In this document: one piece after another, positions 1 through 64,000 of the stretch | Numbering within the stretch: the first letter of the stretch is position 1 | Layout: each line of letters starts with the position of its first letter | NCBI GenBank assembly: GCA_030648055.1 | Contig: JAUSHI010000009.1 | Coordinates: 47,722 to 111,721, forward strand | Length of the DNA: 64,000 nt | Reading direction: 5' to 3' | From: a bacterium | GTDB lineage: Bacteria > Patescibacteriota > Minisyncoccia > Sungbacterales > SURF-37 | Position numbers and translations under genes: made by a program | Notes under the pieces: model-generated | Told to the model about the DNA's origin: nothing | The model's input: the letters and a program-made list of their open reading frames with translations, nothing else | The model's database searches: none

Positions 1-73
1 AGCGGGACGATGGAGCACCACGTTATATATGCTCCACAAAGTAATGAAGTGCCGAGCGATGAGGCAACCTTTT

Positions 74-781
74 TTATGTTAATGCGCTATCCTCCTCCTT
101 TGCCGTAAGGCGCCAGCTGCGTTCGTCTTTGGTTACGAGTTTTGACCGCGAGATATGGAATTTGGGACGTGCGATCGCAAGGTGATACGGGAGAAGTTCA
201 TCTTTTCCGGTGACGGTGGAGCCCGCCGCGATCATTGCGCCTTCCGGCACAGTGATCGGGGCAACAAGGCATACGTTTGTTCCGATGAACGCGTCGTTGC
301 CGATGGTTGTTTGATGCTTTGTTTCCCCGTCATAGTTTGCGGTAACGACCCCCGCGCCAATGTTCACATCTTCTCCGACAACGGCATCTCCGAGATATCC
401 GTGATGCATCATTTTCGAACGAGCGCCGAACTGCGTGCGCTTAAGCTGTGCGGTATAGCCGAGCTCCGCGTTGTCTCCGACTTCGCTATTTTCCACTCGT
501 GCGCCTGCGATGATCACATTGTCGCCTATAATTGAATCAATGATGACCGAACCGAATCTTATCTTGCAGTTTTTGCCTATGACGGTTTTTCCTTCAATCC
601 ATACGTTCGGTTCAATGACCGTTCCGCCTCCGATACGCGTTTCAGTTGAGATATATATGTTTAAAGGATCAATGAATTTCGGCACGATTTCGTTGGGAAG
701 ATTTCCCCAGTGGCGGAAAAAAAGGACAAGCGTATTCCACAGGTTTTTGCGTTGCCAGCGGTAGGCGTTTGGTACCTTCAT
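74..781 (-). CDS. GlmU-like left-handed beta-helix acetyltransferase domain only (no N-terminal uridyltransferase domain)
   Basis: Hexapeptide repeats; HHGYLGDA, NIGAGVVTANYDG..KHQT, FIGTN and IAAGSTVT match the GlmU C-terminal domain; SD AAGGAG upstream. Confidence 0.85.
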   Translation of the reverse strand: MKVPNAYRWQRKNLWNTLVLFFRHWGNLPNEIVPKFIDPLNIYISTETRIGGGTVIEPNVWIEGKTVIGKNCKIRFGSVIIDSIIGDNVIIAGARVENSEVGDNAELGYTAQLKRTQFGARSKMMHHGYLGDAVVGEDVNIGAGVVTANYDGETKHQTTIGNDAFIGTNVCLVAPITVPEGAMIAAGSTVTGKDELLPYHLAIARPKFHISRSKLVTKDERSWRLTAKEEDSALT

Positions 782-961
782 TTCAACTCCTTTTGAAAGA
801 ACTTGTGCTCGAAGCCGTGATTGTTATGTAGCATATCCGGTGTCGCAACGGCAAATTTAGATTATAGAAATATAAAATATGGTGTGAAGCGGGCACTGTG
901 GTGTTGTGACATCAGGCATAAACTATCGGGTTACAAAATGGGTATAATAATTTATCGGGTC

Positions 962-1918
962 ATGAGGAAAAAACTGGCGAAAAATAAAAAAGTCGTTGTT
1001 ATCGGCGGGGGAACAGGTGTTTTTACCGTGCTTTCCGGGCTTCGCAAGTATTCGCTTGATCTTACAGCGGTTATTTCAATGGCTGATGACGGCGGCTCAA
1101 CGGGCGTTTTGCGGGAAGAGTTCGGCATTCTTCCGCCGGGCGACATAAGAAGAGTGCTTGTGGCTATGTCGCGAACGGACGACCGCCTGCTTTCCGATTT
1201 ATTCAATTATCGTTTTGACCGTGGCGGACTGATGGGTCATACATTCGGAAACATAATGCTTACGGCGTTAGAACGCCTTACCGGAAGTTTTGAGAGCGCG
1301 ATAAAAGAGGCCTGCCGGATTCTCGGCGTGGAGGGCGATGTTTTGCCGGTAACGCTTACCAACACGCGGCTTGCCGCCGAATTGGAAGACGGTACCATAA
1401 TTCACGGCGAATCAAACATTAACATACCCAAACATAACGGCGGTCTCAAAATTAAACGTGTGTGGCTTGACCCTAAAGCTAAAATCAACGAGCGGGCGCG
1501 CGCGGCTTTAATCGCGGCGGACATGATTGTTATAGGGCCGGGCGATCTTTATACGAGCATAATTCCCAACCTCGTCGTTGGGGGCGTGGCTGACGCCATT
1601 CGGAAGTCCATGGCCCAAAAAGTGTACGTGGTTAATCTTATGACTAAGTGGGGGGAAACAAACGGATTTAAGGCACCAGATTTTATTGCCAGTATTGAAA
1701 AATATCTCGGCAAGGGTGTGCTTGATTACGCGCTTGTCAATTCCAAACAACCCTCTTCAGAACGGTTGAAGCATTACGAAAAAGAATCCGCCGAGTTTGT
1801 TGTCGCGGGCGGGTTTTTGAAAAAACCGGTTCCGGTTTTTGGAGATTTTTTGCGGAAAAAAGGTTTTGTGCGCCACGACCCAGACCGTCTTGCTAAAACT
1901 ATTGTGTCGCTATTATAA
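962..1918 (+). CDS. yvcK: YvcK/GlmR family (UPF0052) UDP-GlcNAc-binding protein
   Basis: VVVIGGGTG, DDGGSTG, PPGDIR, GHTFGN, GPGDLYTSIIPNL, RHD motifs; start reassigned to ATG at 962. Confidence 0.93.
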   Translation: MRKKLAKNKKVVVIGGGTGVFTVLSGLRKYSLDLTAVISMADDGGSTGVLREEFGILPPGDIRRVLVAMSRTDDRLLSDLFNYRFDRGGLMGHTFGNIMLTALERLTGSFESAIKEACRILGVEGDVLPVTLTNTRLAAELEDGTIIHGESNINIPKHNGGLKIKRVWLDPKAKINERARAALIAADMIVIGPGDLYTSIIPNLVVGGVADAIRKSMAQKVYVVNLMTKWGETNGFKAPDFIASIEKYLGKGVLDYALVNSKQPSSERLKHYEKESAEFVVAGGFLKKPVPVFGDFLRKKGFVRHDPDRLAKTIVSLL

Positions 1919-2015
1919 AATGAGCCGGGCGGCTTATTTTTTTGTAGAATACTGCCGCGCTTTTCAAAACGCGCGGCGACTTGTTTTCGGGAGATAAAAT
2001 TGTTATCACTTTGGT

Positions 2016-2152
2016 ATGCCGGGTAGTGAAAATTCGAATAGCCGCGTAGCGGCAAAATGAATTCAAATTAATACTTGGTGCAGTTTATTTATTCTGTTTT
2101 TTTATGAGAGGTCTTAGTTGTTAAATAATTCAAACTTCTACATACCCGGTAT
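2016..2152. repeat. GTAG-type palindromic element (family D)
   Basis: atgccgggtagtgaaaattcgaat ... attcaaacttctacatacccggtat imperfect inverted repeat, ending at the tsaC ATG. Confidence 0.65.
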
Positions 2153-2786
2153 GGCGTTAAAAATTATAAAACTTACTCAAGAAAATTATCAAAAAGCGCT
2201 TTCCTCCGCGGAGAAGGTTTTGAAGGGCGGCGGGATTGTTGTCGGGCCGAGCGATACGGTTTACGGCGTTTACGCCAGCGCTTTTGATAAAAAAGCGGTA
2301 AAAAAAATTTTTCAGTTTAAAAAACGCTCGCTTGAAAAAGCTTTACCCCTTTTTGTTAAAGATATCCAGCGCGCGCGGAAACTTGCTTATATTGATGACC
2401 GAAAAGCCGGGTTTTTGAATAAAGTGTGGCCAGGCCCGGTAACCGTAGTTTTTTACAAAAAAGATATTATTTCGGATTTAGTAAGCGGCGGAAAAGAAAC
2501 GGCGGGATTTCGCGTTCCCGATTATGTTTTTCTTGCGGATTTGATGGGCCGCGTTGATTTTCCAATCGCTCAAACTTCGGCGAATATTTCCGGCAACGAA
2601 CCGATTCGTTCTTTTGAGGAAGCTAAAGAACTCTGGAAAAACGAAAAATTAATTGATTTAATGCTTGACGGCGGAGAGCTGGCCAAGCAATCGTCAACCG
2701 TGATTGATTTTTCTCATAACGAGCCGATAATTTTACGTTCGGGAGTTATAACCAAAAAAGAACTTGACGAGGCGCTCGGCCGGTGA
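2151..2786 (+). CDS. tsaC: L-threonylcarbamoyladenylate synthase (Sua5/YrdC/TsaC)
   Basis: PSDTVYG, KKR..K.LP, WPGPVT, TSANISG, SSTVID motifs. Confidence 0.93.
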   Translation: MALKIIKLTQENYQKALSSAEKVLKGGGIVVGPSDTVYGVYASAFDKKAVKKIFQFKKRSLEKALPLFVKDIQRARKLAYIDDRKAGFLNKVWPGPVTVVFYKKDIISDLVSGGKETAGFRVPDYVFLADLMGRVDFPIAQTSANISGNEPIRSFEEAKELWKNEKLIDLMLDGGELAKQSSTVIDFSHNEPIILRSGVITKKELDEALGR

Positions 2787-2828
2787 TAATTTGCAGGTAC
2801 TCTTTCACACAGAAAGGCGGAGGGTGGA

Positions 2829-3212
2829 ATGAGGAAGATTGCGAATGCCGCAATTATCCGCGATAACCGAGTTCTCCTTGTTCAGGAAAAAGATAGGACG
2901 GTGTGGACCTTTCCCGGCGGCGGAATTGAGACGCATGAAAGCGACGAGATGTGTTTGCGCCGGGAGTTGCGCGAGGAGTTGGAGGGCATTGAGAGCGTCG
3001 CGTTTGCCTTCTTAACGTTCTTTTATGGGACAAGTGTTGCAAGCGTGGATTCCATTCTTATATTTCTGTATCGCGCCGAGGTCTTGGGGCGTCTTCTGCC
3101 CGGGCAGAACGCGCGGCACATCGCATGGGTTATGGCGGACACCAGCTATCCGGTCACGGAAGCCACGAAGTCGTTTCTACAGACGCTGAAAGATAGGGGT
3201 TACCTCGCGTAG
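2829..3212 (+). CDS. NUDIX hydrolase
   Basis: Nudix box PGGGIETHESDEMCLRRELREE. Confidence 0.88.
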   Translation: MRKIANAAIIRDNRVLLVQEKDRTVWTFPGGGIETHESDEMCLRRELREELEGIESVAFAFLTFFYGTSVASVDSILIFLYRAEVLGRLLPGQNARHIAWVMADTSYPVTEATKSFLQTLKDRGYLA

Positions 3213-3276
3213 CCCCTTTTTTATTCACAGAGCGGCGGTTGCAACGGCATATACGCGCGGGTATGATACAAAGATT

Positions 3277-3954
3277 ATGCTATTATCGCGAGACGCAATT
3301 TTGCGGCATTTCAAGGAGGGGACAATCGTCATTGACCCATATGATGAAAGAAAATTAAAGACCACGAGCTATGATGTAACGCTTGGCGAATGGTTTTGGA
3401 AAGAAAAACATCCTGATGGCGGAGCTACATTGCATAACTTATACGACGAAGAATCCACCAAGCGCGTGTGGTCGGGGCCTTATCAGGCAGAGTTCTCCCA
3501 GGATGTCGCGGGGCGCACAAATGTTCCGTTAAAGAACATCAAGCCCGACGAAAGGGTTATACTTTTGCGGCCCGGAGAAACGGTTTTGGCGCATACTATT
3601 GAATTTATCGGCGGCCGCCATAAAATTGTCGGCAAGATGTACGCGCGTTCTTCCCTCGGCAGGAATTTTGTTGAGGTATGCAAAGACGCCGGCTGGGGAG
3701 ATATCGGATATTTTAACCGCTGGACAATGGAGGTTACGAATAATTCTCAATATTTTACCATCCCGCTTGTCGTTGGCCGCAGAATTGGGCAGATGGTTTT
3801 CTATGAAGTTGAGCCTTTAAAAAACGCGTTGGATTATGTCGGTGAGGGAGGAAAATATCAGCTTTCGCAGGAAATTGAAGAAGTCAAAAAATCATGGAAT
3901 CCAAACATGATGATTCCTCAGATGCATAAAGATTGGGAAGTGCGCTCGCAGTAA
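3277..3954 (+). CDS. dcd: dCTP deaminase family protein
   Basis: SYDVTLG, ARSSLGR, AGWGDIGY, TMEVTN, RIGQMVF and GKYQ motifs. Confidence 0.88.
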   Translation: MLLSRDAILRHFKEGTIVIDPYDERKLKTTSYDVTLGEWFWKEKHPDGGATLHNLYDEESTKRVWSGPYQAEFSQDVAGRTNVPLKNIKPDERVILLRPGETVLAHTIEFIGGRHKIVGKMYARSSLGRNFVEVCKDAGWGDIGYFNRWTMEVTNNSQYFTIPLVVGRRIGQMVFYEVEPLKNALDYVGEGGKYQLSQEIEEVKKSWNPNMMIPQMHKDWEVRSQ

Positions 3955-4220
3955 CCCAAAAATTTTCAGCTCCGATTCAGACAAAATTTCCTCACGCCCA
4001 GCGCAATATAATTAAGAAAAATTTGAACTCAACCTCGCTTCGGCTTAGCCGAAACTCGGGATTCAAACAGCAAATTTTTCTTATATTGCTCGCGCGTTCG
4101 TTATTTTGTAGCTGAATCTCCGCAATGAAAATTTTTGCATCACTGCTCGCTTTAATGAATACGGACGGTGAATTTGTAGTTATATCTTCGCGATGAAAAA
4201 ATTTACGCAATACGCGCTTT
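3942..4220 (+). repeat. Long covarying hairpin element (family E), copy 1
   Basis: ~180-nt imperfect hairpin at 3957-4137 plus a tandem subterminal unit; homologous to the reverse complement of 34141-34500. Confidence 0.8.
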
Positions 4221-4274
4221 AGTATTTTCCTAAGGTAGTAATTTTAGAGCCTCTGTCTAAAACTAAAATCAAAA

Positions 4275-4654
4275 ATGAACCCAATTATTTTTGTCATACT
4301 TACTGTTCTAAGTTTTGGGGCCTGGACCGCATTTCATAAACTTGCCTCGCCATATATTAATCAAATATTCTGGGCAATCTTCGTTTCTTTTACTGTAGTA
4401 ATTATAGGAACTATTTGGTTGCTACCCCAATTAAAAAATATACACCTTGTTACAGACTCGAAAGGTGTTTTTTCCCTTGCATTGGCTGGTGTTTGTGCCT
4501 TTTTTATAGATTTATGTGCACTAAAGGCATATTCCGGGGCTTATCAATTATCATTGGCGGCCCAATTATTATAGGTGGTAGCATTGCAGTTGCGGCAATT
4601 ATTGATTTTTTCTTGGGGGATTCGATTGGCGGTAAGTTAAGAGGTATACTATAA
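4275..4654 (+). pseudogene. EamA/DMT-like small membrane protein, frameshifted and C-terminally short
   Basis: Hydrophobic ORF 4275-4574 continues in another frame (GLSIIIGGPIIIGGSIAVAAII) after tccggggc at ~4533-4540. Confidence 0.65.
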
Positions 4655-4657
4655 AGG

Positions 4658-5299
4658 ATGGAACAAAAAAAAAATTACTATATTGCCATGGCTGGGATTA
4701 TGGGGTCGGGTAAGACTACCGTGGCAAAATTACTTTCGCGTGAACTTGGATTCACGCTTTTTGAAGAGACCGTTGCCGAGAATTCCTTTTTGCCGCTTTT
4801 CTATAAAGATGCGCGGCGGTGGGCGTTTCACAACCAGCTTTTCTATCTTCATGATAATGTTCGGCAGCTCAAAACAATACAGGAGATGCTACAACGCATG
4901 AGTGTTGTCCAGGATTCGCTGATTCATGATCATTATTTTACATATACCAAGGCGCAACTTGAGCTTGGTCATATGCTTCCTGCAGAATTTGCTTTGTATG
5001 AACAATATGTAGCCGCAATTTGGCGCGATGTGCCAATTCCTGACTTAATAATTCAGCTGGATGCGTCAGTGTCCGTGCTTGCTGAACGAATTCAGAAGCG
5101 TTCGCGAGATTTTGAAAAAGAAATTGACACGCACTACCTTGAAACGCTTTCTCGCCTGCAGGGCGAATGGGTCCTTGCGCACCCTCACCTTCCCATTCTT
5201 TCCGTCGCGGTTGATCATATTAATTTAGCATCCGGTCGTGAAGACCAGCGGATGTTTATCGGGTTGGTGCGAGAGAGGCTTGGAATTAAAATGAAATAA
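4658..5299 (+). CDS. Deoxynucleoside kinase (dNK family)
   Basis: P-loop GIMGSGKTT, FY.D..RWAF..Q, PDLIIQL, RIQKRSRDFE. Confidence 0.9.
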   Translation: MEQKKNYYIAMAGIMGSGKTTVAKLLSRELGFTLFEETVAENSFLPLFYKDARRWAFHNQLFYLHDNVRQLKTIQEMLQRMSVVQDSLIHDHYFTYTKAQLELGHMLPAEFALYEQYVAAIWRDVPIPDLIIQLDASVSVLAERIQKRSRDFEKEIDTHYLETLSRLQGEWVLAHPHLPILSVAVDHINLASGREDQRMFIGLVRERLGIKMK

Positions 5300-5305
5300 A
5301 AATTA

Positions 5306-5333
5306 AAAGACCAGCTCGTGCGCTGGTTTTTTT
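5306..5333. terminator. Bidirectional intrinsic terminator
   Basis: aaaagaccagc-tcgtgc-gctggtttttt between convergent genes. Confidence 0.65.
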
Positions 5334-5341
5334 AAAAATTT

Positions 5342-6113
5342 TTAGGATACGAATGGGATCAGGTCTTCCAGAGAACGAAGTGTTTGTATGCGCGGGTGCT
5401 CCAGGGGTTGCGATTGGAAACCTTCACCACGGTCATGAGGGTTGAAGAGGGGTGAGCTTGAACCGTGCGGCACATAGATACCGCTCCATTCCTTTCCAAG
5501 AGAGAGGGCGGGTAGAATGTCGTTGTCGCCATTGCCGATGGCGAACCACCATTCAAACCGAGAGCTATCGGAAGTGTATCCGCTTACGCGACAGAAATCA
5601 TCCGCGGTTTTCTTCTGTTCTGTTGCCTGTACGCGTTCCTGCGGAAAAAATTCAAAAATGTTCATGTGTGTGGCACGGCGATGGAATAGTGCGGTGTCAT
5701 AGCACGAAAGAAGACAAAGGCGATGGCCGCCCGCTTTCAGGTGTTGGAGAACAGCACGGGCTTCCGGCAACCATTCTAGTTTTGTGTAGTCAAAAGGCAG
5801 ATCACCGATTGCGCGGACAAGCATTTCATGTTCCTGGCGATAATAGTTTTTTCCGAAGCGCCATTTTGCCCATGTGCATACTTCTCGGTAGAAGAGCGCC
5901 ATCGCTTCCGCGACTCTGCCCCGCCGTACTCCCCATTCTTTGAAGAGTTCTAGGTCGATCTCAAAATAACGATCTTTGACGTAGTGCAGGTTAGGGACGT
6001 GTCCTGGAAGCAGTTCATAGAGCACGCGGAAGAATTCTGAACGGGCGTGAGAATATTGCCACTCATTCATCCAGAGCGTGTCATCAGCATCAAAGACGAA
6101 TTACGTTCGGCAT
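5342..6113 (-). pseudogene. HAD-superfamily hydrolase with a one-base frameshift after codon ~5
   Basis: SD GAGGAGG + ATG at 6113 gives MPNVI; one extra base precedes VFDADDTLWMNE (HAD motif I), which is in frame with ORF 5342-6070; motif IV IGNGDND. Confidence 0.75.
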
Positions 6114-6232
6114 CTCGTCCTCCTCTTCGCAGGACCTTATTTTTTTAGTAGTATGTGAAAGTACTATTACTGGCTAGTTTATATTGCTTTTCTCGCGGGC
6201 ACAATTTTTCTTATACACAGTATTTGCACACT

Positions 6233-7498
6233 ATGCGCGACAAAGAAATTTTTTCACTCCTTCAGGAAGAAGCAAAGCGTCAGCAGGAGACGCTTGATTT
6301 GATACCGTCGGAAAATATTGCCTCCGCGGCGGTGCGCGAAGCGCTTGGCTCGGAATTTGTTAATAAGTATTCGGAAGGATATCCGGGAAAACGTTATTAC
6401 GGCGGGAATAAAATCGTTGACGAGGTTGAATTGCTCGCCCAAGAACGCGCGCGCAAAGTTTTTCATCTCGGTAAAAATTGGCACGTAAACGTTCAGCCGT
6501 ATTCGGGTTCTCCGGCAAATATGGCGGTCTATTACGCCCTTTTGGGTCCGTGTGAGTCTGCGCCAAGTCAGCGTAAGTCCGCGGATATTCTGGGCATGTC
6601 GCTTCCGTTCGGCGGGCATTTGACGCACGGATGGAAAGTTAATTTTTCGGGGAGATTTTATAAGTCGGCGCAGTACACGGTCGGTCGTGATGGGTTGATT
6701 GATTACAACGAAGTCGCGCGTCTCGCACGGAAAGAACGGCCAAAAATAATTGTAGCGGGCGCGACCGCGTATCCGCGGATTATTGATTTCAAAAAGTTTG
6801 CGGCCATCAGCCGCGAAGTCGGAGCGTATTTTATGGCGGATATCGCGCACATTGCCGGGCTTATTGCCGCCGGCGCTCATCCAACGCCTTTTCCTTTCGC
6901 GGATGTCGTGACAACGACCACGCATAAAACCCTTCGCGGCCCCAGAGGGGCTATGATATTCGCAAACAAAAATTCGCAGGTTGCAAAAAAGAATTTGGTT
7001 GATATTGCCTCAGCCATAGACCGAGCGGTATTTCCAGCCTTACAGGGCGGGCCTCATGACAACCAAACCGCAGCTATTGCCGTTGCGCTCGGCGAGGCCA
7101 TGGAGCCGTCGTTCAAAAAATACGGCCATCAGATCGTGAAAAACGCGAAAGTGCTTGCGCGCGAATTGCAAAAACTCGGATTCCGGCTGGTATCTGGCGG
7201 TACGGATAATCATTTGATGCTCGTGGACCTTACCAACCTCGGCATTTCCGGCAGAGAGGCCCAAGACCGGCTGGAGGAGGCGGGCATTATCGTCAACCGG
7301 AATACTATCCCGTACGATACGCGCTCGCCCTTTGATCCTTCAGGCATTCGTGTCGGCACACCATCAGTTACTACGCGAGGGATGAAAGAAAAAGAAATTA
7401 AAATAATTGCCGGATTTATTTATGAAGCTTTGACGAATGGCGGTGGGCGTGCTATGAATTTTAAAGTTAAAGCTCTTTGCAGAAAATTTCCTGTATAA
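6233..7498 (+). CDS. glyA: Serine hydroxymethyltransferase
   Basis: LIPSEN, NKYSEGYPGKRYYGG, GGHLTHG, TTTHKTLRGPRG, GGTDNHL. Confidence 0.98.
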   Translation: MRDKEIFSLLQEEAKRQQETLDLIPSENIASAAVREALGSEFVNKYSEGYPGKRYYGGNKIVDEVELLAQERARKVFHLGKNWHVNVQPYSGSPANMAVYYALLGPCESAPSQRKSADILGMSLPFGGHLTHGWKVNFSGRFYKSAQYTVGRDGLIDYNEVARLARKERPKIIVAGATAYPRIIDFKKFAAISREVGAYFMADIAHIAGLIAAGAHPTPFPFADVVTTTTHKTLRGPRGAMIFANKNSQVAKKNLVDIASAIDRAVFPALQGGPHDNQTAAIAVALGEAMEPSFKKYGHQIVKNAKVLARELQKLGFRLVSGGTDNHLMLVDLTNLGISGREAQDRLEEAGIIVNRNTIPYDTRSPFDPSGIRVGTPSVTTRGMKEKEIKIIAGFIYEALTNGGGRAMNFKVKALCRKFPV

Positions 7499-7505
7499 GG
7501 AGGGT

Positions 7506-7757
7506 TTGGCCATGACCATGAGGAAGCTAGAAATTTATAGCGGTATGATTATAATTTTATTGGGGATTGTATGGTTTGCTTTGATGACTTGGGCGATGAC
7601 TCTGCCCGGAGGAGGCGTTTACGTTTTACGGCACGGGGGTTCTGTTCATTCCGGTGAGTTTCTTTGGCAGACATTTGCAGTGTTAGTGGGTGTTTGGGCT
7701 GTTTTTATGGGGATGTTGGTTCTTAAAGAAGGGCGGAATACCAAAAAAGATCTTTGA
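7506..7757 (+). CDS. Small two-TM membrane protein
   Basis: Two hydrophobic segments; AAGGAGG upstream. Confidence 0.6.
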   Translation: MAMTMRKLEIYSGMIIILLGIVWFALMTWAMTLPGGGVYVLRHGGSVHSGEFLWQTFAVLVGVWAVFMGMLVLKEGRNTKKDL

Positions 7758-7785
7758 TTAGGATGAGGAAGCCATCGCGCCTCCT

Positions 7786-7843
7786 CGGTAGTAGAATTTC
7801 GGTCCGCCTTAGGCGGATTTTTCTTTGTCGAAACTCACTACCG
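7786..7843. repeat. GTAG-type palindromic element (family D, short)
   Basis: cggtagtagaatttcg ... cgaaactcactaccg with inner hairpin tccgcc-tt-aggcgga. Confidence 0.6.
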
Positions 7844-7981
7844 GGCCTCGCTTTTTTGTTTGGTTTTTATCTTAATTCAAAATGACCGGCCGGCCATTTT
7901 TAATTAAGATAAATTTTGGGTGGGTTTTATTGGTTGATTTTGTTGGTTGAGAAAGATTCCAAAATTTGTTACATTTAATCC

Positions 7982-8821
7982 ATGATTTTACTTGATGGCA
8001 GAAAACTTGCCGAGAAAATTCTCTCCGGTTTAAGGGAGGAAATCGTAAAGCGCAAGAAATTATTGCGGCTTGCCGTTGTGGTCGTCGGTGAAAATCCGGT
8101 GACTTTGAAATTTATTGAACAAAAAACGAAGGTCGCGAAATCTATCGGCGTTGACGTACGCGTTTATCATTTTAAAGAAGGAGTTACGACAAACGCGCTT
8201 CGTAAAAATATCGCCGCGATTGTGCGAGAAAAGAAAAACTCCGGCGTTGTTATTCAGCTTCCTTTGCCGCCACACATTAATTCGCAATATATTTTGAATG
8301 CCGTTCCTTCGGAAAAAGACGCTGACGTATTGTCAGCCAAGGCCCTCGGCAATTTTTTTGTCGGTAAGGCGGCTGTTTTGCCGCCGGTTGTCGGCGCGGT
8401 CAAGGCCCTTTTTAAAGAATATAACATTGATTGCCGCGGAAAAAATATAGCGGTGGCGGGCGCGGGGCGTTTGGTCGGCAAGCCCGTTGTGGCATGGCTC
8501 ATAAACGAGACTGGCACGGTAAGCATAGTAAATGAATTTACAAAAGATATTACTCAGTTTACGCGCGGGGCCGATATTATTATTTCAGGGGTTGGAAAGC
8601 CGAAACTTATAACTGGCGACATGGTAAAGGAGGGGGTTGTGGTAATTGACGCGGGAACTTCAGAGGCGGGCGGGAAGATCGCGGGTGACGTTGATTTTGA
8701 TTCAGTATCCGGAAAAGCGGCTTATATTACTCCTGTTCCCGGGGGCATCGGGCCGGTAACAGTCGCGATGTTGCTTGATAATTTAGTTACGCTTTCTAAA
8801 CAGAAAAGACAGACAGAATAA
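7982..8821 (+). CDS. folD: Bifunctional methylene-THF dehydrogenase/cyclohydrolase
   Basis: LLDGRKLA, IQLPLP, EKDAD, GDVDF, TPVPGGIGPVTVAML. Confidence 0.96.
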   Translation: MILLDGRKLAEKILSGLREEIVKRKKLLRLAVVVVGENPVTLKFIEQKTKVAKSIGVDVRVYHFKEGVTTNALRKNIAAIVREKKNSGVVIQLPLPPHINSQYILNAVPSEKDADVLSAKALGNFFVGKAAVLPPVVGAVKALFKEYNIDCRGKNIAVAGAGRLVGKPVVAWLINETGTVSIVNEFTKDITQFTRGADIIISGVGKPKLITGDMVKEGVVVIDAGTSEAGGKIAGDVDFDSVSGKAAYITPVPGGIGPVTVAMLLDNLVTLSKQKRQTE

Positions 8822-9045
8822 AAGTTAGGGAAAATTAATAGCCCCATGGTTGCTTGTCTTCCAGTTTTACTGAGTAATGTTTATAAAAAGGGGGTTGGCG
8901 CGGGGGACTGCCTTAGAATTAATTAGTTATTTTGAATAGTACTTTTCGTGCGAAAAGTACTATGGAGAGGTTATTTGTTATGGCTACTCAATCGTGTTTC
9001 GCAGACGGACCAAACAAAAAATGACGGCGAGTTCGTCATTTAAAT

Positions 9046-9237
9046 TTAAAAGAGGCATTCGGATACTATTTTCCAAAAACGTATTTTTTGCCCGGTATAG
9101 ATGTCGCGTATGAGGCGCATAATGATAACCGGCGTTCCGACGATTAAAAGCGGAATTCCAAAGATGAAAATTATGAGAATGAAATTTATGATGAATATGA
9201 ATAGCATATCGATGGTTAATTCCCAGATCGTCATTTT
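9046..9237 (-). CDS. Small membrane protein
   Basis: Long hydrophobic helix; GGAG before MTIWELT. Confidence 0.5.
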   Translation of the reverse strand, partial: KMTIWELTIDMLFIFIINFILIIFIFGIPLLIVGTPVIIMRLIRDIYTGQKIRFWKIVSECLF

Positions 9238-9311
9238 GTCTCCCCAGATTAAATTTACAAGCAAATTTGATCTGGCGATCGATCAGTTTTGCGAATTGGT
9301 TTAGTCTTTGG

Positions 9312-9575
9312 TTAAATCATTAAAATTTTGCCGGTGCCGTCACAGCGCGCGCAAGGAATAAATTGAATATAGGGTGAATCGTGTGTTTCTGCGGGAAGTT
9401 TGGTTGCGCCGTTGCATGCGGGGCAGGTCATTATAAACAGAGTTGTTTCTTTTGGTCCGCGTTTTTGTTGGGTTATAAGTATTGCTATTATTATAATAAT
9501 AACCAGCGCGATAAGACCAAAAAGGAAAAGCGGGTCGTTTAGCCGGCTTCCAAAATCCGAAACAATGGTAAGCAT
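9312..9575 (-). CDS. Membrane-anchored protein with DnaJ-type zinc finger
   Basis: N-terminal TM; CPACNG ... CARCDGTG. Confidence 0.65.
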   Translation of the reverse strand: MLTIVSDFGSRLNDPLFLFGLIALVIIIIIAILITQQKRGPKETTLFIMTCPACNGATKLPAETHDSPYIQFIPCARCDGTGKILMI

Positions 9576-9727
9576 TTATTGGCCCCTTATTATGAAGGCT
9601 TGTAAATGAACTTTTGCCTTCAGCGTATACCAATAGTTCATTTTGGCAAGTAGCGTGTTATGGGGCTTAAACAGCGCCCCTTTTAGATTAATGCGATGCG
9701 GTGGCGTTGAGTCATGATATAGATACC

Positions 9728-9756
9728 TTGACAGAATTTTTGATTTACGCTATAAT
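9728..9756 (+). promoter_or_regulatory. Perfect sigma70 consensus promoter
   Basis: TTGACA-N17-TATAAT. Confidence 0.85.
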
Positions 9757-9822
9757 GTAAGTCAAAGTCAGAGGAGAGTGATGATCTTTTCCAAAACAAA
9801 TCACCAACAGGAGGAAGTAGCG

Positions 9823-10221
9823 ATGAAAAAGGCATGGACGGTCGTATTTGCTCTGCTTTTCGTTTTCGTGTTCGGGCAGGCGTCTGCGGATGAGCTGGGG
9901 TTCGACCCCCAGCTGCTCGTCGGAGAGTACCATGGGACCTTCAAGGTGGAGGAGGGTGGCCAAACCATCAGTGGGTCAGTCTATGTCACTATCAAGAGCG
10001 TGGAGGGTGACAAGGTGGCGTGGGTTTTGTACTTCTCCGCGTCGGTTAGCAATGCCAGCTTCAACCGTGATATCAACGGTATGGGAAAGCTGGAGGGGAA
10101 TACGATTTCCTCCAATCGCGGAGGAGCCACAGTGGTGCTCAATGTGGTGGATAAGGACACGATTGATGGGTACGCTCGCGTGCGTAGCGCCACCAAGTTC
10201 ACGGTTACGAGGAAGAAGTAG
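9823..10221 (+). CDS. Secreted beta-rich hypothetical protein
   Basis: Signal peptide MKKAWTVVFALLFVFVFGQASA|D; SD AGGAGG. Confidence 0.75.
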   Translation: MKKAWTVVFALLFVFVFGQASADELGFDPQLLVGEYHGTFKVEEGGQTISGSVYVTIKSVEGDKVAWVLYFSASVSNASFNRDINGMGKLEGNTISSNRGGATVVLNVVDKDTIDGYARVRSATKFTVTRKK

Positions 10222-10538
10222 CTCAAACCCCTCTGATTCACCAAGGTCCGCCTCCTGACGGACCTTTTAAATTTCATAAAGATGAAATAGTGCTGAAAGC
10301 TTATGCGATAAATGGCACCACCCCGCGTTTTCAAAGCCACGGTTTTTATGGATTTACGAGGCAAATACGTTGTACCTGAATATCCGATGCTGTTCTCATT
10401 TTGGTTATAATAATTTATATTGAGGATGCGGTGCGGTAGTGATTTTACTTGGAGAGGTAACAATTTTTGGGTAAAAAATTTAATCAATAATTCAAATTAG
10501 CTGACGAAATCGCGACACGCAAAGTTTGTTTGTAAAAT

Positions 10539-10991
10539 ATGATATGGTATCTTAAAAAACGAGGAGTGTCCTTTTTAGAAAAGCAGGTGACCTGTGAAGA
10601 AAAAGAGATTGCCGCCGCACTTAAAAGATATTTTTCCATACTTAATACGCATGATTTAGATGGGCTTAGTGATATTCTGGCTGAAGATGCCGAGATGCAT
10701 TCGTATGCCGCCGGCAATCGTATGGTTGGGAAAGACGAGTTTATAAAAATTGTGAAAAAAATATTTCAAGGTGTTCGGCCGATTTATATGGAAAATACAA
10801 TGATAAGAATTGTCGGCGAATCGGCAATCGTCAATACGCTGTACTTACTACATTCTCATGGCCACGCATACGGTCCACAAAGAACACAGTTTGAATTTAA
10901 AAAAGAAAATGGTGGTTGGAAATTACATACACAGCTTTTTCTTGATCAGAATGTCTCCGGTAGCACCCCGTCAAAGCAAGATGTTACCTAA
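10539..10991 (+). CDS. NTF2/SnoaL-like fold protein
   Basis: YFSILNTHDLDGLSDILAEDA...GKDEF...FKKENGGWKL pattern. Confidence 0.75.
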   Translation: MIWYLKKRGVSFLEKQVTCEEKEIAAALKRYFSILNTHDLDGLSDILAEDAEMHSYAAGNRMVGKDEFIKIVKKIFQGVRPIYMENTMIRIVGESAIVNTLYLLHSHGHAYGPQRTQFEFKKENGGWKLHTQLFLDQNVSGSTPSKQDVT

Positions 10992-11027
10992 AAGTTAAAA
11001 GTAATATATCTAAAATTTATATTTTGT

Positions 11028-12047
11028 ATGGAAAAACCACACCGCTACGATAATAAAGAAGATATTTTATCGCAGCTAGACGCTTTATTAAAAAATGATT
11101 ATTTGGTGGTACAAATAGGGTTTGCTTTGGAGCGAATAGGTTTTTTTAAATTATTAGAGGAGCGGGGTAAAATCAATTTTAAAGAAATTGTTGAACTATT
11201 AAAAGTGCGAGAAGATTATTTAAGGGTGTGTACGGATTTTTTATGGGCGGCATCAAGTATTCTTGAAAGAGACAAGGATTTTTTTTCTTTGAAATATAAA
11301 ACCGTTGGACGAGGATTGTGGTGGTTGGCGGCGTATAAGCCGGTTCTTGATAATTTGGCCGGGCTTCTTACCGGAGAAAAATTATACGGCCGTGACGTAA
11401 AGCGAATCGGTCATTATCTCCAAAAAGCGTCGGATTTATCAAATCAGGATGCCGCAGATAAGGCTTTGTATTTATTAAGAAACGAAGGCGGCATTTTGGT
11501 AGATATGGGATGCGGGTCTGCCCATACACTAATTACATATTGCCAGGAAAAAGCAGGGCGCTATGGGGTCGGCATTGATGTAGATCCGGAAACTGTGCAA
11601 GAGGCGCGGCGGCACGTGAAAGGCGCGGCGCTGGAAGGATCCATTAGTATAGTTGAAAGCGATGCGTTTGAAGTTGAGAGATGGAGGGACGCAGTTCTTA
11701 AAAAACAGAAGGTTTTATTTTTGTTAAACACCGTTCTGCATGAATTTTTTCGGAACGGCGACGAAGCTGTGGCGGGCTTTTTACAGGAACTGAAAAAAGA
11801 ATTTCAAGATTCTAAATTGATTATTATTGAATTTGATGCCTGGGAGTTCAGCAAAATTAAAGAAGAGAAAGACAGAAATAAGGCCGCAGCTTTTTATGCG
11901 GCCAGATATCAATTAGTTCATCCTTTAACCGATCAGGGCATGCCACGGTCGCGTAAGGAGTGGGAAGATGTGATTAAAAAAGGGGGCTGGCAAGTAAAAG
12001 ATATTATACCCGCAGAATATAATTTGGTCATTTATAATTGCGCATAA
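11028..12047 (+). CDS. SAM-dependent methyltransferase resembling MppJ/MrsA 2-oxo-acid C3-methyltransferases
   Basis: N-terminal dimerisation region, VDMGCGSA, GVGIDV, LHEF and YQLVHP.....P....W......GW. Confidence 0.7.
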   Translation: MEKPHRYDNKEDILSQLDALLKNDYLVVQIGFALERIGFFKLLEERGKINFKEIVELLKVREDYLRVCTDFLWAASSILERDKDFFSLKYKTVGRGLWWLAAYKPVLDNLAGLLTGEKLYGRDVKRIGHYLQKASDLSNQDAADKALYLLRNEGGILVDMGCGSAHTLITYCQEKAGRYGVGIDVDPETVQEARRHVKGAALEGSISIVESDAFEVERWRDAVLKKQKVLFLLNTVLHEFFRNGDEAVAGFLQELKKEFQDSKLIIIEFDAWEFSKIKEEKDRNKAAAFYAARYQLVHPLTDQGMPRSRKEWEDVIKKGGWQVKDIIPAEYNLVIYNCA

Positions 12048-12102
12048 TATACCAAGATTATAGCGGGCCCGCGATGGGTTTTTTGGCATAGTGATGACTT
12101 TT

Positions 12103-13401
12103 CTATAGCGACTCATCAACATATGGAACAGTTTTGCCGTGGTTTGTAAGATTTGGCAGATAGCTCACAATTTTTATATCGGTTATAATATTACAGTCAT
12201 CTTTTAGTTGTCTTTTTAAAGATTCTAACTTGTTTGGCGGGACTTTTCCGTTGGCAATAATCCTTAATTCCAGGCGCCCGGATGTTATTCTGGCTAACTG
12301 GTATTGCACGATGAATCTGTCAAAATTATTTATTACGCCACTTATCTCAAGTAGCGTGATATGATTTTGACCGATATTAAGTGCGATTCCATCGCGGCCG
12401 TTGATAAAAAGCCTTTTTGACCGTACGCCGCAACGGCACCGTTTTTTCAGGATGACGCCGATATCACCTGTTTTATATCTGATGAAGGGCATAATCCGGT
12501 TATAAAAGTGAGTGAGCACTACATGGCCACTTTCTCCGTTAGCAACGGCACCCCCAGCATTATTAATTATTTCAACAATGAATGATTCCTCATTAATATG
12601 AAATCCTTTGTGCTCGGCGCATTCCATTCCAACCGGACCGAATTCCTCCAAACCGTACAGGTCATAGACACCCCCCTTGTTGCTCAGAATATTTTCAATA
12701 AAATATCGCTGGCCGTAAGATAAATTTTCTCCGTAAGATATTATGTAAGGAATTTTAATTGGTTGTACGCCAACACCAGCTTCTGCCATTGTACGCCCGA
12801 CCTCGGCCAATATCGTCGGAACACTTTCTAAAATAAAAGGCTGGAATGTTCCCAGCTTACTAATGACAGATCGGGCATTTTTTCTGACGTCCGAAACCGG
12901 AATAAATAAATAATTTTTTTTCAGCGGCATCGGCCGGAATCCTATGTGGGCGACTTTTAGCGCATCCATATTTTTATTGAATCCTTCCCAAAACAGAAAT
13001 CTGTATTTCGTAAAATCGTAATATCGTTTATCACCATAAACAGCGCTGACTAGGGTAATTGGGAACCGAAATGGTTCTCCAGTGGTGCCCGATGTCTGGC
13101 GCCATATGTATTTTCCTTGGTAATTCCAGTTTAGCAACAGGTTCCGGTCTTGCTGCTTTAGCGTTCTTTTGTCCATGATCGGGAGAATATCTATATCGTT
13201 GCGCGTTTTTATGCTGTCGGGATTTATTTTTGATTCTTTAAGTATGCGCGTGTAAAAAGGGACACCATCGTACGCAATTCCCAATAGTTTTTTTAGTTGA
13301 TGCGATTGCCACGCGTACACAATCGGCGAGGGGAGCTGATGTATAATGCTCCAGGCAGAAAATTTTATTTTGTTGTTTAAATTTTTTAGAAGCTGAATCA
13401 T
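12103..13401 (-). CDS. PaaK/CapK-like adenylate-forming enzyme
   Basis: TSGTTGEP, YGLEE, ECAEHKGFH, MPFIRYKTGD, C.CG, GR. Confidence 0.85.
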   Translation of the reverse strand: MIQLLKNLNNKIKFSAWSIIHQLPSPIVYAWQSHQLKKLLGIAYDGVPFYTRILKESKINPDSIKTRNDIDILPIMDKRTLKQQDRNLLLNWNYQGKYIWRQTSGTTGEPFRFPITLVSAVYGDKRYYDFTKYRFLFWEGFNKNMDALKVAHIGFRPMPLKKNYLFIPVSDVRKNARSVISKLGTFQPFILESVPTILAEVGRTMAEAGVGVQPIKIPYIISYGENLSYGQRYFIENILSNKGGVYDLYGLEEFGPVGMECAEHKGFHINEESFIVEIINNAGGAVANGESGHVVLTHFYNRIMPFIRYKTGDIGVILKKRCRCGVRSKRLFINGRDGIALNIGQNHITLLEISGVINNFDRFIVQYQLARITSGRLELRIIANGKVPPNKLESLKRQLKDDCNIITDIKIVSYLPNLTNHGKTVPYVDESL

Positions 13402-13413
13402 GGAGGCCGTCGT

Positions 13414-14391
13414 TTAATTGTTGGTACTTGTCATGAGATTTAATATTTCCCGAATAAAATCTTCTTTTTGCGGAAGAGCGTACTTGCCGAAGCCATAAGG
13501 AATAGGAACATTTGCGGCCCCCAATTTTATAATTTTTATATCTGGACACGAACTCCGCGCGATATTTTCTATAATCGGGTAAAGTCCTCCTCCGGCCAGC
13601 GGTTCTTCGTCGGCAATAAGCAGCCTTTTTGTTTTACGGGAAGTTTCTTTTATTTTTTCTGTATCAAGGGGTTTAAGGCTGACTAAATCTAAGATTTCCA
13701 CATCTACGCCTTGTGTTTTCAGTTCGTCAGCGGCACTCTCCGCCATATCCGTCATTTGCGCGTGGGTTATTATTGTTACATCTTTGCCGGTTCTTCTGTA
13801 CTCTGCTTTTCCGGACGGGTATTTATAATCGGCATCGGTGGGTTGGCCTAATTTTTTATATAAACCCCAGTGTTCAAGAAAAATAATGACCTTACCCGTT
13901 GAAGTAAAGGCCGTGCGCAAAAGTCCTTGTGCCTGCTGCACTGTGCTCGGCGATATAATCACTACTCCAAGAAAATTAAAAAATTGGGAAATGAAAGGAA
14001 TGGAAAGTTGTCCGCCCACCTTGCCGCCCCCCCAACGCACTCTTATGATTGTTGATGGCATGGTTGTGCGCGTGCACATCATGCTCCATATTCCCGATAA
14101 GAAAATATCAGAAGCGGCAATGGTAATAAGCGTGCCGTGGGCAAACTCTACTATTGGACGAAGTCCCGCTTGCGCGGCCCCCAGAGCAATGCCTACAAAA
14201 AGCTCTTCATTGATAGGCGTTTCTCGTATTCGTTCTTCACCAAATTCATCAATGAATCCTTTGGTAATGCCGTCTCTTCCCCCCCATTTTCCTATGTCCT
14301 CTCCCATTATGAAAAGGCGAGAGTCCTTTCTCATCTCATCATGGAGGACTTCTTTGATTGCCTCGGATATTGTGATGTTATTTGTTGACAT
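13414..14391 (-). CDS. TPP-dependent 2-oxo-acid dehydrogenase E1 beta-like subunit
   Basis: GEDIG, FGEERIRETPINE, GLRPIVE, GKDVTII, DLVSLKPLD. Confidence 0.88.
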   Translation of the reverse strand: MSTNNITISEAIKEVLHDEMRKDSRLFIMGEDIGKWGGRDGITKGFIDEFGEERIRETPINEELFVGIALGAAQAGLRPIVEFAHGTLITIAASDIFLSGIWSMMCTRTTMPSTIIRVRWGGGKVGGQLSIPFISQFFNFLGVVIISPSTVQQAQGLLRTAFTSTGKVIIFLEHWGLYKKLGQPTDADYKYPSGKAEYRRTGKDVTIITHAQMTDMAESAADELKTQGVDVEILDLVSLKPLDTEKIKETSRKTKRLLIADEEPLAGGGLYPIIENIARSSCPDIKIIKLGAANVPIPYGFGKYALPQKEDFIREILNLMTSTNN

Positions 14392-15463
14392 CGGAGTTTT
14401 CCATTAATAGTTCATCTTTAGATAACTCTTTTTGCGCACGCGCCTGGTCAAGGGCCTCTTGTACTTCACGTTCTGCCTTTTTTTCCAATACAGAAAGAGA
14501 AGCTTCGTCGGCAATATTATGTGCAATAATTTTTTTTCGCGTTGAAAGAACGGGGTCTGTCTGCTCTTTGTTGGCGGTGTCCAGAAAATTATTATCCAAC
14601 GTGTCCGACATAAAAAAAGCTTCGTGTGGTACACGCCTATAAGTTTTTATTTCTAAAAAAGCCGGAGCAGATTCGTGTCTTGTTTTTTCAAACATTTTTT
14701 TTGCTACAGGGAAAACTTTAAATAAGTCATCACCCTCGACGCAGTCGGAAAATAAGCCGATTGATCTCGCCTTTTCAAAATATGGCCTGGCGGTAAGACG
14801 AGACAGCGGTGTTGTTACGGAAAGCTGATTATTTTCGCATACCCAAATAATCGGCAATTTCCAAAGCACAGAAAGATTAAGCGCGCTGTATAATGTTCCT
14901 CGAGAGGCCGCACCGTCTCCGAAGAATATGGCAACGACACGGTCGTCATTAAAAAATCTTGCCGCCACACCCATGCCGACTGCGATTGAAAAACCGTTTC
15001 CCAGCATGCCCCCCTGGGGGAAAACGCCATATTGCGGTAACATAAAATTTATAGGTGAGACGCCTTTACCCATGCAAACGCCAGTTTTTTTACCCAAAAT
15101 TTCTGCGGCGATAGCTCTTAACGGAACACCCTTACTTAGTGCCACAGCAAAACCTCTATAGTAAGGAAGCAGAAAGTCTTTATTCTCTAAAAGTCCGCCA
15201 ACGGCGGCCTGTCCGGCTTCTTGCCCTCTTCCTTCGAAAAAACTTCTTTTTAGGAGCATATTTTTATCAGCCAGCTCCTTGACTTTTATTTCCAAAATTC
15301 TTGCCGTGACCATATGTTCCCACATTTTTAACACTGCTGCCCCTAATTCCGTATTTTTTTTTAAAAAACTATCGTTAAAAAGCGCAGTCTCGTCGTTGTT
15401 GCCATGGTTGCCCCCCCTTTTTTCTTCTGGTAGTGTCATAATATCGGGTTGGTTTATGCGCAA
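14378..15463 (-). CDS. TPP-dependent 2-oxo-acid dehydrogenase E1 alpha-like subunit
   Basis: GQEA, YR, TPP motif GDGA...ENN, KTYR...H. Confidence 0.88.
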   Translation of the reverse strand: MRINQPDIMTLPEEKRGGNHGNNDETALFNDSFLKKNTELGAAVLKMWEHMVTARILEIKVKELADKNMLLKRSFFEGRGQEAGQAAVGGLLENKDFLLPYYRGFAVALSKGVPLRAIAAEILGKKTGVCMGKGVSPINFMLPQYGVFPQGGMLGNGFSIAVGMGVAARFFNDDRVVAIFFGDGAASRGTLYSALNLSVLWKLPIIWVCENNQLSVTTPLSRLTARPYFEKARSIGLFSDCVEGDDLFKVFPVAKKMFEKTRHESAPAFLEIKTYRRVPHEAFFMSDTLDNNFLDTANKEQTDPVLSTRKKIIAHNIADEASLSVLEKKAEREVQEALDQARAQKELSKDELLMENSDVNK

Positions 15464-15498
15464 ACCCCTAAATAATTTATAGAAACAACTATATAATT

Positions 15499-16245
15499 AT
15501 GTTTTTAGCAGATTCTTTAAAATATATTTCGGCCGATTTTTATGAAAAGACTGTTGGTACGCCGCTGGAAAAAAAATCAATAATGAGGGTTGCGCAAATT
15601 GTGCGGGCCAGGGCGCTTGAAGGAAGCAAAAAAAACGTTCTTGACATAGGTTGTGGAAGCGGTGTGCTCGCCGTAGAATTGGCCGACATTAAAACAATAG
15701 AATATATCGGTATAGATATCAATGAAGGGTTTATAAAGAGGGCTCGGGAGCGATTAAATTCTCATCATAATTTTACCTTTTTCGTAGAGGATATAGCGCG
15801 ATATTGCCCGAATCTTAAATTTGATATAATTATTCTTTGCGGCACCTATCATCATATTCCGGACGAGCATAAAGCCGTTGTGCTACGGCGGGTTGCAAGC
15901 GTTCTTGCGGAAAGAGGCATCGTGGTTTTATATGAAAAATTGCTTGCTCCGTATTCCACAAAAAAAGAGTTTATTTCCGCAAATAGGATTTTTTATAGAA
16001 AAAGATTTGCTGCTCAATTTCTCGCCGGAGAAATAGGACCCCGGCATCTATTGGCCCTTCTAAAAATAGGTTTAGGGGATATATCTGCGTTTCAGGAATA
16101 TAAGATTGATTATCAGCGCCTCATCTCATATTTTTTTTCGCACGGGCTTGTACCTGTTGAAGAACACAAGATCTGGCCAGCAAGAAATTTATTCAAAAAA
16201 AATAATATCGGCGATTTTATTTTTGTATTTGCACATGGAAATTAA
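15499..16245 (+). CDS. Class I SAM-dependent methyltransferase
   Basis: VLDIGCGSG, GIDIN, FDIII...YHHIPD. Confidence 0.85.
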   Translation: MFLADSLKYISADFYEKTVGTPLEKKSIMRVAQIVRARALEGSKKNVLDIGCGSGVLAVELADIKTIEYIGIDINEGFIKRARERLNSHHNFTFFVEDIARYCPNLKFDIIILCGTYHHIPDEHKAVVLRRVASVLAERGIVVLYEKLLAPYSTKKEFISANRIFYRKRFAAQFLAGEIGPRHLLALLKIGLGDISAFQEYKIDYQRLISYFFSHGLVPVEEHKIWPARNLFKKNNIGDFIFVFAHGN

Positions 16246-17008
16246 ATTTCATAATAAAATAATACTAGTTACCGGATCAACGCGTGGTATCGGGAAAGAA
16301 ATTGCCCGAGCATTTGGAGAGGCCGGGGGCAACATCATTATTAATTCCAGGCGGGAAGAGGCGGTTGAGGATACGGTAGATGAATTTAGAAAGTCCGGTT
16401 ATCAGGCTGTCGGTTACGCCGCGGATGTCGGCAGTTGGGATTCGGTTAAAAAACTCATGGAATTTATAGGAGCGACACACAAACGTCTGGATGTGATCGT
16501 TAATAATGCGGGAATCAGTTTTCCTTTGGCGGGCGTTAGTGAAATGGCGGTGGAAGATTGGGATAATATCTTGAAGACAAATCTTAGCGGTCCGTTCTTT
16601 GTCGCTAAAGCGGGGCTTCCACTCATGCAGTATGCCGGTGGAGGAAGTATAATTAATATAGGTTCCATGGCTTATCTCCTACAGATAGGATCGCCTAATC
16701 CAGCATATAGCGCCGCTAAGGGCGGATTAGTTTCTCTTACCAAAGCTTTGGTTAAGGATTGCTCGCCTCATAAAATTCGCGTAAATGCGATCAGTCCCTG
16801 GTATGTAAAAAATGATAAATTTGATGATATTTTTAAAAAAGCAGGAATTGACCAGAATTATGCGGCCGAACGGAATCCATTAGGCAGGACCGCTTTACCG
16901 GCAGATATTTCCAGTTTGGCGTTATTTCTGGCTTCAGACCACGCGTCGTTTATTAGCGGTCAAGTAATTCATGTTAGCGGAGCGGCAGAGGTTTTGATTA
17001 GAAAATAA
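16235..17008 (+). CDS. SDR family oxidoreductase (FabG-like)
   Basis: TGSTRGIG, NNAG, YSAAK, IRVNAISP. Confidence 0.92.
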   Translation: MEIKFHNKIILVTGSTRGIGKEIARAFGEAGGNIIINSRREEAVEDTVDEFRKSGYQAVGYAADVGSWDSVKKLMEFIGATHKRLDVIVNNAGISFPLAGVSEMAVEDWDNILKTNLSGPFFVAKAGLPLMQYAGGGSIINIGSMAYLLQIGSPNPAYSAAKGGLVSLTKALVKDCSPHKIRVNAISPWYVKNDKFDDIFKKAGIDQNYAAERNPLGRTALPADISSLALFLASDHASFISGQVIHVSGAAEVLIRK

Positions 17009-17054
17009 TTTTTATAAAATCTTTTGGAGTTATTATAGTTTGATTAATAATGCC

Positions 17055-18140
17055 ATGGAAGACGTAAAAATTTTGCTTGCATTATTGCGGGTGATAATAG
17101 GACGGGATTATTTTTTCCCCACAAGCAAAACAATAAAAAATTTTGAAACCGCTTTTGCAACGCTAGTCAGTTCTGCACACGCATTCGGTGTTTCTAACGG
17201 AACTGATGCGCTAATAATGGCTCTGAAGGCCTGCGGTATACAGGCGGGTGATGAAGTAATTGTCCCGGCTTCAGGTTTCATTGCAACCGCCTCGTGTGCC
17301 GCATGGATCGGCGCGAGGCCGGTATTTGTAGATATTGATTTCCGCACTTTTAATATTAATCCCTCTCTTATAGAAAATTATATTACTATTAAAACAAAAG
17401 CAATTATTGTTACGCACCTCAATGGCAGAATGGCGGACATGGATAAAATTTCTGCTATTGCAAAAAAACATAACCTATTCCTTATAGAAGATGCGGCTCA
17501 GGCTGTAGGTTCAAAATACAGAGGGGAATCAGCGGGGCATTACGGGGACATGGCTTGTTTTAGCTTCAATCCGTCCAAGGCGTTAGCGGCTTATGGAGAC
17601 GGAGGGGCGGTGGTTACAAATAATATTTCTCTTGCGGAAAAAATATCGTTAATGAGAACATACGGCGCCCGTTTTAAGGAAATTTCCGCCCACCATAAAA
17701 TTATAGGCGTAGCGAGCCGTTTGGGGGCGTTGCAGGCCGCTATATTATTGATTAAACTTGAAAATATTTCCTCTGTTATTGAGGCATGGAGACATAATTA
17801 TTTTCTTTATTTTGAGGCGCTTCGCGGTGTTGGTGATTTGATTCTTCCGGAAGTGAGCGATGATTTTTTTATCAACGGTTATCGTTTTGTGGTGCTTACA
17901 AAAAAGAGAAACGATTTACAGCAGTTTTTAAGAAAGAACGGCGTAAATAGTCATATCCAGTACGGAGTTTCAATCCCGTATTTTGAAGCTTTTTCTTATC
18001 TTCAACATAAAAGGGGGGAGTTTCCAGAAAGCGAACGGGTGGCATTCGAAAGCATTGTTCTTCCAACTGCTCCTATTTTTCGAGAAAATGATATTTATCG
18101 CGCAGTGGCGCTTATAAAAAAGTTTTTTGCGAATTTGTAA
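17055..18140 (+). CDS. DegT/DnrJ/EryC1/StrS PLP-dependent aminotransferase
   Basis: SNGTDAL, GDEVIVP, EDAAQA, SFNPSK, GDGG. Confidence 0.93.
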   Translation: MEDVKILLALLRVIIGRDYFFPTSKTIKNFETAFATLVSSAHAFGVSNGTDALIMALKACGIQAGDEVIVPASGFIATASCAAWIGARPVFVDIDFRTFNINPSLIENYITIKTKAIIVTHLNGRMADMDKISAIAKKHNLFLIEDAAQAVGSKYRGESAGHYGDMACFSFNPSKALAAYGDGGAVVTNNISLAEKISLMRTYGARFKEISAHHKIIGVASRLGALQAAILLIKLENISSVIEAWRHNYFLYFEALRGVGDLILPEVSDDFFINGYRFVVLTKKRNDLQQFLRKNGVNSHIQYGVSIPYFEAFSYLQHKRGEFPESERVAFESIVLPTAPIFRENDIYRAVALIKKFFANL

Positions 18141-18260
18141 AGAATTATTGAGAAGGCGAAATCGGGATCGGTTATACATTTTTTAATTTGACGGTAAAAA
18201 TAAAAGATGATATCAATACATATCAAGCCAAGGTTCTTTAAAACCAAAGGAGCGGCAAAA

Positions 18261-19115
18261 ATGGGAAGTACTCATGGGTTTAATGGGAGTCGGGAAGATG
18301 TTCTAAGAATATGGGAAAAAAATTCGGAAGGGTGGTTTTCTGTCGGTTCTCCTTGGAGGCCGTCCGCCGGCGATGTAAGAGTATATCAAAAATTGTGCGG
18401 TTCAAGGATTAACGGCAGAGTGCTGATTCTTGGTTCTACTTCGGAATTGCGCGAGCTTGTAGCATCGCAACATAATAGTCCGGTTTTGGTAGACATTAGT
18501 TTCGCAATGCTTCAAAAAATGAGTCAGTCATTAACGCATGGCGACCAGGCAAATGAAATATGGATCAAATCTGATTGGTGTGAGGCGCCCCTACGGTCAA
18601 ATTACTTTGATCTTATTATCGGCGATATGGTATGGTGGGTTGTTTCGGTAGATTCACAGTTTAGACTGCGTGACAAAATAGCGGACCTTCTTGCCCCGGA
18701 CGGCATATTTGTTTCACGTTTTCGTCTGATAGGGGCGGGCAACGGACAGCACAATCCGCGCGGAGTGGTAAAGGAGTATTTGGCGAAGTACGAAGCAAAC
18801 CCTGAAAATGAAATTTTGTTGCGGAATGCCATGATGTCGCGGCTTTATGACAGTACTGCCGATGTCGGAACGAAACGTCTTAATCGCGAGAGAGCAAAAG
18901 TGATTTTGTCGGAGGTTTCGGATGGTCTGGATAATTCCAGGCACCGCGCTTTTCTTTCTGCGGCCTCAGAAAGACTTTTGAGCGCTGATTGGACAGCCCA
19001 GACGAGAGAAGAGATTTTTTCCATTTTAGCGGATAAGTTTGAGCTTTTTTCAGAGATGCACGCAACTGATTATGAGTCAGAATATTATCCAATAGTTTCA
19101 TTTAAGAAAAAATGA
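18261..19115 (+). CDS. Methyltransferase-fold protein
   Basis: VLILGSTSELR, VDIS..M, FDLIIGD, LAPDG; start uncertain (18207 or 18261). Confidence 0.7.
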   Translation: MGSTHGFNGSREDVLRIWEKNSEGWFSVGSPWRPSAGDVRVYQKLCGSRINGRVLILGSTSELRELVASQHNSPVLVDISFAMLQKMSQSLTHGDQANEIWIKSDWCEAPLRSNYFDLIIGDMVWWVVSVDSQFRLRDKIADLLAPDGIFVSRFRLIGAGNGQHNPRGVVKEYLAKYEANPENEILLRNAMMSRLYDSTADVGTKRLNRERAKVILSEVSDGLDNSRHRAFLSAASERLLSADWTAQTREEIFSILADKFELFSEMHATDYESEYYPIVSFKKK

Positions 19116-20485
19116 GCTTAAAGTGGTTTGCTAAAAAAATTATAATTTCAGCTCCTTTTTCTGTGGAGTATTCTTCGGAATATGTTCCATCTATTATCAA
19201 ATCAACCGCCAAAAGGGTTGATTTTTTATTGCAAAATTGGGCCTTGACCCAATCTGATTCTTTTTCCGGGGAAGAATGGCGTAAAATTCAGCTTATTAAA
19301 CTGAAGAAATTGTTGATTCATGCCAGAGAGGGTGTGCCTTCTTGGGATGATCTTTTTAAAAAGATCGGTTTTATTCCAGAAAAATTTGAACGATTTGAAG
19401 ACTTGCGACACATTCCGGTGATTACCCGCGCCGATATAAAAAAAATCCCGATTGAAGCTCTTACTGCCAAAAACATTCCTCGCTGGCGTTTTAAAGAAGC
19501 AGTGACATCGGGTTCTACAGGAGAGCCGCTGAAATTTTTTCAAGACCTCCGCGATAACTTACGGCGAGAGGTAAACACCTTTCATGAATTAAGATACGCT
19601 GGTGTTTCTTATCGCGATAATATAGTGGTATTGGATTTGGATAAGCATAATGATTTGAACAATTTCGGCAAGCGATTCAGCAGTATTGAGTGGGGCGACA
19701 GCAAATTCAGGCAATCCGTCATTTACCCTTATCTGAAATTAAAGCCGGCGGTGCTTATCGCCAACGGAAGCAATTTGAGAAGATTTTTATTTTTAATCCG
19801 GCAGGAAGCTCCAGACACAATTTTTAAAACTTTAATGTACCGGGGCGAGCACATAAGCAAGTCGGAGCGTAATAATATTTCCCGATTTTTTAAATGTCCA
19901 ATTTTTACCTGTTACGGCAGTCGGGAAACTTCACTTTTAGGAATTGAATGCGAATATCACAAATTACATTTAGCGCCGTGGATGAGTTATTTTGAAGTTG
20001 TATCGGACAGCGAACAAACCGTCCCCGAAGGCGATGAAGGCAATGTGGTTGTAACTTTTTTTGAAAATTTTGTTATGCCGTTTATGAGGTATAAAATTGG
20101 CGATAGGGCGATAATAAATACCGAATCGTGTTCTTGCGGCCGAAAATCAAAAACAATTAATTTTTTTGGGCGGGAGTCGGAATTTATTAAATTTCCGGAT
20201 TCCAATAAAAGCTTATCAATTCTTAGTTTGACGCGTCGCGTCGATGAAAATTATTGTAATAGTATTGGGCAGTATCAGTTTGAATTGATAGGCGAAAGGC
20301 TGATAGTATTTCGTTACGTTCCAGTTTCAGCAGTAAATGAAACGGAAAAGAATAATTTAAGCGGTTTGCTGGAAAAGGCTTTGGGGCATCAGTTTCGCAT
20401 TGTGCTGGAAGAAGTGGCGGCAATAAATCCATTAGCCGACGGCAAAACCCCAATTTTAATAAGAAATAAGCCGCGCAATTTGTAA
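19112..20485 (+). CDS. PaaK/CapK-like adenylate-forming enzyme (second paralog)
   Basis: TSGSTGEP, YGSRE, MPFMRYKIGD, CSCGR, GR. Confidence 0.85.
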   Translation: MSLKWFAKKIIISAPFSVEYSSEYVPSIIKSTAKRVDFLLQNWALTQSDSFSGEEWRKIQLIKLKKLLIHAREGVPSWDDLFKKIGFIPEKFERFEDLRHIPVITRADIKKIPIEALTAKNIPRWRFKEAVTSGSTGEPLKFFQDLRDNLRREVNTFHELRYAGVSYRDNIVVLDLDKHNDLNNFGKRFSSIEWGDSKFRQSVIYPYLKLKPAVLIANGSNLRRFLFLIRQEAPDTIFKTLMYRGEHISKSERNNISRFFKCPIFTCYGSRETSLLGIECEYHKLHLAPWMSYFEVVSDSEQTVPEGDEGNVVVTFFENFVMPFMRYKIGDRAIINTESCSCGRKSKTINFFGRESEFIKFPDSNKSLSILSLTRRVDENYCNSIGQYQFELIGERLIVFRYVPVSAVNETEKNNLSGLLEKALGHQFRIVLEEVAAINPLADGKTPILIRNKPRNL

Positions 20486-20489
20486 CGCC

Positions 20490-20618
20490 ATGAATGAATT
20501 ATTTCTAAAACTAAAAATTATCAACGCCTTGGCCAGAATTGTCTTGAAGGGGGAAAATACCGGAGATTTTATGTTAGGCAAGCCGGTCCAGATTTTTGAA
20601 CGATCTTTATTTGATTAA
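20490..20618 (+). pseudogene. 42-aa remnant resembling a DegT aminotransferase N-terminus
   Basis: MNELFLKLKIINALARIVLKGENTGDFMLGKPVQIFERSLFD* resembles the DegT F(I/M)LG..V..FE motif and the start of ORF 17055. Confidence 0.5.
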
Positions 20619-20684
20619 GTTTTAATCCCACGAGAACGAGTGTCTCATCCTTCTGACTAATTATTTATTAACAAAAGAAAATAT

Positions 20685-21658
20685 ATGTCAATAGCAGGAC
20701 CTCAATACTCCATAGTTATTCCAACTTATAATCGCGCCAAAACTCTCGCTTTAACCCTAAATTCTGTTTGCCAACAAACCCTTTCGCCTGAAAAATATGA
20801 GATCTTGGTGGTTGATGACGGATCATCGGATAACACTAAAGAAGTTGTTTTACATATCCAAAAAAATATTCTCACTGCGGTATCCTTTATTTCCATGAAC
20901 AAACCGGCGGTCCCGCTAAGGCCAGGAACTTGGGCATCAAAGAATCCAAAGGCGAAATTATATTTTTTACCGATGACGACTGCATAGTGCCGCCGGACTG
21001 GATGGCAACGCTTTTAGACGGATATAAGAGACATACGGAGGTTGTCGGGGTGGGGGGATGGCATATACCGCCGGATGGAGAACTTGAAAAAAGCGCTACC
21101 TCGCGATATACCCATTATGAAAGTTTTTATCACGACCGTTTTAACCAATCTCTTATATTTTATGAGGTTTTGACTAATAATCCTGTTATGTTTTTTGGAA
21201 CTTTCGCTTATAACACGGCGAATATATGCTATAAAAAGGAAATATTGCGAAAGGTCGGCGGTTTCAAAGAAGATTTTTACTGGCCCGGAAGCGAAGATAA
21301 CGACCTTGCCTTTAGAGTCGCGCAAGCCGGGTACTGTCTGCTTTATCTGCCATTTAATGTAATCCATTCAAAAGCCATGAATTTGTTAGAATTTATGAAA
21401 CTCCATTTCCGCCGAGGGGCCAATGGTTACTTTTTGCGTACTATGCATGTTGATATTCTCAAAAAACAAAACCCCGGATTTATTAAAGATTATGGTTCGA
21501 TAAAATATTTTATCCATCATCTCAATGGTCCGGAAAAGTTTTTGGCATTTTTGGAATGGCTTAGTTTAAACGCTGGCATTATGTATATGAAAAATAAATT
21601 AACCGAACGCGACAAGCCAGTACTTTCCAAACCAGAGGAAAAAATTAGTAACGATTGA
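20685..21658 (+). pseudogene. GT2 glycosyltransferase split by a frameshift at an A7 tract
   Basis: SIVIPTYNR...VVDDGS in one frame; GGPAKARNLG...FTDDDC...EDND in the other; A7 at 20860-20866. Confidence 0.8.
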
Positions 21659-22702
21659 AACAAAAGAAAAGCGGACCATGTCCGGAATGGACTTTGAAAA
21701 TAAAGGCGGTTGGCTTCTGCTTGTAAAAATAATTTTGGAATCGTTTATGGTCCGTTTTAAAAAAAATAAAAAATCTGGGTTTTGGCGAATATCCGGATGC
21801 AGTAAATATAGAAAATGCCAATCTAAGCCCTGAAGAAGGCACTTTTTTATGTGAATGCCAAGCGAAAAATCCGCGAAATGCTTTACCATTTTCGGTTCGT
21901 ATAAAAGTTTTAATCCTAATTTACGCGCTCTTATTTTAAATTCCATAAAGCCGACATGCTTAAAATACGGATTGAATCCGCCCAACTTTTCAAAAATTTC
22001 TCTACGGTAGCAAACATTGGCGGTTAAGCCGCATTGATTATTTAGAATATCAAAGTTTTTTGTGCGAACATGCGTGCGGTAAAAATGCTTCCACATTGTA
22101 AACCGGTGATAAATATCAAGGGGGGGTTTTATCGGCCAAGGTTCTTTAAATCCGCCGACTCCGGCGATTTCCGGGTTGGCTTCCAGTTCTCGCTTGAATT
22201 CAAAAAGCCAGTCTGGCGGGACAATACAGTCGTCGTCGGTAAAGGCGAGCAAATTTCCCTGCGAATTTAAAACGGCGACATTTCGCGCTAAATCGGCGCC
22301 GTAATTTTTTTTTAATTTGATATAAACCATACTCGTCTGTCTATTTTGATCCGCAAAATCCTCCACCGCTTTTTCGGTCTTATCTTTTGAACCGTTATCA
22401 ATTATTACTATCTCAAATTCATCCAAAGAAATATTCTTCTGCCCTATTACGGCGTTAACGGTTTTTAAAAGCAGGTCGCGGCGATTATAAGTTGGAACGA
22501 TTATACTAAATAGAACAACGTTTTTTTTATTAGAGCCGAATTTTGTGACATTCTCAATGTAAGAAGTATAATCATCGCGCAAAAAATTGTTATCCTCGGG
22601 AGGAGTTTCCCCGTAAAAAAATTCAATCAGTTCACGATAGGAGGTATTGTCCTGCTCTATACGACAAATAATGCGCAGAGTTTTTAAAAAATTAGACGAC
22701 AT
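21599..22702 (-). CDS. GT2 glycosyltransferase with N-terminal extension
   Basis: SIIVPTYNR, IIDNGS, ARN, FTDDDC, LGGF. Confidence 0.88.
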   Translation of the reverse strand: MSSNFLKTLRIICRIEQDNTSYRELIEFFYGETPPEDNNFLRDDYTSYIENVTKFGSNKKNVVLFSIIVPTYNRRDLLLKTVNAVIGQKNISLDEFEIVIIDNGSKDKTEKAVEDFADQNRQTSMVYIKLKKNYGADLARNVAVLNSQGNLLAFTDDDCIVPPDWLFEFKRELEANPEIAGVGGFKEPWPIKPPLDIYHRFTMWKHFYRTHVRTKNFDILNNQCGLTANVCYRREIFEKLGGFNPYFKHVGFMEFKIRARKLGLKLLYEPKMVKHFADFSLGIHIKKCLLQGLDWHFLYLLHPDIRQNPDFLFFLKRTINDSKIIFTSRSQPPLFSKSIPDMVRFSFVSIVTNFFLWFGKYWLVAFG

Positions 22703-23567
22703 GTTGATAATAACTTTCATAATCTTCTTTTAATCCTGAAAATAAAGGTTGAAATTTTAATCCCAGCGCTTTAATTTTGCTGTTGTCGCATATCATATTT
22801 TCATTGGCAAAAGGGAACTCTTCTTTGTCAAAATTTTTTCCGGCGGCAGGCGGATTGAACCGCAAAACTGGATCCTTACCGGAGATTTTTCCCATCATCT
22901 TCACCAAATCAATAAGTGTTATTGTTTCGTCTCCGGCGCAGTTAAATGCGCCGACAGCGCGTTTTTCCGCAATCGCCGCGATTGCTTCGGCTACTTCTTC
23001 GGCAAACACAAATTGAATTTTGGCTTGACCATCGCCTGGTAAAATAAGCGGCCGGTTATTTTGAATTCGTGTATAGATAAAGCGTTCGCGGTTCTGATAA
23101 TTTTTTGGTCCTAAAATATAGACCGGACGAAACGAGGCATATTTTATTCCGCTTTCTTCAAGAACTTTTTCGCACCCAGCCTTGCCCCTGCCGTAGTTGC
23201 CCCAAATCGGCCAATCGCCTACGGGAGAAAGTTCGGTTAATGGAAACAAATGGGGTTTTTTATAAACCGCGGCGGTGCTAAAATGTAAAAAGAAGTCAAA
23301 ACGCAATTCCCGTATAGCGTTTTCGGTTTGCGCTTCGCTGTAAGCGCACATATCTATCACTGTATCAAAGCGCTCTTTCAGATTGTATCCTCTGTTTCTG
23401 TCACCTGTTACAAAACGCGCTTTCGCCGGATATTCTAACTGTATCAATCCGCGATTAAATATAGTTAAATTATGTCCGCGGTTTAACAGAAGTTCTACGA
23501 GATAGGGCCCCACAAAACGCGAGCCGCCGATTATTAAAATATTTTGCTTGTCAGGAGAGGTCATCAT
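22692..23567 (-). CDS. NAD-dependent epimerase/dehydratase (atypical SDR)
   Basis: IIGGSRFVG, YGRGK, RPVYILGP. Confidence 0.85.
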   Translation of the reverse strand: MMTSPDKQNILIIGGSRFVGPYLVELLLNRGHNLTIFNRGLIQLEYPAKARFVTGDRNRGYNLKERFDTVIDMCAYSEAQTENAIRELRFDFFLHFSTAAVYKKPHLFPLTELSPVGDWPIWGNYGRGKAGCEKVLEESGIKYASFRPVYILGPKNYQNRERFIYTRIQNNRPLILPGDGQAKIQFVFAEEVAEAIAAIAEKRAVGAFNCAGDETITLIDLVKMMGKISGKDPVLRFNPPAAGKNFDKEEFPFANENMICDNSKIKALGLKFQPLFSGLKEDYESYYQHVV

Positions 23568-23573
23568 ATCATT

Positions 23574-23664
23574 GTGTATAACACATTTGCCAAGACGCTG
23601 AAAATAGTTGTATTATTATAGTGTATAACACATTTGCCAAGACGCTGAAAATAGTTGTATTATT
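23574..23664 (+). repeat. Perfect 44-bp direct repeat (period 47) containing a promoter-like TTGCCA-N18-TATTAT
   Basis: gtgtataacacatttgccaagacgctgaaaatagttgtattatt at 23574-23617 and 23621-23664. Confidence 0.9.
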
Positions 23665-23694
23665 GTAAATATAAAAAATAAATTTTTAACTATT

Positions 23695-25149
23695 GTGAAA
23701 AACCTTTTTAATTCTCTTAAGTTTATTTTTAGAGCGTTTCTTTTAGTTATTATCTTACTGTTTGGCTGGGCGTTTATTAATGTCGCCAATTTAATCAAGG
23801 GCAAAAAAACGCCGGACAAAGATTCTTTGTCCGCCAACCCGTTTGGGGCGGATGAAGCAAGGGCTGACACTCCGGGAGGAGGGGGTTTTTCTTCTTGCCC
23901 TTTTCTCGCTTGTTTTAATGGAAAAGAATACAAATTAGAAAATGATATTCTTTTTGGAAGACCAAAGAGCTACTGGCCTACATACGAAACAGCCAAAGCC
24001 ATGTACGAAGATGGCCGTATAAGCCCCGATCTTTACAAAATCACCAGCCCAATAAGGCCCCATAATAATAAATTGCTTTTTCAAATTCAGGAAATAGAAC
24101 CGGAAGAAAGTTTCTTTAAGCAACTTCGTTTAAAAAGAGTTTTACATCCCCAAAATACGGAAGTCATCGTGGACTCTGAATTTAAGAAGTATTACGTTCT
24201 CCCCCAAACCGAATTTCTAAAAAGCATTATTCTTCCATCGCTTGTAAAAAATGCTGATAAAAAAGATGTGGCGGTAAGTTTTAGTTTAGGCCGGGTCTTT
24301 GTAAGCGATACGGAAGGGGACGATGGAATTAAATTTCAAAAAAACGAAGAGTTTTATTTTTATTTTAAAGACCTAAATCCTAAAGAGACTTCCCATCTTT
24401 TACTGTCTTCATTTAATCGTGACTGGCAGTTAGGATATCAAGAAGAATGGGTTGCCAACCCCCAGTTTAATATTCGCGCACTTATTAGCCGTTTAGATTT
24501 TGCGCGTGTTGGGGTCGGAGTCGCGTTACTAATTGGTGCTTGGATATCGGGAAAATGGGGTTCTGTTGCGACCGCTGCGGTATTGAGCCCTTTTTTTATC
24601 GGAGCAGGGCAAGCGGGTTGCTCATTTATAATTGAATATAAAGATAGGGACGAAACCTATTCAAGAGTAGCGGTTACTGAAGCAAGGGCATGGAAATACA
24701 ATACGGAAATTATTGAAATTCCTCGGGACAGTATTACGCCAAGTGGTGAGCTTGAGTTAAGAATAAAGTCGTCAAAAAGACATGTTCTTGGTTTCGCTGG
24801 GATATCTCAAAAAATAGAGTCGCTTAATAATAAAAATTATCAAGAAGAAATATTACCGTTAATTACAGCCGAGCATAGTAGATTACGAAAAGACGTTTCG
24901 GGCGACCTTAAGAGTAGAGAGGGATCGTATGTTCATACAATACCGGGCGATACGATTAATCTTGAGTTTAGTGTTCCGGAAAGTTTGGTTTCCGATGAAA
25001 ACAAGGAAACATATCTTATTCAGTCATCCGGTTTTTACACATCCCTTAGGCCGGAAAATATGAAGCTCGCCGGCAATTGGAAAGAAAAAATCTCTCAAGA
25101 GGCAAAAGAACGTCTTGAAAAACTTGTTTCGCTAAGTTCTTATAAATAA
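23695..25149 (+). CDS. Hypothetical membrane/exported protein with Gly-linker and SCPF motif
   Basis: 484-aa ORF; N-terminal TM; ARADTPGGGGFSSCPF; internal hydrophobic segment. Confidence 0.75.
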   Translation: MKNLFNSLKFIFRAFLLVIILLFGWAFINVANLIKGKKTPDKDSLSANPFGADEARADTPGGGGFSSCPFLACFNGKEYKLENDILFGRPKSYWPTYETAKAMYEDGRISPDLYKITSPIRPHNNKLLFQIQEIEPEESFFKQLRLKRVLHPQNTEVIVDSEFKKYYVLPQTEFLKSIILPSLVKNADKKDVAVSFSLGRVFVSDTEGDDGIKFQKNEEFYFYFKDLNPKETSHLLLSSFNRDWQLGYQEEWVANPQFNIRALISRLDFARVGVGVALLIGAWISGKWGSVATAAVLSPFFIGAGQAGCSFIIEYKDRDETYSRVAVTEARAWKYNTEIIEIPRDSITPSGELELRIKSSKRHVLGFAGISQKIESLNNKNYQEEILPLITAEHSRLRKDVSGDLKSREGSYVHTIPGDTINLEFSVPESLVSDENKETYLIQSSGFYTSLRPENMKLAGNWKEKISQEAKERLEKLVSLSSYK

Positions 25150-25174
25150 ATTTATTTTTAGTTTAGATATTGCT

Positions 25175-26251
25175 ATGAAAGAATGGCTAATAAATAAAAA
25201 GTTTATTGTAATTTTAGTAGCTTTAGCGGTTTTGTTTTTGGCCGCTTTTTGGGGGGCGCGCTTTGCCGCTTCTTATTATTACGAAAAAGGCGCGGGGATG
25301 TTTTTACAAAATAATTTTGAAGCTGCTAAAAGTAACTTTACCACGTCTTTAATATTTAATTCTAAAAATCCCAAAACCCATTATTTTCTCGGGAAAATAG
25401 CTTTAGGCCCGCCAGTACCCAGACAACTTGTTTACCATCCTCGGGCCGATTATAAAGAAGCGGTTAAACATTACGACAAAGCGATGTTATTCGGTCTTGA
25501 GCAAAAAAACCAGAATTTATATAAAGTCGCTCTTGATGATTTAGGCAACGCGTATTGGAATTTAAATGAGCTGGACAAGGCGCGCGAAAAATATTCTGAA
25601 AAATTATCAAAATTTCCAGAATCATCTTTTTGGGCGAGGTATTTTATCGCGTGGGACGACTTTTACCGTCTTAACAAGCCAGAAGAGGCTTTAGAAATAT
25701 TGCCGACCACTTTAAGTATTACAATGTCAGACAACGATAGATGGAATCTTTTTAGAATTCATGTGCTTTTATCTCGTCTCAATTTATATTTTGGCAATTA
25801 CGCCAACGCCATAAAATACGCCAAATTGGTTATTGAAAATGTTGAGCCCGAAAACAAATATGAAGGAATTCAGGCCGCTCATGCGCTTTTAGCAGTTGAT
25901 TATGGCCGCCAGAAAAATTTTTCTTTAGCCGAAGGCGAAGTAAAAAAGGCCAACGATTTAGCTGGAGTGATCGGCGCTTACAATTGTTCTCTCGCAGTGG
26001 CTTATATCAGCGGTGAAAATTATCTCAAAGCAATTTTAATAGCCGAAAAAACGGATAAGACCGCTCTGACTTATATAAATTCTCTCTGTATTCAGTCTTT
26101 GGCTATTTCTTATTTAGCGAAAGGCGACAAAATTAACGCCAAGAAGTATCTTGAAGAGTATTTGAATTTTACTGAAAAATTATCGGAAAAAAATATTTTT
26201 GTAATGCGCAATCGCCAACAATTTTCTGACGAGCTTTTGAAATTAAAATGA
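25175..26251 (+). CDS. Membrane-anchored TPR protein
   Basis: N-terminal TM, then Ala/Tyr/Leu-rich helical repeats (LGNAYW, A..Y). Confidence 0.8.
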   Translation: MKEWLINKKFIVILVALAVLFLAAFWGARFAASYYYEKGAGMFLQNNFEAAKSNFTTSLIFNSKNPKTHYFLGKIALGPPVPRQLVYHPRADYKEAVKHYDKAMLFGLEQKNQNLYKVALDDLGNAYWNLNELDKAREKYSEKLSKFPESSFWARYFIAWDDFYRLNKPEEALEILPTTLSITMSDNDRWNLFRIHVLLSRLNLYFGNYANAIKYAKLVIENVEPENKYEGIQAAHALLAVDYGRQKNFSLAEGEVKKANDLAGVIGAYNCSLAVAYISGENYLKAILIAEKTDKTALTYINSLCIQSLAISYLAKGDKINAKKYLEEYLNFTEKLSEKNIFVMRNRQQFSDELLKLK

Positions 26252-27039
26252 CTTATTTAAAAACTAAAAAAGGGCCTCTCTGGTTTTCAATCGGAGCAGT
26301 GGTTATTTTTTCATTTTTTCTTTCACGGGACAGCTTAGCTCGTTTTGCTTGGCAAAAATACCACAGCGCAAATCTCGCGTTTTTTTTAGATCACGGCGAT
26401 GCTGATTTAGCTCTTAAAATAGGCAATTACTATTTTAATGTTTATAAAGACGGTGTGTATGACCTTAATAAGGCGAAAAAATATTTTAATAAAGCGCTGG
26501 AAATTGACCCTAAAACGCCGGATGCCTGGCATCAGCTAGCAAGAATTGATTTTTTGAAAGGCGATTTTACTTTGGCTCTTGAAAAAATAAATAAACAAAT
26601 AGAAATCCACGGCGACTCGTTCATGGCATCTTTTTATATTCGCGGACTTATTGAGGGGTACGCCGGCGACTTTGATCAAGCCGAAAAAGATTTTAAAAAG
26701 TTCATTGAATGGGACCGGCAGAATTGGGCGGCCCTAAACGATCTTGCTTGGATTTATTTTAAAAAAGGCGATTACAAAAATGCCGAAAATATGGCAGAAA
26801 TCGGCCTTAAAATTGCCCCTCAAAATCCATGGCTTTTAACGGTTTTTGGCGTATCTATGCTCAACCAAAACCAAAAAGAAGAAGCTAAAAAAGCCTTTAT
26901 TCAGGCTAAAATCAATGCCAATTTATTAACGGAAGCGGACTGGCACAAAGCCTATCCAGGCAATGATCCTAAATCGGCGGGAAAAGGCCTTGAATCAATG
27001 AAAAAGATAATTGAATCTGACTTAAGTCTTATCCAGTAA
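26248..27039 (+). CDS. Membrane-anchored TPR protein
   Basis: AKKYFNKALEIDP, AWHQLARI, ALNDLAWIY. Confidence 0.85.
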   Translation: MTYLKTKKGPLWFSIGAVVIFSFFLSRDSLARFAWQKYHSANLAFFLDHGDADLALKIGNYYFNVYKDGVYDLNKAKKYFNKALEIDPKTPDAWHQLARIDFLKGDFTLALEKINKQIEIHGDSFMASFYIRGLIEGYAGDFDQAEKDFKKFIEWDRQNWAALNDLAWIYFKKGDYKNAENMAEIGLKIAPQNPWLLTVFGVSMLNQNQKEEAKKAFIQAKINANLLTEADWHKAYPGNDPKSAGKGLESMKKIIESDLSLIQ

Positions 27040-27098
27040 AATAAATTGTGTGAATAAATTAATTGTGGTTTACCCGCTATTTAATATATGATAGTTAT

Positions 27099-27743
27099 AT
27101 GAGCTTTAATTTTAAAATGACAAAAGAGGTTGTCCGTTTAGGAACGGTGCTGATTATTTTACTTTTAATTCTAAGCCTCGGCCAAATTAAAGGAAAAGTC
27201 GCTTACTTAGATACGGAATCCATTGAAACCGGCCAGTCTTTTGTTCAAACCGGCCCCGGAATCGGCGCTGTTATTCCGGCATCCTGTCCTTCTTACGCAC
27301 ATTGGGAGAGCGAATGTTGGCAACCTCCGGCTCCGGAGCCGGCACCACCTTCAGAGCCATCGCCTCCTCCACCCCCTCCTCCACCTCCCTCGCCCCCACC
27401 CCCTCCTTCAGCGCCGGTTATTGGACCTGGCTCAGGCGGCGGTAGCGGAGGTGGCGGAGGTGGCGTTGGCGGTGGCGGTGGAGCAGGAAGTTTTACCGTA
27501 ACTCCTACTGGTTCAATTAACCCCGGTGAATCGGCAACACTTTCATGGACGACAAGCAATGCAACTTCATGCTCTATTGACCAAGGGATTGGCGGAGTGC
27601 CCATAAACGGGAGCACAATTGTAAGTCCAATGACAACAACGACATACACTCTGACCTGCTCCGGCCCCGGAGGAGCGGCGCAGGCCACGGCGACGGTTAC
27701 TGTTTCCGGAATACCGCATTTTGAAGAAGTGGTGCCGGAGTAA
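27099..27743 (+). CDS. Surface protein with Pro-rich/Gly-rich linker and C-terminal PKD/Ig-like domain
   Basis: TM, poly-Pro, poly-Gly, then TLSWTTSNATSC...TTTYTLTCSGPGG. Confidence 0.75.
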   Translation: MSFNFKMTKEVVRLGTVLIILLLILSLGQIKGKVAYLDTESIETGQSFVQTGPGIGAVIPASCPSYAHWESECWQPPAPEPAPPSEPSPPPPPPPPPSPPPPPSAPVIGPGSGGGSGGGGGGVGGGGGAGSFTVTPTGSINPGESATLSWTTSNATSCSIDQGIGGVPINGSTIVSPMTTTTYTLTCSGPGGAAQATATVTVSGIPHFEEVVPE

Positions 27744-27752
27744 ATCCAAAGG

Positions 27753-27792
27753 CAAAACCATCCCTCCGCATTCATGCGGAGGGATGGTTTTG
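27753..27792. terminator. Perfect 19-bp-arm hairpin (probable terminator)
   Basis: caaaaccatccctccgcat-tc-atgcggagggatggttttg. Confidence 0.65.
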
Positions 27793-27890
27793 GATTCAAG
27801 AGTCTCATAACCATAAACATTTCAGCATAAATTCCCGTTAAATGTGCTATCGCTTGCTAAAACGGCATTTGTTAGCTACTGTCAAACGTA

Positions 27891-28469
27891 ATGGGACGAG
27901 GTAAAGATATAAAACCCAGATTGGGCCCAGTGATGCAGAAAATATTGCTACTCTTGGCCGGAGGTTCTGCGCTCGGGCTTTCTCGGAGGCCCGATACTTA
28001 TTTTCGAATTCTCAGAGGCATCACAAAGGAATGGCGGGCAATAGAACGGCGGCGCCTTCACGAGGCAATAAGAAATCTTTATAGTTCACAGTTGGTTGAC
28101 TGCCGAGAGCATCCCGATGGCACGGCCTCTTTGGTGTTGACCAATAGTGGTAAGGAGCGAGTGCTACATTATGATCCCGAGGCGATAAAAATAAAGCGCC
28201 CTAAACGGTGGGATGGTTTGTGGCGGGTTGTTATGTTTGATATTCCCGAGCTCCAGAAACGAGCGCGCGACGCGCTTTCATTTAAATTAAGACAGATCGG
28301 TTTTTATCCAATGCAAAAGAGCGTGTTTGTACATCCGTACGATTGTAAAGATGAAATAGATTTTCTTATTGAATTCCATCAGGTTAGACCGCACGTGAGA
28401 TTTTTATTGGTAAAAGAAACTGACATCGATTTGAAACTAAAACAGCATTTTCACATTAATATGTTATGA
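27891..28469 (+). CDS. PaaX-like protein (wHTH plus central Cas2-like domain)
   Basis: LTNSG, WDGLWRVVMFDIPE..K.ARD.L..KL..IGF..MQKSVF..PYDC. Confidence 0.85.
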   Translation: MGRGKDIKPRLGPVMQKILLLLAGGSALGLSRRPDTYFRILRGITKEWRAIERRRLHEAIRNLYSSQLVDCREHPDGTASLVLTNSGKERVLHYDPEAIKIKRPKRWDGLWRVVMFDIPELQKRARDALSFKLRQIGFYPMQKSVFVHPYDCKDEIDFLIEFHQVRPHVRFLLVKETDIDLKLKQHFHINML

Positions 28470-28473
28470 ATTA

Positions 28474-28503
28474 CCGTTTAATATGCTATAGCATATTAAA
28501 CGG
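28474..28503. repeat. Perfect 30-bp palindrome; degenerate copy at 27835-27865
   Basis: ccgtttaatatgctatagcatattaaacgg. Confidence 0.85.
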
Positions 28504-28516
28504 GCAAAAAGAAAAA

Positions 28517-28600
28517 TGGGCGAGGAGGGAGTTGAACCCTCATGAGCTTGCGCTCGCAGGATTTTGAGTCCTGTGCGTCTGCCAGTTCCGCCACTCGCCC
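28517..28600 (-). tRNA. tRNA-Leu(CAA), CCA not encoded
   Basis: GGGCGAG acceptor stem, D-loop TGGCAGA, anticodon arm cagga-CTCAAAA-tcctg, long variable arm, GGTTCAACTCC T-arm. Confidence 0.96.
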
Positions 28601-28681
28601 TTCGTTGGAGATATTTTACTCCACAATTTTAATAATTTCAATTGTTGCGGAGCTTAGTAAAATGGCTTACTGTGGAATTAC

Positions 28682-29443
28682 ATGGCTACCGTAATTTCTG
28701 TTCTCAATCAAAAAGGAGGAACCGGCAAGACAACAACTAGCGTTAATCTGTCTGCTTATTTGGTCGCCTTGGGAAAGAAAGTTCTCTTGGTTGATATTGA
28801 TCCGCAGGCTAATGCCACATCCGGGCTTGGTGTGGACCGCAAGACCCTCAAGGAAAATCTTTATCACGCGCTTGTGCTGGATGTTTCTCCGGGCGGCGTT
28901 ATAAGAAAAACACGGCTTTTAAATCTTGATATTTTACCGGGCTCGCCGGATCTTGCCGGAGCCTCGGTGGAGCTTGTTGGTATGAAAAGGCGCGAGTTTA
29001 GGCTGAGAGACCTTCTCAAAAAAGTTTCCGGAGGGTACGATTATATAATAATTGATCCTCCGCCCTCGCTCGGGCTTTTGACGCTGAATTCCATTACCGC
29101 CTCCGACAAAGTGATTATTCCCGTGCAGTGCGAGTATTACGCCATGGAGGGGTTGGCCGAGCTTTTAAGGACAATTCAGCTTGTAAAGAAAAACTTAAAA
29201 TCAAAAATTGAAGTCGGCGGGGTGGTGCTTACCATGTTTGATAAAACTTCTCGTCTTCACAGGGCGGTTGCCAAAGAAATACGGAAAAAATTTCCCGGAC
29301 ATGTGTTTGAAACGGTAGTCCCGAGAAATATCAGCCTCGCGGAGGCCCCCAGTTTCGGCAAGGCGATTCTGCAATACGACCCTTATAGCCACGGAGCAAA
29401 GGCCTATAGACAATTGGCCCAGGAACTAATACAGATGAAGTAA
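28682..29443 (+). CDS. parA: Chromosome partitioning ATPase ParA/Soj
   Basis: NQKGGTGKTT, DIDPQANAT, PPSLGLLT, PVQCEYYA. Confidence 0.96.
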   Translation: MATVISVLNQKGGTGKTTTSVNLSAYLVALGKKVLLVDIDPQANATSGLGVDRKTLKENLYHALVLDVSPGGVIRKTRLLNLDILPGSPDLAGASVELVGMKRREFRLRDLLKKVSGGYDYIIIDPPPSLGLLTLNSITASDKVIIPVQCEYYAMEGLAELLRTIQLVKKNLKSKIEVGGVVLTMFDKTSRLHRAVAKEIRKKFPGHVFETVVPRNISLAEAPSFGKAILQYDPYSHGAKAYRQLAQELIQMK

Positions 29444-29456
29444 GATAAAGAAATTT

Positions 29457-29587
29457 ATGAATCCCGTTAGAAGCCGCGGTCGCGGTGCGGGAAATATATA
29501 GTACTAATAATATGAGAAAGGAGATTATAAATTATCAGTATAATAATCAGCAGGCACCGACCGCGACCCGCTTTTAAACGGAATGAA
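29457..29587 (+). mobile_element. MITE-like palindromic insertion at the parB start codon (family F)
   Basis: ATGAA-tcccgttagaagccgcggtcgcggtgc ... gcaccgaccgcgacccgcttttaaacgga-ATGAA. Confidence 0.7.
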
Positions 29588-30680
29588 CCCATTAGGTAAA
29601 GGACTTGAATCACTAATACCAGACAAAGACCCCTTGGAGTTAAGCGATAAGGAGCCGCTGGATATTTTAGATGCGCAAGCAAATATTCCAGAGCCAGTTT
29701 ATCGTCTCGCTTCTTTGGGAGGCGCGACTGTGCCAAGAGCTGATTTTGGAACCAGTGCTCATAATGAAATTAAGGCCGAGGTCGCCAAAACGATGCTCGC
29801 ACTCGCCCCTAGCCAAGAAAATTTTCACGAGGAAGTGCCTCGCTACGCGCGCTCTAGGGGAGAGAGTGTTTTTTGGATTGACATAGGTAAGATTGAGCCG
29901 AACCCTTATCAGCCCAGAAAGGAGTTTGATGAGGAGGCGTTAAAAAGTTTGTCGGATTCAATACGGACGCACGGAGTGCTTCAGCCTATCGTAGTTTATA
30001 AAGTTGAGGTGGAAACTCCCCGGGGCCTTGATGTCCGCTATCAGCTAATAGCGGGTGAGAGAAGGTGGAGAGCGTCAAAAATGGCTGGGCTTCGTGAGGT
30101 TCCGGCAATGGTTAAGCGGGGGCAGGCCGAAGAGCGTCAAAAATTAGAGTGGGCTATTATTGAAAATGTTCAGCGCGAGGATTTAAGTCCGGTTGAGCGC
30201 GCGCGTGCTTTCAAACAGCTTATTGGTGAGTTCAACCTTTCCCAACGAGATGTCGCCGGCCGAATCGGGAAAAGCCGCGAATATGTGGCCAATGCCATCC
30301 GGCTTTTGTCGCTTCCCGTACATATTCAGACGGCGATTGAAAGCGGGACTATAAGCGAAGGTCATGCCCGAGCTATTTTGACTATGCAGGGTTTGCCGGA
30401 AAGCCAGAATAAACTTTTTGAAGAAATTAAGGCCAACAGTTTGACGGTGCGCGACGCAGAGCTCGCCACCCGCGCGATGCTTGGCGCGCGGAGGCCCACT
30501 AAACGGAGGAACGCTTCTTTTCTTGACCCGGAAGTGCGCTCGGTTCAGTCGCGGCTTGAGGAGACGCTAGGCACAAAAGTGCTTTTGCAAAAGGACGGCG
30601 AACGCGGGAAAATCATCGTGGAGTTTTATTCCGATGAAGAACTGCGGAGTATAATTAGCAAGATGATGAGCGGAGAATAA
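29583..30680 (+). CDS. parB: ParB/Spo0J partition protein
   Basis: LGKGLESLI, PNPYQPRK.F, IAGERRWRA, ENVQREDL, HTH. Confidence 0.96.
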   Translation: MNPLGKGLESLIPDKDPLELSDKEPLDILDAQANIPEPVYRLASLGGATVPRADFGTSAHNEIKAEVAKTMLALAPSQENFHEEVPRYARSRGESVFWIDIGKIEPNPYQPRKEFDEEALKSLSDSIRTHGVLQPIVVYKVEVETPRGLDVRYQLIAGERRWRASKMAGLREVPAMVKRGQAEERQKLEWAIIENVQREDLSPVERARAFKQLIGEFNLSQRDVAGRIGKSREYVANAIRLLSLPVHIQTAIESGTISEGHARAILTMQGLPESQNKLFEEIKANSLTVRDAELATRAMLGARRPTKRRNASFLDPEVRSVQSRLEETLGTKVLLQKDGERGKIIVEFYSDEELRSIISKMMSGE

Positions 30681-30710
30681 GCGCGCGGGATTTTAAAACA
30701 GAAATTTATC

Positions 30711-30738
30711 AAAAAAACGGTCTTAGGCCGTTTTTTTT
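30711..30738. terminator. Bidirectional terminator between parB and rel
   Basis: aaaaaaacggtc-tta-ggccgtttttttt. Confidence 0.75.
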
Positions 30739-30760
30739 GATGCTGATTTTAACAGGCGGA

Positions 30761-32509
30761 CTATGCCAATTTATAGTTTATTTCTTCAACTCCGTTTACT
30801 TTTTTGAGGCGAAAAATTAATTTTTCCAGAGAGGGCTTGGTCTTAACCGAAATCTGGATGACTATCAGTGGATACAGGCGGTTCTTCGTCTCGCTGGTAA
30901 CGCTTTTCATGTTTATTTTTTGATCGGAAATAACTTGAGAGACGTCTTTTAAGAGTCCTATGCGGTCTTTTATGTTTAATCGGAGCTCCACGGAAGAGCC
31001 TGTTTTTTTGGCAAACGCAAAATGTTCCCGTCCTTTTCTAATTGATGTGGTTATTTTTTTACGCGCTCCAGAGGTTTTTACGAACTCAAGCCAGTCTTGG
31101 TTTGGCCTTTTATTTTTTTGAGTAAGAATTTCAACAACATCCCCCGATGAAAGGCGGTAGTCAAGCGATACCATTTTGGAGTTAACCTTGGCACCCGCGG
31201 CAGTGTCTCCAATTGTTGAGTGAACCTGGTAGGCAAAATCAACCGGCGTTGCTCCTTCTGGGAGGTCAAGAACCTCGCCCTTGGGCGTGAAGACAAAGAT
31301 GCGGTTTTTGAAAAAATCAATTTTTAACGATTCAAGAAATTCTTCCGGATTTTGAAATTCTTTGTGCCATTCTCTTAATTGCTGGACCCAGGCCAGATTT
31401 TTATTACGGGCAATTCCGCTGAAAGATGGAGTATTTTTTGGCGATTCGGTTTTGGCTTCCGAATACGCCCAGTGGGCGGTAATTCCATTTTCTGCCTCTT
31501 GGTGCATTTCCAGCGTTCTGATTTGGAATTCCGTCATTTTGCCTTCGGGGCCGAATATCGTGGTGTGAAGCGAGCGGTAGCCGTTGGGTTTGGGAATGGC
31601 GATATAATCTTTGATACGCCCCGGGATTGGTTTCCAAAGTTTGTGGATGGCGCCCAGTGTTTTGTAGCAATCCTCAATATTTTTTACGACAACACGCACG
31701 GCGATTAAGTCGTGGATTTTATCTATATCCATGCCGTGGGCGAGAAGTTTTTTATAAAGGGAGTAATAGTGTTTTGCCCGCGCGTGGATATCAATCGGAT
31801 AAAGGCCTTCTTTAGAAAATTCATTTTTTACGACTGGAATCAGGCGTTCAATATAATTTTTCCGGTCTTCAAATGTGTCTTTTGTGTGGTCTTTAAGCCA
31901 GCTATGTTCTTGGGGGTAAATATAAGGAAAAGCGAGGTCTTCAAGCTGACCTTTTGTCTCGCCGATTCCGAGCCGGTAGGCAAGGGGCGCGTAAATTTCA
32001 AGAGTTTCAAGCGCTATACGGCGCTTCTTTTCGGGCGCTACGTGTTCAAGCGTTTCCATGTTATGTTGGCGGTCGGCAAGTTTTATTAAAACCACCCTTA
32101 TATCTTCAGCCACAGCCAGAAACATTTTTCTTAAGTTTTCCGCGTTTCGTTCAGTACCTTTGTAGCGGATTTGGTCAAGTTTTGTCACACCCTCAACAAG
32201 AAAAGCGATTTCGTCGCCGAAATTTTTTCTTATGTCGTCAATTGTGCGCTCGGTGTCTTCAACGGTGTCGTGCAGAAGTCCGGCCGCTATCGTCTCTTTG
32301 TCCAGTTTCATGTTGGTAAGTCTCTCCGCGACCGCAAGCGGGTGCACTATATAGGGCTCGCCTGATTTTCTTTTCTGGTCTTTGTGGGCCTCTGTTGCGA
32401 ATTCATACGTGCGTTTTATCAACGCCAAATTAGCTTCGGCATGCCCCGTTTCGCGCATCTTTTTCAGAATATCGTTTAAAATTTTATCGTTCGTTCTCTT
32501 TACATCCAT
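30761..32509 (-). CDS. rel: RelA/SpoT (p)ppGpp synthetase/hydrolase (HD, SYNTH, TGS, ACT)
   Basis: QKRKSGEPYIVHP, LLHDTVED, KLADRQHN, KPNGYRSLHT, GATPVDFAY. Confidence 0.95.
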   Translation of the reverse strand: MDVKRTNDKILNDILKKMRETGHAEANLALIKRTYEFATEAHKDQKRKSGEPYIVHPLAVAERLTNMKLDKETIAAGLLHDTVEDTERTIDDIRKNFGDEIAFLVEGVTKLDQIRYKGTERNAENLRKMFLAVAEDIRVVLIKLADRQHNMETLEHVAPEKKRRIALETLEIYAPLAYRLGIGETKGQLEDLAFPYIYPQEHSWLKDHTKDTFEDRKNYIERLIPVVKNEFSKEGLYPIDIHARAKHYYSLYKKLLAHGMDIDKIHDLIAVRVVVKNIEDCYKTLGAIHKLWKPIPGRIKDYIAIPKPNGYRSLHTTIFGPEGKMTEFQIRTLEMHQEAENGITAHWAYSEAKTESPKNTPSFSGIARNKNLAWVQQLREWHKEFQNPEEFLESLKIDFFKNRIFVFTPKGEVLDLPEGATPVDFAYQVHSTIGDTAAGAKVNSKMVSLDYRLSSGDVVEILTQKNKRPNQDWLEFVKTSGARKKITTSIRKGREHFAFAKKTGSSVELRLNIKDRIGLLKDVSQVISDQKINMKSVTSETKNRLYPLIVIQISVKTKPSLEKLIFRLKKVNGVEEINYKLA

Positions 32510-32545
32510 GTGGCATTATTGTATTCTTTGACGCGCGTTTTTTCA

Positions 32546-32680
32546 ACCCCGTAGTAGAACGCGGCATAGCGCCTTTAATTTTTTGGCAGTAAAATGTTTT
32601 GTCAGAAAAATTGTATGTGCGGCATCGGTTTTTTATTTAATTATGCGCAAAAAATATTATGCCGCGTTTCACTACGGGGT
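32546..32680. repeat. GTAG-type palindromic element (family D)
   Basis: accccgtagtagaacgcggcata ... tatgccgcgtttcactacggggt. Confidence 0.8.
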
Positions 32681-32758
32681 CAATCCTTGACCGGTTTATG
32701 GCATTGCATTAGTATTGTTTAGGAATAAGTTCGTTAAAAAATTAAATAAAGAAAGAGG

Positions 32759-33856
32759 ATGATAATGAATCCCTATCTTGCAAGGCTTGAACCCTATTTC
32801 TCGCTTCCCAAGAAGCATGTGAAGTTGAATCGCGAGCGTCTTAGCGCTTTCGTGTATGAGGTAGCACTTCAAGAACTGGAAGCGCCTTCGTGGAAAGAGC
32901 CAGTATACCCTGTTGATGATTTGGAATTCGTTCAGTTTCTTGGAATGGGCAGTAGCATCAATTTTTATTACACCGACCTTGCTACAGGAGAAAAATTCCA
33001 GACACTTTGGCCGGAGTGTGGGTTGTGCCGACAGGTGGTGTCTTTTTATGCAGAAATCGGGAAACGTAAATTCCGCTGTATCGCGCACGGAGTTGAGGCG
33101 ACGATGTGGGGCGGGGCCTATGCTATGTGGGCCTGTCTCAAGCGCGCGGAAGGGGACGGTATTTCTATCACTGACGCCCGGTTTTTGAGAGACAAGCAGA
33201 AGTGGACCAAAGAGCTCGCGCGTTTTGTTTTCAGGGGCACAGAGCCGGTTCCGGTAATTCCCATGCTGATAGAACGGCACAAACTTTTGCGTGATAGCGC
33301 GGTTTTTCTTGAAGGTTACAGGAATAAGTGGATGAATGTTTTTAAATTGGCTAAATTCAGAGCTTTTAATGACGGATCTGGCGCGGTTGAATTGCTGGCA
33401 AACTTTTCTTCGTATCATGATGAATATCTCGGGTTTTCGGGAAGTTCCGGTCCAGCAATTCCATTCTATAAACGAGCCCATCTTTTTGTGCAGATGTATG
33501 AAGGACGGGCGCGCGCGTCAGAAGTTTTGCCGCGCATCAAAGACCCGGAGCTTTTGATTCTTCCTGCTGACTACGAACTCCCGAGAGCGCTTAGGGCCAA
33601 ACAAATTACCGAATATTCGCCCGCGCTTTTGGAAAGAATTGTTAACAAGCGAGAGGTTAAAGAGGGAAGTAGGATGGAGATTGAGATCCGCCTCGCGACG
33701 GTTGAGGCCGGAGAAATTTTGGAGAAAGAAATTAATTTTTTACGGAAAGCTCACAATTTGCCGCTTTACACCAAAGTTGAAACCGATTATCTTCTTTGGA
33801 CAAGCGGTCGGGCCCATTCTGAAACGCACCATATTACTCGTACGACCAAATACTAA
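32759..33856 (+). CDS. Queuosine salvage family (DUF2419/Qng1-like) N-glycosylase
   Basis: SINF, FYKRA.L, ADYELPRAL, EIEIR..T, D..LW, HH.TRT..Y. Confidence 0.8.
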   Translation: MIMNPYLARLEPYFSLPKKHVKLNRERLSAFVYEVALQELEAPSWKEPVYPVDDLEFVQFLGMGSSINFYYTDLATGEKFQTLWPECGLCRQVVSFYAEIGKRKFRCIAHGVEATMWGGAYAMWACLKRAEGDGISITDARFLRDKQKWTKELARFVFRGTEPVPVIPMLIERHKLLRDSAVFLEGYRNKWMNVFKLAKFRAFNDGSGAVELLANFSSYHDEYLGFSGSSGPAIPFYKRAHLFVQMYEGRARASEVLPRIKDPELLILPADYELPRALRAKQITEYSPALLERIVNKREVKEGSRMEIEIRLATVEAGEILEKEINFLRKAHNLPLYTKVETDYLLWTSGRAHSETHHITRTTKY

Positions 33857-33872
33857 GGAGGAGGGAGGATAA

Positions 33873-34097
33873 ATGACTGACCGGTGTCCTTCTTGCGGAA
33901 CGTGGCATCTTATTTTTGACTCCCGCGCGCGCGGTGCCAGATGCACGAATCCCGATTGTGATTTTCAGGAAACGCTTTCTTATGCCGATTATCTCCGGTG
34001 TTATGCCGACCGGAGCCGGATGGTTGTTTTACCCAAAGAACTCGGCGGAGGATTAAATCCGGAATGGCGCGGCTCTGTCCGCGGAACACGTCAATGA
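33873..34097 (+). CDS. Small zinc-ribbon protein
   Basis: CPSCG...C.NPDC; strong SD AAGGAG. Confidence 0.65.
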   Translation: MTDRCPSCGTWHLIFDSRARGARCTNPDCDFQETLSYADYLRCYADRSRMVVLPKELGGGLNPEWRGSVRGTRQ

Positions 34098-34140
34098 ATC
34101 AAAAACGCCCAAACGGGCGTTTTTCATTTTTAATTTATTC

Positions 34141-34500
34141 CAAGCGAGCTTTTCCTGAAATTTTCCATTGCGTAGGTTTTACCCAAGCGAGTCATTTCAG
34201 AATTTTCCCCTCGCCCCTTTAATCATATGAGCGAGGTATTAGCAAAATTTTTTATTGCGCAGATTTAGGAACAAAATGACGAGCATATTAGCAACATAAG
34301 GAAAATCTGCTGTGTGAATCCCCCGGCTTGTAGCCGGGGATGAGTTCAGATTTTCCTTAATAATGTTGCGAAATATGAGAGGAGATTTTGTCTCAATCGG
34401 AGCTGAATAAATTTTTGTTGATGCCGAGCGTTGTTTTGTGAAGTGCGCGAAGTAGAATTTGTTCAAATCGGAGCGGGGAAAATTTTGAAATGGCGAGCGT
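34141..34500 (-). repeat. Long covarying hairpin element (family E), copy 2
   Basis: Reverse complement aligns with 3942-4220; starts at the topA stop codon; tandem subterminal units on both sides. Confidence 0.8.
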
Positions 34501-36665
34501 CACTTTTTATGCGGATTGTGATTTGGGCAAGTTTTATTACTGCACCTTTCGGGAATGGTTTTTGTTCCCTGCATCATTAAGGACCCGCAAAGTGGGCAGA
34601 CGTTTCCTGTGGGGCGCGCCTTCACGGCGAAGATGCATTTGGGGTAATTTGAACAGCTGAAAAACGGACCAAAGCGCCCTCTTCGTTCAACAATCTCACC
34701 CTCTTTGCACTGCGGGCACTTGACTCCGGTTTTGGCGCGCTCTTCTTCTTCAGCGCTCTTCTTTATGTATTTACATTTCGGATAATTTTTACAGGCTATA
34801 AATTTTCCGAATCTTCCTTCGCGTTCTATCAGCTTGCCTTCTTTGCACTCGGGGCATATTTCTCCGGTCTCTCTTGGTGCTTCAAGAACACTGCCGTCCA
34901 TTTTTCTTGCCCCACTGCATTCTGGAAAACGGCTACAGCTTAAAAATTTTCCATTTCTTGAAAGTTTTATAATCATGGGGCTTCCGCACACCGGACAAGG
35001 AAATTCAGCAGGGCCTTCGCCGAGGTTTGTGAGCTTAGCGATTTTTTCTTTTGATTTTATTTCTTTGCTAAAAGGGCCGTAGAAATCGCGCAGTGTTTTA
35101 ACATATTCTTTTTTGCCGTCCGCGATTTCATCTAAAGTATTTTCCATATCTGCGGTGAAAGAGTCGCTTATGTATGAAGCAAAATTTTCTTCCAAAAATG
35201 AACTTACCACTTCGCCGGTGTCTGTAGGTTTTAGGGCTCTTCCTACTTTCTCGGCGTATCCCCGGTCTTGAAGCGTTTTAAGAATTGCCGCGTAAGTTGA
35301 GGGGCGTCCGATTTCGCGTTTTTCAAGTTCTTTGACTAAACCGGCTTCAGTGTAGCGGGAGGGCGGCTCGGTTGCTTTAGCTTCGCTTGTTACATCTTTT
35401 AGAGATAAAGCCGTGCCTTCCGCAAGGTGCGGAAGTTCAATGTCTTCGCCCCTAGCCGCGGGATCGGCATTAAGCCAGCCCGGGAAAACAATCACGCTTC
35501 CGTTGATTGAAAAATCAGGAATCAGTTCTTTTGGCCCGGTGATATTTGCCGATATTTTTGTGCGAAGCGTTTTTGCGTCAGTCATTTGCGAGGCAAGGGC
35601 GCGCGCGCGGATGAGCGAGTACAATTTTTTTTGCTCCGGAGTTGAACCGGCGGTCTTCGCGTTCATTTTTGTCGGGCGCACCGCTTCGTGCGCTTCCTGG
35701 GCGGTTTTTGATTTGGTGGTATACACTCTCGGAGATAAATATTCTTGGCCGTAGGTTTTTTCTATTTCGGCGTGGATCGCGGCTTGGGCCTCGGTTGATA
35801 ATGTCGGGCTGTCGGTGCGCATGTAGCTGATGTGCCCCTGCTCATAGAGCTTTTGCGCGATTGACATGGTGTATGACGGAGAGAATCCAAAGCGGGAGCT
35901 CGCTGTCTGCTGCATGGTTGAGGTAGTAAGCGGTGGCTTGGGAGAGCGCTTTACTTCGGCTTGCGTAACGGAGTTTATTTGCCAAGAATGTTTTTTGGCC
36001 TCCTCAATAATTCGTGATGATTCTTTTTCGGTTTTCGGCTCCTCATCGCAGGTAAGTGTCAGTATGTGTTTTTGAGGCGTTTCAAATTGCCCAGATATAA
36101 TCCAGTAAGCTTCAGGAATAAAAGCGCGTATTTCGCGCTCGCGCTCCATAATAATGCGAAGTGCTGGAGATTGTACTCTTCCGGCCGAAAGGCCGTAGCG
36201 CACTTTTTTCCAAATAAGACCGCTTAAGTCGTATCCGAACAAGCGATCTAAAACTCGCCGCGCCTCTTGTGCGGTTCGCAGATGTTCGTCAATATCCCGG
36301 GGATGTTTTAACGCTTCGTTGACCGCGTGTTCGGTGATTTCATTGAAGACAACGCGTTTCGGGCTTTTTAAATTACAGGCCTCTTTGACGTGCCAGGCGA
36401 TTGCTTCGCCTTCGCGGTCGGGGTCGGTTGCGAGAACCACCTCACTTGCTTTTTCCGAAAGCGAAGTTAGTTCCTGCACAATTTTTTCTTTACCTTTGAC
36501 TATTTCATAATGGGGAATGAAGCCGGCTTTGATATCTATGGCTTTTTTGTTTGATTTCGGCAAATCACGAATATGCCCGACGCTCGCGCGGACCTCATAT
36601 GTTCCATGAAGATATTTAGATATTGTTTTTGCCTTTGCCGGAGATTCGACAATCAATAATTTCAT
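34500..36665 (-). CDS. topA: DNA topoisomerase I (type IA) with C-terminal Zn ribbons
   Basis: IVESPAK, ATDPDREGE, SAGRVQ, SYMRTD, QEAHEAVRP, C4 repeats; start at MKLLIVE. Confidence 0.97.
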   Translation of the reverse strand: MKLLIVESPAKAKTISKYLHGTYEVRASVGHIRDLPKSNKKAIDIKAGFIPHYEIVKGKEKIVQELTSLSEKASEVVLATDPDREGEAIAWHVKEACNLKSPKRVVFNEITEHAVNEALKHPRDIDEHLRTAQEARRVLDRLFGYDLSGLIWKKVRYGLSAGRVQSPALRIIMEREREIRAFIPEAYWIISGQFETPQKHILTLTCDEEPKTEKESSRIIEEAKKHSWQINSVTQAEVKRSPKPPLTTSTMQQTASSRFGFSPSYTMSIAQKLYEQGHISYMRTDSPTLSTEAQAAIHAEIEKTYGQEYLSPRVYTTKSKTAQEAHEAVRPTKMNAKTAGSTPEQKKLYSLIRARALASQMTDAKTLRTKISANITGPKELIPDFSINGSVIVFPGWLNADPAARGEDIELPHLAEGTALSLKDVTSEAKATEPPSRYTEAGLVKELEKREIGRPSTYAAILKTLQDRGYAEKVGRALKPTDTGEVVSSFLEENFASYISDSFTADMENTLDEIADGKKEYVKTLRDFYGPFSKEIKSKEKIAKLTNLGEGPAEFPCPVCGSPMIIKLSRNGKFLSCSRFPECSGARKMDGSVLEAPRETGEICPECKEGKLIEREGRFGKFIACKNYPKCKYIKKSAEEEERAKTGVKCPQCKEGEIVERRGRFGPFFSCSNYPKCIFAVKARPTGNVCPLCGSLMMQGTKTIPERCSNKTCPNHNPHKK

Positions 36666-36782
36666 CCCGTACGAAATAGGACGCGGACGCAGAATATCCC
36701 GCATCCCAGATTATTACTAATTTTTTCTAACAAAATTCATATATATGATGTGCACGCGTCCGCGATTTCGTACGGGATTCAT
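36661..36782 (-). mobile_element. MITE-like palindromic insertion at the topA start codon (family F)
   Basis: Minus strand ATGAA-tcccgtacgaaatcgcggacgc ... gcgtccgcgtcctatttcgtacggg-ATGAA. Confidence 0.75.
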
Positions 36783-36813
36783 AGCCTCACTTCTTGCGGA
36801 ACTTTCGAAAGAT

Positions 36814-37905
36814 TTAAATTCTTGTCCACTTTCCGTTCATATTTTTAATAAGCCCCTTTAATTCTAACATTGAAAGCAAGGAAATGATATCGGGGGCTGG
36901 AATTTTGATGCGCATCTTTAATTCATCTAGCCCCAGTGGCTCAGAAAGAGTTTCTAAAATATGTTTTTCGCTTTCATTTGTCAGGGGGTTTTCTTTATTT
37001 TCTTGTATAGTTTTTCTTTGAAGATTTAATTCATCAATTATATCCATGGCCGAGAATATAGGCGTTGCCCCTTCTTTTAAAAGCATATTTGTACCTTGCG
37101 AATAGGGTGAAAAAATTGAGCCGGGAATCGCGAAAACTTCTTTATTCTGTTCAAGCGCGAAGCGCGCGGTTATAAGAGCGCCTGATTTTTCTGCCGCCTC
37201 AACGACAAGCGTGCCGACGGAAAGCCCCGATATGATTCTGTTTCTTTGAATGAAGTTTTGTCTGAACGCCGGCATGCCGAGGGGGTATTCGGAAATTATT
37301 GCTCCACACTTATCAATAATATCTTCAGAGAGGCGTATGTTTTTGGGTGGGAAGAATGATTTTCGGTCAAGGCCGGTACCGATAACCGCGATAGCCGGAA
37401 GGCCGTGTCTTAAACTTGATATGTGCGCCTGGGCGTCAATTCCCGTTGCGAGGCCGCTTATGATGGTTATATCGGTAAGCACGGAAAGGCCGGAGATAAT
37501 TTTTTCCGTCGCTTCCCTGCCGTATGAAGTAGCTTTTCTGGAGCCGACTATGGCAAGCGATGGCGCGTTTAATTTTGCCCCCCCTTTAATATAGAGCCAG
37601 TATGGGGGAGACGGGATTTCTTTTAGTAATTCAGGAAAATCGGGGTCACTGTATTCTAAAAATATGATACCTTCTTTGGATAGGCGCTCCATTTCAGAAT
37701 CCGGATCAAGGCGTGTTTTGCTTGTGGTTAATTGTTTCGCTGTTTTTTCAGTAACGCCTGCCGCCTTAAATTCTGTTTCACTTGCCCGCCACGCCTCTTC
37801 ATATGAAGGGAAAAATTTTTTGAGGCGCGACATTGTCTCATATCCGACGCCGGGCGTCAGGAGAAACGAATTTATAAATTTTTTCTCGTTTAAGGGGTTC
37901 GCCAT
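36814..37905 (-). CDS. dprA: DNA-processing protein DprA/Smf
   Basis: AIVGSR..T.YG, ISGLATGID..AH, RNRIISGLS, VEAAEKSGALITA. Confidence 0.96.
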   Translation of the reverse strand: MANPLNEKKFINSFLLTPGVGYETMSRLKKFFPSYEEAWRASETEFKAAGVTEKTAKQLTTSKTRLDPDSEMERLSKEGIIFLEYSDPDFPELLKEIPSPPYWLYIKGGAKLNAPSLAIVGSRKATSYGREATEKIISGLSVLTDITIISGLATGIDAQAHISSLRHGLPAIAVIGTGLDRKSFFPPKNIRLSEDIIDKCGAIISEYPLGMPAFRQNFIQRNRIISGLSVGTLVVEAAEKSGALITARFALEQNKEVFAIPGSIFSPYSQGTNMLLKEGATPIFSAMDIIDELNLQRKTIQENKENPLTNESEKHILETLSEPLGLDELKMRIKIPAPDIISLLSMLELKGLIKNMNGKWTRI

Positions 37906-37942
37906 GTTTATTTAGATATAAGCGAGTTTTCAATTTAGCGCA

Positions 37943-38079
37943 AACCCGGTAGTGAAAAGTGGCATGGTATTTCTTGCGCGCGAGCAGCTCGTTAGATCAA
38001 TCCGGCATTTATCTTGTTTTAGATAATAGCATTTTATTCGGGGGAATGCGGCATCTTGCCATTTTCTACTAACGGGGTT
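37943..38079. repeat. GTAG-type palindromic element (family D)
   Basis: aacccggtagtgaaaagtggca ... tgccattttctactaacggggtt. Confidence 0.7.
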
Positions 38080-38122
38080 AGGGTAAGCGCAAAGTTCGTT
38101 GACATTTTAGGAGGGTCTGCAC

Positions 38123-39277
38123 ATGCATACGCTCTCGAGCGTTGCTCAATTCGTTGATTCTGATTTTGGTCCTGATCCTTATTTTGAGCGATACCTATCA
38201 CGCGGCCAGGTTTCGTGTACTAACCGGCACATTGAATACATGTTTCGCATCATGTGGCCGCTTTTGTCTTCGTATCGAAAGATCATTGTTGCGCAAAAAG
38301 CGTTCACTAGCTATACCGCTCTTGCTCCCGTGGCACCAGGTGACCGTGACGGCACATATATAGCTCCAGGCCACGTTCTCTTTGTGGATTTTCCTGGCAA
38401 AGGGAAGACTCTTCTTGGAAGTATTCCTGCTGTCGTGCTTGGCGGAAGGTTTACGCGGTTTCAGGGTGCGTTTGACAATTTGGCACCGGACTATCTTGGC
38501 CATAGGTATCCCGACTTCGATGCCAACGGGAAAAAGATATATAAACTTGAAGAAGGTCCCGCGTTTGGCGACATTCAGCTCATTGATGAGATTAATCGGA
38601 ATACGGAAAAGATGCAGGGGCATTTGCTTCCTGTTCTTGCCGAGGGGAAGATCATTCTTGCTGGTCAGATTTATCAGAGACAGCCCTTCGCGATCATGAC
38701 GATGAATCAGATTGAGAGCGAAGGCGTAAATCCTATTATCGAGGCGCTAGCCGACCGAATCATGTTTAAACTTCGCGGTGAGTGGTTTACTGCGAAGGAT
38801 TTTTCGGAAATTGGCGAGCGAAGCGCGCGTTTTGGAGAACTTAGGGGCGAGCTCAAACAGGTCTGCGACATATCCACCATTCATGAAATCCGCGAATTTG
38901 TATTGAAGCAGATTTACGTTGACCCCGATCTTCGTCAAAATCGAATGGGCCGTTTCGCAGAAATTTCCAATAACCCACAAAGGTTTGGTTATCTCGCGCA
39001 GTATTCAAAGCATCTTGATGGCGCGCCAATCTTAAAAAGCGGCTTATGGGGACGGGCGTTTACGCATTGGCTTGGGGCGGCACAAGCACTTGCCTTCTTT
39101 CGGTATCGTGATTATGTTCTTCCTGAAGACGCGAAAAAGGTGCTTCTGCCAATTATGCGTCATCGCGTCGTTTTTGCCCCAGGAGTAGTTCGTCGTCTTA
39201 AGAATGTCTTTGGGTATATTGATCAAGAAGAAACAATAGATCGAATTCTTTCTGATCTTATCAAGGAGGCCTTCTAA
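38123..39277 (+). CDS. MoxR-family AAA+ ATPase
   Basis: GHVLFVDFPGKGKT, GPAF, DEINR, N.IESEG, EA..DR, HR. Confidence 0.9.
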   Translation: MHTLSSVAQFVDSDFGPDPYFERYLSRGQVSCTNRHIEYMFRIMWPLLSSYRKIIVAQKAFTSYTALAPVAPGDRDGTYIAPGHVLFVDFPGKGKTLLGSIPAVVLGGRFTRFQGAFDNLAPDYLGHRYPDFDANGKKIYKLEEGPAFGDIQLIDEINRNTEKMQGHLLPVLAEGKIILAGQIYQRQPFAIMTMNQIESEGVNPIIEALADRIMFKLRGEWFTAKDFSEIGERSARFGELRGELKQVCDISTIHEIREFVLKQIYVDPDLRQNRMGRFAEISNNPQRFGYLAQYSKHLDGAPILKSGLWGRAFTHWLGAAQALAFFRYRDYVLPEDAKKVLLPIMRHRVVFAPGVVRRLKNVFGYIDQEETIDRILSDLIKEAF

Positions 39278-40167
39278 TGGATGCCTCTTTTTTTTCAGCT
39301 CGTCCCTCTGTTTCGTTGCGGCTTAAGATCGGGCGCGTACTTACGCAATTTCGTGGCGGCATTCATAAAAGTAGGGTCATTGGGGGAGGTCATGAGTTCA
39401 GGGGCTTTCGGCCCTGGAGTTCAGACGACAGTCCGTCACGGATCAACTATCCCGCATCATATAAACTTTCGCCCGATCTTGACGAAGTTGTTGTTCGGAC
39501 GTCATACGGAGAGAAACGAACTTCTGTTGTTGTTGTTTTTGATGCGCGCGCAACAATGCTGAGTCCGTCTCAAAAGATGGTGCACGCAGGAAGCCTTTTT
39601 TGGCTTTTTGCTCTTTCTGCTTTCCAGGCGCACGACCGATTCCGGGCGATGTTCATGTTAGATAGTGGGTTTGTGGATTCCGGGTGGGTATCAAAAGAAG
39701 ATAATCTCGCAGAGTTTCTTGACCAGGATATTTTGGGACGGAGAGCGAGTGCATTATTTCTTCGTGCAGAGAATCCTCTTTCGCTGCTTGTTGATGAGCG
39801 TACTCGCGATGCGTTTCTTATCGTGCTTTCTGACTTCTGTACTTCATGGGATAAAGAGATCACGGCGTTTTCATTGCTCGGCGCGCAGGAAAATAATATT
39901 CATGGCGCATTTCTCGCTATGGACGAGTGGGCTGGTTCGGTATCGCTTGGTTACAGCATGAATATTCGAGACCTTCGTACGGGTGTGTTTCATCGGATGA
40001 CCAGCGGTGATCTTGACGAGGCGGCACGAGCCGCATGTGAGTCGTATTTACGCTTTTCTCGAAAACTTGACCAACACTCCGCTTCGTTCATTAAAATTCC
40101 GCTCACGAATGACCCAATTGCTTCATTTTGCCGTGCCGCGCTTGGGTTTGAGCTTAAAATAGAATAA
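39277..40167 (+). CDS. DUF58 family protein
   Basis: G.H.S...G.G.EF...R.W...D....I; D...TM; LSDF. Confidence 0.85.
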   Translation: MDASFFSARPSVSLRLKIGRVLTQFRGGIHKSRVIGGGHEFRGFRPWSSDDSPSRINYPASYKLSPDLDEVVVRTSYGEKRTSVVVVFDARATMLSPSQKMVHAGSLFWLFALSAFQAHDRFRAMFMLDSGFVDSGWVSKEDNLAEFLDQDILGRRASALFLRAENPLSLLVDERTRDAFLIVLSDFCTSWDKEITAFSLLGAQENNIHGAFLAMDEWAGSVSLGYSMNIRDLRTGVFHRMTSGDLDEAARAACESYLRFSRKLDQHSASFIKIPLTNDPIASFCRAALGFELKIE

Positions 40168-40286
40168 GCAATCTTTTATATTCCGTACCCGATGGGTACG
40201 GTTTTTTCTTTCTTGACAAGGGAGGGGCTTTACGTGGTATATATTGTTTAAATAAGATCTTTGACATTTCTAAAAAGGAGAAACAC

Positions 40287-41894
40287 ATGAGACGACTGGT
40301 GCCTCTTTTGCTTCTTGCTTTCTTTTCCGTTCATCTTCCCGTCTTCGCCGCGGATGACAAACCCAAAAACAATATTTCCTGGCGTCTTCGTGATTTGTAT
40401 TACCATGATGCTAACGGCACGATAGTTCAGCTTGAGCTTGCTCGAAAGCTTTTGGTCCGATTTACCCGTGAAATATCCAATGAGGAAAAAACGGCTCTAC
40501 TCGCGGAATTTTCTCCTATTGCCCAGAAGGAACAGCCTGGTAATCCGTCTCGCATCGTTTTTTCGTTCAATGAATCCACTTCGCTGTCTGATATTCTTGA
40601 CGCGGCAAATAAAATTACTGCCTCTGGCAATGCCGAGGCGTCGCTGGTTTTCTTTGTTGATAATATCGAGGCGGTACTTGAAGGAGTTGTTATTGAACCC
40701 AAAATTGTTCTTACTCCAGATCGGCTTAAGGCCAGAATGCAAAAGTATGGCGGTTTCACGTTACGTCAGGCGGTCAGTGAAAACGGCTCTTGGATTTTTC
40801 TAATTGACGAGGTAAAGCCGCCGCTCAATCTTCTTGTGCTTACAAATCTTATCTCAAATGATATTTGGGTTCGGCGTGCATATCCGCGGTTTAAGTTCCT
40901 GCATGATCCAATCGTTGCTTCCATCAATGTGGAGCCGGTATCGGGGACAATAGGCGAGACGCGAACAATAATATTCACGGTCAAAATCTTTGATTCAGCA
41001 ATAACACTTTCAACAGAGTATCCCGAGTTTGGTGCCGGACTTTTTCGGCCGATTCAAGGGTCGCCGTCAAGCCCTTTAAGTATACGCCATGTGCCTGGGC
41101 ATCTTTTTGAGCTTGTTGGAGATCCGGTGAGGCATCCCGTAAAACAAGAGAAACGGAGCAGGGTGTATACGACATCATGGAAGTTCAAACACTACGCGGT
41201 CGGTGAATGGGTAATACACCCGCTGACTGTTCCTTATACCAAAAACGGGGTTGCTCAAGAGATCAAGTCATCAGGCTTTACGCTTGTGGTTAATTCACAG
41301 ATCGGTAATCTCAATATTACTGATATGCCAAATCCGCGCTCACTTATTTATTTTTCCGAGAAATCCGAGGCTCCTCCCATTGCCGCACTTCCGCCGGTTC
41401 CATCATATTGGTTTGACGCATGGACGTCGCATGCCGATATTATTGCGCGATACGCCGGGTTTGCCGGGATGTTACTCGGCACATTGCCGGTGGCAGGAGC
41501 AGCAGTACTTGTTGTCTGTGTGGTAAAAAGAAACAGAAAGAAGGCGCGTGAGCGTCGTTATAGGGTCAAGCACATTGAGGAGCTTTTGCAAGAAGCCTAC
41601 GCGAACCATTCATATGCTAAATATGATGAGGCGCTTTCCTTCATGTTTGCCGCACTTTTTCCCGATCTTCCCTTGCATCCTGCTTGGGAAGACGTCAAAA
41701 ATAATGACGGCGCTTGCGAAGTTTTTGGCGGTGAAACAATGGCGCATCTTGAAATGGTTTTCGGTAAACTCAGTCGGCGATACGCGAGTAACTTTACGCC
41801 TAGTACGGAAGACATCATGAAGCTTCACGAAAGTATGTGTAGTATCTTTGACACAGTGAAGCGGGTTCTAAAAATGGAAAAGGAGGTCCGGTGA
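40287..41894 (+). CDS. Exported, membrane-anchored BatD-like protein with tandem prodomain-like N-terminal modules
   Basis: Signal peptide; beta-sandwich (TIGE...FTV, GEW.I.PLTV.Y); C-terminal TM followed by basic patch. Confidence 0.6.
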   Translation: MRRLVPLLLLAFFSVHLPVFAADDKPKNNISWRLRDLYYHDANGTIVQLELARKLLVRFTREISNEEKTALLAEFSPIAQKEQPGNPSRIVFSFNESTSLSDILDAANKITASGNAEASLVFFVDNIEAVLEGVVIEPKIVLTPDRLKARMQKYGGFTLRQAVSENGSWIFLIDEVKPPLNLLVLTNLISNDIWVRRAYPRFKFLHDPIVASINVEPVSGTIGETRTIIFTVKIFDSAITLSTEYPEFGAGLFRPIQGSPSSPLSIRHVPGHLFELVGDPVRHPVKQEKRSRVYTTSWKFKHYAVGEWVIHPLTVPYTKNGVAQEIKSSGFTLVVNSQIGNLNITDMPNPRSLIYFSEKSEAPPIAALPPVPSYWFDAWTSHADIIARYAGFAGMLLGTLPVAGAAVLVVCVVKRNRKKARERRYRVKHIEELLQEAYANHSYAKYDEALSFMFAALFPDLPLHPAWEDVKNNDGACEVFGGETMAHLEMVFGKLSRRYASNFTPSTEDIMKLHESMCSIFDTVKRVLKMEKEVR

Positions 41895-43102
41895 TGTTTG
41901 TGTCCCTGGTTTCGGGGCATCCATGGTGGTTACTTTTGCTCATTCCTATCGTAATCGGAGTTTTTACGCGAATTCCCTCAACATACATTTCCAAGGCGCA
42001 TTCTCATATTGCGCCTTTTTTTCTCATAGCGGGAACTCGATGGGGGAGGGCTTTACGATATATTGTCCATACTCTTCCTTCTTTTGTGAGCGTGCTTGTT
42101 TTGATATTAATCGTTGTGGCACTCGTTGATGTTACCAGGGGCTATGTCGTTGTAGTAGGACAAAAGATTTCCCAGCGCCTTATTGTCGCTCTTGACGTTT
42201 CAAGCTCGATGTATGGCTTTAGCACCAACCTTCCGACCGTAACTTGCCGGAAAAACTCTATGCTATTTCCGCGCATTCACGGATCTTGCCGCGCGCTTTA
42301 TCGCGTGGTGGACGATATTGAGAAGGAAACAAAAGATGAACTACGCCCGCGGATATTAATTGGTCTTATGCAGTGGGCATACAGATCGGCTGTTGTTTCG
42401 TATCCAACATCCGATTACAAGCGCTATCGTGAGAAAATCGATATGCTTGAATTCAGGTCGCATAACCTTGGTGCTTCTACGGGCATGCATGGAGCTCTTT
42501 GGGACATGTTTCTTATGTCGTTAGACAGGAACATGAAAAAGAATTCCGGATTTATGCATTTTTCCGGTAAAGATATGCAGGTGATTTACGCGTCGCTTGC
42601 GCCAGGACCAAAGGAATCATCATTATATCTTCCTAAGGATATAATGCAAAAAGTTGCCAAGGTTAAAGAAGAGATGCGGGATACGGTTTTTATTATACCG
42701 ACCGATGCGGTGGTTTCATATCTTGAGAGCCGTATGGACGGGCAACATCCTTCAATAAGGCGTCTTCTTCAACTTGCTGAAATTTTTGAGATTCCGGTTT
42801 ACTTCATCTCAACAGATGAAGATTATCCGGAACTTAAGCGTCTTGCGCGCCGCACAGGCTTCGGGCCTGCCGGCGGACTGCAACGCGGGGACTTCAAGAT
42901 TGTTCGGAAGGAAGGCGATGCCTATCTCATTGATGAGGTGATGAGCGGGGTTCTAAAATCTCGTTTCGGGCTTACGGTTCCCACATACGAAACACGCCGC
43001 GAATCGTATGCTGATCTCGCTCTTGAACTTGCATTGACATTTGCCCTCTTTGGGGTACTGTGGAAAAAGTTAGTGGTTCGCTCTTTGACAGATAGGGAAT
43101 AG
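41891..43102 (+). CDS. vWA-domain membrane protein (BatA-like)
   Basis: N-terminal PWWLLLL TM, MIDAS DVSSS, TD, C-terminal TM. Confidence 0.85.
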   Translation: MMFVSLVSGHPWWLLLLIPIVIGVFTRIPSTYISKAHSHIAPFFLIAGTRWGRALRYIVHTLPSFVSVLVLILIVVALVDVTRGYVVVVGQKISQRLIVALDVSSSMYGFSTNLPTVTCRKNSMLFPRIHGSCRALYRVVDDIEKETKDELRPRILIGLMQWAYRSAVVSYPTSDYKRYREKIDMLEFRSHNLGASTGMHGALWDMFLMSLDRNMKKNSGFMHFSGKDMQVIYASLAPGPKESSLYLPKDIMQKVAKVKEEMRDTVFIIPTDAVVSYLESRMDGQHPSIRRLLQLAEIFEIPVYFISTDEDYPELKRLARRTGFGPAGGLQRGDFKIVRKEGDAYLIDEVMSGVLKSRFGLTVPTYETRRESYADLALELALTFALFGVLWKKLVVRSLTDRE

Positions 43103-43113
43103 GAGAGGGGACA

Positions 43114-43896
43114 ATGATGAAGAAATGGGTAACTCTTGGATTAGTTTTATTTTTTATCGCGCTTGCGCTAGTTGGGTTTTCCCGCTATGTGAGGGTGCGA
43201 CTTGACGAAAGGCGCGCTGTTGCTGAAACGCGTGCGCGCCTTGAGACAGAGGCGAAGCTTGTTTCAACCGATCGGGTTGAAAATATCATGACAAAGCTTG
43301 AAAAACTCAGGCGTCTTGAAGACATGGAAGAGTTTGCTGTCAAGAATATCGCGAGCCTCCCTCAAGGAGAGCGCACGGTCGTAGGGCCCGCGTTTCGAGT
43401 GAAACTTTTCGGAGCATATTTTCGCAGAGGAGAACTTCTCCTTGGCCGTGCCGGTGATCTTCTTCGGAAGGATGAGAACCATCCAACCGGAAAGGAGTAC
43501 ATTGAGCGCGCCCGGAAGATTTATGAGAAAATGGATAAGCTTATTGACGAAGGTGTCTCTGCACACTCCAAAGATGCGGAGGAAAATGCACGGCTTAACT
43601 ATTTGAAAGGTGTATATTATTTTCGCTCACTGGTTTTCATAACAGACGCGAAAGCCGAGGCGCCGCGCGTGGAAGAGCTTGTTGGCCTTTCCGCCAAACA
43701 TCTCTCGGCGGTATTCCAGTACAAACCAAAGGATCGCGATACAGAAGTTGCGCTTGAGATTCTTCAAAAGAAAGCGCAACAAATGGGCGCCGGCGGTGAT
43801 GGTTCCGGCAAAATGCAACTCGAACTTTTGCCTTCTCAAGGCAATAATCAGGGCCCGACCTTTTCAATCGAAGGGTCAGAGGGCGGAAGGCATTAA
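43114..43896 (+). CDS. Membrane-anchored helical/TPR-like protein (BatC-like position)
   Basis: N-terminal TM; YLKGVYY; P.DRDT..ALEIL; operon context. Confidence 0.6.
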   Translation: MMKKWVTLGLVLFFIALALVGFSRYVRVRLDERRAVAETRARLETEAKLVSTDRVENIMTKLEKLRRLEDMEEFAVKNIASLPQGERTVVGPAFRVKLFGAYFRRGELLLGRAGDLLRKDENHPTGKEYIERARKIYEKMDKLIDEGVSAHSKDAEENARLNYLKGVYYFRSLVFITDAKAEAPRVEELVGLSAKHLSAVFQYKPKDRDTEVALEILQKKAQQMGAGGDGSGKMQLELLPSQGNNQGPTFSIEGSEGGRH

Positions 43897-43986
43897 GTTC
43901 ATGCAAAACACATTTCAGTTAAACGTCCCCTTACGGGGACTTTTCTTTTCCTGCAAGATCGGGTCAAAAGAAAGGAGGCACAAAAA

Positions 43987-45210
43987 ATGACAATGCATTT
44001 TCCATTAGCGTTTGACCTTGTGTTCCGTCATCCGTCACGGTTTTGGTGGGCATCTGTTTTCGCTTTAGTTTTTCTTCTTGTTTTATTGGAAGGACGAAAG
44101 AGGGCTGCAGCGTTTCAGCACCCATGGATAGCGCTTCACTCCTCGACGTCAAATCTTCCTAATTTTTTCGCGCGTTTGTGCTGGTGGACTTGTTGGACTG
44201 TTGCAACAATCCTTTTGGTGGCCGCGTACGCGAATCCCGAGAGGGTTTTTTATGACTGGGAGCGGGTATTTGAGCGAATTCGCATTTCGTTCATTCTCGA
44301 CATATCGCACTCAATGAAAAAAGCTGAAGATGTTTTACCAAATCGGCTTGAGGCGGAAAAAGGCGTTGTCCGGGATTTTGCCGCAAAGCTGGAACAAGAC
44401 AAAGAACTGAAAGGCAAATATTCTTTGGCGCTTATTCCGTTCTCCGGAGCCGCATTGCCTTACTATCTTCCGTTTACAACCTCGCGGGATGAGTTTCTTG
44501 CGCATCTTGATGCGATGGATACGGATACGGTCAATCGCAAAGGAACAAGTTTGTGGGCGGCGATTCGGGCTTTCGACGAACTGTTGCTTGCAAAGCCGGC
44601 GTCGGATAAAGGTACGGTGGATCTGGGCATTCTCATTTCTGACGGCGGCAAGGAAGAAGGGAAAAAGGAGCGCGCACTTATTCCGCGCACCATCGATGAA
44701 TTGCGCGATCCGTATCGGGCGCCGCGTCTTACGATGAGCGGAGAACGGGTTATAGTAAGAGCGAGAGAATCGCAGAGGAAGGTGGTATTAAATACAGTTG
44801 GAATTGGCAAGATTGAAATTAATGAAGGAAGGCGCGTACCATATCCCGCGCGTCTCATTAATCGCGATAAAGCCGGAAATTTCATGGGGTACGATCACGT
44901 GAAAGAAGATGATTCGAAAGGCCCCGTGCTTACCACTATGCTTGATGAGCAGATTCTTAGTGAGGTGGCTGTACGTGGCGGCGGGGTGTACCGGCATTTT
45001 TATGATCACGAAACCATACTGCAGGAGTTTAAGGCATTTGTGCTGGCAAATCGCGTCGAAGTTGATAAAATTCCTGTGCCGCGATATGAATCAGTGCGCG
45101 CGTGGTTCCTCGTCCCCGCATTTATAATGTATTATTTTCTCTTCGGTTATGGCGTATGGATGCTCCGCTTTTTTTCACGGATCTTAAGAGTGAATCGCCG
45201 AAGCTTCTAA
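43987..45210 (+). CDS. vWA-domain membrane protein (BatB-like)
   Basis: LDISHSM...DV.PNRL, PFT, GT, ISDG, TVGIG, LDE..L..VA...GG.Y. Confidence 0.88.
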   Translation: MTMHFPLAFDLVFRHPSRFWWASVFALVFLLVLLEGRKRAAAFQHPWIALHSSTSNLPNFFARLCWWTCWTVATILLVAAYANPERVFYDWERVFERIRISFILDISHSMKKAEDVLPNRLEAEKGVVRDFAAKLEQDKELKGKYSLALIPFSGAALPYYLPFTTSRDEFLAHLDAMDTDTVNRKGTSLWAAIRAFDELLLAKPASDKGTVDLGILISDGGKEEGKKERALIPRTIDELRDPYRAPRLTMSGERVIVRARESQRKVVLNTVGIGKIEINEGRRVPYPARLINRDKAGNFMGYDHVKEDDSKGPVLTTMLDEQILSEVAVRGGGVYRHFYDHETILQEFKAFVLANRVEVDKIPVPRYESVRAWFLVPAFIMYYFLFGYGVWMLRFFSRILRVNRRSF

Positions 45211-45328
45211 GGATCACTTATAAAAATACTTAGCTACCCCATTGGGTAGCTTTTTTCATATGATTTGACCGTGCGGTGATAGATGTGGTATTACAAAGCA
45301 AGTTCCTTGAAATATAAAGGAGGGGAAA

Positions 45329-46366
45329 ATGTATATAAGGGCGATTTTTGTTATCACGGCTCTTTTTTGTGGCTCATTTGGTATTTTTTCTTTCGCCGTA
45401 GCGAATGAAGAGCTTTGCAATTCTGTATGCAAGAAAATGCAGGAGATCAAGGAAAGAAGTAATAATGTGGTACTCATTTATGCGTTCGGTTCAAAAGGCG
45501 CTTCAAGCGGTACTGGTACAGTTATATCGACGGCTGAGGGCAATACATATATTCTTACGAATAACCATGTGGTTGAGGGGGCCTCATCCGGCCGTGTGTG
45601 GGTGGTTTTCGAAAGTGGAAAGAAAGAAGAGGTCGCGGTTATAGGACGGGATCCCGCGGCAGATCTTGCTCTCCTTCAGTCCCCAGAGCTTCCTCCGGGC
45701 GCGACACCGGTTATTTTCGGCAGAGAACTTAAAATAGGGCAGCAGGTATACGCGCTTGGATATCCTTTTGGCATGCGGAGTGTGACCTTTGGTTATATCA
45801 ACGCGCTTGAGCCGACTCTTACCTGGCCTTTTATTTGGACGCAAACGCCCATAAATCCTGGAAATTCCGGCGGTCCGCTCTTTAATGAGAAACGGGAGAT
45901 GGTGGGTGTAAATACCGCAGTTGTTCCAGTGAATATCGCGGTCGGGGGCGGTATCAGTTTGGTGATACCCATTGACCATGTGAAGCGGCTTTTACCACGC
46001 CTTACTCTGGAGCGTGTTGTGCGTCATGGCGTTGTCGGATTTGAGCTTGATGATTCAGCGCGAATACTACCAGTTTTTTTTGATAAATACGGTCTTCGCT
46101 ATCCTCCAGAACGTGAAGGGATTATGGTGACGGTTGTTGTGCCAGGTTTGCCCGCCGCACAGGCGAACATTAAAGTTGGTGATATTGTCCTTAAATGGAA
46201 GGGTGTCTCTTTTAGAAAAGCGCTTGATTTGAAGGCAAAGATTTTCTTTGACCATCGTCCGGGTGAAGAGGTTACCATTACTCTCCAGCGGGACGGTCAA
46301 ATATTTGAGCGCCGCGTTTTACTCTCTGAACACACGCGTCCCAAGGCAGAGGAAGGGACTCAATAG
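45329..46366 (+). CDS. HtrA/DegQ-like trypsin serine protease with PDZ
   Basis: TNNHVV, ADLA, INPGNSGGPL, PDZ domain. Confidence 0.93.
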   Translation: MYIRAIFVITALFCGSFGIFSFAVANEELCNSVCKKMQEIKERSNNVVLIYAFGSKGASSGTGTVISTAEGNTYILTNNHVVEGASSGRVWVVFESGKKEEVAVIGRDPAADLALLQSPELPPGATPVIFGRELKIGQQVYALGYPFGMRSVTFGYINALEPTLTWPFIWTQTPINPGNSGGPLFNEKREMVGVNTAVVPVNIAVGGGISLVIPIDHVKRLLPRLTLERVVRHGVVGFELDDSARILPVFFDKYGLRYPPEREGIMVTVVVPGLPAAQANIKVGDIVLKWKGVSFRKALDLKAKIFFDHRPGEEVTITLQRDGQIFERRVLLSEHTRPKAEEGTQ

Positions 46367-46589
46367 TATAAATAGCCAAATGATACGGCCCAAGGGGGCC
46401 GTATTTTATTTTTATTTTGGCAAACGCCCATATGATTATTATTTTAAATCCCACCAAATAGAATCTATGGATATTATTTGATGGCAGAGGAACGGGGGTG
46501 TTACGGATAGTTTATGGGTTGACCTACATAAGGTTGGCTTGCTACAGATGAGCTAATTCGTTTGTTCCTTTAAATTTAAAGGAGGCCGC

Positions 46590-48071
46590 ATGATCGCTTT
46601 GGCGCGGAAAACATGGCATCGTTTTTTTGGTGACTTCAGGGCCAGATACATTCCGCTTCTTATGGTGTATTTTGCTTACGGAGCAGCCGGCTTCTCGGCT
46701 ATTGCCGAGAGCTTTTGGGTCAAGGAACAGCTTTCTCTTTCAGCTCGAGACCTTGCCGTTATCGGTTTTTGGGTTGGCATTCCCTGGACCGTCAAGATGG
46801 TTTTTGGACAGTTTGCCGATAGCATTTCTATTTTCGGGTCGCGCCGAAAAATTTATATTTTTGCGGGCGCGGGCCTTATTGCGCTTGGTCAGGCGATTCT
46901 AATCGGGCTTGCGGCGGGATGGCCGCTAGTGAAACAGTTTGGAATGCCGGAGAATCTATTTTTTCTTGCCGCGGTTGTTTCCGTGGTCGGCTTCGTCTTG
47001 CAGGACGTCATTGCCGATACGATGAGTACCGAAGTTGTTGACCGGGTGAATCTCGATGGCACTCCTCGGCCACAAGAAGAAGTTGATTCCGATCTCGCTC
47101 AGGTTCAATGGCTCGGCCGGATCGCACTCATAGTGGCCGGTGTTTTGGTCTCCGGTATCGGCGGCTGGCTGGCCCAAGTGACGAGCTATACCACGATGTT
47201 CACACTTGCTCTCTTTGTTCCGGTGATTTCTATGACTGGAGCCGTGTTTATCCGCGTGAATCAAGCGCCACAGAGCCCGGTTAACTGGTGGGTTCTCGGT
47301 GGCGGGCTTCTCTTTGGTGTCTTTGTAGTCGGCATTAAGTTTTCCGGCCTTCCGCTTGCCGAAGAGATCGTCTTTGCCGCATCTCTGGGGACTCTCATTT
47401 TTTTGATCTCCAGGATTGGCATTTCTCGGGCCTTGGCTTTTGCGGCAATCACTTTATTTCTTTTCCGCGCGACTCCGGGCGCGGGGCCGGGTGTTGGTTG
47501 GTGGACGATTGATGTTTTGGGATTTGATAAGGCCTTTCAGGGGACGCTCCAGCAGATCGGGTCAATCCTTACTCTTGCCGGCCTCTTTTTGTTCCGAAAG
47601 TATATTATTGAGAAGCCCATTGGGTTTACTCTTGCTTGGCTTACGGTGGCGGGCGCGATAGTTTCGCTTCCGACCATTGGTCTTTTTTACAGCATTCACG
47701 AGATGATCGGCGTCTCGGCGCGCACCATAGCGCTCGTTGATACTACGATTGCCTCACCTCTTGGCCAGCTTTCCATGGTGCCGCTTCTTACCCTTACTGC
47801 GAGGACTTGCCCTAAGGGTAATGCGGGTACATGGTTTGCTTTGATGGCATCACTAATGAATTTAGCATTATCCGCAAGTCAGCTCGGGACAAAGTATTTA
47901 AACACCGCTTGGGTAGTGACGCGCGAAGTGCGTAATGCTTCGGGCTCGGTGGTTACCGCGGCTGATTATTCAAATGTCGGCGTGCTCCTCATCACCACGT
48001 GGGTGATCGGGCTTGTCGTGCCGCTTTTCACTATTTGGTTCTTTCTCCGGAGAAGTAGTTCTTCCGGCTAA
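46590..48071 (+). CDS. BT1-family (folate/biopterin) MFS transporter
   Basis: PWTVKMVFG...D...IFG.RR..Y, QDVIAD, CP.G..GT.FALMAS..NL; about 12 TMs. Confidence 0.82.
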   Translation: MIALARKTWHRFFGDFRARYIPLLMVYFAYGAAGFSAIAESFWVKEQLSLSARDLAVIGFWVGIPWTVKMVFGQFADSISIFGSRRKIYIFAGAGLIALGQAILIGLAAGWPLVKQFGMPENLFFLAAVVSVVGFVLQDVIADTMSTEVVDRVNLDGTPRPQEEVDSDLAQVQWLGRIALIVAGVLVSGIGGWLAQVTSYTTMFTLALFVPVISMTGAVFIRVNQAPQSPVNWWVLGGGLLFGVFVVGIKFSGLPLAEEIVFAASLGTLIFLISRIGISRALAFAAITLFLFRATPGAGPGVGWWTIDVLGFDKAFQGTLQQIGSILTLAGLFLFRKYIIEKPIGFTLAWLTVAGAIVSLPTIGLFYSIHEMIGVSARTIALVDTTIASPLGQLSMVPLLTLTARTCPKGNAGTWFALMASLMNLALSASQLGTKYLNTAWVVTREVRNASGSVVTAADYSNVGVLLITTWVIGLVVPLFTIWFFLRRSSSSG

Positions 48072-48097
48072 CAGACGGGAAATCCCGTCTGTTTTTT

Positions 48098-48292
48098 CAT
48101 TGTTTGCCTTCGACGTGTCGTCGGAGTTGCAAACAATAGAACCCAGCCCTCTAAGCCATTGAATTACTTTGCTTCTTTGACTAAAAGCCCTTCACTTATA
48201 TTTATAAATGACACTTATTCGAACAGCATAGAGGGCTGGGTGAAGGTTTTGTAACCAAAATTTGGAACAAATTTTGGACAAAGCCCTTCATT
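48098..48292. repeat. Tripartite palindromic element (family A), core 48141-48241
   Basis: acccagccctct...agagggctgggt core with bulged hairpins on both sides. Confidence 0.85.
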
Positions 48293-48380
48293 TGACTCAA
48301 TTATTTTTATGTAGTACAGCTAAATATATAGCAGGTTCGTTTAAAACCTCTACGGAGGAAATAAGAAAAGGAGAAAGCTC

Positions 48381-49607
48381 ATGAAACTTCATTGGGTTTT
48401 CGTTATCGTTTTTGCGTTTCTTGTCGTTTCTCTTGGTACGGTTATGGCGCCGGTTACGGTCCATTCGGCGGAGCCTACTGGCGAAGAGGTAAACACTATC
48501 AAGGCAGAGATGATGACGTTCGCTGAAATTCTTTACTACTACGCCACAGAAGCGCTTGAAAAGCCCGCGGACCTCAAGGCCTGTGCCTATGAGATGCTTC
48601 GCATGAAGCCCGCGGAGCAGAAGAGTTGCCGTGACAAGTATTCGGTTTGGTATCCGAAGGAAGAGGTTGAAATGGTTGAGGCAGACATGGAGGGAAAGTT
48701 TGGCGGCATCGGCGCGGAGCTTACTGACAAGGACGGAAAAGTTGTGGTCGTGGCTCCCATTGACGGCACGCCGGCATTTCGCGCAGGTTTGAAGCCCGGG
48801 GACGAAATTCTTGAAGTTGATGGCGTTAAGGTTGAGAGTGTGTCTGGTGCGGTAAAGCGCGTTCGCGGGAAGATCGGAACATCAGTTGAGATAAAAGTTA
48901 GGCGCGATGGGAAGAACGACACGATCGTTTTCACAATCGTTCGTGCCGAGATCGTCATTCAGGCGGTTGAGATGAAAGTGCTTCACGGCGCGAATGGAGA
49001 GGCGGGGTATCTTCGCGTGAAGACCTTCAGCGAAGTGATGCCCGATGAGTTTCACAAAGAGATGACGAAACTTCGTGATTCCGGTATTACCAAGGTTGTT
49101 CTTGATTTTCGTGGTAATCCCGGTGGGTTTCTTAATGTAGCATTAGATATTCTTTACGATTTTGCGCGTGAAAGCGATACTTTGATGGTCATGCGCGAGC
49201 GCGATGAGGAAACGGTGTTTGATGCTCTGTCTGTGGGGCGCGCGGTTTTGAAAACCGAGCGCAAACGCACACATGGAATGTTTCTCGGTATGGCGGTTGT
49301 GATTCTCGTGAACAAAGGGAGCGCTTCTGCCTCGGAGGTCTTCGCCGGGACCATGAAGGATTGGGGGTATCCGGTGATTGGCACGAATACTTTCGGCAAG
49401 GGGATTGGACAAACGCATCTTCCGCTTTCCGATGGTTCGGTTTTGAGTCTGACCACTTTTGAGTTCCTGGTCGGCAACTCCAGGACTAAGATTCACGGCA
49501 TCGGTGTTATTCCGACTCATAGTGTTGTCGGGCCGAGGCCAGCCACTTCCGAAATTCTTCGTGAAGACAAACAGCTTGAAAAAGCGCTTGAATTGCTTTT
49601 CAAGTAA
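48381..49607 (+). CDS. S41 carboxy-terminal processing protease (CtpA-like)
   Basis: FGGIG PDZ, DFRGNPGG, SASASEV, TFGKG. Confidence 0.93.
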   Translation: MKLHWVFVIVFAFLVVSLGTVMAPVTVHSAEPTGEEVNTIKAEMMTFAEILYYYATEALEKPADLKACAYEMLRMKPAEQKSCRDKYSVWYPKEEVEMVEADMEGKFGGIGAELTDKDGKVVVVAPIDGTPAFRAGLKPGDEILEVDGVKVESVSGAVKRVRGKIGTSVEIKVRRDGKNDTIVFTIVRAEIVIQAVEMKVLHGANGEAGYLRVKTFSEVMPDEFHKEMTKLRDSGITKVVLDFRGNPGGFLNVALDILYDFARESDTLMVMRERDEETVFDALSVGRAVLKTERKRTHGMFLGMAVVILVNKGSASASEVFAGTMKDWGYPVIGTNTFGKGIGQTHLPLSDGSVLSLTTFEFLVGNSRTKIHGIGVIPTHSVVGPRPATSEILREDKQLEKALELLFK

Positions 49608-49647
49608 TAAATGATTCAAAAAGGCGCCAGCGCGCCTTTTTTCTTTG

Positions 49648-49880
49648 CCAATGTTGTCTAAATTTATAAGCTGAGTTCAATGCGAGGCGCAATAAATTTA
49701 GTTACAACATTGAGCACCCAGCCCTCTATGCTGTTCGAATAAGTGCAATTCATAAATATAAGTGAAGAGTTTTTAATCAAAGAAGCAAAGTAATTCAATG
49801 GCTTAGAGGGCTGGGTGAAGGTTTTGTTGCCAAAATTATGCGCGCTTACGCGCTTTTATTTTGGACAAAGCCCCTCATTT
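49648..49880. repeat. Tripartite palindromic element (family A), core 49716-49816
   Basis: Core is the near-identical reverse complement of 48141-48241; right arm overlaps the mfd 3' end. Confidence 0.85.
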
Positions 49881-51852
49881 CCTCCAAAGTTTCGTTCAGC
49901 ATTTGGCAGTATAAATTGAAGCCGACTTTGTTGATCGCACCCGATTGTTCGCGGCCGAGAATATTCCCAGCACCCCGGATTTCAAGATCTCTTAACGCGA
50001 TTTCATATCCCGAGCCGAGTTCCGAAAATTCCTGAAGAGCGGTGAGCCGGGCAAGGGCTTTTTCGGTGAGGCTAGCCCGGGCGCCGGTCGCCCTAGGGTT
50101 TTGCGATCGATAAAGGAAATAAGAATAAGCTTGCCTGTCGCCCCGGCCGATCCTGCCTCGCAATTGGTGCGCCTGGGCAAGACCAAGTTTTGTCGCGTCT
50201 TCAACGATGAGTGTGTTTACGTTTGAAAAATCAAGCCCGTTTTCAATGATGGTCGTGGCCAGGAGCATGTCAAATTTTTTATTGCGGAATTCATTCATTA
50301 CCGAGAGCATTTCTTGTTCCGGCATTCTTCCGTGTATTATGCGGATTTTTACTTGCGGAAGAAGTTTGGCAAGTTTTTCTTTGAAAAGGCCCATGGTCTC
50401 TACGCGGTTATGCAGAAAATAGATCTGTCCGCCTCTTGCCAGCTCCTCATTAACGGCTCCGCGGATAATTTTTTGTGAATAGGGCAGTACTATGGTTTTT
50501 ATGGCGATTCTCCCGGGTGGCGGCGTTTCTATTACAGATATGTCCCGGAGGCGCGTTAAGGCCAAAGAAAGAGTCCGCGGTATCGGGGTTGCCGAAAGCG
50601 AGATAATATCAACTTCTCCGCGCATTTCTTTGAAGCGTTCTTTTTGTTTGACTCCGAATTTTTGTTCTTCATCAATTATGGCGAGTCCCAGATTGGCGAA
50701 ATTTATATCTTTTGAAATTAGGCGGTGGGTTCCGATGACTATGTCAATTTTTCCCGAAGAAATTTTGGAAAGAATTTCCTTTTCTTCTTTTTTGGGAGTA
50801 AGCCGTGAAAGGAGGGCTATTGTCACTCCGGTCTCGCTGAAGCGCTCGGTAAAATTCCTAAGATGCTGATCGGCGAGAATAGTGGTCGGGCTTATGAGGG
50901 CGACTTGTTTTCCTGTGGCAACCGCGCGAAAAGCCGCGCGCATGGCAATCTCCGTTTTCCCGAAGCCGACGTCTCCGCAGATAATTCTATCCATCGGTCT
51001 TTTTTTAAGCATGTCGTCTTTAACGTCGTCAGTTGCTTTACGCTGGTCCGCTGTTTCATTAAACGCGAAATTTTCTTCAAATTCCTTTTGAAAGCCCTCG
51101 TTGTCCTGATACGGAGGGCGCGTGGAGAGAGCTCGTTTTTTATAAAGCTCCAGGAGTTCACGCGCCAAAATTTCAGTTGATTCTTTTACTTTTCTTCTTG
51201 TTGTAAACCAAACTGTTCCACCGAGGCGGTGTACGCTCGGCGTTTCAAAGCCGATGTATGGCGAGAGTTTTTTGGCCTGCTCTCTCGGGACAAGCAGGCG
51301 GTCGGGTTCGGTCCTGTTTTTGGGCGGGGCGTATTCCAGCAAAAAATATTCTTTGCCGTTTTCTTTTATTTTTCCGCGGTATATTCCGATACCATGGTCA
51401 AGATGAACCATAAAACTGTTTGGCAGAGTTTTTTCAAGCGACATTCTGAATGAAATCTTCGGCCCCGTTGTTGCCGATTCGCGCTCAAAAATTTTTATGG
51501 TTTCAATAGTGTTTCCGAAAAATTCAATTCTGAAGGGTGATGGTGAGTTTATCGGCCATACTTCAAGGATATTCCCCTGCCAGAGGAATTCTCCCCGGCC
51601 GAAAATTTTTCCGGTTTTTTCATAACCAAAATCAACAAGGTGTCTTAAAACTTGCGACGGCTTGATTGTTTGGCCTTTTTCAAGGAATAACGCCGAATCT
51701 TTCCACGTGTCGGAGGTTTCTTTGGCCTTTTTGATTTGTGATAAGTTTTCCGAAAACCATGAAAACCCCCGTTCTAAAAATTGGGGGGTGATGCGAACTA
51801 TTAAAATTTCTTTTAATTCATTCGGCACGCGGAGCATTTTACGCTCATTCAT
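49846..51852 (-). CDS. mfd: Transcription-repair coupling factor, compact form (short N-terminus, no C-terminal TRCF domain)
   Basis: VHLDHGIG (RID), GDVGFGKT, DEEQ, SATPIPRT, QLRGRIGR, DLEIRGAGNILG. Confidence 0.92.
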   Translation of the reverse strand: MNERKMLRVPNELKEILIVRITPQFLERGFSWFSENLSQIKKAKETSDTWKDSALFLEKGQTIKPSQVLRHLVDFGYEKTGKIFGRGEFLWQGNILEVWPINSPSPFRIEFFGNTIETIKIFERESATTGPKISFRMSLEKTLPNSFMVHLDHGIGIYRGKIKENGKEYFLLEYAPPKNRTEPDRLLVPREQAKKLSPYIGFETPSVHRLGGTVWFTTRRKVKESTEILARELLELYKKRALSTRPPYQDNEGFQKEFEENFAFNETADQRKATDDVKDDMLKKRPMDRIICGDVGFGKTEIAMRAAFRAVATGKQVALISPTTILADQHLRNFTERFSETGVTIALLSRLTPKKEEKEILSKISSGKIDIVIGTHRLISKDINFANLGLAIIDEEQKFGVKQKERFKEMRGEVDIISLSATPIPRTLSLALTRLRDISVIETPPPGRIAIKTIVLPYSQKIIRGAVNEELARGGQIYFLHNRVETMGLFKEKLAKLLPQVKIRIIHGRMPEQEMLSVMNEFRNKKFDMLLATTIIENGLDFSNVNTLIVEDATKLGLAQAHQLRGRIGRGDRQAYSYFLYRSQNPRATGARASLTEKALARLTALQEFSELGSGYEIALRDLEIRGAGNILGREQSGAINKVGFNLYCQMLNETLEEMRGFVQNKSA

Positions 51853-51969
51853 GCTAACATAACGAGTGTTTTTTTTGAAAATGCGTTATTAAAATGTTTT
51901 CGGATTTATTCTAACAAATCAGATGATCGTCGGTTGTGTTAGAATAAAAAATCAATGAACTCGGCGAGT

Positions 51970-52536
51970 TTATTGTGCGTTATATGCGTTCATTATAATT
52001 TCCGGCCGGTTTTCTCTAAGTGTTTCAAGCGCGTTGGCGGTTTGTTTAATTATTTTTGCAATCGCGCGTTTTTCGTTGGGTGTGAATTTTTGCAATACTA
52101 ATTTTTCCGCTGGAACTCTCTTTTTTTTCTGGACACCTATTCTAAACCGCCAATAGGCTTCGGTTTTTAACGCGCGTTTCACTGATTCAACGCCTTTATG
52201 GCCTCCTGAACTTTTATTGAAAGAAAGTTTTGCTCTCCCAAGTTCAATATCGGAATCGTCGTGCACGATAATAACGGCGGAGGGTTTAGTTTTATAAAAA
52301 CGCGCGGCTGGTCCTACTGCGTTTCCGGATTTATTCATAAATGTTTCGGGTAGCACTAAAACCAATTTTTCCTTTCCAAGTTTTGTCTCGGCGACCAGTG
52401 CGTTCCATTTTTTGTTGAATGAAAAATCATTCGCGTTTATTTTTTTGTGGAATGCCAAAAGAACCATGCGCCCGACGTTGTGGCGCGTTTCCTCATATTC
52501 TTTTCCGGGGTTTCCCAGGCCAACTATTAAATACAT
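51970..52536 (-). CDS. pth: Peptidyl-tRNA hydrolase
   Basis: IVGLGNPG.EY..TRHNVG, PETFMNKSG, HDD, GGHKG. Confidence 0.96.
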   Translation of the reverse strand: MYLIVGLGNPGKEYEETRHNVGRMVLLAFHKKINANDFSFNKKWNALVAETKLGKEKLVLVLPETFMNKSGNAVGPAARFYKTKPSAVIIVHDDSDIELGRAKLSFNKSSGGHKGVESVKRALKTEAYWRFRIGVQKKKRVPAEKLVLQKFTPNEKRAIAKIIKQTANALETLRENRPEIIMNAYNAQ

Positions 52537-52700
52537 GCCAATTTTATTTGAGCGGAGCGAAATTATAAAATTGAGCACCCCGCCCTCTAAGTTGTAAGCG
52601 TTTTTTGTGTCCGACAAATGAAATGAGCCGGCTCTTAAAAATAATAATACTCCTATTATGTCATACGGCATAGGGGGCGGGGTTCTGGTTTTTGTTTCAA
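52535..52700. repeat. Family A element, core 52577-52683
   Basis: accccgccctct ... agggggcggggt (compensatory change); arm abuts the pth ATG. Confidence 0.75.
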
Positions 52701-52729
52701 CAGTTCTTCGCCATTTATGGCTTAAACTT

Positions 52730-52758
52730 TTGACAAAAACCGAAAAGTGCGCTAAAAT
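52730..52758 (+). promoter_or_regulatory. sigma70 promoter, probably giving leaderless lepB mRNA
   Basis: TTGACA-N17-TAAAAT, 6 nt before the ATG. Confidence 0.7.
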
Positions 52759-52764
52759 GCGATA

Positions 52765-53316
52765 ATGGATCAGGAAACATCATTTGGAAAGAGCGTAAAA
52801 GAGTTTGTTAAATTTCTTCTTATTGCTTCCGCGATTGCTCTTCCAATACGGTATTTTATAGCACAGCCCTTTATTGTTAAGGGTGCCTCAATGGTCCCCA
52901 CGTTTGAAAACGGACAGTATTTGATTGTTGATGAAGCGACTTATTTTTTGCGTCAGCCGGCGCGCGGCGAAGTAATTGTATTTCGTTATCCGCTTGATCA
53001 GCGGCAATTTTTTATTAAACGCATAATCGGCCTTCCTGGCGAGACGGTAGAGGTAAAAGACGGTAAAGTGAAAATTGATCTTCCAAACGGGAGAGGAGAA
53101 ATGGTTTTGGACGAGCCGTATCTTCCCAAGGACTTGCGAACCGACGGAAATACAAAAGTTGCGCTTGGAATAGAAGATTATTTTGTTCTCGGCGATAATC
53201 GTTCACAGAGTTCAGACAGCAGAATGTGGGGGGTTTTGCCGAGGAGCCTGATAACCGGGCGCGCCTTAATACGGGCTTGGCCGGTTTCTGCGGCAGGTAT
53301 ATTGGTTGGTCACTAA
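52765..53316 (+). CDS. lepB: Signal peptidase I
   Basis: GASMVPT, FIKRIIGLPGE, GDNRSQSSDSR. Confidence 0.95.
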   Translation: MDQETSFGKSVKEFVKFLLIASAIALPIRYFIAQPFIVKGASMVPTFENGQYLIVDEATYFLRQPARGEVIVFRYPLDQRQFFIKRIIGLPGETVEVKDGKVKIDLPNGRGEMVLDEPYLPKDLRTDGNTKVALGIEDYFVLGDNRSQSSDSRMWGVLPRSLITGRALIRAWPVSAAGILVGH

Positions 53317-53344
53317 CATAGAAGGAAAAATAATTTGGACATGC

Positions 53345-53548
53345 CATCCCCCGCCAATTTTGGGGGGCATGCCGGGGCGAAGCGCTTCGCCCAAAAGGGT
53401 TGTCCTATTCGGACACGCGCTTCGCAAAAGTTACTCATGACATTTTTCTTCCAAATATTTGTCCAGTTGTAACGGCAAAATTGGAGGAGGATGCTCATGA
53501 TTGTAACTAAATTTTATTCGCTTGTGCTCTAAAATTTAGACAATCATG
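53345..53548. repeat. Family A variant element
   Basis: catcccccgccaattttg ... caaaattggaggaggatg, then the bulged arm catgattgt[aa]ctaaatttt...aaaatttagacaatcATG. Confidence 0.65.
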
Positions 53549-54967
53549 GCAAAACAAAAAATAAAAGAATTTCGCTCTCCGCGCGGAACACACGATATTC
53601 TTCCCGAAGAACAGAGGTTGTGGGATAAAATCCGGCAGGAAGCGCGGGAAATTTCTCTTTTTTACGGTTTCGACAGGATTGACCCGCCGCATTTTGAGCA
53701 TACCGAACTTTTTGAATTAGGCATCGGGAGCGATACCGAAATAGTTACAAAACAAATGTATTCATTTAGAACAAGGGGTGGCGATTCTTTAACTTTGAGG
53801 CCTGAAGGTACGCCTTCAATTATGCGGGCTTTTTTTGAGCATGGCATGCTGAATCTACCCCAGCCCGTAAAGCTTTATTATTTTGGTTCGTTTTTTCGCC
53901 ACGAATCTCCTCAGCGCGGAAGGTCCCGTGAATTTAACCAATGGGGTCTTGAGCTTATCGGAGAGCAAGGCCCGGTGGCGGACGCGCAGATAATTCAGGC
54001 ACTTTTTGTTTTCTTGAAAGAGCTTGGCCTTAAAAACGCGATTATAGAAATAAATTCCATTGGCTGTGAGGTTTGCAGGCCGCGATATCGCTCGGAACTT
54101 GCCGCGTATTATCGCTCAAGAGCTAAAGGGCTTTGCAAAGATTGTAAAGAAAGATTCCGCCAGAATCCACTGCGCCTTTTGGACTGCAAAGAGGAAAAAT
54201 GCATGATTGTCCGCCAGGGAGCTCCGCAGATTTTGGACCACTTGTGCGAAAACTGTAAAACCCATTTTAAACTGCTTTTGGAATTTCTAGATGAGTCCTC
54301 GCTCCCCTATCTTTTAAATCCATATCTTGTCAGGGGGCTGGATTATTATACTCGGACTGTCTTTGAGGTTTTTGTTGGCGAAGAGGAAGAAAAAAAAGAG
54401 AAGAAGCCCGGGGTGGTGGAGGAGGCCGTTGAAGTTTCGGAAAATAAAGAAGAACCTCCGGATTTAGGTTTGGAGCAAAAAGAAAAAGAGGTAATACCCG
54501 TAAAAGAAGAAGTATCGGAAATGCCAAAGCGTCTTGCGCTTGGGGGTGGAGGTAGGTACGATAATTTGGCGGAGATTATCGGCGGTAAAATTGTTCCGGC
54601 GGTCGGCGCGGCTATGGGCATTGAACGGGTAATTCTTGCTTTAAAGATGCAAGGACATAAAATGCCCGAACCCAACAAGCCAAAAGTATTTTTTGTACAG
54701 CTTGGAGAGCTTGCTCGGAGGAAAAGTTTGCCCCTGATTGAAGAGCTAAGAAAAGCAAGGATTTCAATGGCTGAATCATTGGGTAAGGACAGTATTAAAA
54801 CGCAATTAAAAATTGCTGATAAGGTCGGGGCTGAATACGCGCTTATTTTCGGGCAGAAAGAGGCTCTGGACGGGACTATGATATTGCGCGAGATGTCATC
54901 GGGTATTCAGGAGGCCCTACCGCAGGATAAGCTTATAGAAGCGCTTAAAAAGAGATTGAGGAAGTAA
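53546..54967 (+). CDS. hisS: Histidyl-tRNA synthetase with acidic insertion
   Basis: RGTHD, LRPEGT, FRHESPQRGR.REF.Q, VRGLDYY, GGGRYD, GIER. Confidence 0.97.
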   Translation: MAKQKIKEFRSPRGTHDILPEEQRLWDKIRQEAREISLFYGFDRIDPPHFEHTELFELGIGSDTEIVTKQMYSFRTRGGDSLTLRPEGTPSIMRAFFEHGMLNLPQPVKLYYFGSFFRHESPQRGRSREFNQWGLELIGEQGPVADAQIIQALFVFLKELGLKNAIIEINSIGCEVCRPRYRSELAAYYRSRAKGLCKDCKERFRQNPLRLLDCKEEKCMIVRQGAPQILDHLCENCKTHFKLLLEFLDESSLPYLLNPYLVRGLDYYTRTVFEVFVGEEEEKKEKKPGVVEEAVEVSENKEEPPDLGLEQKEKEVIPVKEEVSEMPKRLALGGGGRYDNLAEIIGGKIVPAVGAAMGIERVILALKMQGHKMPEPNKPKVFFVQLGELARRKSLPLIEELRKARISMAESLGKDSIKTQLKIADKVGAEYALIFGQKEALDGTMILREMSSGIQEALPQDKLIEALKKRLRK

Positions 54968-55176
54968 AGGGCTTTTTCTAAAATTTGTCATTCATAGCCA
55001 CAAATTTTAGCTAAAAAACCTTTACCCAGCCCCTTATGCAGTTCAAAATTAATAACAGTAAATAATGCGGTAGGTTAACATAAGAGAAAACTTAGCCCAG
55101 GCGGCTTAAGGGGCTGGGTGCTCATGTTTGTAGCTAAATTTATTTCGCTATGAGCTCATAAATTTCGACAAACATG
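54965..55176. repeat. Family A element, core 55024-55119
   Basis: acccagcccctt ... aaggggctgggt; arms abut the hisS stop and the HIT ATG. Confidence 0.82.
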
Positions 55177-55512
55177 GAAGATTGTATTTTTTGCAAAATT
55201 GCCGCTAAAATTGTTTCGGCGGACATAGTTTCAGAGGATGATGAAGTAATTGTTTTCAGAGACCTTCATCCCAAAGCGCCGGTACATCTTCTGGTAGTCC
55301 CCAAAGAGCATATCCAGTCCATCGCGTACTTAAAAGAAAATCATTCCGAAATAATAGCGAAGATTATTTACCAAGCGAAGGAAAATGCCGAGAAAATTGG
55401 GTTAAAAGGATATAAATTGGTGTTTAACGTCGGGCGTGAAGGGGGCCAGGTAATTGATCACTTGCATCTTCATCTTCTCGGCGGCTGGGATAAAGCAGAG
55501 GAAGAAGCTTAA
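55174..55512 (+). CDS. HIT family nucleotide-binding protein
   Basis: DCIFCKI, GQVIDHLHLHLLGG. Confidence 0.95.
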   Translation: MEDCIFCKIAAKIVSADIVSEDDEVIVFRDLHPKAPVHLLVVPKEHIQSIAYLKENHSEIIAKIIYQAKENAEKIGLKGYKLVFNVGREGGQVIDHLHLHLLGGWDKAEEEA

Positions 55513-55571
55513 AATAGGTTGTCAGTAGAAGTTATTAAAAGCCAATAAAGCTATAAGTAATAAAAGAAAAT

Positions 55572-55829
55572 ATGGTTTACGCGATTAGAAAACAAAAAGA
55601 AACCACCGGCGCTCTTTTGCGGCGTTTTACAAAAAACGTCCAGCAATCCGGAATTCTTCTTGAGGCAAGGCGTACCCGCTTTTTTTCTAAAAAGAAGAAT
55701 AAGCGTGCGCGAAAAATCAGCGCGTTGAGGAGAATGAAGCTCGGCAAAGAGCGGGAAAAACTTATGAAGCTCGGCCGGTTAAGGCCAAAGGAAAAAAGAC
55801 CCCGCCCGACAAGAGAGCTTTCTTCGTAG
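55572..55829 (+). CDS. rpsU: 30S ribosomal protein S21
   Basis: E....LLRRF...VQQSGIL.EAR..RFF, basic; HIT-rpsU-yqeY synteny. Confidence 0.82.
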   Translation: MVYAIRKQKETTGALLRRFTKNVQQSGILLEARRTRFFSKKKNKRARKISALRRMKLGKEREKLMKLGRLRPKEKRPRPTRELSS

Positions 55830-55874
55830 AGGTTTTTTGTGATGGGTTTTTATGCCAGGTAGTGAAAATTCGAT

Positions 55875-56336
55875 ATGGATACAAAAGAAAAAATAGCGGG
55901 CGATCTGAAAGAGGCCATGAAAAATAAGGAGGAGTTGCGTCTTTCGGTTTTAAGGATGATTTTTTCGGCTCTTCACAATAAAGAAATTGAAAAGCGGGGT
56001 AGGGGCCTGCCCGCGAAGCTTTCCGTGGAAGAAGTAGTCGCTGTATTGAGGACTGAGGTTAAAAAGCGTAAGGACTCCGTAGAAAGTTTTGAAAAAGGAG
56101 GGAGGCAGGAACTTGCCGAAAAAGAGAAGAAAGAGATTAAAATCATTGAGCCGTATTTGCCATCAGAGCTTTCAGATAGCGACTTGGAAAAAATCGTCAG
56201 TGAGGTTGTCGCGGCCGCCGGCGAGGTCACTCAAAAGGATTTTGGCAGGGTTATGGGCGAAGTTATGAAAAAAATTAAAGGCCAAGCATCGGGAGATAGG
56301 GTAAGCGCGCTTGTAAAAAAACACTTGTATAAATAA
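55875..56336 (+). CDS. yqeY: GatB/YqeY domain protein
   Basis: DLKEAMK, LRM, EVKKRKDS...F.KGGR.EL, YLP, GRVM. Confidence 0.93.
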   Translation: MDTKEKIAGDLKEAMKNKEELRLSVLRMIFSALHNKEIEKRGRGLPAKLSVEEVVAVLRTEVKKRKDSVESFEKGGRQELAEKEKKEIKIIEPYLPSELSDSDLEKIVSEVVAAAGEVTQKDFGRVMGEVMKKIKGQASGDRVSALVKKHLYK

Positions 56337-56374
56337 AAAAGCGCGGACTTTTGTCCGCGCGAGCGAGAAGTGTG

Positions 56375-56704
56375 TTAACCAATACCGAGAAGTTTGGCGA
56401 GTCCGCCAGCAAAGATGAGGCAAAGTAGAAGCCACGCGCCGTAGGTGAGCCACCCCGCAAGGGGGAAAAAAAGATGGAGCAATGGCCATGAGAACATAAA
56501 GACCAGTTGGTCCATTAGAAGTGTGTGTTCCCTGCAGTTATTTGGGCTTGTAATCGACCATACTATTTGCCAGAAGGTCTGCGGAACTTTGCAGAGAATG
56601 CGGTTGTGCCAATAAGTTCCGAGTGCCCACCCGATATTGAGGTATAGGGCGAGAAAAACAACATAAAGCATGCTGTATACAGGGTGGTTCCTCAAGTATT
56701 TCAT
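56375..56704 (-). CDS. Small multi-TM membrane protein
   Basis: Hydrophobic ORF with SD GGAGG. Confidence 0.7.
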   Translation of the reverse strand: MKYLRNHPVYSMLYVVFLALYLNIGWALGTYWHNRILCKVPQTFWQIVWSITSPNNCREHTLLMDQLVFMFSWPLLHLFFPLAGWLTYGAWLLLCLIFAGGLAKLLGIG

Positions 56705-56750
56705 TCTTACCTCCAGTTAGGGGTTTTTAAAAAGCTGTCAGTGTGTTTCT

Positions 56751-57137
56751 ATGAAACAATTCGTAGCATTTAAAATAAAAGTTGTCAAGCTATTTCCGCG
56801 GACATTTCATAAAAAACTGCCAAAAAAAACCGCAATAATTGCGGTTTCAAAAAAAGAATCAAGCCTGTTTAACTGGCAGTACCGCGGGAAAAAGAAAGCC
56901 ACCAATGTTCTATCGTTTAGATATGGGTCGGATTACGGCGAGATTTTGATTTGCCCAGAGATTATCAGGCGTGAGGCGAAAAAAGCCGGAAATAATTATA
57001 ATTACCAGCTGACATGGATGATTATTCATGGTATGGTGCATTTAGCGGGCCTTCATCATGAAAAGTCGCAGCTTATACAGAAAAAAGTTGAACGGCTTGA
57101 GGAAAATCTCCTTGGAAAAATATTTGGCGCGTCTTAA
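56751..57137 (+). CDS. ybeY: rRNA maturation endonuclease YbeY (compact)
   Basis: N..YRGK..ATNVLSF, GEILIC, HGMVHLAGLHH. Confidence 0.9.
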   Translation: MKQFVAFKIKVVKLFPRTFHKKLPKKTAIIAVSKKESSLFNWQYRGKKKATNVLSFRYGSDYGEILICPEIIRREAKKAGNNYNYQLTWMIIHGMVHLAGLHHEKSQLIQKKVERLEENLLGKIFGAS

Positions 57138-57149
57138 AAGGGTTAATGG

Positions 57150-58388
57150 ATGCCATTTATGAAGAGCGTTTCAATAGGCATTGACGTAGGAACTACTTTA
57201 ATCACTACGGCGGTTATAAAAAGCGACAAAACAGGAAAGCCGCGGCTTTTGGCTTTGGCAAAAACCCCGTCCAGAGGCGTCAGGAAAGGAACCGTTATTG
57301 AACCTTCAGAGCTTGCGCCCGCCATTAAAGTCTCGGTTGCCGAGGCATCTAAGATTTCGGGATTCAGGATAAAGAGCGCTGTTGTGGGTTTTAGCGGCGC
57401 GGGGGTTGCCTCGTCGCTTTCACGCGGGGTTGTTGCGATTTCTCGACCGGATGGCGAGATTACCGGCGAGGATATAAAACGCGTGATGCAGGCCGCGGAA
57501 GCTCTTCATCCTAAAAATCTAAATAGAGAGATTATTCATATGATTCCCCGCGAATATCGGGTTGACCACGAAAGAGGAATTAAAAATCCGATAGGCATGG
57601 CGGGTATGCGGCTTGAGGTTGATGCTTTGATTATTGACGCTCAAAAAACAGCTCTTCAGAATATGGTCAGGGCCTTTGATATGGCTGGGGTTGAGGTGGA
57701 GGACTGGCTTTTCTCGCCGGTCGCGGCCGCGGAGGCGGTTTTGTCTCAAAGGCAGAAAGAATTGGGTGTAATGCTTTTGGATATCGGGGGCGGCACGACG
57801 GATTACGCTATTTTTTCCGAGGGCGAGTTGGTGGACGCCGGATTGATTCCTTTAGGCGGGGAACACATAAGCCACGACATTGCCTTGGGTTTTAAAACCC
57901 ATATTGATGTCGCTGAAGCGGTGAAGTTAAGATACGGGCAGGTGGTTCCAGATGTTTTTTCAAAACGCGACGTTATAACGCTAACCGAGTTTAGCGGGGA
58001 CGATGAGTCGGTTTATTCTCAAAAAGAGCTTGCCGAAATAATTCAGGCGCGGGTTACCGACATTCTTGAACTTGCCCAGAAAGCGCTTCGGCGCGCAGGA
58101 GCTGATAATCGTCTGCCGGGCGGAGTTGTGGTTATTGGAGGTTCAGCTTTGTTTCCCGGGCTTAAGGAATTTGTTAAAAAAGAAATGCGACTCCCTGTGG
58201 AGAGGGGGGTTGTGCAAGCGATTGAACTTCCCGTCTCTCTCGGCGCAGGAATCAATGTTGCCGTTTCACTTGGTCTTGGCCTGTGGCATTTGCGTGAAGG
58301 TGGTGCATCGTCTGGTCGCTATTTTCCGCCGGTTTTTGGCAAAGCGGCATCTGGCCTTAGGTCATGGCTTAAGATGTTCCTTCCTTAG
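57150..58388 (+). CDS. ftsA: Cell division protein FtsA
   Basis: GIDVGT, NPIGMAGMRLEV, DIGGGTT, VVIGGSA. Confidence 0.93.
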   Translation: MPFMKSVSIGIDVGTTLITTAVIKSDKTGKPRLLALAKTPSRGVRKGTVIEPSELAPAIKVSVAEASKISGFRIKSAVVGFSGAGVASSLSRGVVAISRPDGEITGEDIKRVMQAAEALHPKNLNREIIHMIPREYRVDHERGIKNPIGMAGMRLEVDALIIDAQKTALQNMVRAFDMAGVEVEDWLFSPVAAAEAVLSQRQKELGVMLLDIGGGTTDYAIFSEGELVDAGLIPLGGEHISHDIALGFKTHIDVAEAVKLRYGQVVPDVFSKRDVITLTEFSGDDESVYSQKELAEIIQARVTDILELAQKALRRAGADNRLPGGVVVIGGSALFPGLKEFVKKEMRLPVERGVVQAIELPVSLGAGINVAVSLGLGLWHLREGGASSGRYFPPVFGKAASGLRSWLKMFLP

Positions 58389-58499
58389 CAGGAATTATTA
58401 AAACACTAACCCAGATTTTGTAAAGGTTGTCTTTTAAGGACGCAGGCTTATTATAAAAGAGGAGTTCCACATTTTTAAAAATCTATAATTTTTGTAAAC

Positions 58500-59594
58500 A
58501 TGCCTCAAATAAAACCGGAAATTGAAACATTCGCGCGGATTAAAGTGGTCGGAGTTGGTGGCTCCGGCGGATCGGCGATTACTCGTATGATGGAAGCGCG
58601 GGTCCGTGGGGTTGATTTTATCGCCGTTAATTCTGATGCGCAGGCGCTTCACAACAATAAAGCCAGCCACAAGATTCATATCGGGAAGAATTTGACACGG
58701 GGGCTGGGCGCGGGTATGAACCCCGAAGTAGGCCGCCAGGCCGCTGAAGAAAATCGCGATGAATTGCACGAGAGCTTAAAAGGAGCCGACATGATTTTTA
58801 TTACCTGCGGGCTTGGCGGTGGGACCGGTTCCGGGGCCGCACCCATTGTTGCTGAAGTGGCGAAGGAATCCGGCGCCCTTACGGTCGCTGTCGTAACCAA
58901 GCCATTCGGTTTTGAAGGAAGCCAGAGGATGCGCATAGCTGATGAGGCATGGACAAAGTTAAAGGACAAAGTTGACGCTTTAATTACTATTCCAAACGAT
59001 AGAATTTTAAATGTTATTCAAAAAGACACTTCATTGGTTAAAGCTTTTGAGACATGCGATGACGTTTTAAAACACGCGGTGCAGGGCATTTCGGATTTGA
59101 TAATTATGCCAGGTCTTGTCAATGTTGACTTTGCCGATGTGCGGGCAGTGATGCAAGACGCGGGCTCGGCTCTGATGGGTGTCGGCATTGCTACGGGCGA
59201 GACGAGAGCGGTGGACGCGGCAAAGGCCGCGGTGTCCTCGCCCTTGCTTGATCTTTCAATTGACGGCGCGAAGGGTGTGCTCTTTAATGTTTCGGGTGGG
59301 TCGGATATGACTATGTGGGAAATCAACGAGGCGGCGAAAACCATCACCGAATCAGTTGATCGCGACGCGAAACTTATTTTTGGGGCTGTGCATGACGAAC
59401 GCCTTAAGAAGGGTGAAATTAAGATTACGGTTATTGCTACAGGTTTTAATGGTATGGGTAAGACTTCGGACTCAAAGAAACCGGGAGTTTTTGGGACAAC
59501 CCTTGCCAAGAGTGACGTTTCTTCGCGTATTGAGGTTAAAAGTGAGGATGATGAATGGGATTCGGTACCGGCATTCTTGCGAAGGAAAAAGTAA
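58500..59594 (+). CDS. ftsZ: Cell division protein FtsZ
   Basis: GGGTGSG, NVDFAD, C-terminal VPAFLRR. Confidence 0.98.
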   Translation: MPQIKPEIETFARIKVVGVGGSGGSAITRMMEARVRGVDFIAVNSDAQALHNNKASHKIHIGKNLTRGLGAGMNPEVGRQAAEENRDELHESLKGADMIFITCGLGGGTGSGAAPIVAEVAKESGALTVAVVTKPFGFEGSQRMRIADEAWTKLKDKVDALITIPNDRILNVIQKDTSLVKAFETCDDVLKHAVQGISDLIIMPGLVNVDFADVRAVMQDAGSALMGVGIATGETRAVDAAKAAVSSPLLDLSIDGAKGVLFNVSGGSDMTMWEINEAAKTITESVDRDAKLIFGAVHDERLKKGEIKITVIATGFNGMGKTSDSKKPGVFGTTLAKSDVSSRIEVKSEDDEWDSVPAFLRRKK

Positions 59595-59784
59595 CAATTA
59601 TGATGTTTTATAAAAATGCCCATTGTGTGGGTATTTTTTGTTTTCGGCTCGGTTAAATAAAGAAGCGGTCAAAATGTTCCAAATAGCAAGCGACCGCTTT
59701 CTATTTGGAACATTTCAAATTTTTGTCGTTAATTTGCCTTTAAAAGTTGTGGTTTTCTGAAAAGAAAAAAGCCGCAAGACGCGG

Positions 59785-60687
59785 CTATTTGTTTATATTT
59801 TTCTGTTTGTTGATAATCTCCTCAAGCTTAATCTCCTCAAGTTGGGTAAGCACGTCCGGAGCAATACGCTCCAAGACCCCTCTTTCTCTCCCGTCTGTGT
59901 AGGCCCGGCTCATGTGATTGGGATAGGTGCGGGCGAATTCAAGAAGATAGCCGGCGAGCGTTATCAAGTCAGCATCTGTTGGTCCTCCTTGTTCCTCCTC
60001 TATCTGGCTGAAAAGTGGACCTCTTATTGCCCATTGAAGAGCTGAAACCACGATACTATTGTCGGGATGGTCCTTTTGTTTTACGGAAAGTTTGGTTAAA
60101 GAGGTTATGATCTTTTTTCCGTAGCGCTGCCAGTGTTCGGTTGTTATGTATGAAAGGCGACCTATATATGAAAGGCGACCGAGGGCGGTGTATCCTTCCC
60201 CGTCCCGATACCAGACACTATCTGGGTCAGTCCAGCCAGCGGATTCCAGCTCTTCTTCAATCTGAGAGAATAACGCATCAGCCACCCGATAGTCATGCGG
60301 CCTTTCCTCCGGCTTCATTAGAAAGAGGACATGGGCAAAAGTTTCAACAAGCATTTTAAGAGCGTAGCCCTTGGTCACGCCTGCCGACTTCATGGCTTCT
60401 GTAATGTTTTGGATACCGCAGTTCTGGAGTGCTACTTCAGGCACGGAAGGCACAATTTCTAGAGGCATGTTGGCCGTCTCGTTCCACGGCGTTTTAGCGT
60501 CCTTTCCACAAACCACAAGCGTGCCATCTTCGGCGAGGACTTTCGCGTAGCCGCCGCCTGATTTCAAGCGCTCGGCGCAGAGCTCTTTTGTCCGCGAAAG
60601 CGAGCGAATTTCATCGGTTGAGGCGAAACTACAAAAAGGAAAGCCAAAAAGCAGTAGCGCGATAAACGCTGGCACGGTTTTTTTCAT
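59785..60687 (-). CDS. Secreted hypothetical helical protein
   Basis: Signal peptide MKKTVPAFIALLLFG...SFA; SD AAGGAG. Confidence 0.75.
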   Translation of the reverse strand: MKKTVPAFIALLLFGFPFCSFASTDEIRSLSRTKELCAERLKSGGGYAKVLAEDGTLVVCGKDAKTPWNETANMPLEIVPSVPEVALQNCGIQNITEAMKSAGVTKGYALKMLVETFAHVLFLMKPEERPHDYRVADALFSQIEEELESAGWTDPDSVWYRDGEGYTALGRLSYIGRLSYITTEHWQRYGKKIITSLTKLSVKQKDHPDNSIVVSALQWAIRGPLFSQIEEEQGGPTDADLITLAGYLLEFARTYPNHMSRAYTDGRERGVLERIAPDVLTQLEEIKLEEIINKQKNINK

Positions 60688-60699
60688 AGCTTCTCCTTA

Positions 60700-60709
60700 T
60701 TAAAGAGCA
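60700..60709 (-). promoter_or_regulatory. boxA-like element TGCTCTTTAA directly upstream of the SD
   Basis: Matches the E. coli rrn boxA core; one of about 12 related leaders in the window. Confidence 0.6.
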
Positions 60710-60953
60710 ATTCCCCTTCATTATGTGTTGCAATTTTTATGCTTTTTGTCAAGCAATCTTATAACTTATCCACAAGAAATTTGATTGCGTTTTTTTTGGT
60801 GATAAGATTAAGACAACGGAAGCGTTTGAGGGAAAAAAGTTTTTAACAATCTGATATTCAATCAAAATGTTCAGGGAATTTTTACAAAAGGCCTTAAGCA
60901 TTTGCCGCATCAAGAAAATGGCGGGGTATCGCCATGTACCGAGGTGCGGATTT

Positions 60954-61169
60954 TTATTCGTTTGTTCGCGAGGCGTAGCCGAGCGATTACAAACGAATAA
61001 CCCAGCCCTCTATGCTGATTGATTGCGTAAATGCAATAATTTATGAAGAAAAAACTTGTAAAGAGTAATAAACGAAATTCGGGCGGCTTAGAGGGCTGGG
61101 TGCTCAATGTTGTAGCTAAATTCTTTCGCTCGCATTGGGCTCGCTCATAATTTAGACATCATTGGCATG
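60954..61169. repeat. Family A element, core 61000-61101
   Basis: acccagccctct ... agagggctgggt; right bulged arm abuts the nrdJ ATG. Confidence 0.85.
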
Positions 61170-63470
61170 CCTCCAAAAATCACAATCCCATTTAAAACAG
61201 TTAGGAAGCGCGACGGCAGGATCGTGCCTTTTGACCAATCTCGTATTACAAGCGCGATTTACCGCGCCATGGGGGCCTCTTCCGAGGGTGATCTTCAGCG
61301 CGACCCGACGAGAGTTTCCGAGAGAGTTCTACGTGAACTCATAAGAAAATTTCCGGCTGGATATACTCCGGGCATTGAAGAAATTCAGGACGCGGCCGAA
61401 GAGGCGCTCATTCTTATGGATTTCCCCAAAACCGCCAAGCATTATATTTTGTACCGCTCAAAGCGGGCCGAAATTCGCGATCAGATGAAGTTGGTTCCCG
61501 AGCGCGTTAAGGATCTTGCCCGTGAAAGCAAGAAATATTTCAGGAATACCCTTTCCGAGTTTATTTATTACCGTACTTATTCGCGGTGGATTGATGAAGA
61601 GAACCGCCGGGAAACATGGATAGAGACCGTTGAGCGCTATGTCGCTTTTATGAAAGAGAACCTCGGCAATAAGTTGGACGAGGATGAATATATAGAAATC
61701 AAAAACGCTATTTTCCATCAAGAGGTCATGCCTTCAATGCGCCTGATGTGGAGCGCGGGGTCCGCGGCGCGAAAGACCAACGTCTGCGCTTACAACTGCG
61801 CGTATATTGCTCCGTCTAAAATTGAAGATTTCGCTGAAATTATGTATCTCTTGATGTGCGGAACTGGCGTTGGTTTTTCTATTGAGTCGCAGACCGTTCA
61901 GCAGCTTCCCATAATCAAACGCCAGAGTGGCAAGAAATTAAAAGATTATGTCATTGAAGACAGCAAAGAGGGCTGGGGTAACTCCTTAACACTCGGTCTT
62001 AAGACATGGTTCGGGGGCAAGGATGTAAAATTTGATTTTTCAAAATTGCGACCGGCTGGCGCGCGCCTTAAGACAATGGGCGGAAGAAGTTCCGGGCCGG
62101 AGCCGTTAAAAGCACTTTTAGAGTTTGCCAGAGTGAAAATACTTACCGCGGAAGGTAGGCGTCTTACTAACATTAATGTCCATGATATTATCTGCAAAAT
62201 CGGCGAGGTCGTGGTTATGGGCGGAGTAAGAAGATCCGCGCTTATTTCTCTTTCCGACCTTGATGACAATGAAATGCGCCTTGCTAAAACAGGCAAGTTT
62301 TATCTTACAAATCCGCAGAGAATGATGGCTAATAATTCCGCAGTTTATAATGTGAAGCCTACGACAACAAAGTTTCTTGAGGAATGGCTGGCCTTGGCGG
62401 AAAGCGGTACCGGCGAGCGCGGGATTTTTAACCGAGGTGGCCTTGAAAAGCAACTGCCGGCTCGTAGATGGAAAGTGTTCGGAAAACATGTATCCACCGC
62501 GGGTATAAACCCGTGCGGCGAAATAGTTCTTCGTTCAAAGCAGTTTTGCAATCTTACAGAGGTGGTCGCGCGCCACGAGGATACTGAGGCGACACTTTTG
62601 AAAAAAATCCGTCTGGCGACGATTATTGGCACTTATCAGTCGTTGTTGACCAACTTTCAATATATATCCAAGGAGTGGAAGAAAAACTGCGAAGAAGAGC
62701 GTTTGCTCGGCGTTTCCGTTACCGGTCAATGGGATTCGCCTGCGGTCCGGCATTCGGCAACTTTGAAAAAACTTAGAGACAAAGCGATAGCCGTAAACAA
62801 AGAATATGCGAAACGGTTTGGTATGAACGAATCAACATGCATCACCTGCGTTAAGCCCTCGGGAACGGTTTCCCAATTAGTAGATGCTTCTTCTGGAATG
62901 CATCCGCGCCATGCGCGCTATTATATTCGCCGCATCCGCATTTCGGCGACTGATCCATTGTTCCATATGATGAAAGAACAGAAATTTCCTTATCAGTCGG
63001 AAGTGGGCCAGCTTGAAAGTTCAGCCACAACTTATGTTTTGGAGTTTCCAGTTGAGGCCCCGAAGGGGGCGGTATTTAGGAACGATCTTACTGCGCTTGA
63101 ACAGCTTCAGTACTGGAAAATGGTTAAAGAAAATTATACCGAGCACAATCCTTCGGTTACGGTCTCGGTGGGGGATGACGAATGGATTGAAACCGCTAAC
63201 TGGTTGTATAAAGAATGGGAAATGCTTGGCGGTCTTTCGTTTTTGCCGAGAACCGAGCATGTTTATCAATTAGCACCTTACGAGGAAATAAACGAAGAGC
63301 AATACAAAGAGCTTTTGGCTAAAATGCCGCAGATTGATTTTTCGCATATTGTTGCCTATGAAGAAGAAGACCAGACAAGTGGCGCTAAAGAGCTTGCTTG
63401 CGTCAGCGGGGTTTGTGAGATTGATTCCGAAGAAGAGTTGTCTTCAATTAAAGTGTTTCTGCCATCCTGA
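61167..63470 (+). CDS. nrdJ: Class II (adenosylcobalamin-dependent) ribonucleotide reductase with N-terminal ATP cone
   Basis: VRKRDGR.VPFD (ATP cone), YNC, GGVRRSA, NPCGE, CNL, VKPSGT, C-terminal ACVSGVCE. Confidence 0.92.
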   Translation: MPPKITIPFKTVRKRDGRIVPFDQSRITSAIYRAMGASSEGDLQRDPTRVSERVLRELIRKFPAGYTPGIEEIQDAAEEALILMDFPKTAKHYILYRSKRAEIRDQMKLVPERVKDLARESKKYFRNTLSEFIYYRTYSRWIDEENRRETWIETVERYVAFMKENLGNKLDEDEYIEIKNAIFHQEVMPSMRLMWSAGSAARKTNVCAYNCAYIAPSKIEDFAEIMYLLMCGTGVGFSIESQTVQQLPIIKRQSGKKLKDYVIEDSKEGWGNSLTLGLKTWFGGKDVKFDFSKLRPAGARLKTMGGRSSGPEPLKALLEFARVKILTAEGRRLTNINVHDIICKIGEVVVMGGVRRSALISLSDLDDNEMRLAKTGKFYLTNPQRMMANNSAVYNVKPTTTKFLEEWLALAESGTGERGIFNRGGLEKQLPARRWKVFGKHVSTAGINPCGEIVLRSKQFCNLTEVVARHEDTEATLLKKIRLATIIGTYQSLLTNFQYISKEWKKNCEEERLLGVSVTGQWDSPAVRHSATLKKLRDKAIAVNKEYAKRFGMNESTCITCVKPSGTVSQLVDASSGMHPRHARYYIRRIRISATDPLFHMMKEQKFPYQSEVGQLESSATTYVLEFPVEAPKGAVFRNDLTALEQLQYWKMVKENYTEHNPSVTVSVGDDEWIETANWLYKEWEMLGGLSFLPRTEHVYQLAPYEEINEEQYKELLAKMPQIDFSHIVAYEEEDQTSGAKELACVSGVCEIDSEEELSSIKVFLPS

Positions 63471-63585
63471 TGTTTCTTTGCAGTCCGCTCCTTTTGGGGC
63501 GGTTTTTTTAAATTACATTTTTTGACAAAAAAGAGGGATCATTATATTCATAAGTACGAGGAGATTTTTTAGAAGGAGAGGCGAG

Positions 63586-64000
63586 ATGCTTAGAAGCAGA
63601 GTTTTCCGTTTTCTCCGAAGACATGGTTTGCCCACGCAACCGGAAATGTGGCTTATTATGGTTTTTGTGTGCGTTCTTGGAGGAGCATTTAGCGCATACG
63701 TCACATCGGATGCATTTCGCTTTGCAAGCGTGGAAGTTTTAGCGCGTCAGCACCTTTTCAACACAACCGGGAAAGATGTTCCGGTCTCGGTCACTGGAGG
63801 AAATCTCAAGGACGGTTTCACGTTCTCCATTCTCTATAAAAAAGTAGAACAAGATGGAACCGTTTCGCGCCGCGGGGTGTTCTCCGGAACGGCATGGCCG
63901 AATAATGGCCGCGTTGAAGGGCGAACTAAGGAGCAGGTTTTGCTCCGTGGCGACCGCGGACATCACAGCGTTTCCACAACGCCGGAGGGCGTGGTCGAGA
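63586..64000 (+). CDS. Hypothetical membrane-anchored protein, truncated by the window end
   Basis: SD AAGGAG, ATG at 63586, TM segment, open to the end of the window. Confidence 0.6.
   Translation, partial: MLRSRVFRFLRRHGLPTQPEMWLIMVFVCVLGGAFSAYVTSDAFRFASVEVLARQHLFNTTGKDVPVSVTGGNLKDGFTFSILYKKVEQDGTVSRRGVFSGTAWPNNGRVEGRTKEQVLLRGDRGHHSVSTTPEGVVE

Follow-up and report, generated by a model that had tools for sequence, protein, structure and literature searches.

The preliminary description of the window (the whole stretch of 64,000 nucleotides analysed here) listed 12 copies of a boxA-like motif next to Shine-Dalgarno sequences (SDs). All 12 were located where it had placed them, with scores of 5.2-10.4 on a matrix derived from this genome, although two were slightly off register, the true 11-mers being 792-802 and 60698-60708. 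Many precede genes with a Pfam assignment (motif score and SD energy in kcal/mol in parentheses). On the reverse strand, 792..802 adjoins the SD of a hexapeptide-repeat transferase gene at 74-781 (Pfam Hexapep; 9.4, -8.2). On the forward strand, motifs lie before a Nudix gene at 2829 (2799..2809; Pfam NUDIX; a weaker copy, 5.9, -10.0), a queuosine-salvage gene at 32759/32765 with a weak SD (32729..32739; Pfam Q_salvage; 8.9, -5.8), an AAA_3 (MoxR-type) ATPase gene at 38123 (38094..38104; Pfam AAA_3; 10.3, -10.7), a trypsin and PDZ protease gene at 45329 (45302..45312; Pfam; 9.0, -12.1), a BT1-family transporter gene at 46590 (46564..46574; Pfam BT1; 7.5, -11.0) and an S41 protease gene at 48381 (48335..48345; Pfam; 8.2, -8.7). 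The ATPase gene is the first of a vWA-type cluster, and its motif sits 9 nt past a -10-like hexamer. The copy before a 535-aa gene at 40287 (40256..40266, forward; 10.4, -8.7) differs by a single base from the published Bacillus subtilis rrn boxA core. The remaining listed copies belong to orphan genes: an 87-aa gene from 9575 without a Pfam match (9601..9611, reverse; 9.0, -7.6), a 132-aa gene from 9823 with a hydrophobic N-terminus (9783..9793, forward; 7.9, -10.3), a 109-aa gene from 56704 (56725..56735, reverse; 5.2, -9.9) and a 300-aa gene from 60687, whose SD the motif adjoins (60698..60708, reverse; 7.3, -9.3). The weakest copies are those at 56725, which lacks the conserved C at position 4, and 2799, which lacks the G at position 1.

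Six further copies were found in the window. Two of these precede an ORF with a broken frame, which has an SD-led start at 6113 and runs into 5342-6070 (6154..6164, reverse; 9.6, -12.0), and a 284-aa gene from 18261 with no Pfam match (18233..18243, forward; 8.5, -8.3). The other four, all on the forward strand, overlap the end of the preceding gene and are followed by SD-led genes: a weaker copy at the end of glyA before an 81-aa gene at 7512 (7472..7482; 5.6, -12.7), a weaker copy within the end of the ATPase gene before a gene at 39277 (39254..39264; 5.6, -11.4), one within the end of the 535-aa gene before a gene at 41891/41894 (41843..41853; 6.5, -11 to -12.3) and one before a gene at 43114 (43080..43090; 8.9, -8.6), ahead of which a possible internal promoter was read by eye. 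Eight core genes had been named as having neither the motif nor a clear SD, and this held: they score from -2.3 to 3.9 (below 5), with SDs of -3.3 or weaker, and Pfam confirmed their identities (yvcK as the CofD family). At the starts of folD (7960..7984, forward) and lepB (52745..52767, forward) a -10-like hexamer lies 6 nt upstream with no SD or box, and both genes are predicted to be leaderless. For core genes as a whole, most messages are predicted to have no leader or a short one, with neither box nor SD.

The association of box and SD extends across the genome, for which genes and starts were called with a simple in-house gene caller, each start being reassigned to the best SD if there was one. 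The motif GTTCTTTNA(A/C)A is present upstream of 57 of 101 strong-SD genes (2 for reverse complements and 2.8 for shuffled leaders), as opposed to just 7 of 475 SD-less genes (Fisher p about 1e-42). The enrichment over shuffled leaders does not depend on training, as the pattern originally proposed matches 17/101 strong-SD leaders (reverse 0, shuffled 0.1) and 2/475 SD-less leaders. In addition, a matrix trained solely on the 89 strong-SD leaders outside the window matched 9 of the 12 strong-SD leaders within it (reverse complements 0, shuffled 0.6) and 2 of 44 SD-less leaders, versus 1.25 when shuffled.

About one gene in ten carries the box ahead of a strong SD, and these genes are mostly lineage-specific: 47/64 have no homolog in two relatives. 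Among genes with homologs in both relatives, 7/285 score, one of these being a mis-called start inside uL3. However, of all 261 genes without a homolog in the two relatives only 47 carry the box and 168 lack an SD, so that most accessory genes are boxless. The proposal of two mRNA classes stands, but not as a strict split between accessory and core genes; the divide is between leadered messages (with an SD and often a box) and leaderless or short-leadered ones. The boxed units are simple, 52/59 being single genes, and 34/59 have a terminator versus 37/186 core units. Pfam hits were obtained for 20/50 targets, including proline dehydrogenase, arginase, Glu/Leu dehydrogenase, TldD, IMPDH and cytidine deaminase. 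We consider the layout of promoter, box, SD, ORF and terminator a practical marker of start sites and of separately regulated genes in Patescibacteria.

Where a clear promoter is present, the box starts 5-20 nt past the -10 box in 41/65 intergenic hits, compared with 4/41 random positions, and it is therefore predicted to be transcribed. The spacing ranges from 6 to >20 nt, with none at 3-5 nt and a peak at 6-7 nt (14/65; 11/21 for extended -10 boxes). Strand bias and spacing together put the box in the strand that is transcribed, past the predicted +1. In long leaders the box stays at the promoter and the SD lies 50-175 nt away. Box and SD pair only weakly with each other (-3.5 kcal/mol), and no gene-specific covariation was seen between them (P=0.81).

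The likeness to boxA was borne out, since the Escherichia coli and B. subtilis consensus sequences score 9.3 and 9.6 on the matrix and 46/101 strong-SD leaders are within two mismatches of GYTCTTTAANA (8.7 when shuffled). For lambda nutR boxA, the accessible part of one study reports that G35 and C38 matter most for NusB:NusE binding (PMC2800207), and the bases corresponding to these are the most constant purine and the most constant C here (G 62/64, C 58/64, in sites picked by the same matrix). As the preliminary description suggested should be checked, nusB is present, together with uS10; the encoded NusB is an intact homolog of the solved NusB, and nusB turned up in 55/61 genomes from the order and in 114/121 from the phylum. 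A related box also appears to occur, at a conserved position, in rRNA leaders. With an anchor picked by eye, 8/11 of the order's 16S leaders score at least 3 versus 1/11 reversed, and the genome's own leader scores 6.3 in this anchored scan (its 23S gene is unassembled). Related boxes lie ahead of several 23S genes in the order, although unanchored scans gave no excess for either 16S (10 vs 10 reversed) or 23S leaders (7 vs 9 reversed). The third position is A in 15/15 of the rRNA-leader hits listed and mostly T (50/64) at mRNA sites, the latter being closer to canonical boxA. A box overlapping the start of the genome's own nusB is not conserved (one strong hit in 30 nusB loci). The box is likely a NusB-S10 binding site.

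The RNA-binding domain of Rho was found in 0/41 genomes of the order, and Rho_N was not found in this genome. An inositol-monophosphatase/SuhB family gene occurs in 11/31 genomes, with none found in this genome or in the single-contig relative G032. The genes for nusA, nusG and bS1 are absent from this 85%-complete assembly but present in 4/4 relatives, which encode a four-domain S1 protein; RNase J is present. The 16S anti-SD, also recommended for checking, gave a result not anticipated: the SDs are strong but CCUCC is absent from the 16S tail, so they pair by wobble only (-4.5 kcal/mol, versus -10.7 with a canonical tail). Outside the order nearly all of 71 tails examined carry CCTCC. Even so, the genome's own tail separates the two classes (73% vs 5% at -3.5 or better), and a strong, correctly spaced SD is kept by 16% of ATG-start genes versus 3% at internal ATGs.

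In the relatives the coupling is much weaker when scored with this genome's matrix (G006, 9/140 strong-SD leaders; G032, 22/183), and de novo searches there returned a drifted motif or the -10 box alone. Across the phylum, 113 genomes with nusB gave 726 matches to the box-plus-SD pattern against 455 for the control, and five genomes of a nusB-less family gave 15 against 44. That family, a single AT-rich lineage without box and SD, could not have shown the pattern in any case because it also lacks SDs. In this family, f17, which has lost nusB but has an intact anti-SD, SD-ATG gave 242 matches versus 256 for the control, and 6/316 genes in 400 kb have a strong SD.

The earlier suggestion was that a Nus/boxA-type mechanism either licenses or silences these genes. 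We tentatively favor the former, namely that NusB-S10 at the box raises expression of leadered accessory mRNAs. The direction is argued from sequence: the other parts of boxed units (promoter, SD and terminator) are pro-expression consensus signals, Rho-linked silencing is unavailable and RNase J is present. The transcript would begin at the box or just ahead of it, and NusB-S10 would bind the box as it emerges from RNA polymerase. Left free, the U-rich box can fold weakly onto the SD; the bound complex may prevent this by holding the short leader single-stranded. It may also protect the 5' end from RNase J in the interval before loading of a ribosome, whose 16S tail is wobble-weakened. The arrangement into two classes would predate the anti-SD decay seen in this order. 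Antitermination through long operons would have little to act on because most boxed units are single genes.

The alternative that survives best, though we think it unlikely, is that NusB-S10 on the box represses translation, the catabolic and secreted-protein accessory genes forming one silenced regulon tuned by free NusB-S10. The sole tested mRNA boxA, that of suhB, does repress, even when box and SD are 100 nt apart (10.1101/091223). Also in its favor are the long leaders described above, a box that ends a mere 10-36 nt before the start, and the scavenging theme shared by the annotated targets. Against it, the box ends at least 10 nt before the start in all 64 sites, a limit also bounded by the scan window. 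The suhB mechanism relies on the complete Nus complex and concludes with Rho termination, a route that cannot run in full where Rho is not found and SuhB is patchy; moreover, the model requires every one of dozens of unrelated genes to retain a self-silencing site. Less probable still is that the box is a bS1 landing site enhancing SD-led initiation, which leaderless core messages would not need. This would account for the tight tie between box and SD, and relatives do encode a four-domain S1 protein; in the accessible text of one report, rrnB boxA was placed ahead of an SD in E. coli to act as an A/U-rich translation enhancer, specific S1-boxA binding appearing there as a reference title only (PMC2176067). 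Consistent with this, operon-internal strong-SD genes carry the box in 4/14 cases versus 1/192 internal SD-like controls. Against it, this enrichment is absent in G006 (0/20) and G032 (1/29) and some of the internal genes possess a promoter of their own. In long leaders it is the promoter, not the SD, that the box tracks; the box also precedes an SD-less tRNA cluster (1/30 tRNAs, which is chance level), and the same box family seems to occur in rRNA leaders.

We regard as improbable, to a slightly greater degree, that the cassettes come from or are meant for Rho-positive cells with an intact anti-SD (donors or a host), box and SD being relics or post-transfer signals. The SDs do fit a canonical tail far better than their own, such tails prevail outside the order, the mRNA boxes are nearer to canonical boxA than the lineage's rRNA boxes, and one target is MlaC, a diderm protein. 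Yet SD-led genes use the codons of their own genome (89/89 in GC-rich G006, 40/56 in this genome, G000), the spelling of SDs varies with the resident tail (counts of GGGG-only against GGAG are 9 vs 97 for a CUCC tail and 40 vs 141 for a UUCU tail; p=0.003, from only three genomes) and the own tail separates the classes. A DNA-level element (initial-transcribed sequence read by RNA polymerase, or an operator downstream of strong promoters) would fit the sharp 6-7 nt peak but is the least probable reading, as the spacing is variable, the motif is non-palindromic and confined strictly to one strand, core genes do not have it at their promoter-like sites, and the putative rRNA-leader copies lie far downstream of the promoter.

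Returning to a positive role for NusB-S10, a broader form of it is a speculation that we consider doubtful: in Patescibacteria, SD-led translation would be a separate channel for accessory genes, with NusB-S10 at a 5'-terminal boxA acting as the gate in place of the 16S anti-SD and a Nus complex freed from Rho handing leadered mRNAs to the ribosome. If true, this gating would explain both the persistence of SDs despite anti-SD decay in the order and their loss without nusB in f17. In the literature searched we found no such role for an mRNA boxA in switching on accessory genes. The reported job of NusB, in the accessible part of PMC13753749, is in antitermination complexes that block Rho, besides a few repressed mRNAs. 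Near-universal nusB in a lineage where no Rho was found, together with boxA ahead of accessory mRNAs by the dozen, points to a function of NusB-S10 at the mRNA level that does not involve Rho. Two questions become testable: the role of Nus factors where Rho is absent, and what reads SDs when the 16S lacks CCUCC.

The closest known counterparts are the suhB 5' UTR of E. coli and putative gammaproteobacterial mRNA boxA elements (Baniulyte et al., 10.1101/091223; PMC5725501), in which a boxA of near-identical consensus also lies a few bases before the SD. Those genomes have 0-7 perfect-match sites each, while the matrix picked out about 64 in 0.6 Mb here (the criteria differ); their targets are often translation-related, whereas ours are mostly lineage-specific. 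Unlike the suhB system, no Rho was found here, SuhB is patchy and nusB has no conserved autoregulatory site. The engineered bS1 enhancer, as presented in the accessible text of PMC2176067, likewise has boxA 5' of the SD; here the arrangement is natural, repeated and tied to promoters. A 16S tail without CCUCC is reported for about half of Parcubacteria, and SD helices are thought not to form there, according to the accessible portion of Tsurumaki et al. (2022; PMC9297842); in contrast, strong SDs persist here and the all-pyrimidine tail can form G-U wobble pairs. Finally, the motif matches the rRNA-leader boxA consensus of both E. coli (PMC4807359) and B. subtilis (PMC13753749), where, in the available parts of those reports, the complex comprises NusB-S10-NusA-NusG(-SuhB-S4), and NusB and uS10 are present here. 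The rRNA boxA of those species serves a long untranslated RNA, whereas here the element heads short, mostly single-gene mRNAs at about the predicted +1.

The assembly that holds the window (genome G000) comprises 614,506 bases in 9 contigs and is 85% complete. Its size, gene content, and 16S tail suggest a Patescibacteria (Parcubacteria-type) organism. A self-trained hexamer model yielded 625 genes, of which we analyzed the 622 whose upstream DNA sufficed; gene starts were shifted to the best SD if its energy reached −6 kcal/mol against the canonical 16S tail, and start errors are to be expected. An unrestricted motif search over the full set of 622 leaders gave low-complexity motifs alone, and a second-order background and restriction to leaders with a strong SD (−8 kcal/mol or better) were needed for the de novo search to work. 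The top motif in these 101 leaders was GTTCTTT(T/G)AAA, the boxA-like element (hereafter the box). At score 5 it was found in 57 of the 101, as compared to 2.8 for shuffled leaders and 2 for reverse complements, so that the enrichment proposed in the preliminary description is borne out; it was also found in 7/46 mid-SD leaders and in 7/475 SD-less leaders (13.8 shuffled). A matrix trained outside the window and tested inside it matched 9 of 12 strong-SD leaders and 2 of 44 SD-less leaders. All twelve sites claimed earlier are present in the window, and the eight core genes named as lacking such leaders indeed have neither box nor SD signal. Six further box sites lie at 6154, 7472, 18233, 39254, 41843, and 43080, while five more window matches with SD-like words within coding regions were treated as chance. 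The box-SD leader class is thus a real and strong feature.

The expectation that the box marks accessory genes held in part. We compared the gene set with G006, from the same family, and G032, from the same order. SD and box together precede 47 of the 261 genes without a homolog in either relative (71 have a strong SD) and 7 of the 285 with homologs in both (16 with a strong SD); hence most accessory genes lack the box. Seen from the 64 SD+box genes, 47 have no homolog, 10 have one in a single relative and 7 in both. Fifty-two of the 59 that are first in their unit form single-gene units, and a hairpin with a U-tract ends 34 of these 59 units, as compared to 37/186 core units. Pfam matches, found in 20 of 50 proteins (49 of the 51 non-window SD+box genes plus one window gene, a 50-aa ORF and a mis-called uL3 start being excluded), were chiefly to amino-acid catabolism, nucleotide salvage, hydrolases, and envelope proteins. 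Targets in the window include a MoxR-type ATPase, two proteases, a BT1 transporter, a Nudix protein, and a queuosine-salvage gene.

Several individual loci deserve mention. In the MoxR-type ATPase/vWA cluster at window 38123-45210 (+), a strong SD precedes each of the six genes and a box precedes five of them; three of the boxes sit inside the end of the preceding gene. An SD- and box-led start at window 6113-5342 (−) yields only 7 codons, and the neighboring frame encodes FDADDTLW, presumably a HAD-hydrolase motif, and continues into a 242-aa ORF; the gene is therefore either frame-broken near its start or mis-assembled. A gene of the MlaC family, typical of two-membrane bacteria, has box and SD at L198:4-594 (−), an extracted locus equivalent to G000:C9:55000-55593. 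At window 55572-56336 (+) a bS21 gene (Pfam) is followed by a 153-aa ORF that, in our judgment, resembles YqeY; bS21 is reported to be often absent in Parcubacteria. A strong box without SD lies ahead of a tRNA-Ile(TAT)/Lys(TTT)/Leu(TAA) cluster at G000:C5:7269-7572 (+), and a general link of the box to tRNA genes was rejected as its frequency there is at chance level. The GC3 of strong-SD accessory genes exceeds that of core genes by about 0.08 in both G000 and G006 (45 and 59% GC, respectively), and by only 0.01 in G032.

The two leader classes also differ in their position relative to the promoter. A clear sigma-70-like promoter, as judged by our own consensus score, lies upstream of 65 of the 122 intergenic box matches scoring 6 or more. 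The box starts 5–20 nt after the −10 hexamer in 41 of these 65, as compared to 4 of 41 random positions, with 14 starts at 6–7 nt and none at 3–5 nt. From this spacing we predict that the box starts at +1 or shortly downstream. In the 64-gene set it ends 10–36 nt upstream of the start codon (the scan window limits this range), and in a few long leaders the box remains at the promoter with the SD 50–175 nt further on. Where SD-less core genes that come first in their unit have a clear promoter, no more than 10 nt separate the −10 box from the ATG in 40/99 (G000), 36/78 (G032), and 21/53 (G006), as compared to 1/59, 0/118, and 0/34 strong-SD genes, respectively, from which we predict that many core messages, not all, are leaderless or nearly so. 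Of 119 homology-checked starts, 27 have TAnnnT 5–8 nt upstream of the ATG (12.3 in control windows).

The likeness of the box to boxA is close. The consensus boxA words of E. coli and B. subtilis, of which the B. subtilis word is reported to be bound directly by NusB (PMC13753749, also our source for both words), score 9.3 and 9.6 with the G000 matrix. A particular G and C matter most for boxA binding, according to PMC2800207, and these are present in 62/64 and 58/64 G000 sites, respectively. Comparison with rRNA leaders gave a divided result. Of the order's 17 distinct 16S leaders, 11 have a conserved hairpin that was chosen by eye as anchor; in 8 of these, including that of our own genome, a box with a score of at least 3 follows within 70 nt (mean score 4.4; reversed 1.4, shuffled 1.8), whereas a scan without the anchor gave 10 matches as compared to 10 reversed and 9.8 shuffled. 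Regions upstream of 23S had 7 matches in 13 usable loci (9 reversed, 3.8 shuffled). The box is probably a NusB-S10 site.

As the proposed Nus/boxA-type mechanism would need, nusB was found in the genome, as was uS10. The genes for NusA, NusG, and bS1 are present in 4/4 relatives and were not found in our 85%-complete assembly, RNase J is present, and a SuhB-family gene occurs in 11 of 31 genomes. Rho was found in none of 41 genomes of the order. CsrA, considered as a reader of the GGA motif, was not found in the assembly. A strong box overlaps the start of our nusB; since a strong match occurs at only 1 of 30 nusB loci, autoregulation was rejected for lack of conservation and this box was not counted. 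Many nusB genes of the order (loci L032-L060) have short tandem repeats of 6–8 bases upstream, abutting the start codon.

The 16S rRNA of this genome ends without CCUCC, a trait of about half of Parcubacteria as stated in PMC9297842. Fifteen tails from the order are rich in pyrimidines and show C-to-U changes; none has CCTCC and two keep CTCCT. Mean pairing with our own tail was −4.4 kcal/mol for accessory SD leaders and −1.2 kcal/mol for core leaders, the former arising mostly from purine content (shuffled −3.5), and SD-less genes gave no own-tail pairing signal. GGGG-type SDs are more frequent in the two genomes with a UUCU tail than in the one with a CUCC tail (p = 0.003), and SD-led genes match the codon usage of the resident genome; together these suggest that the resident ribosome reads the SD-led genes. 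Tail type was not cleanly linked to SD use across the order, the SD excess of UUCU-tail genomes ranging from 147 vs. 35 control (G005) to 42 vs. 44 (G012). Re-tuning of the SD to the perfect complement of our tail was rejected, AAAAGAA occurring in only 2 of 101 leaders of a set picked by canonical energy. A mis-binned or second 16S is unlikely, since 0/15 tails of the order have CCTCC and the single-contig G032 has a single 16S locus, whose tail is decayed in the same way. A displaced anti-SD fared no better: CCTCC/CTCCT-like words in our 16S are few and without a plausible location, and the CTCCTT that lies 20 nt beyond our tail was not found in relatives. In L002 (G000:C9), directly after the 16S 3′ end, the trailer has a long inverted repeat whose AGGAGG-containing arm pairs with a CTTCCTCCT-containing arm; arms of this kind flank short ORF-like segments in the L003, L012, L016, and L030 16S leaders. 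A small SD-led ORF lies antisense within the predicted 16S leader at G000:C9:53023-53118 (+).

With the G000 matrix, the box was found in 9 of 140 strong-SD leaders in G006 (0 reversed, 2.5 shuffled) and 22 of 183 in G032 (5 reversed, 6.5 shuffled); it is enriched in both, yet far weaker than in G000. Across 121 genomes of the phylum, a strict box+SD pattern matched 40 times, in 27 genomes (6 control matches), with no match in G000, where a looser pattern gave 22 (1 control). All 19 readable tails of these 27 genomes have CCTCC, and we therefore rejected the box as compensation for anti-SD loss. The looser pattern gave 726 matches vs. 455 control in 113 nusB-bearing genomes, of which 75 exceed their control and 30 fall short of it; in 7 genomes without nusB it gave 28 vs. 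54. In family f17, nusB was found in none of five members (G067, G094, G118, G142, G164), CCTCC or CTCCT is kept in 4/4 tails read, and there is no overall SD excess (242 vs. 256 control; 49 vs. 29 in one genome). In 400 kb of one member, only 6 of 316 genes have a strong SD, none with a box. Read-through of TGA in G118 was rejected, as 38 alignments held no in-frame stops and the result was unchanged. Two non-f17 genomes without detected nusB (87–88% complete) have an SD excess and no box excess. The joint lack of nusB, SD use, and box in f17 is one lineage event, and so a lead rather than a test.

A real rival to licensing is repression of the mRNAs via the box, as at suhB. In its favor, the sole tested mRNA boxA site represses, at a distance, and does so only with the full Nus complex (10.1101/091223). 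Against it, suhB silencing has a Rho step that is unavailable here, and the other elements of these units are all pro-expression. A protein bound at the mRNA 5′ end would be doubly useful, as it would block the weak box-SD hairpin and also guard the mRNA from RNase J. On these grounds licensing is favored as the putative direction of box action. The hairpin itself is generic (real −3.5, permuted −3.7, rRNA-type box −2.0 kcal/mol), which leaves gene-specific selection on it unsupported. For licensing by NusB-S10, a direct tether to the 30S subunit is unlikely, since S10 bound to NusB is reported to be blocked from the ribosome (PMC10931766); a hand-off of the mRNA to the ribosome would be needed instead. 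Retention of Nus factors without Rho fits the E. coli complex, whose main rRNA role is reported to be maturation rather than antitermination (PMC4807359).

The literature searched (main texts, with few subscription papers) yielded no account of accessory mRNAs led by boxA in Patescibacteria. The leaders described here are a candidate new form of mRNA control by boxA/Nus, in a setting without Rho and with a weakened anti-SD. They also differ from the rRNA-leader matches of the order at position 3, which is A in 15/15 of the latter and mostly T in the mRNA sites.
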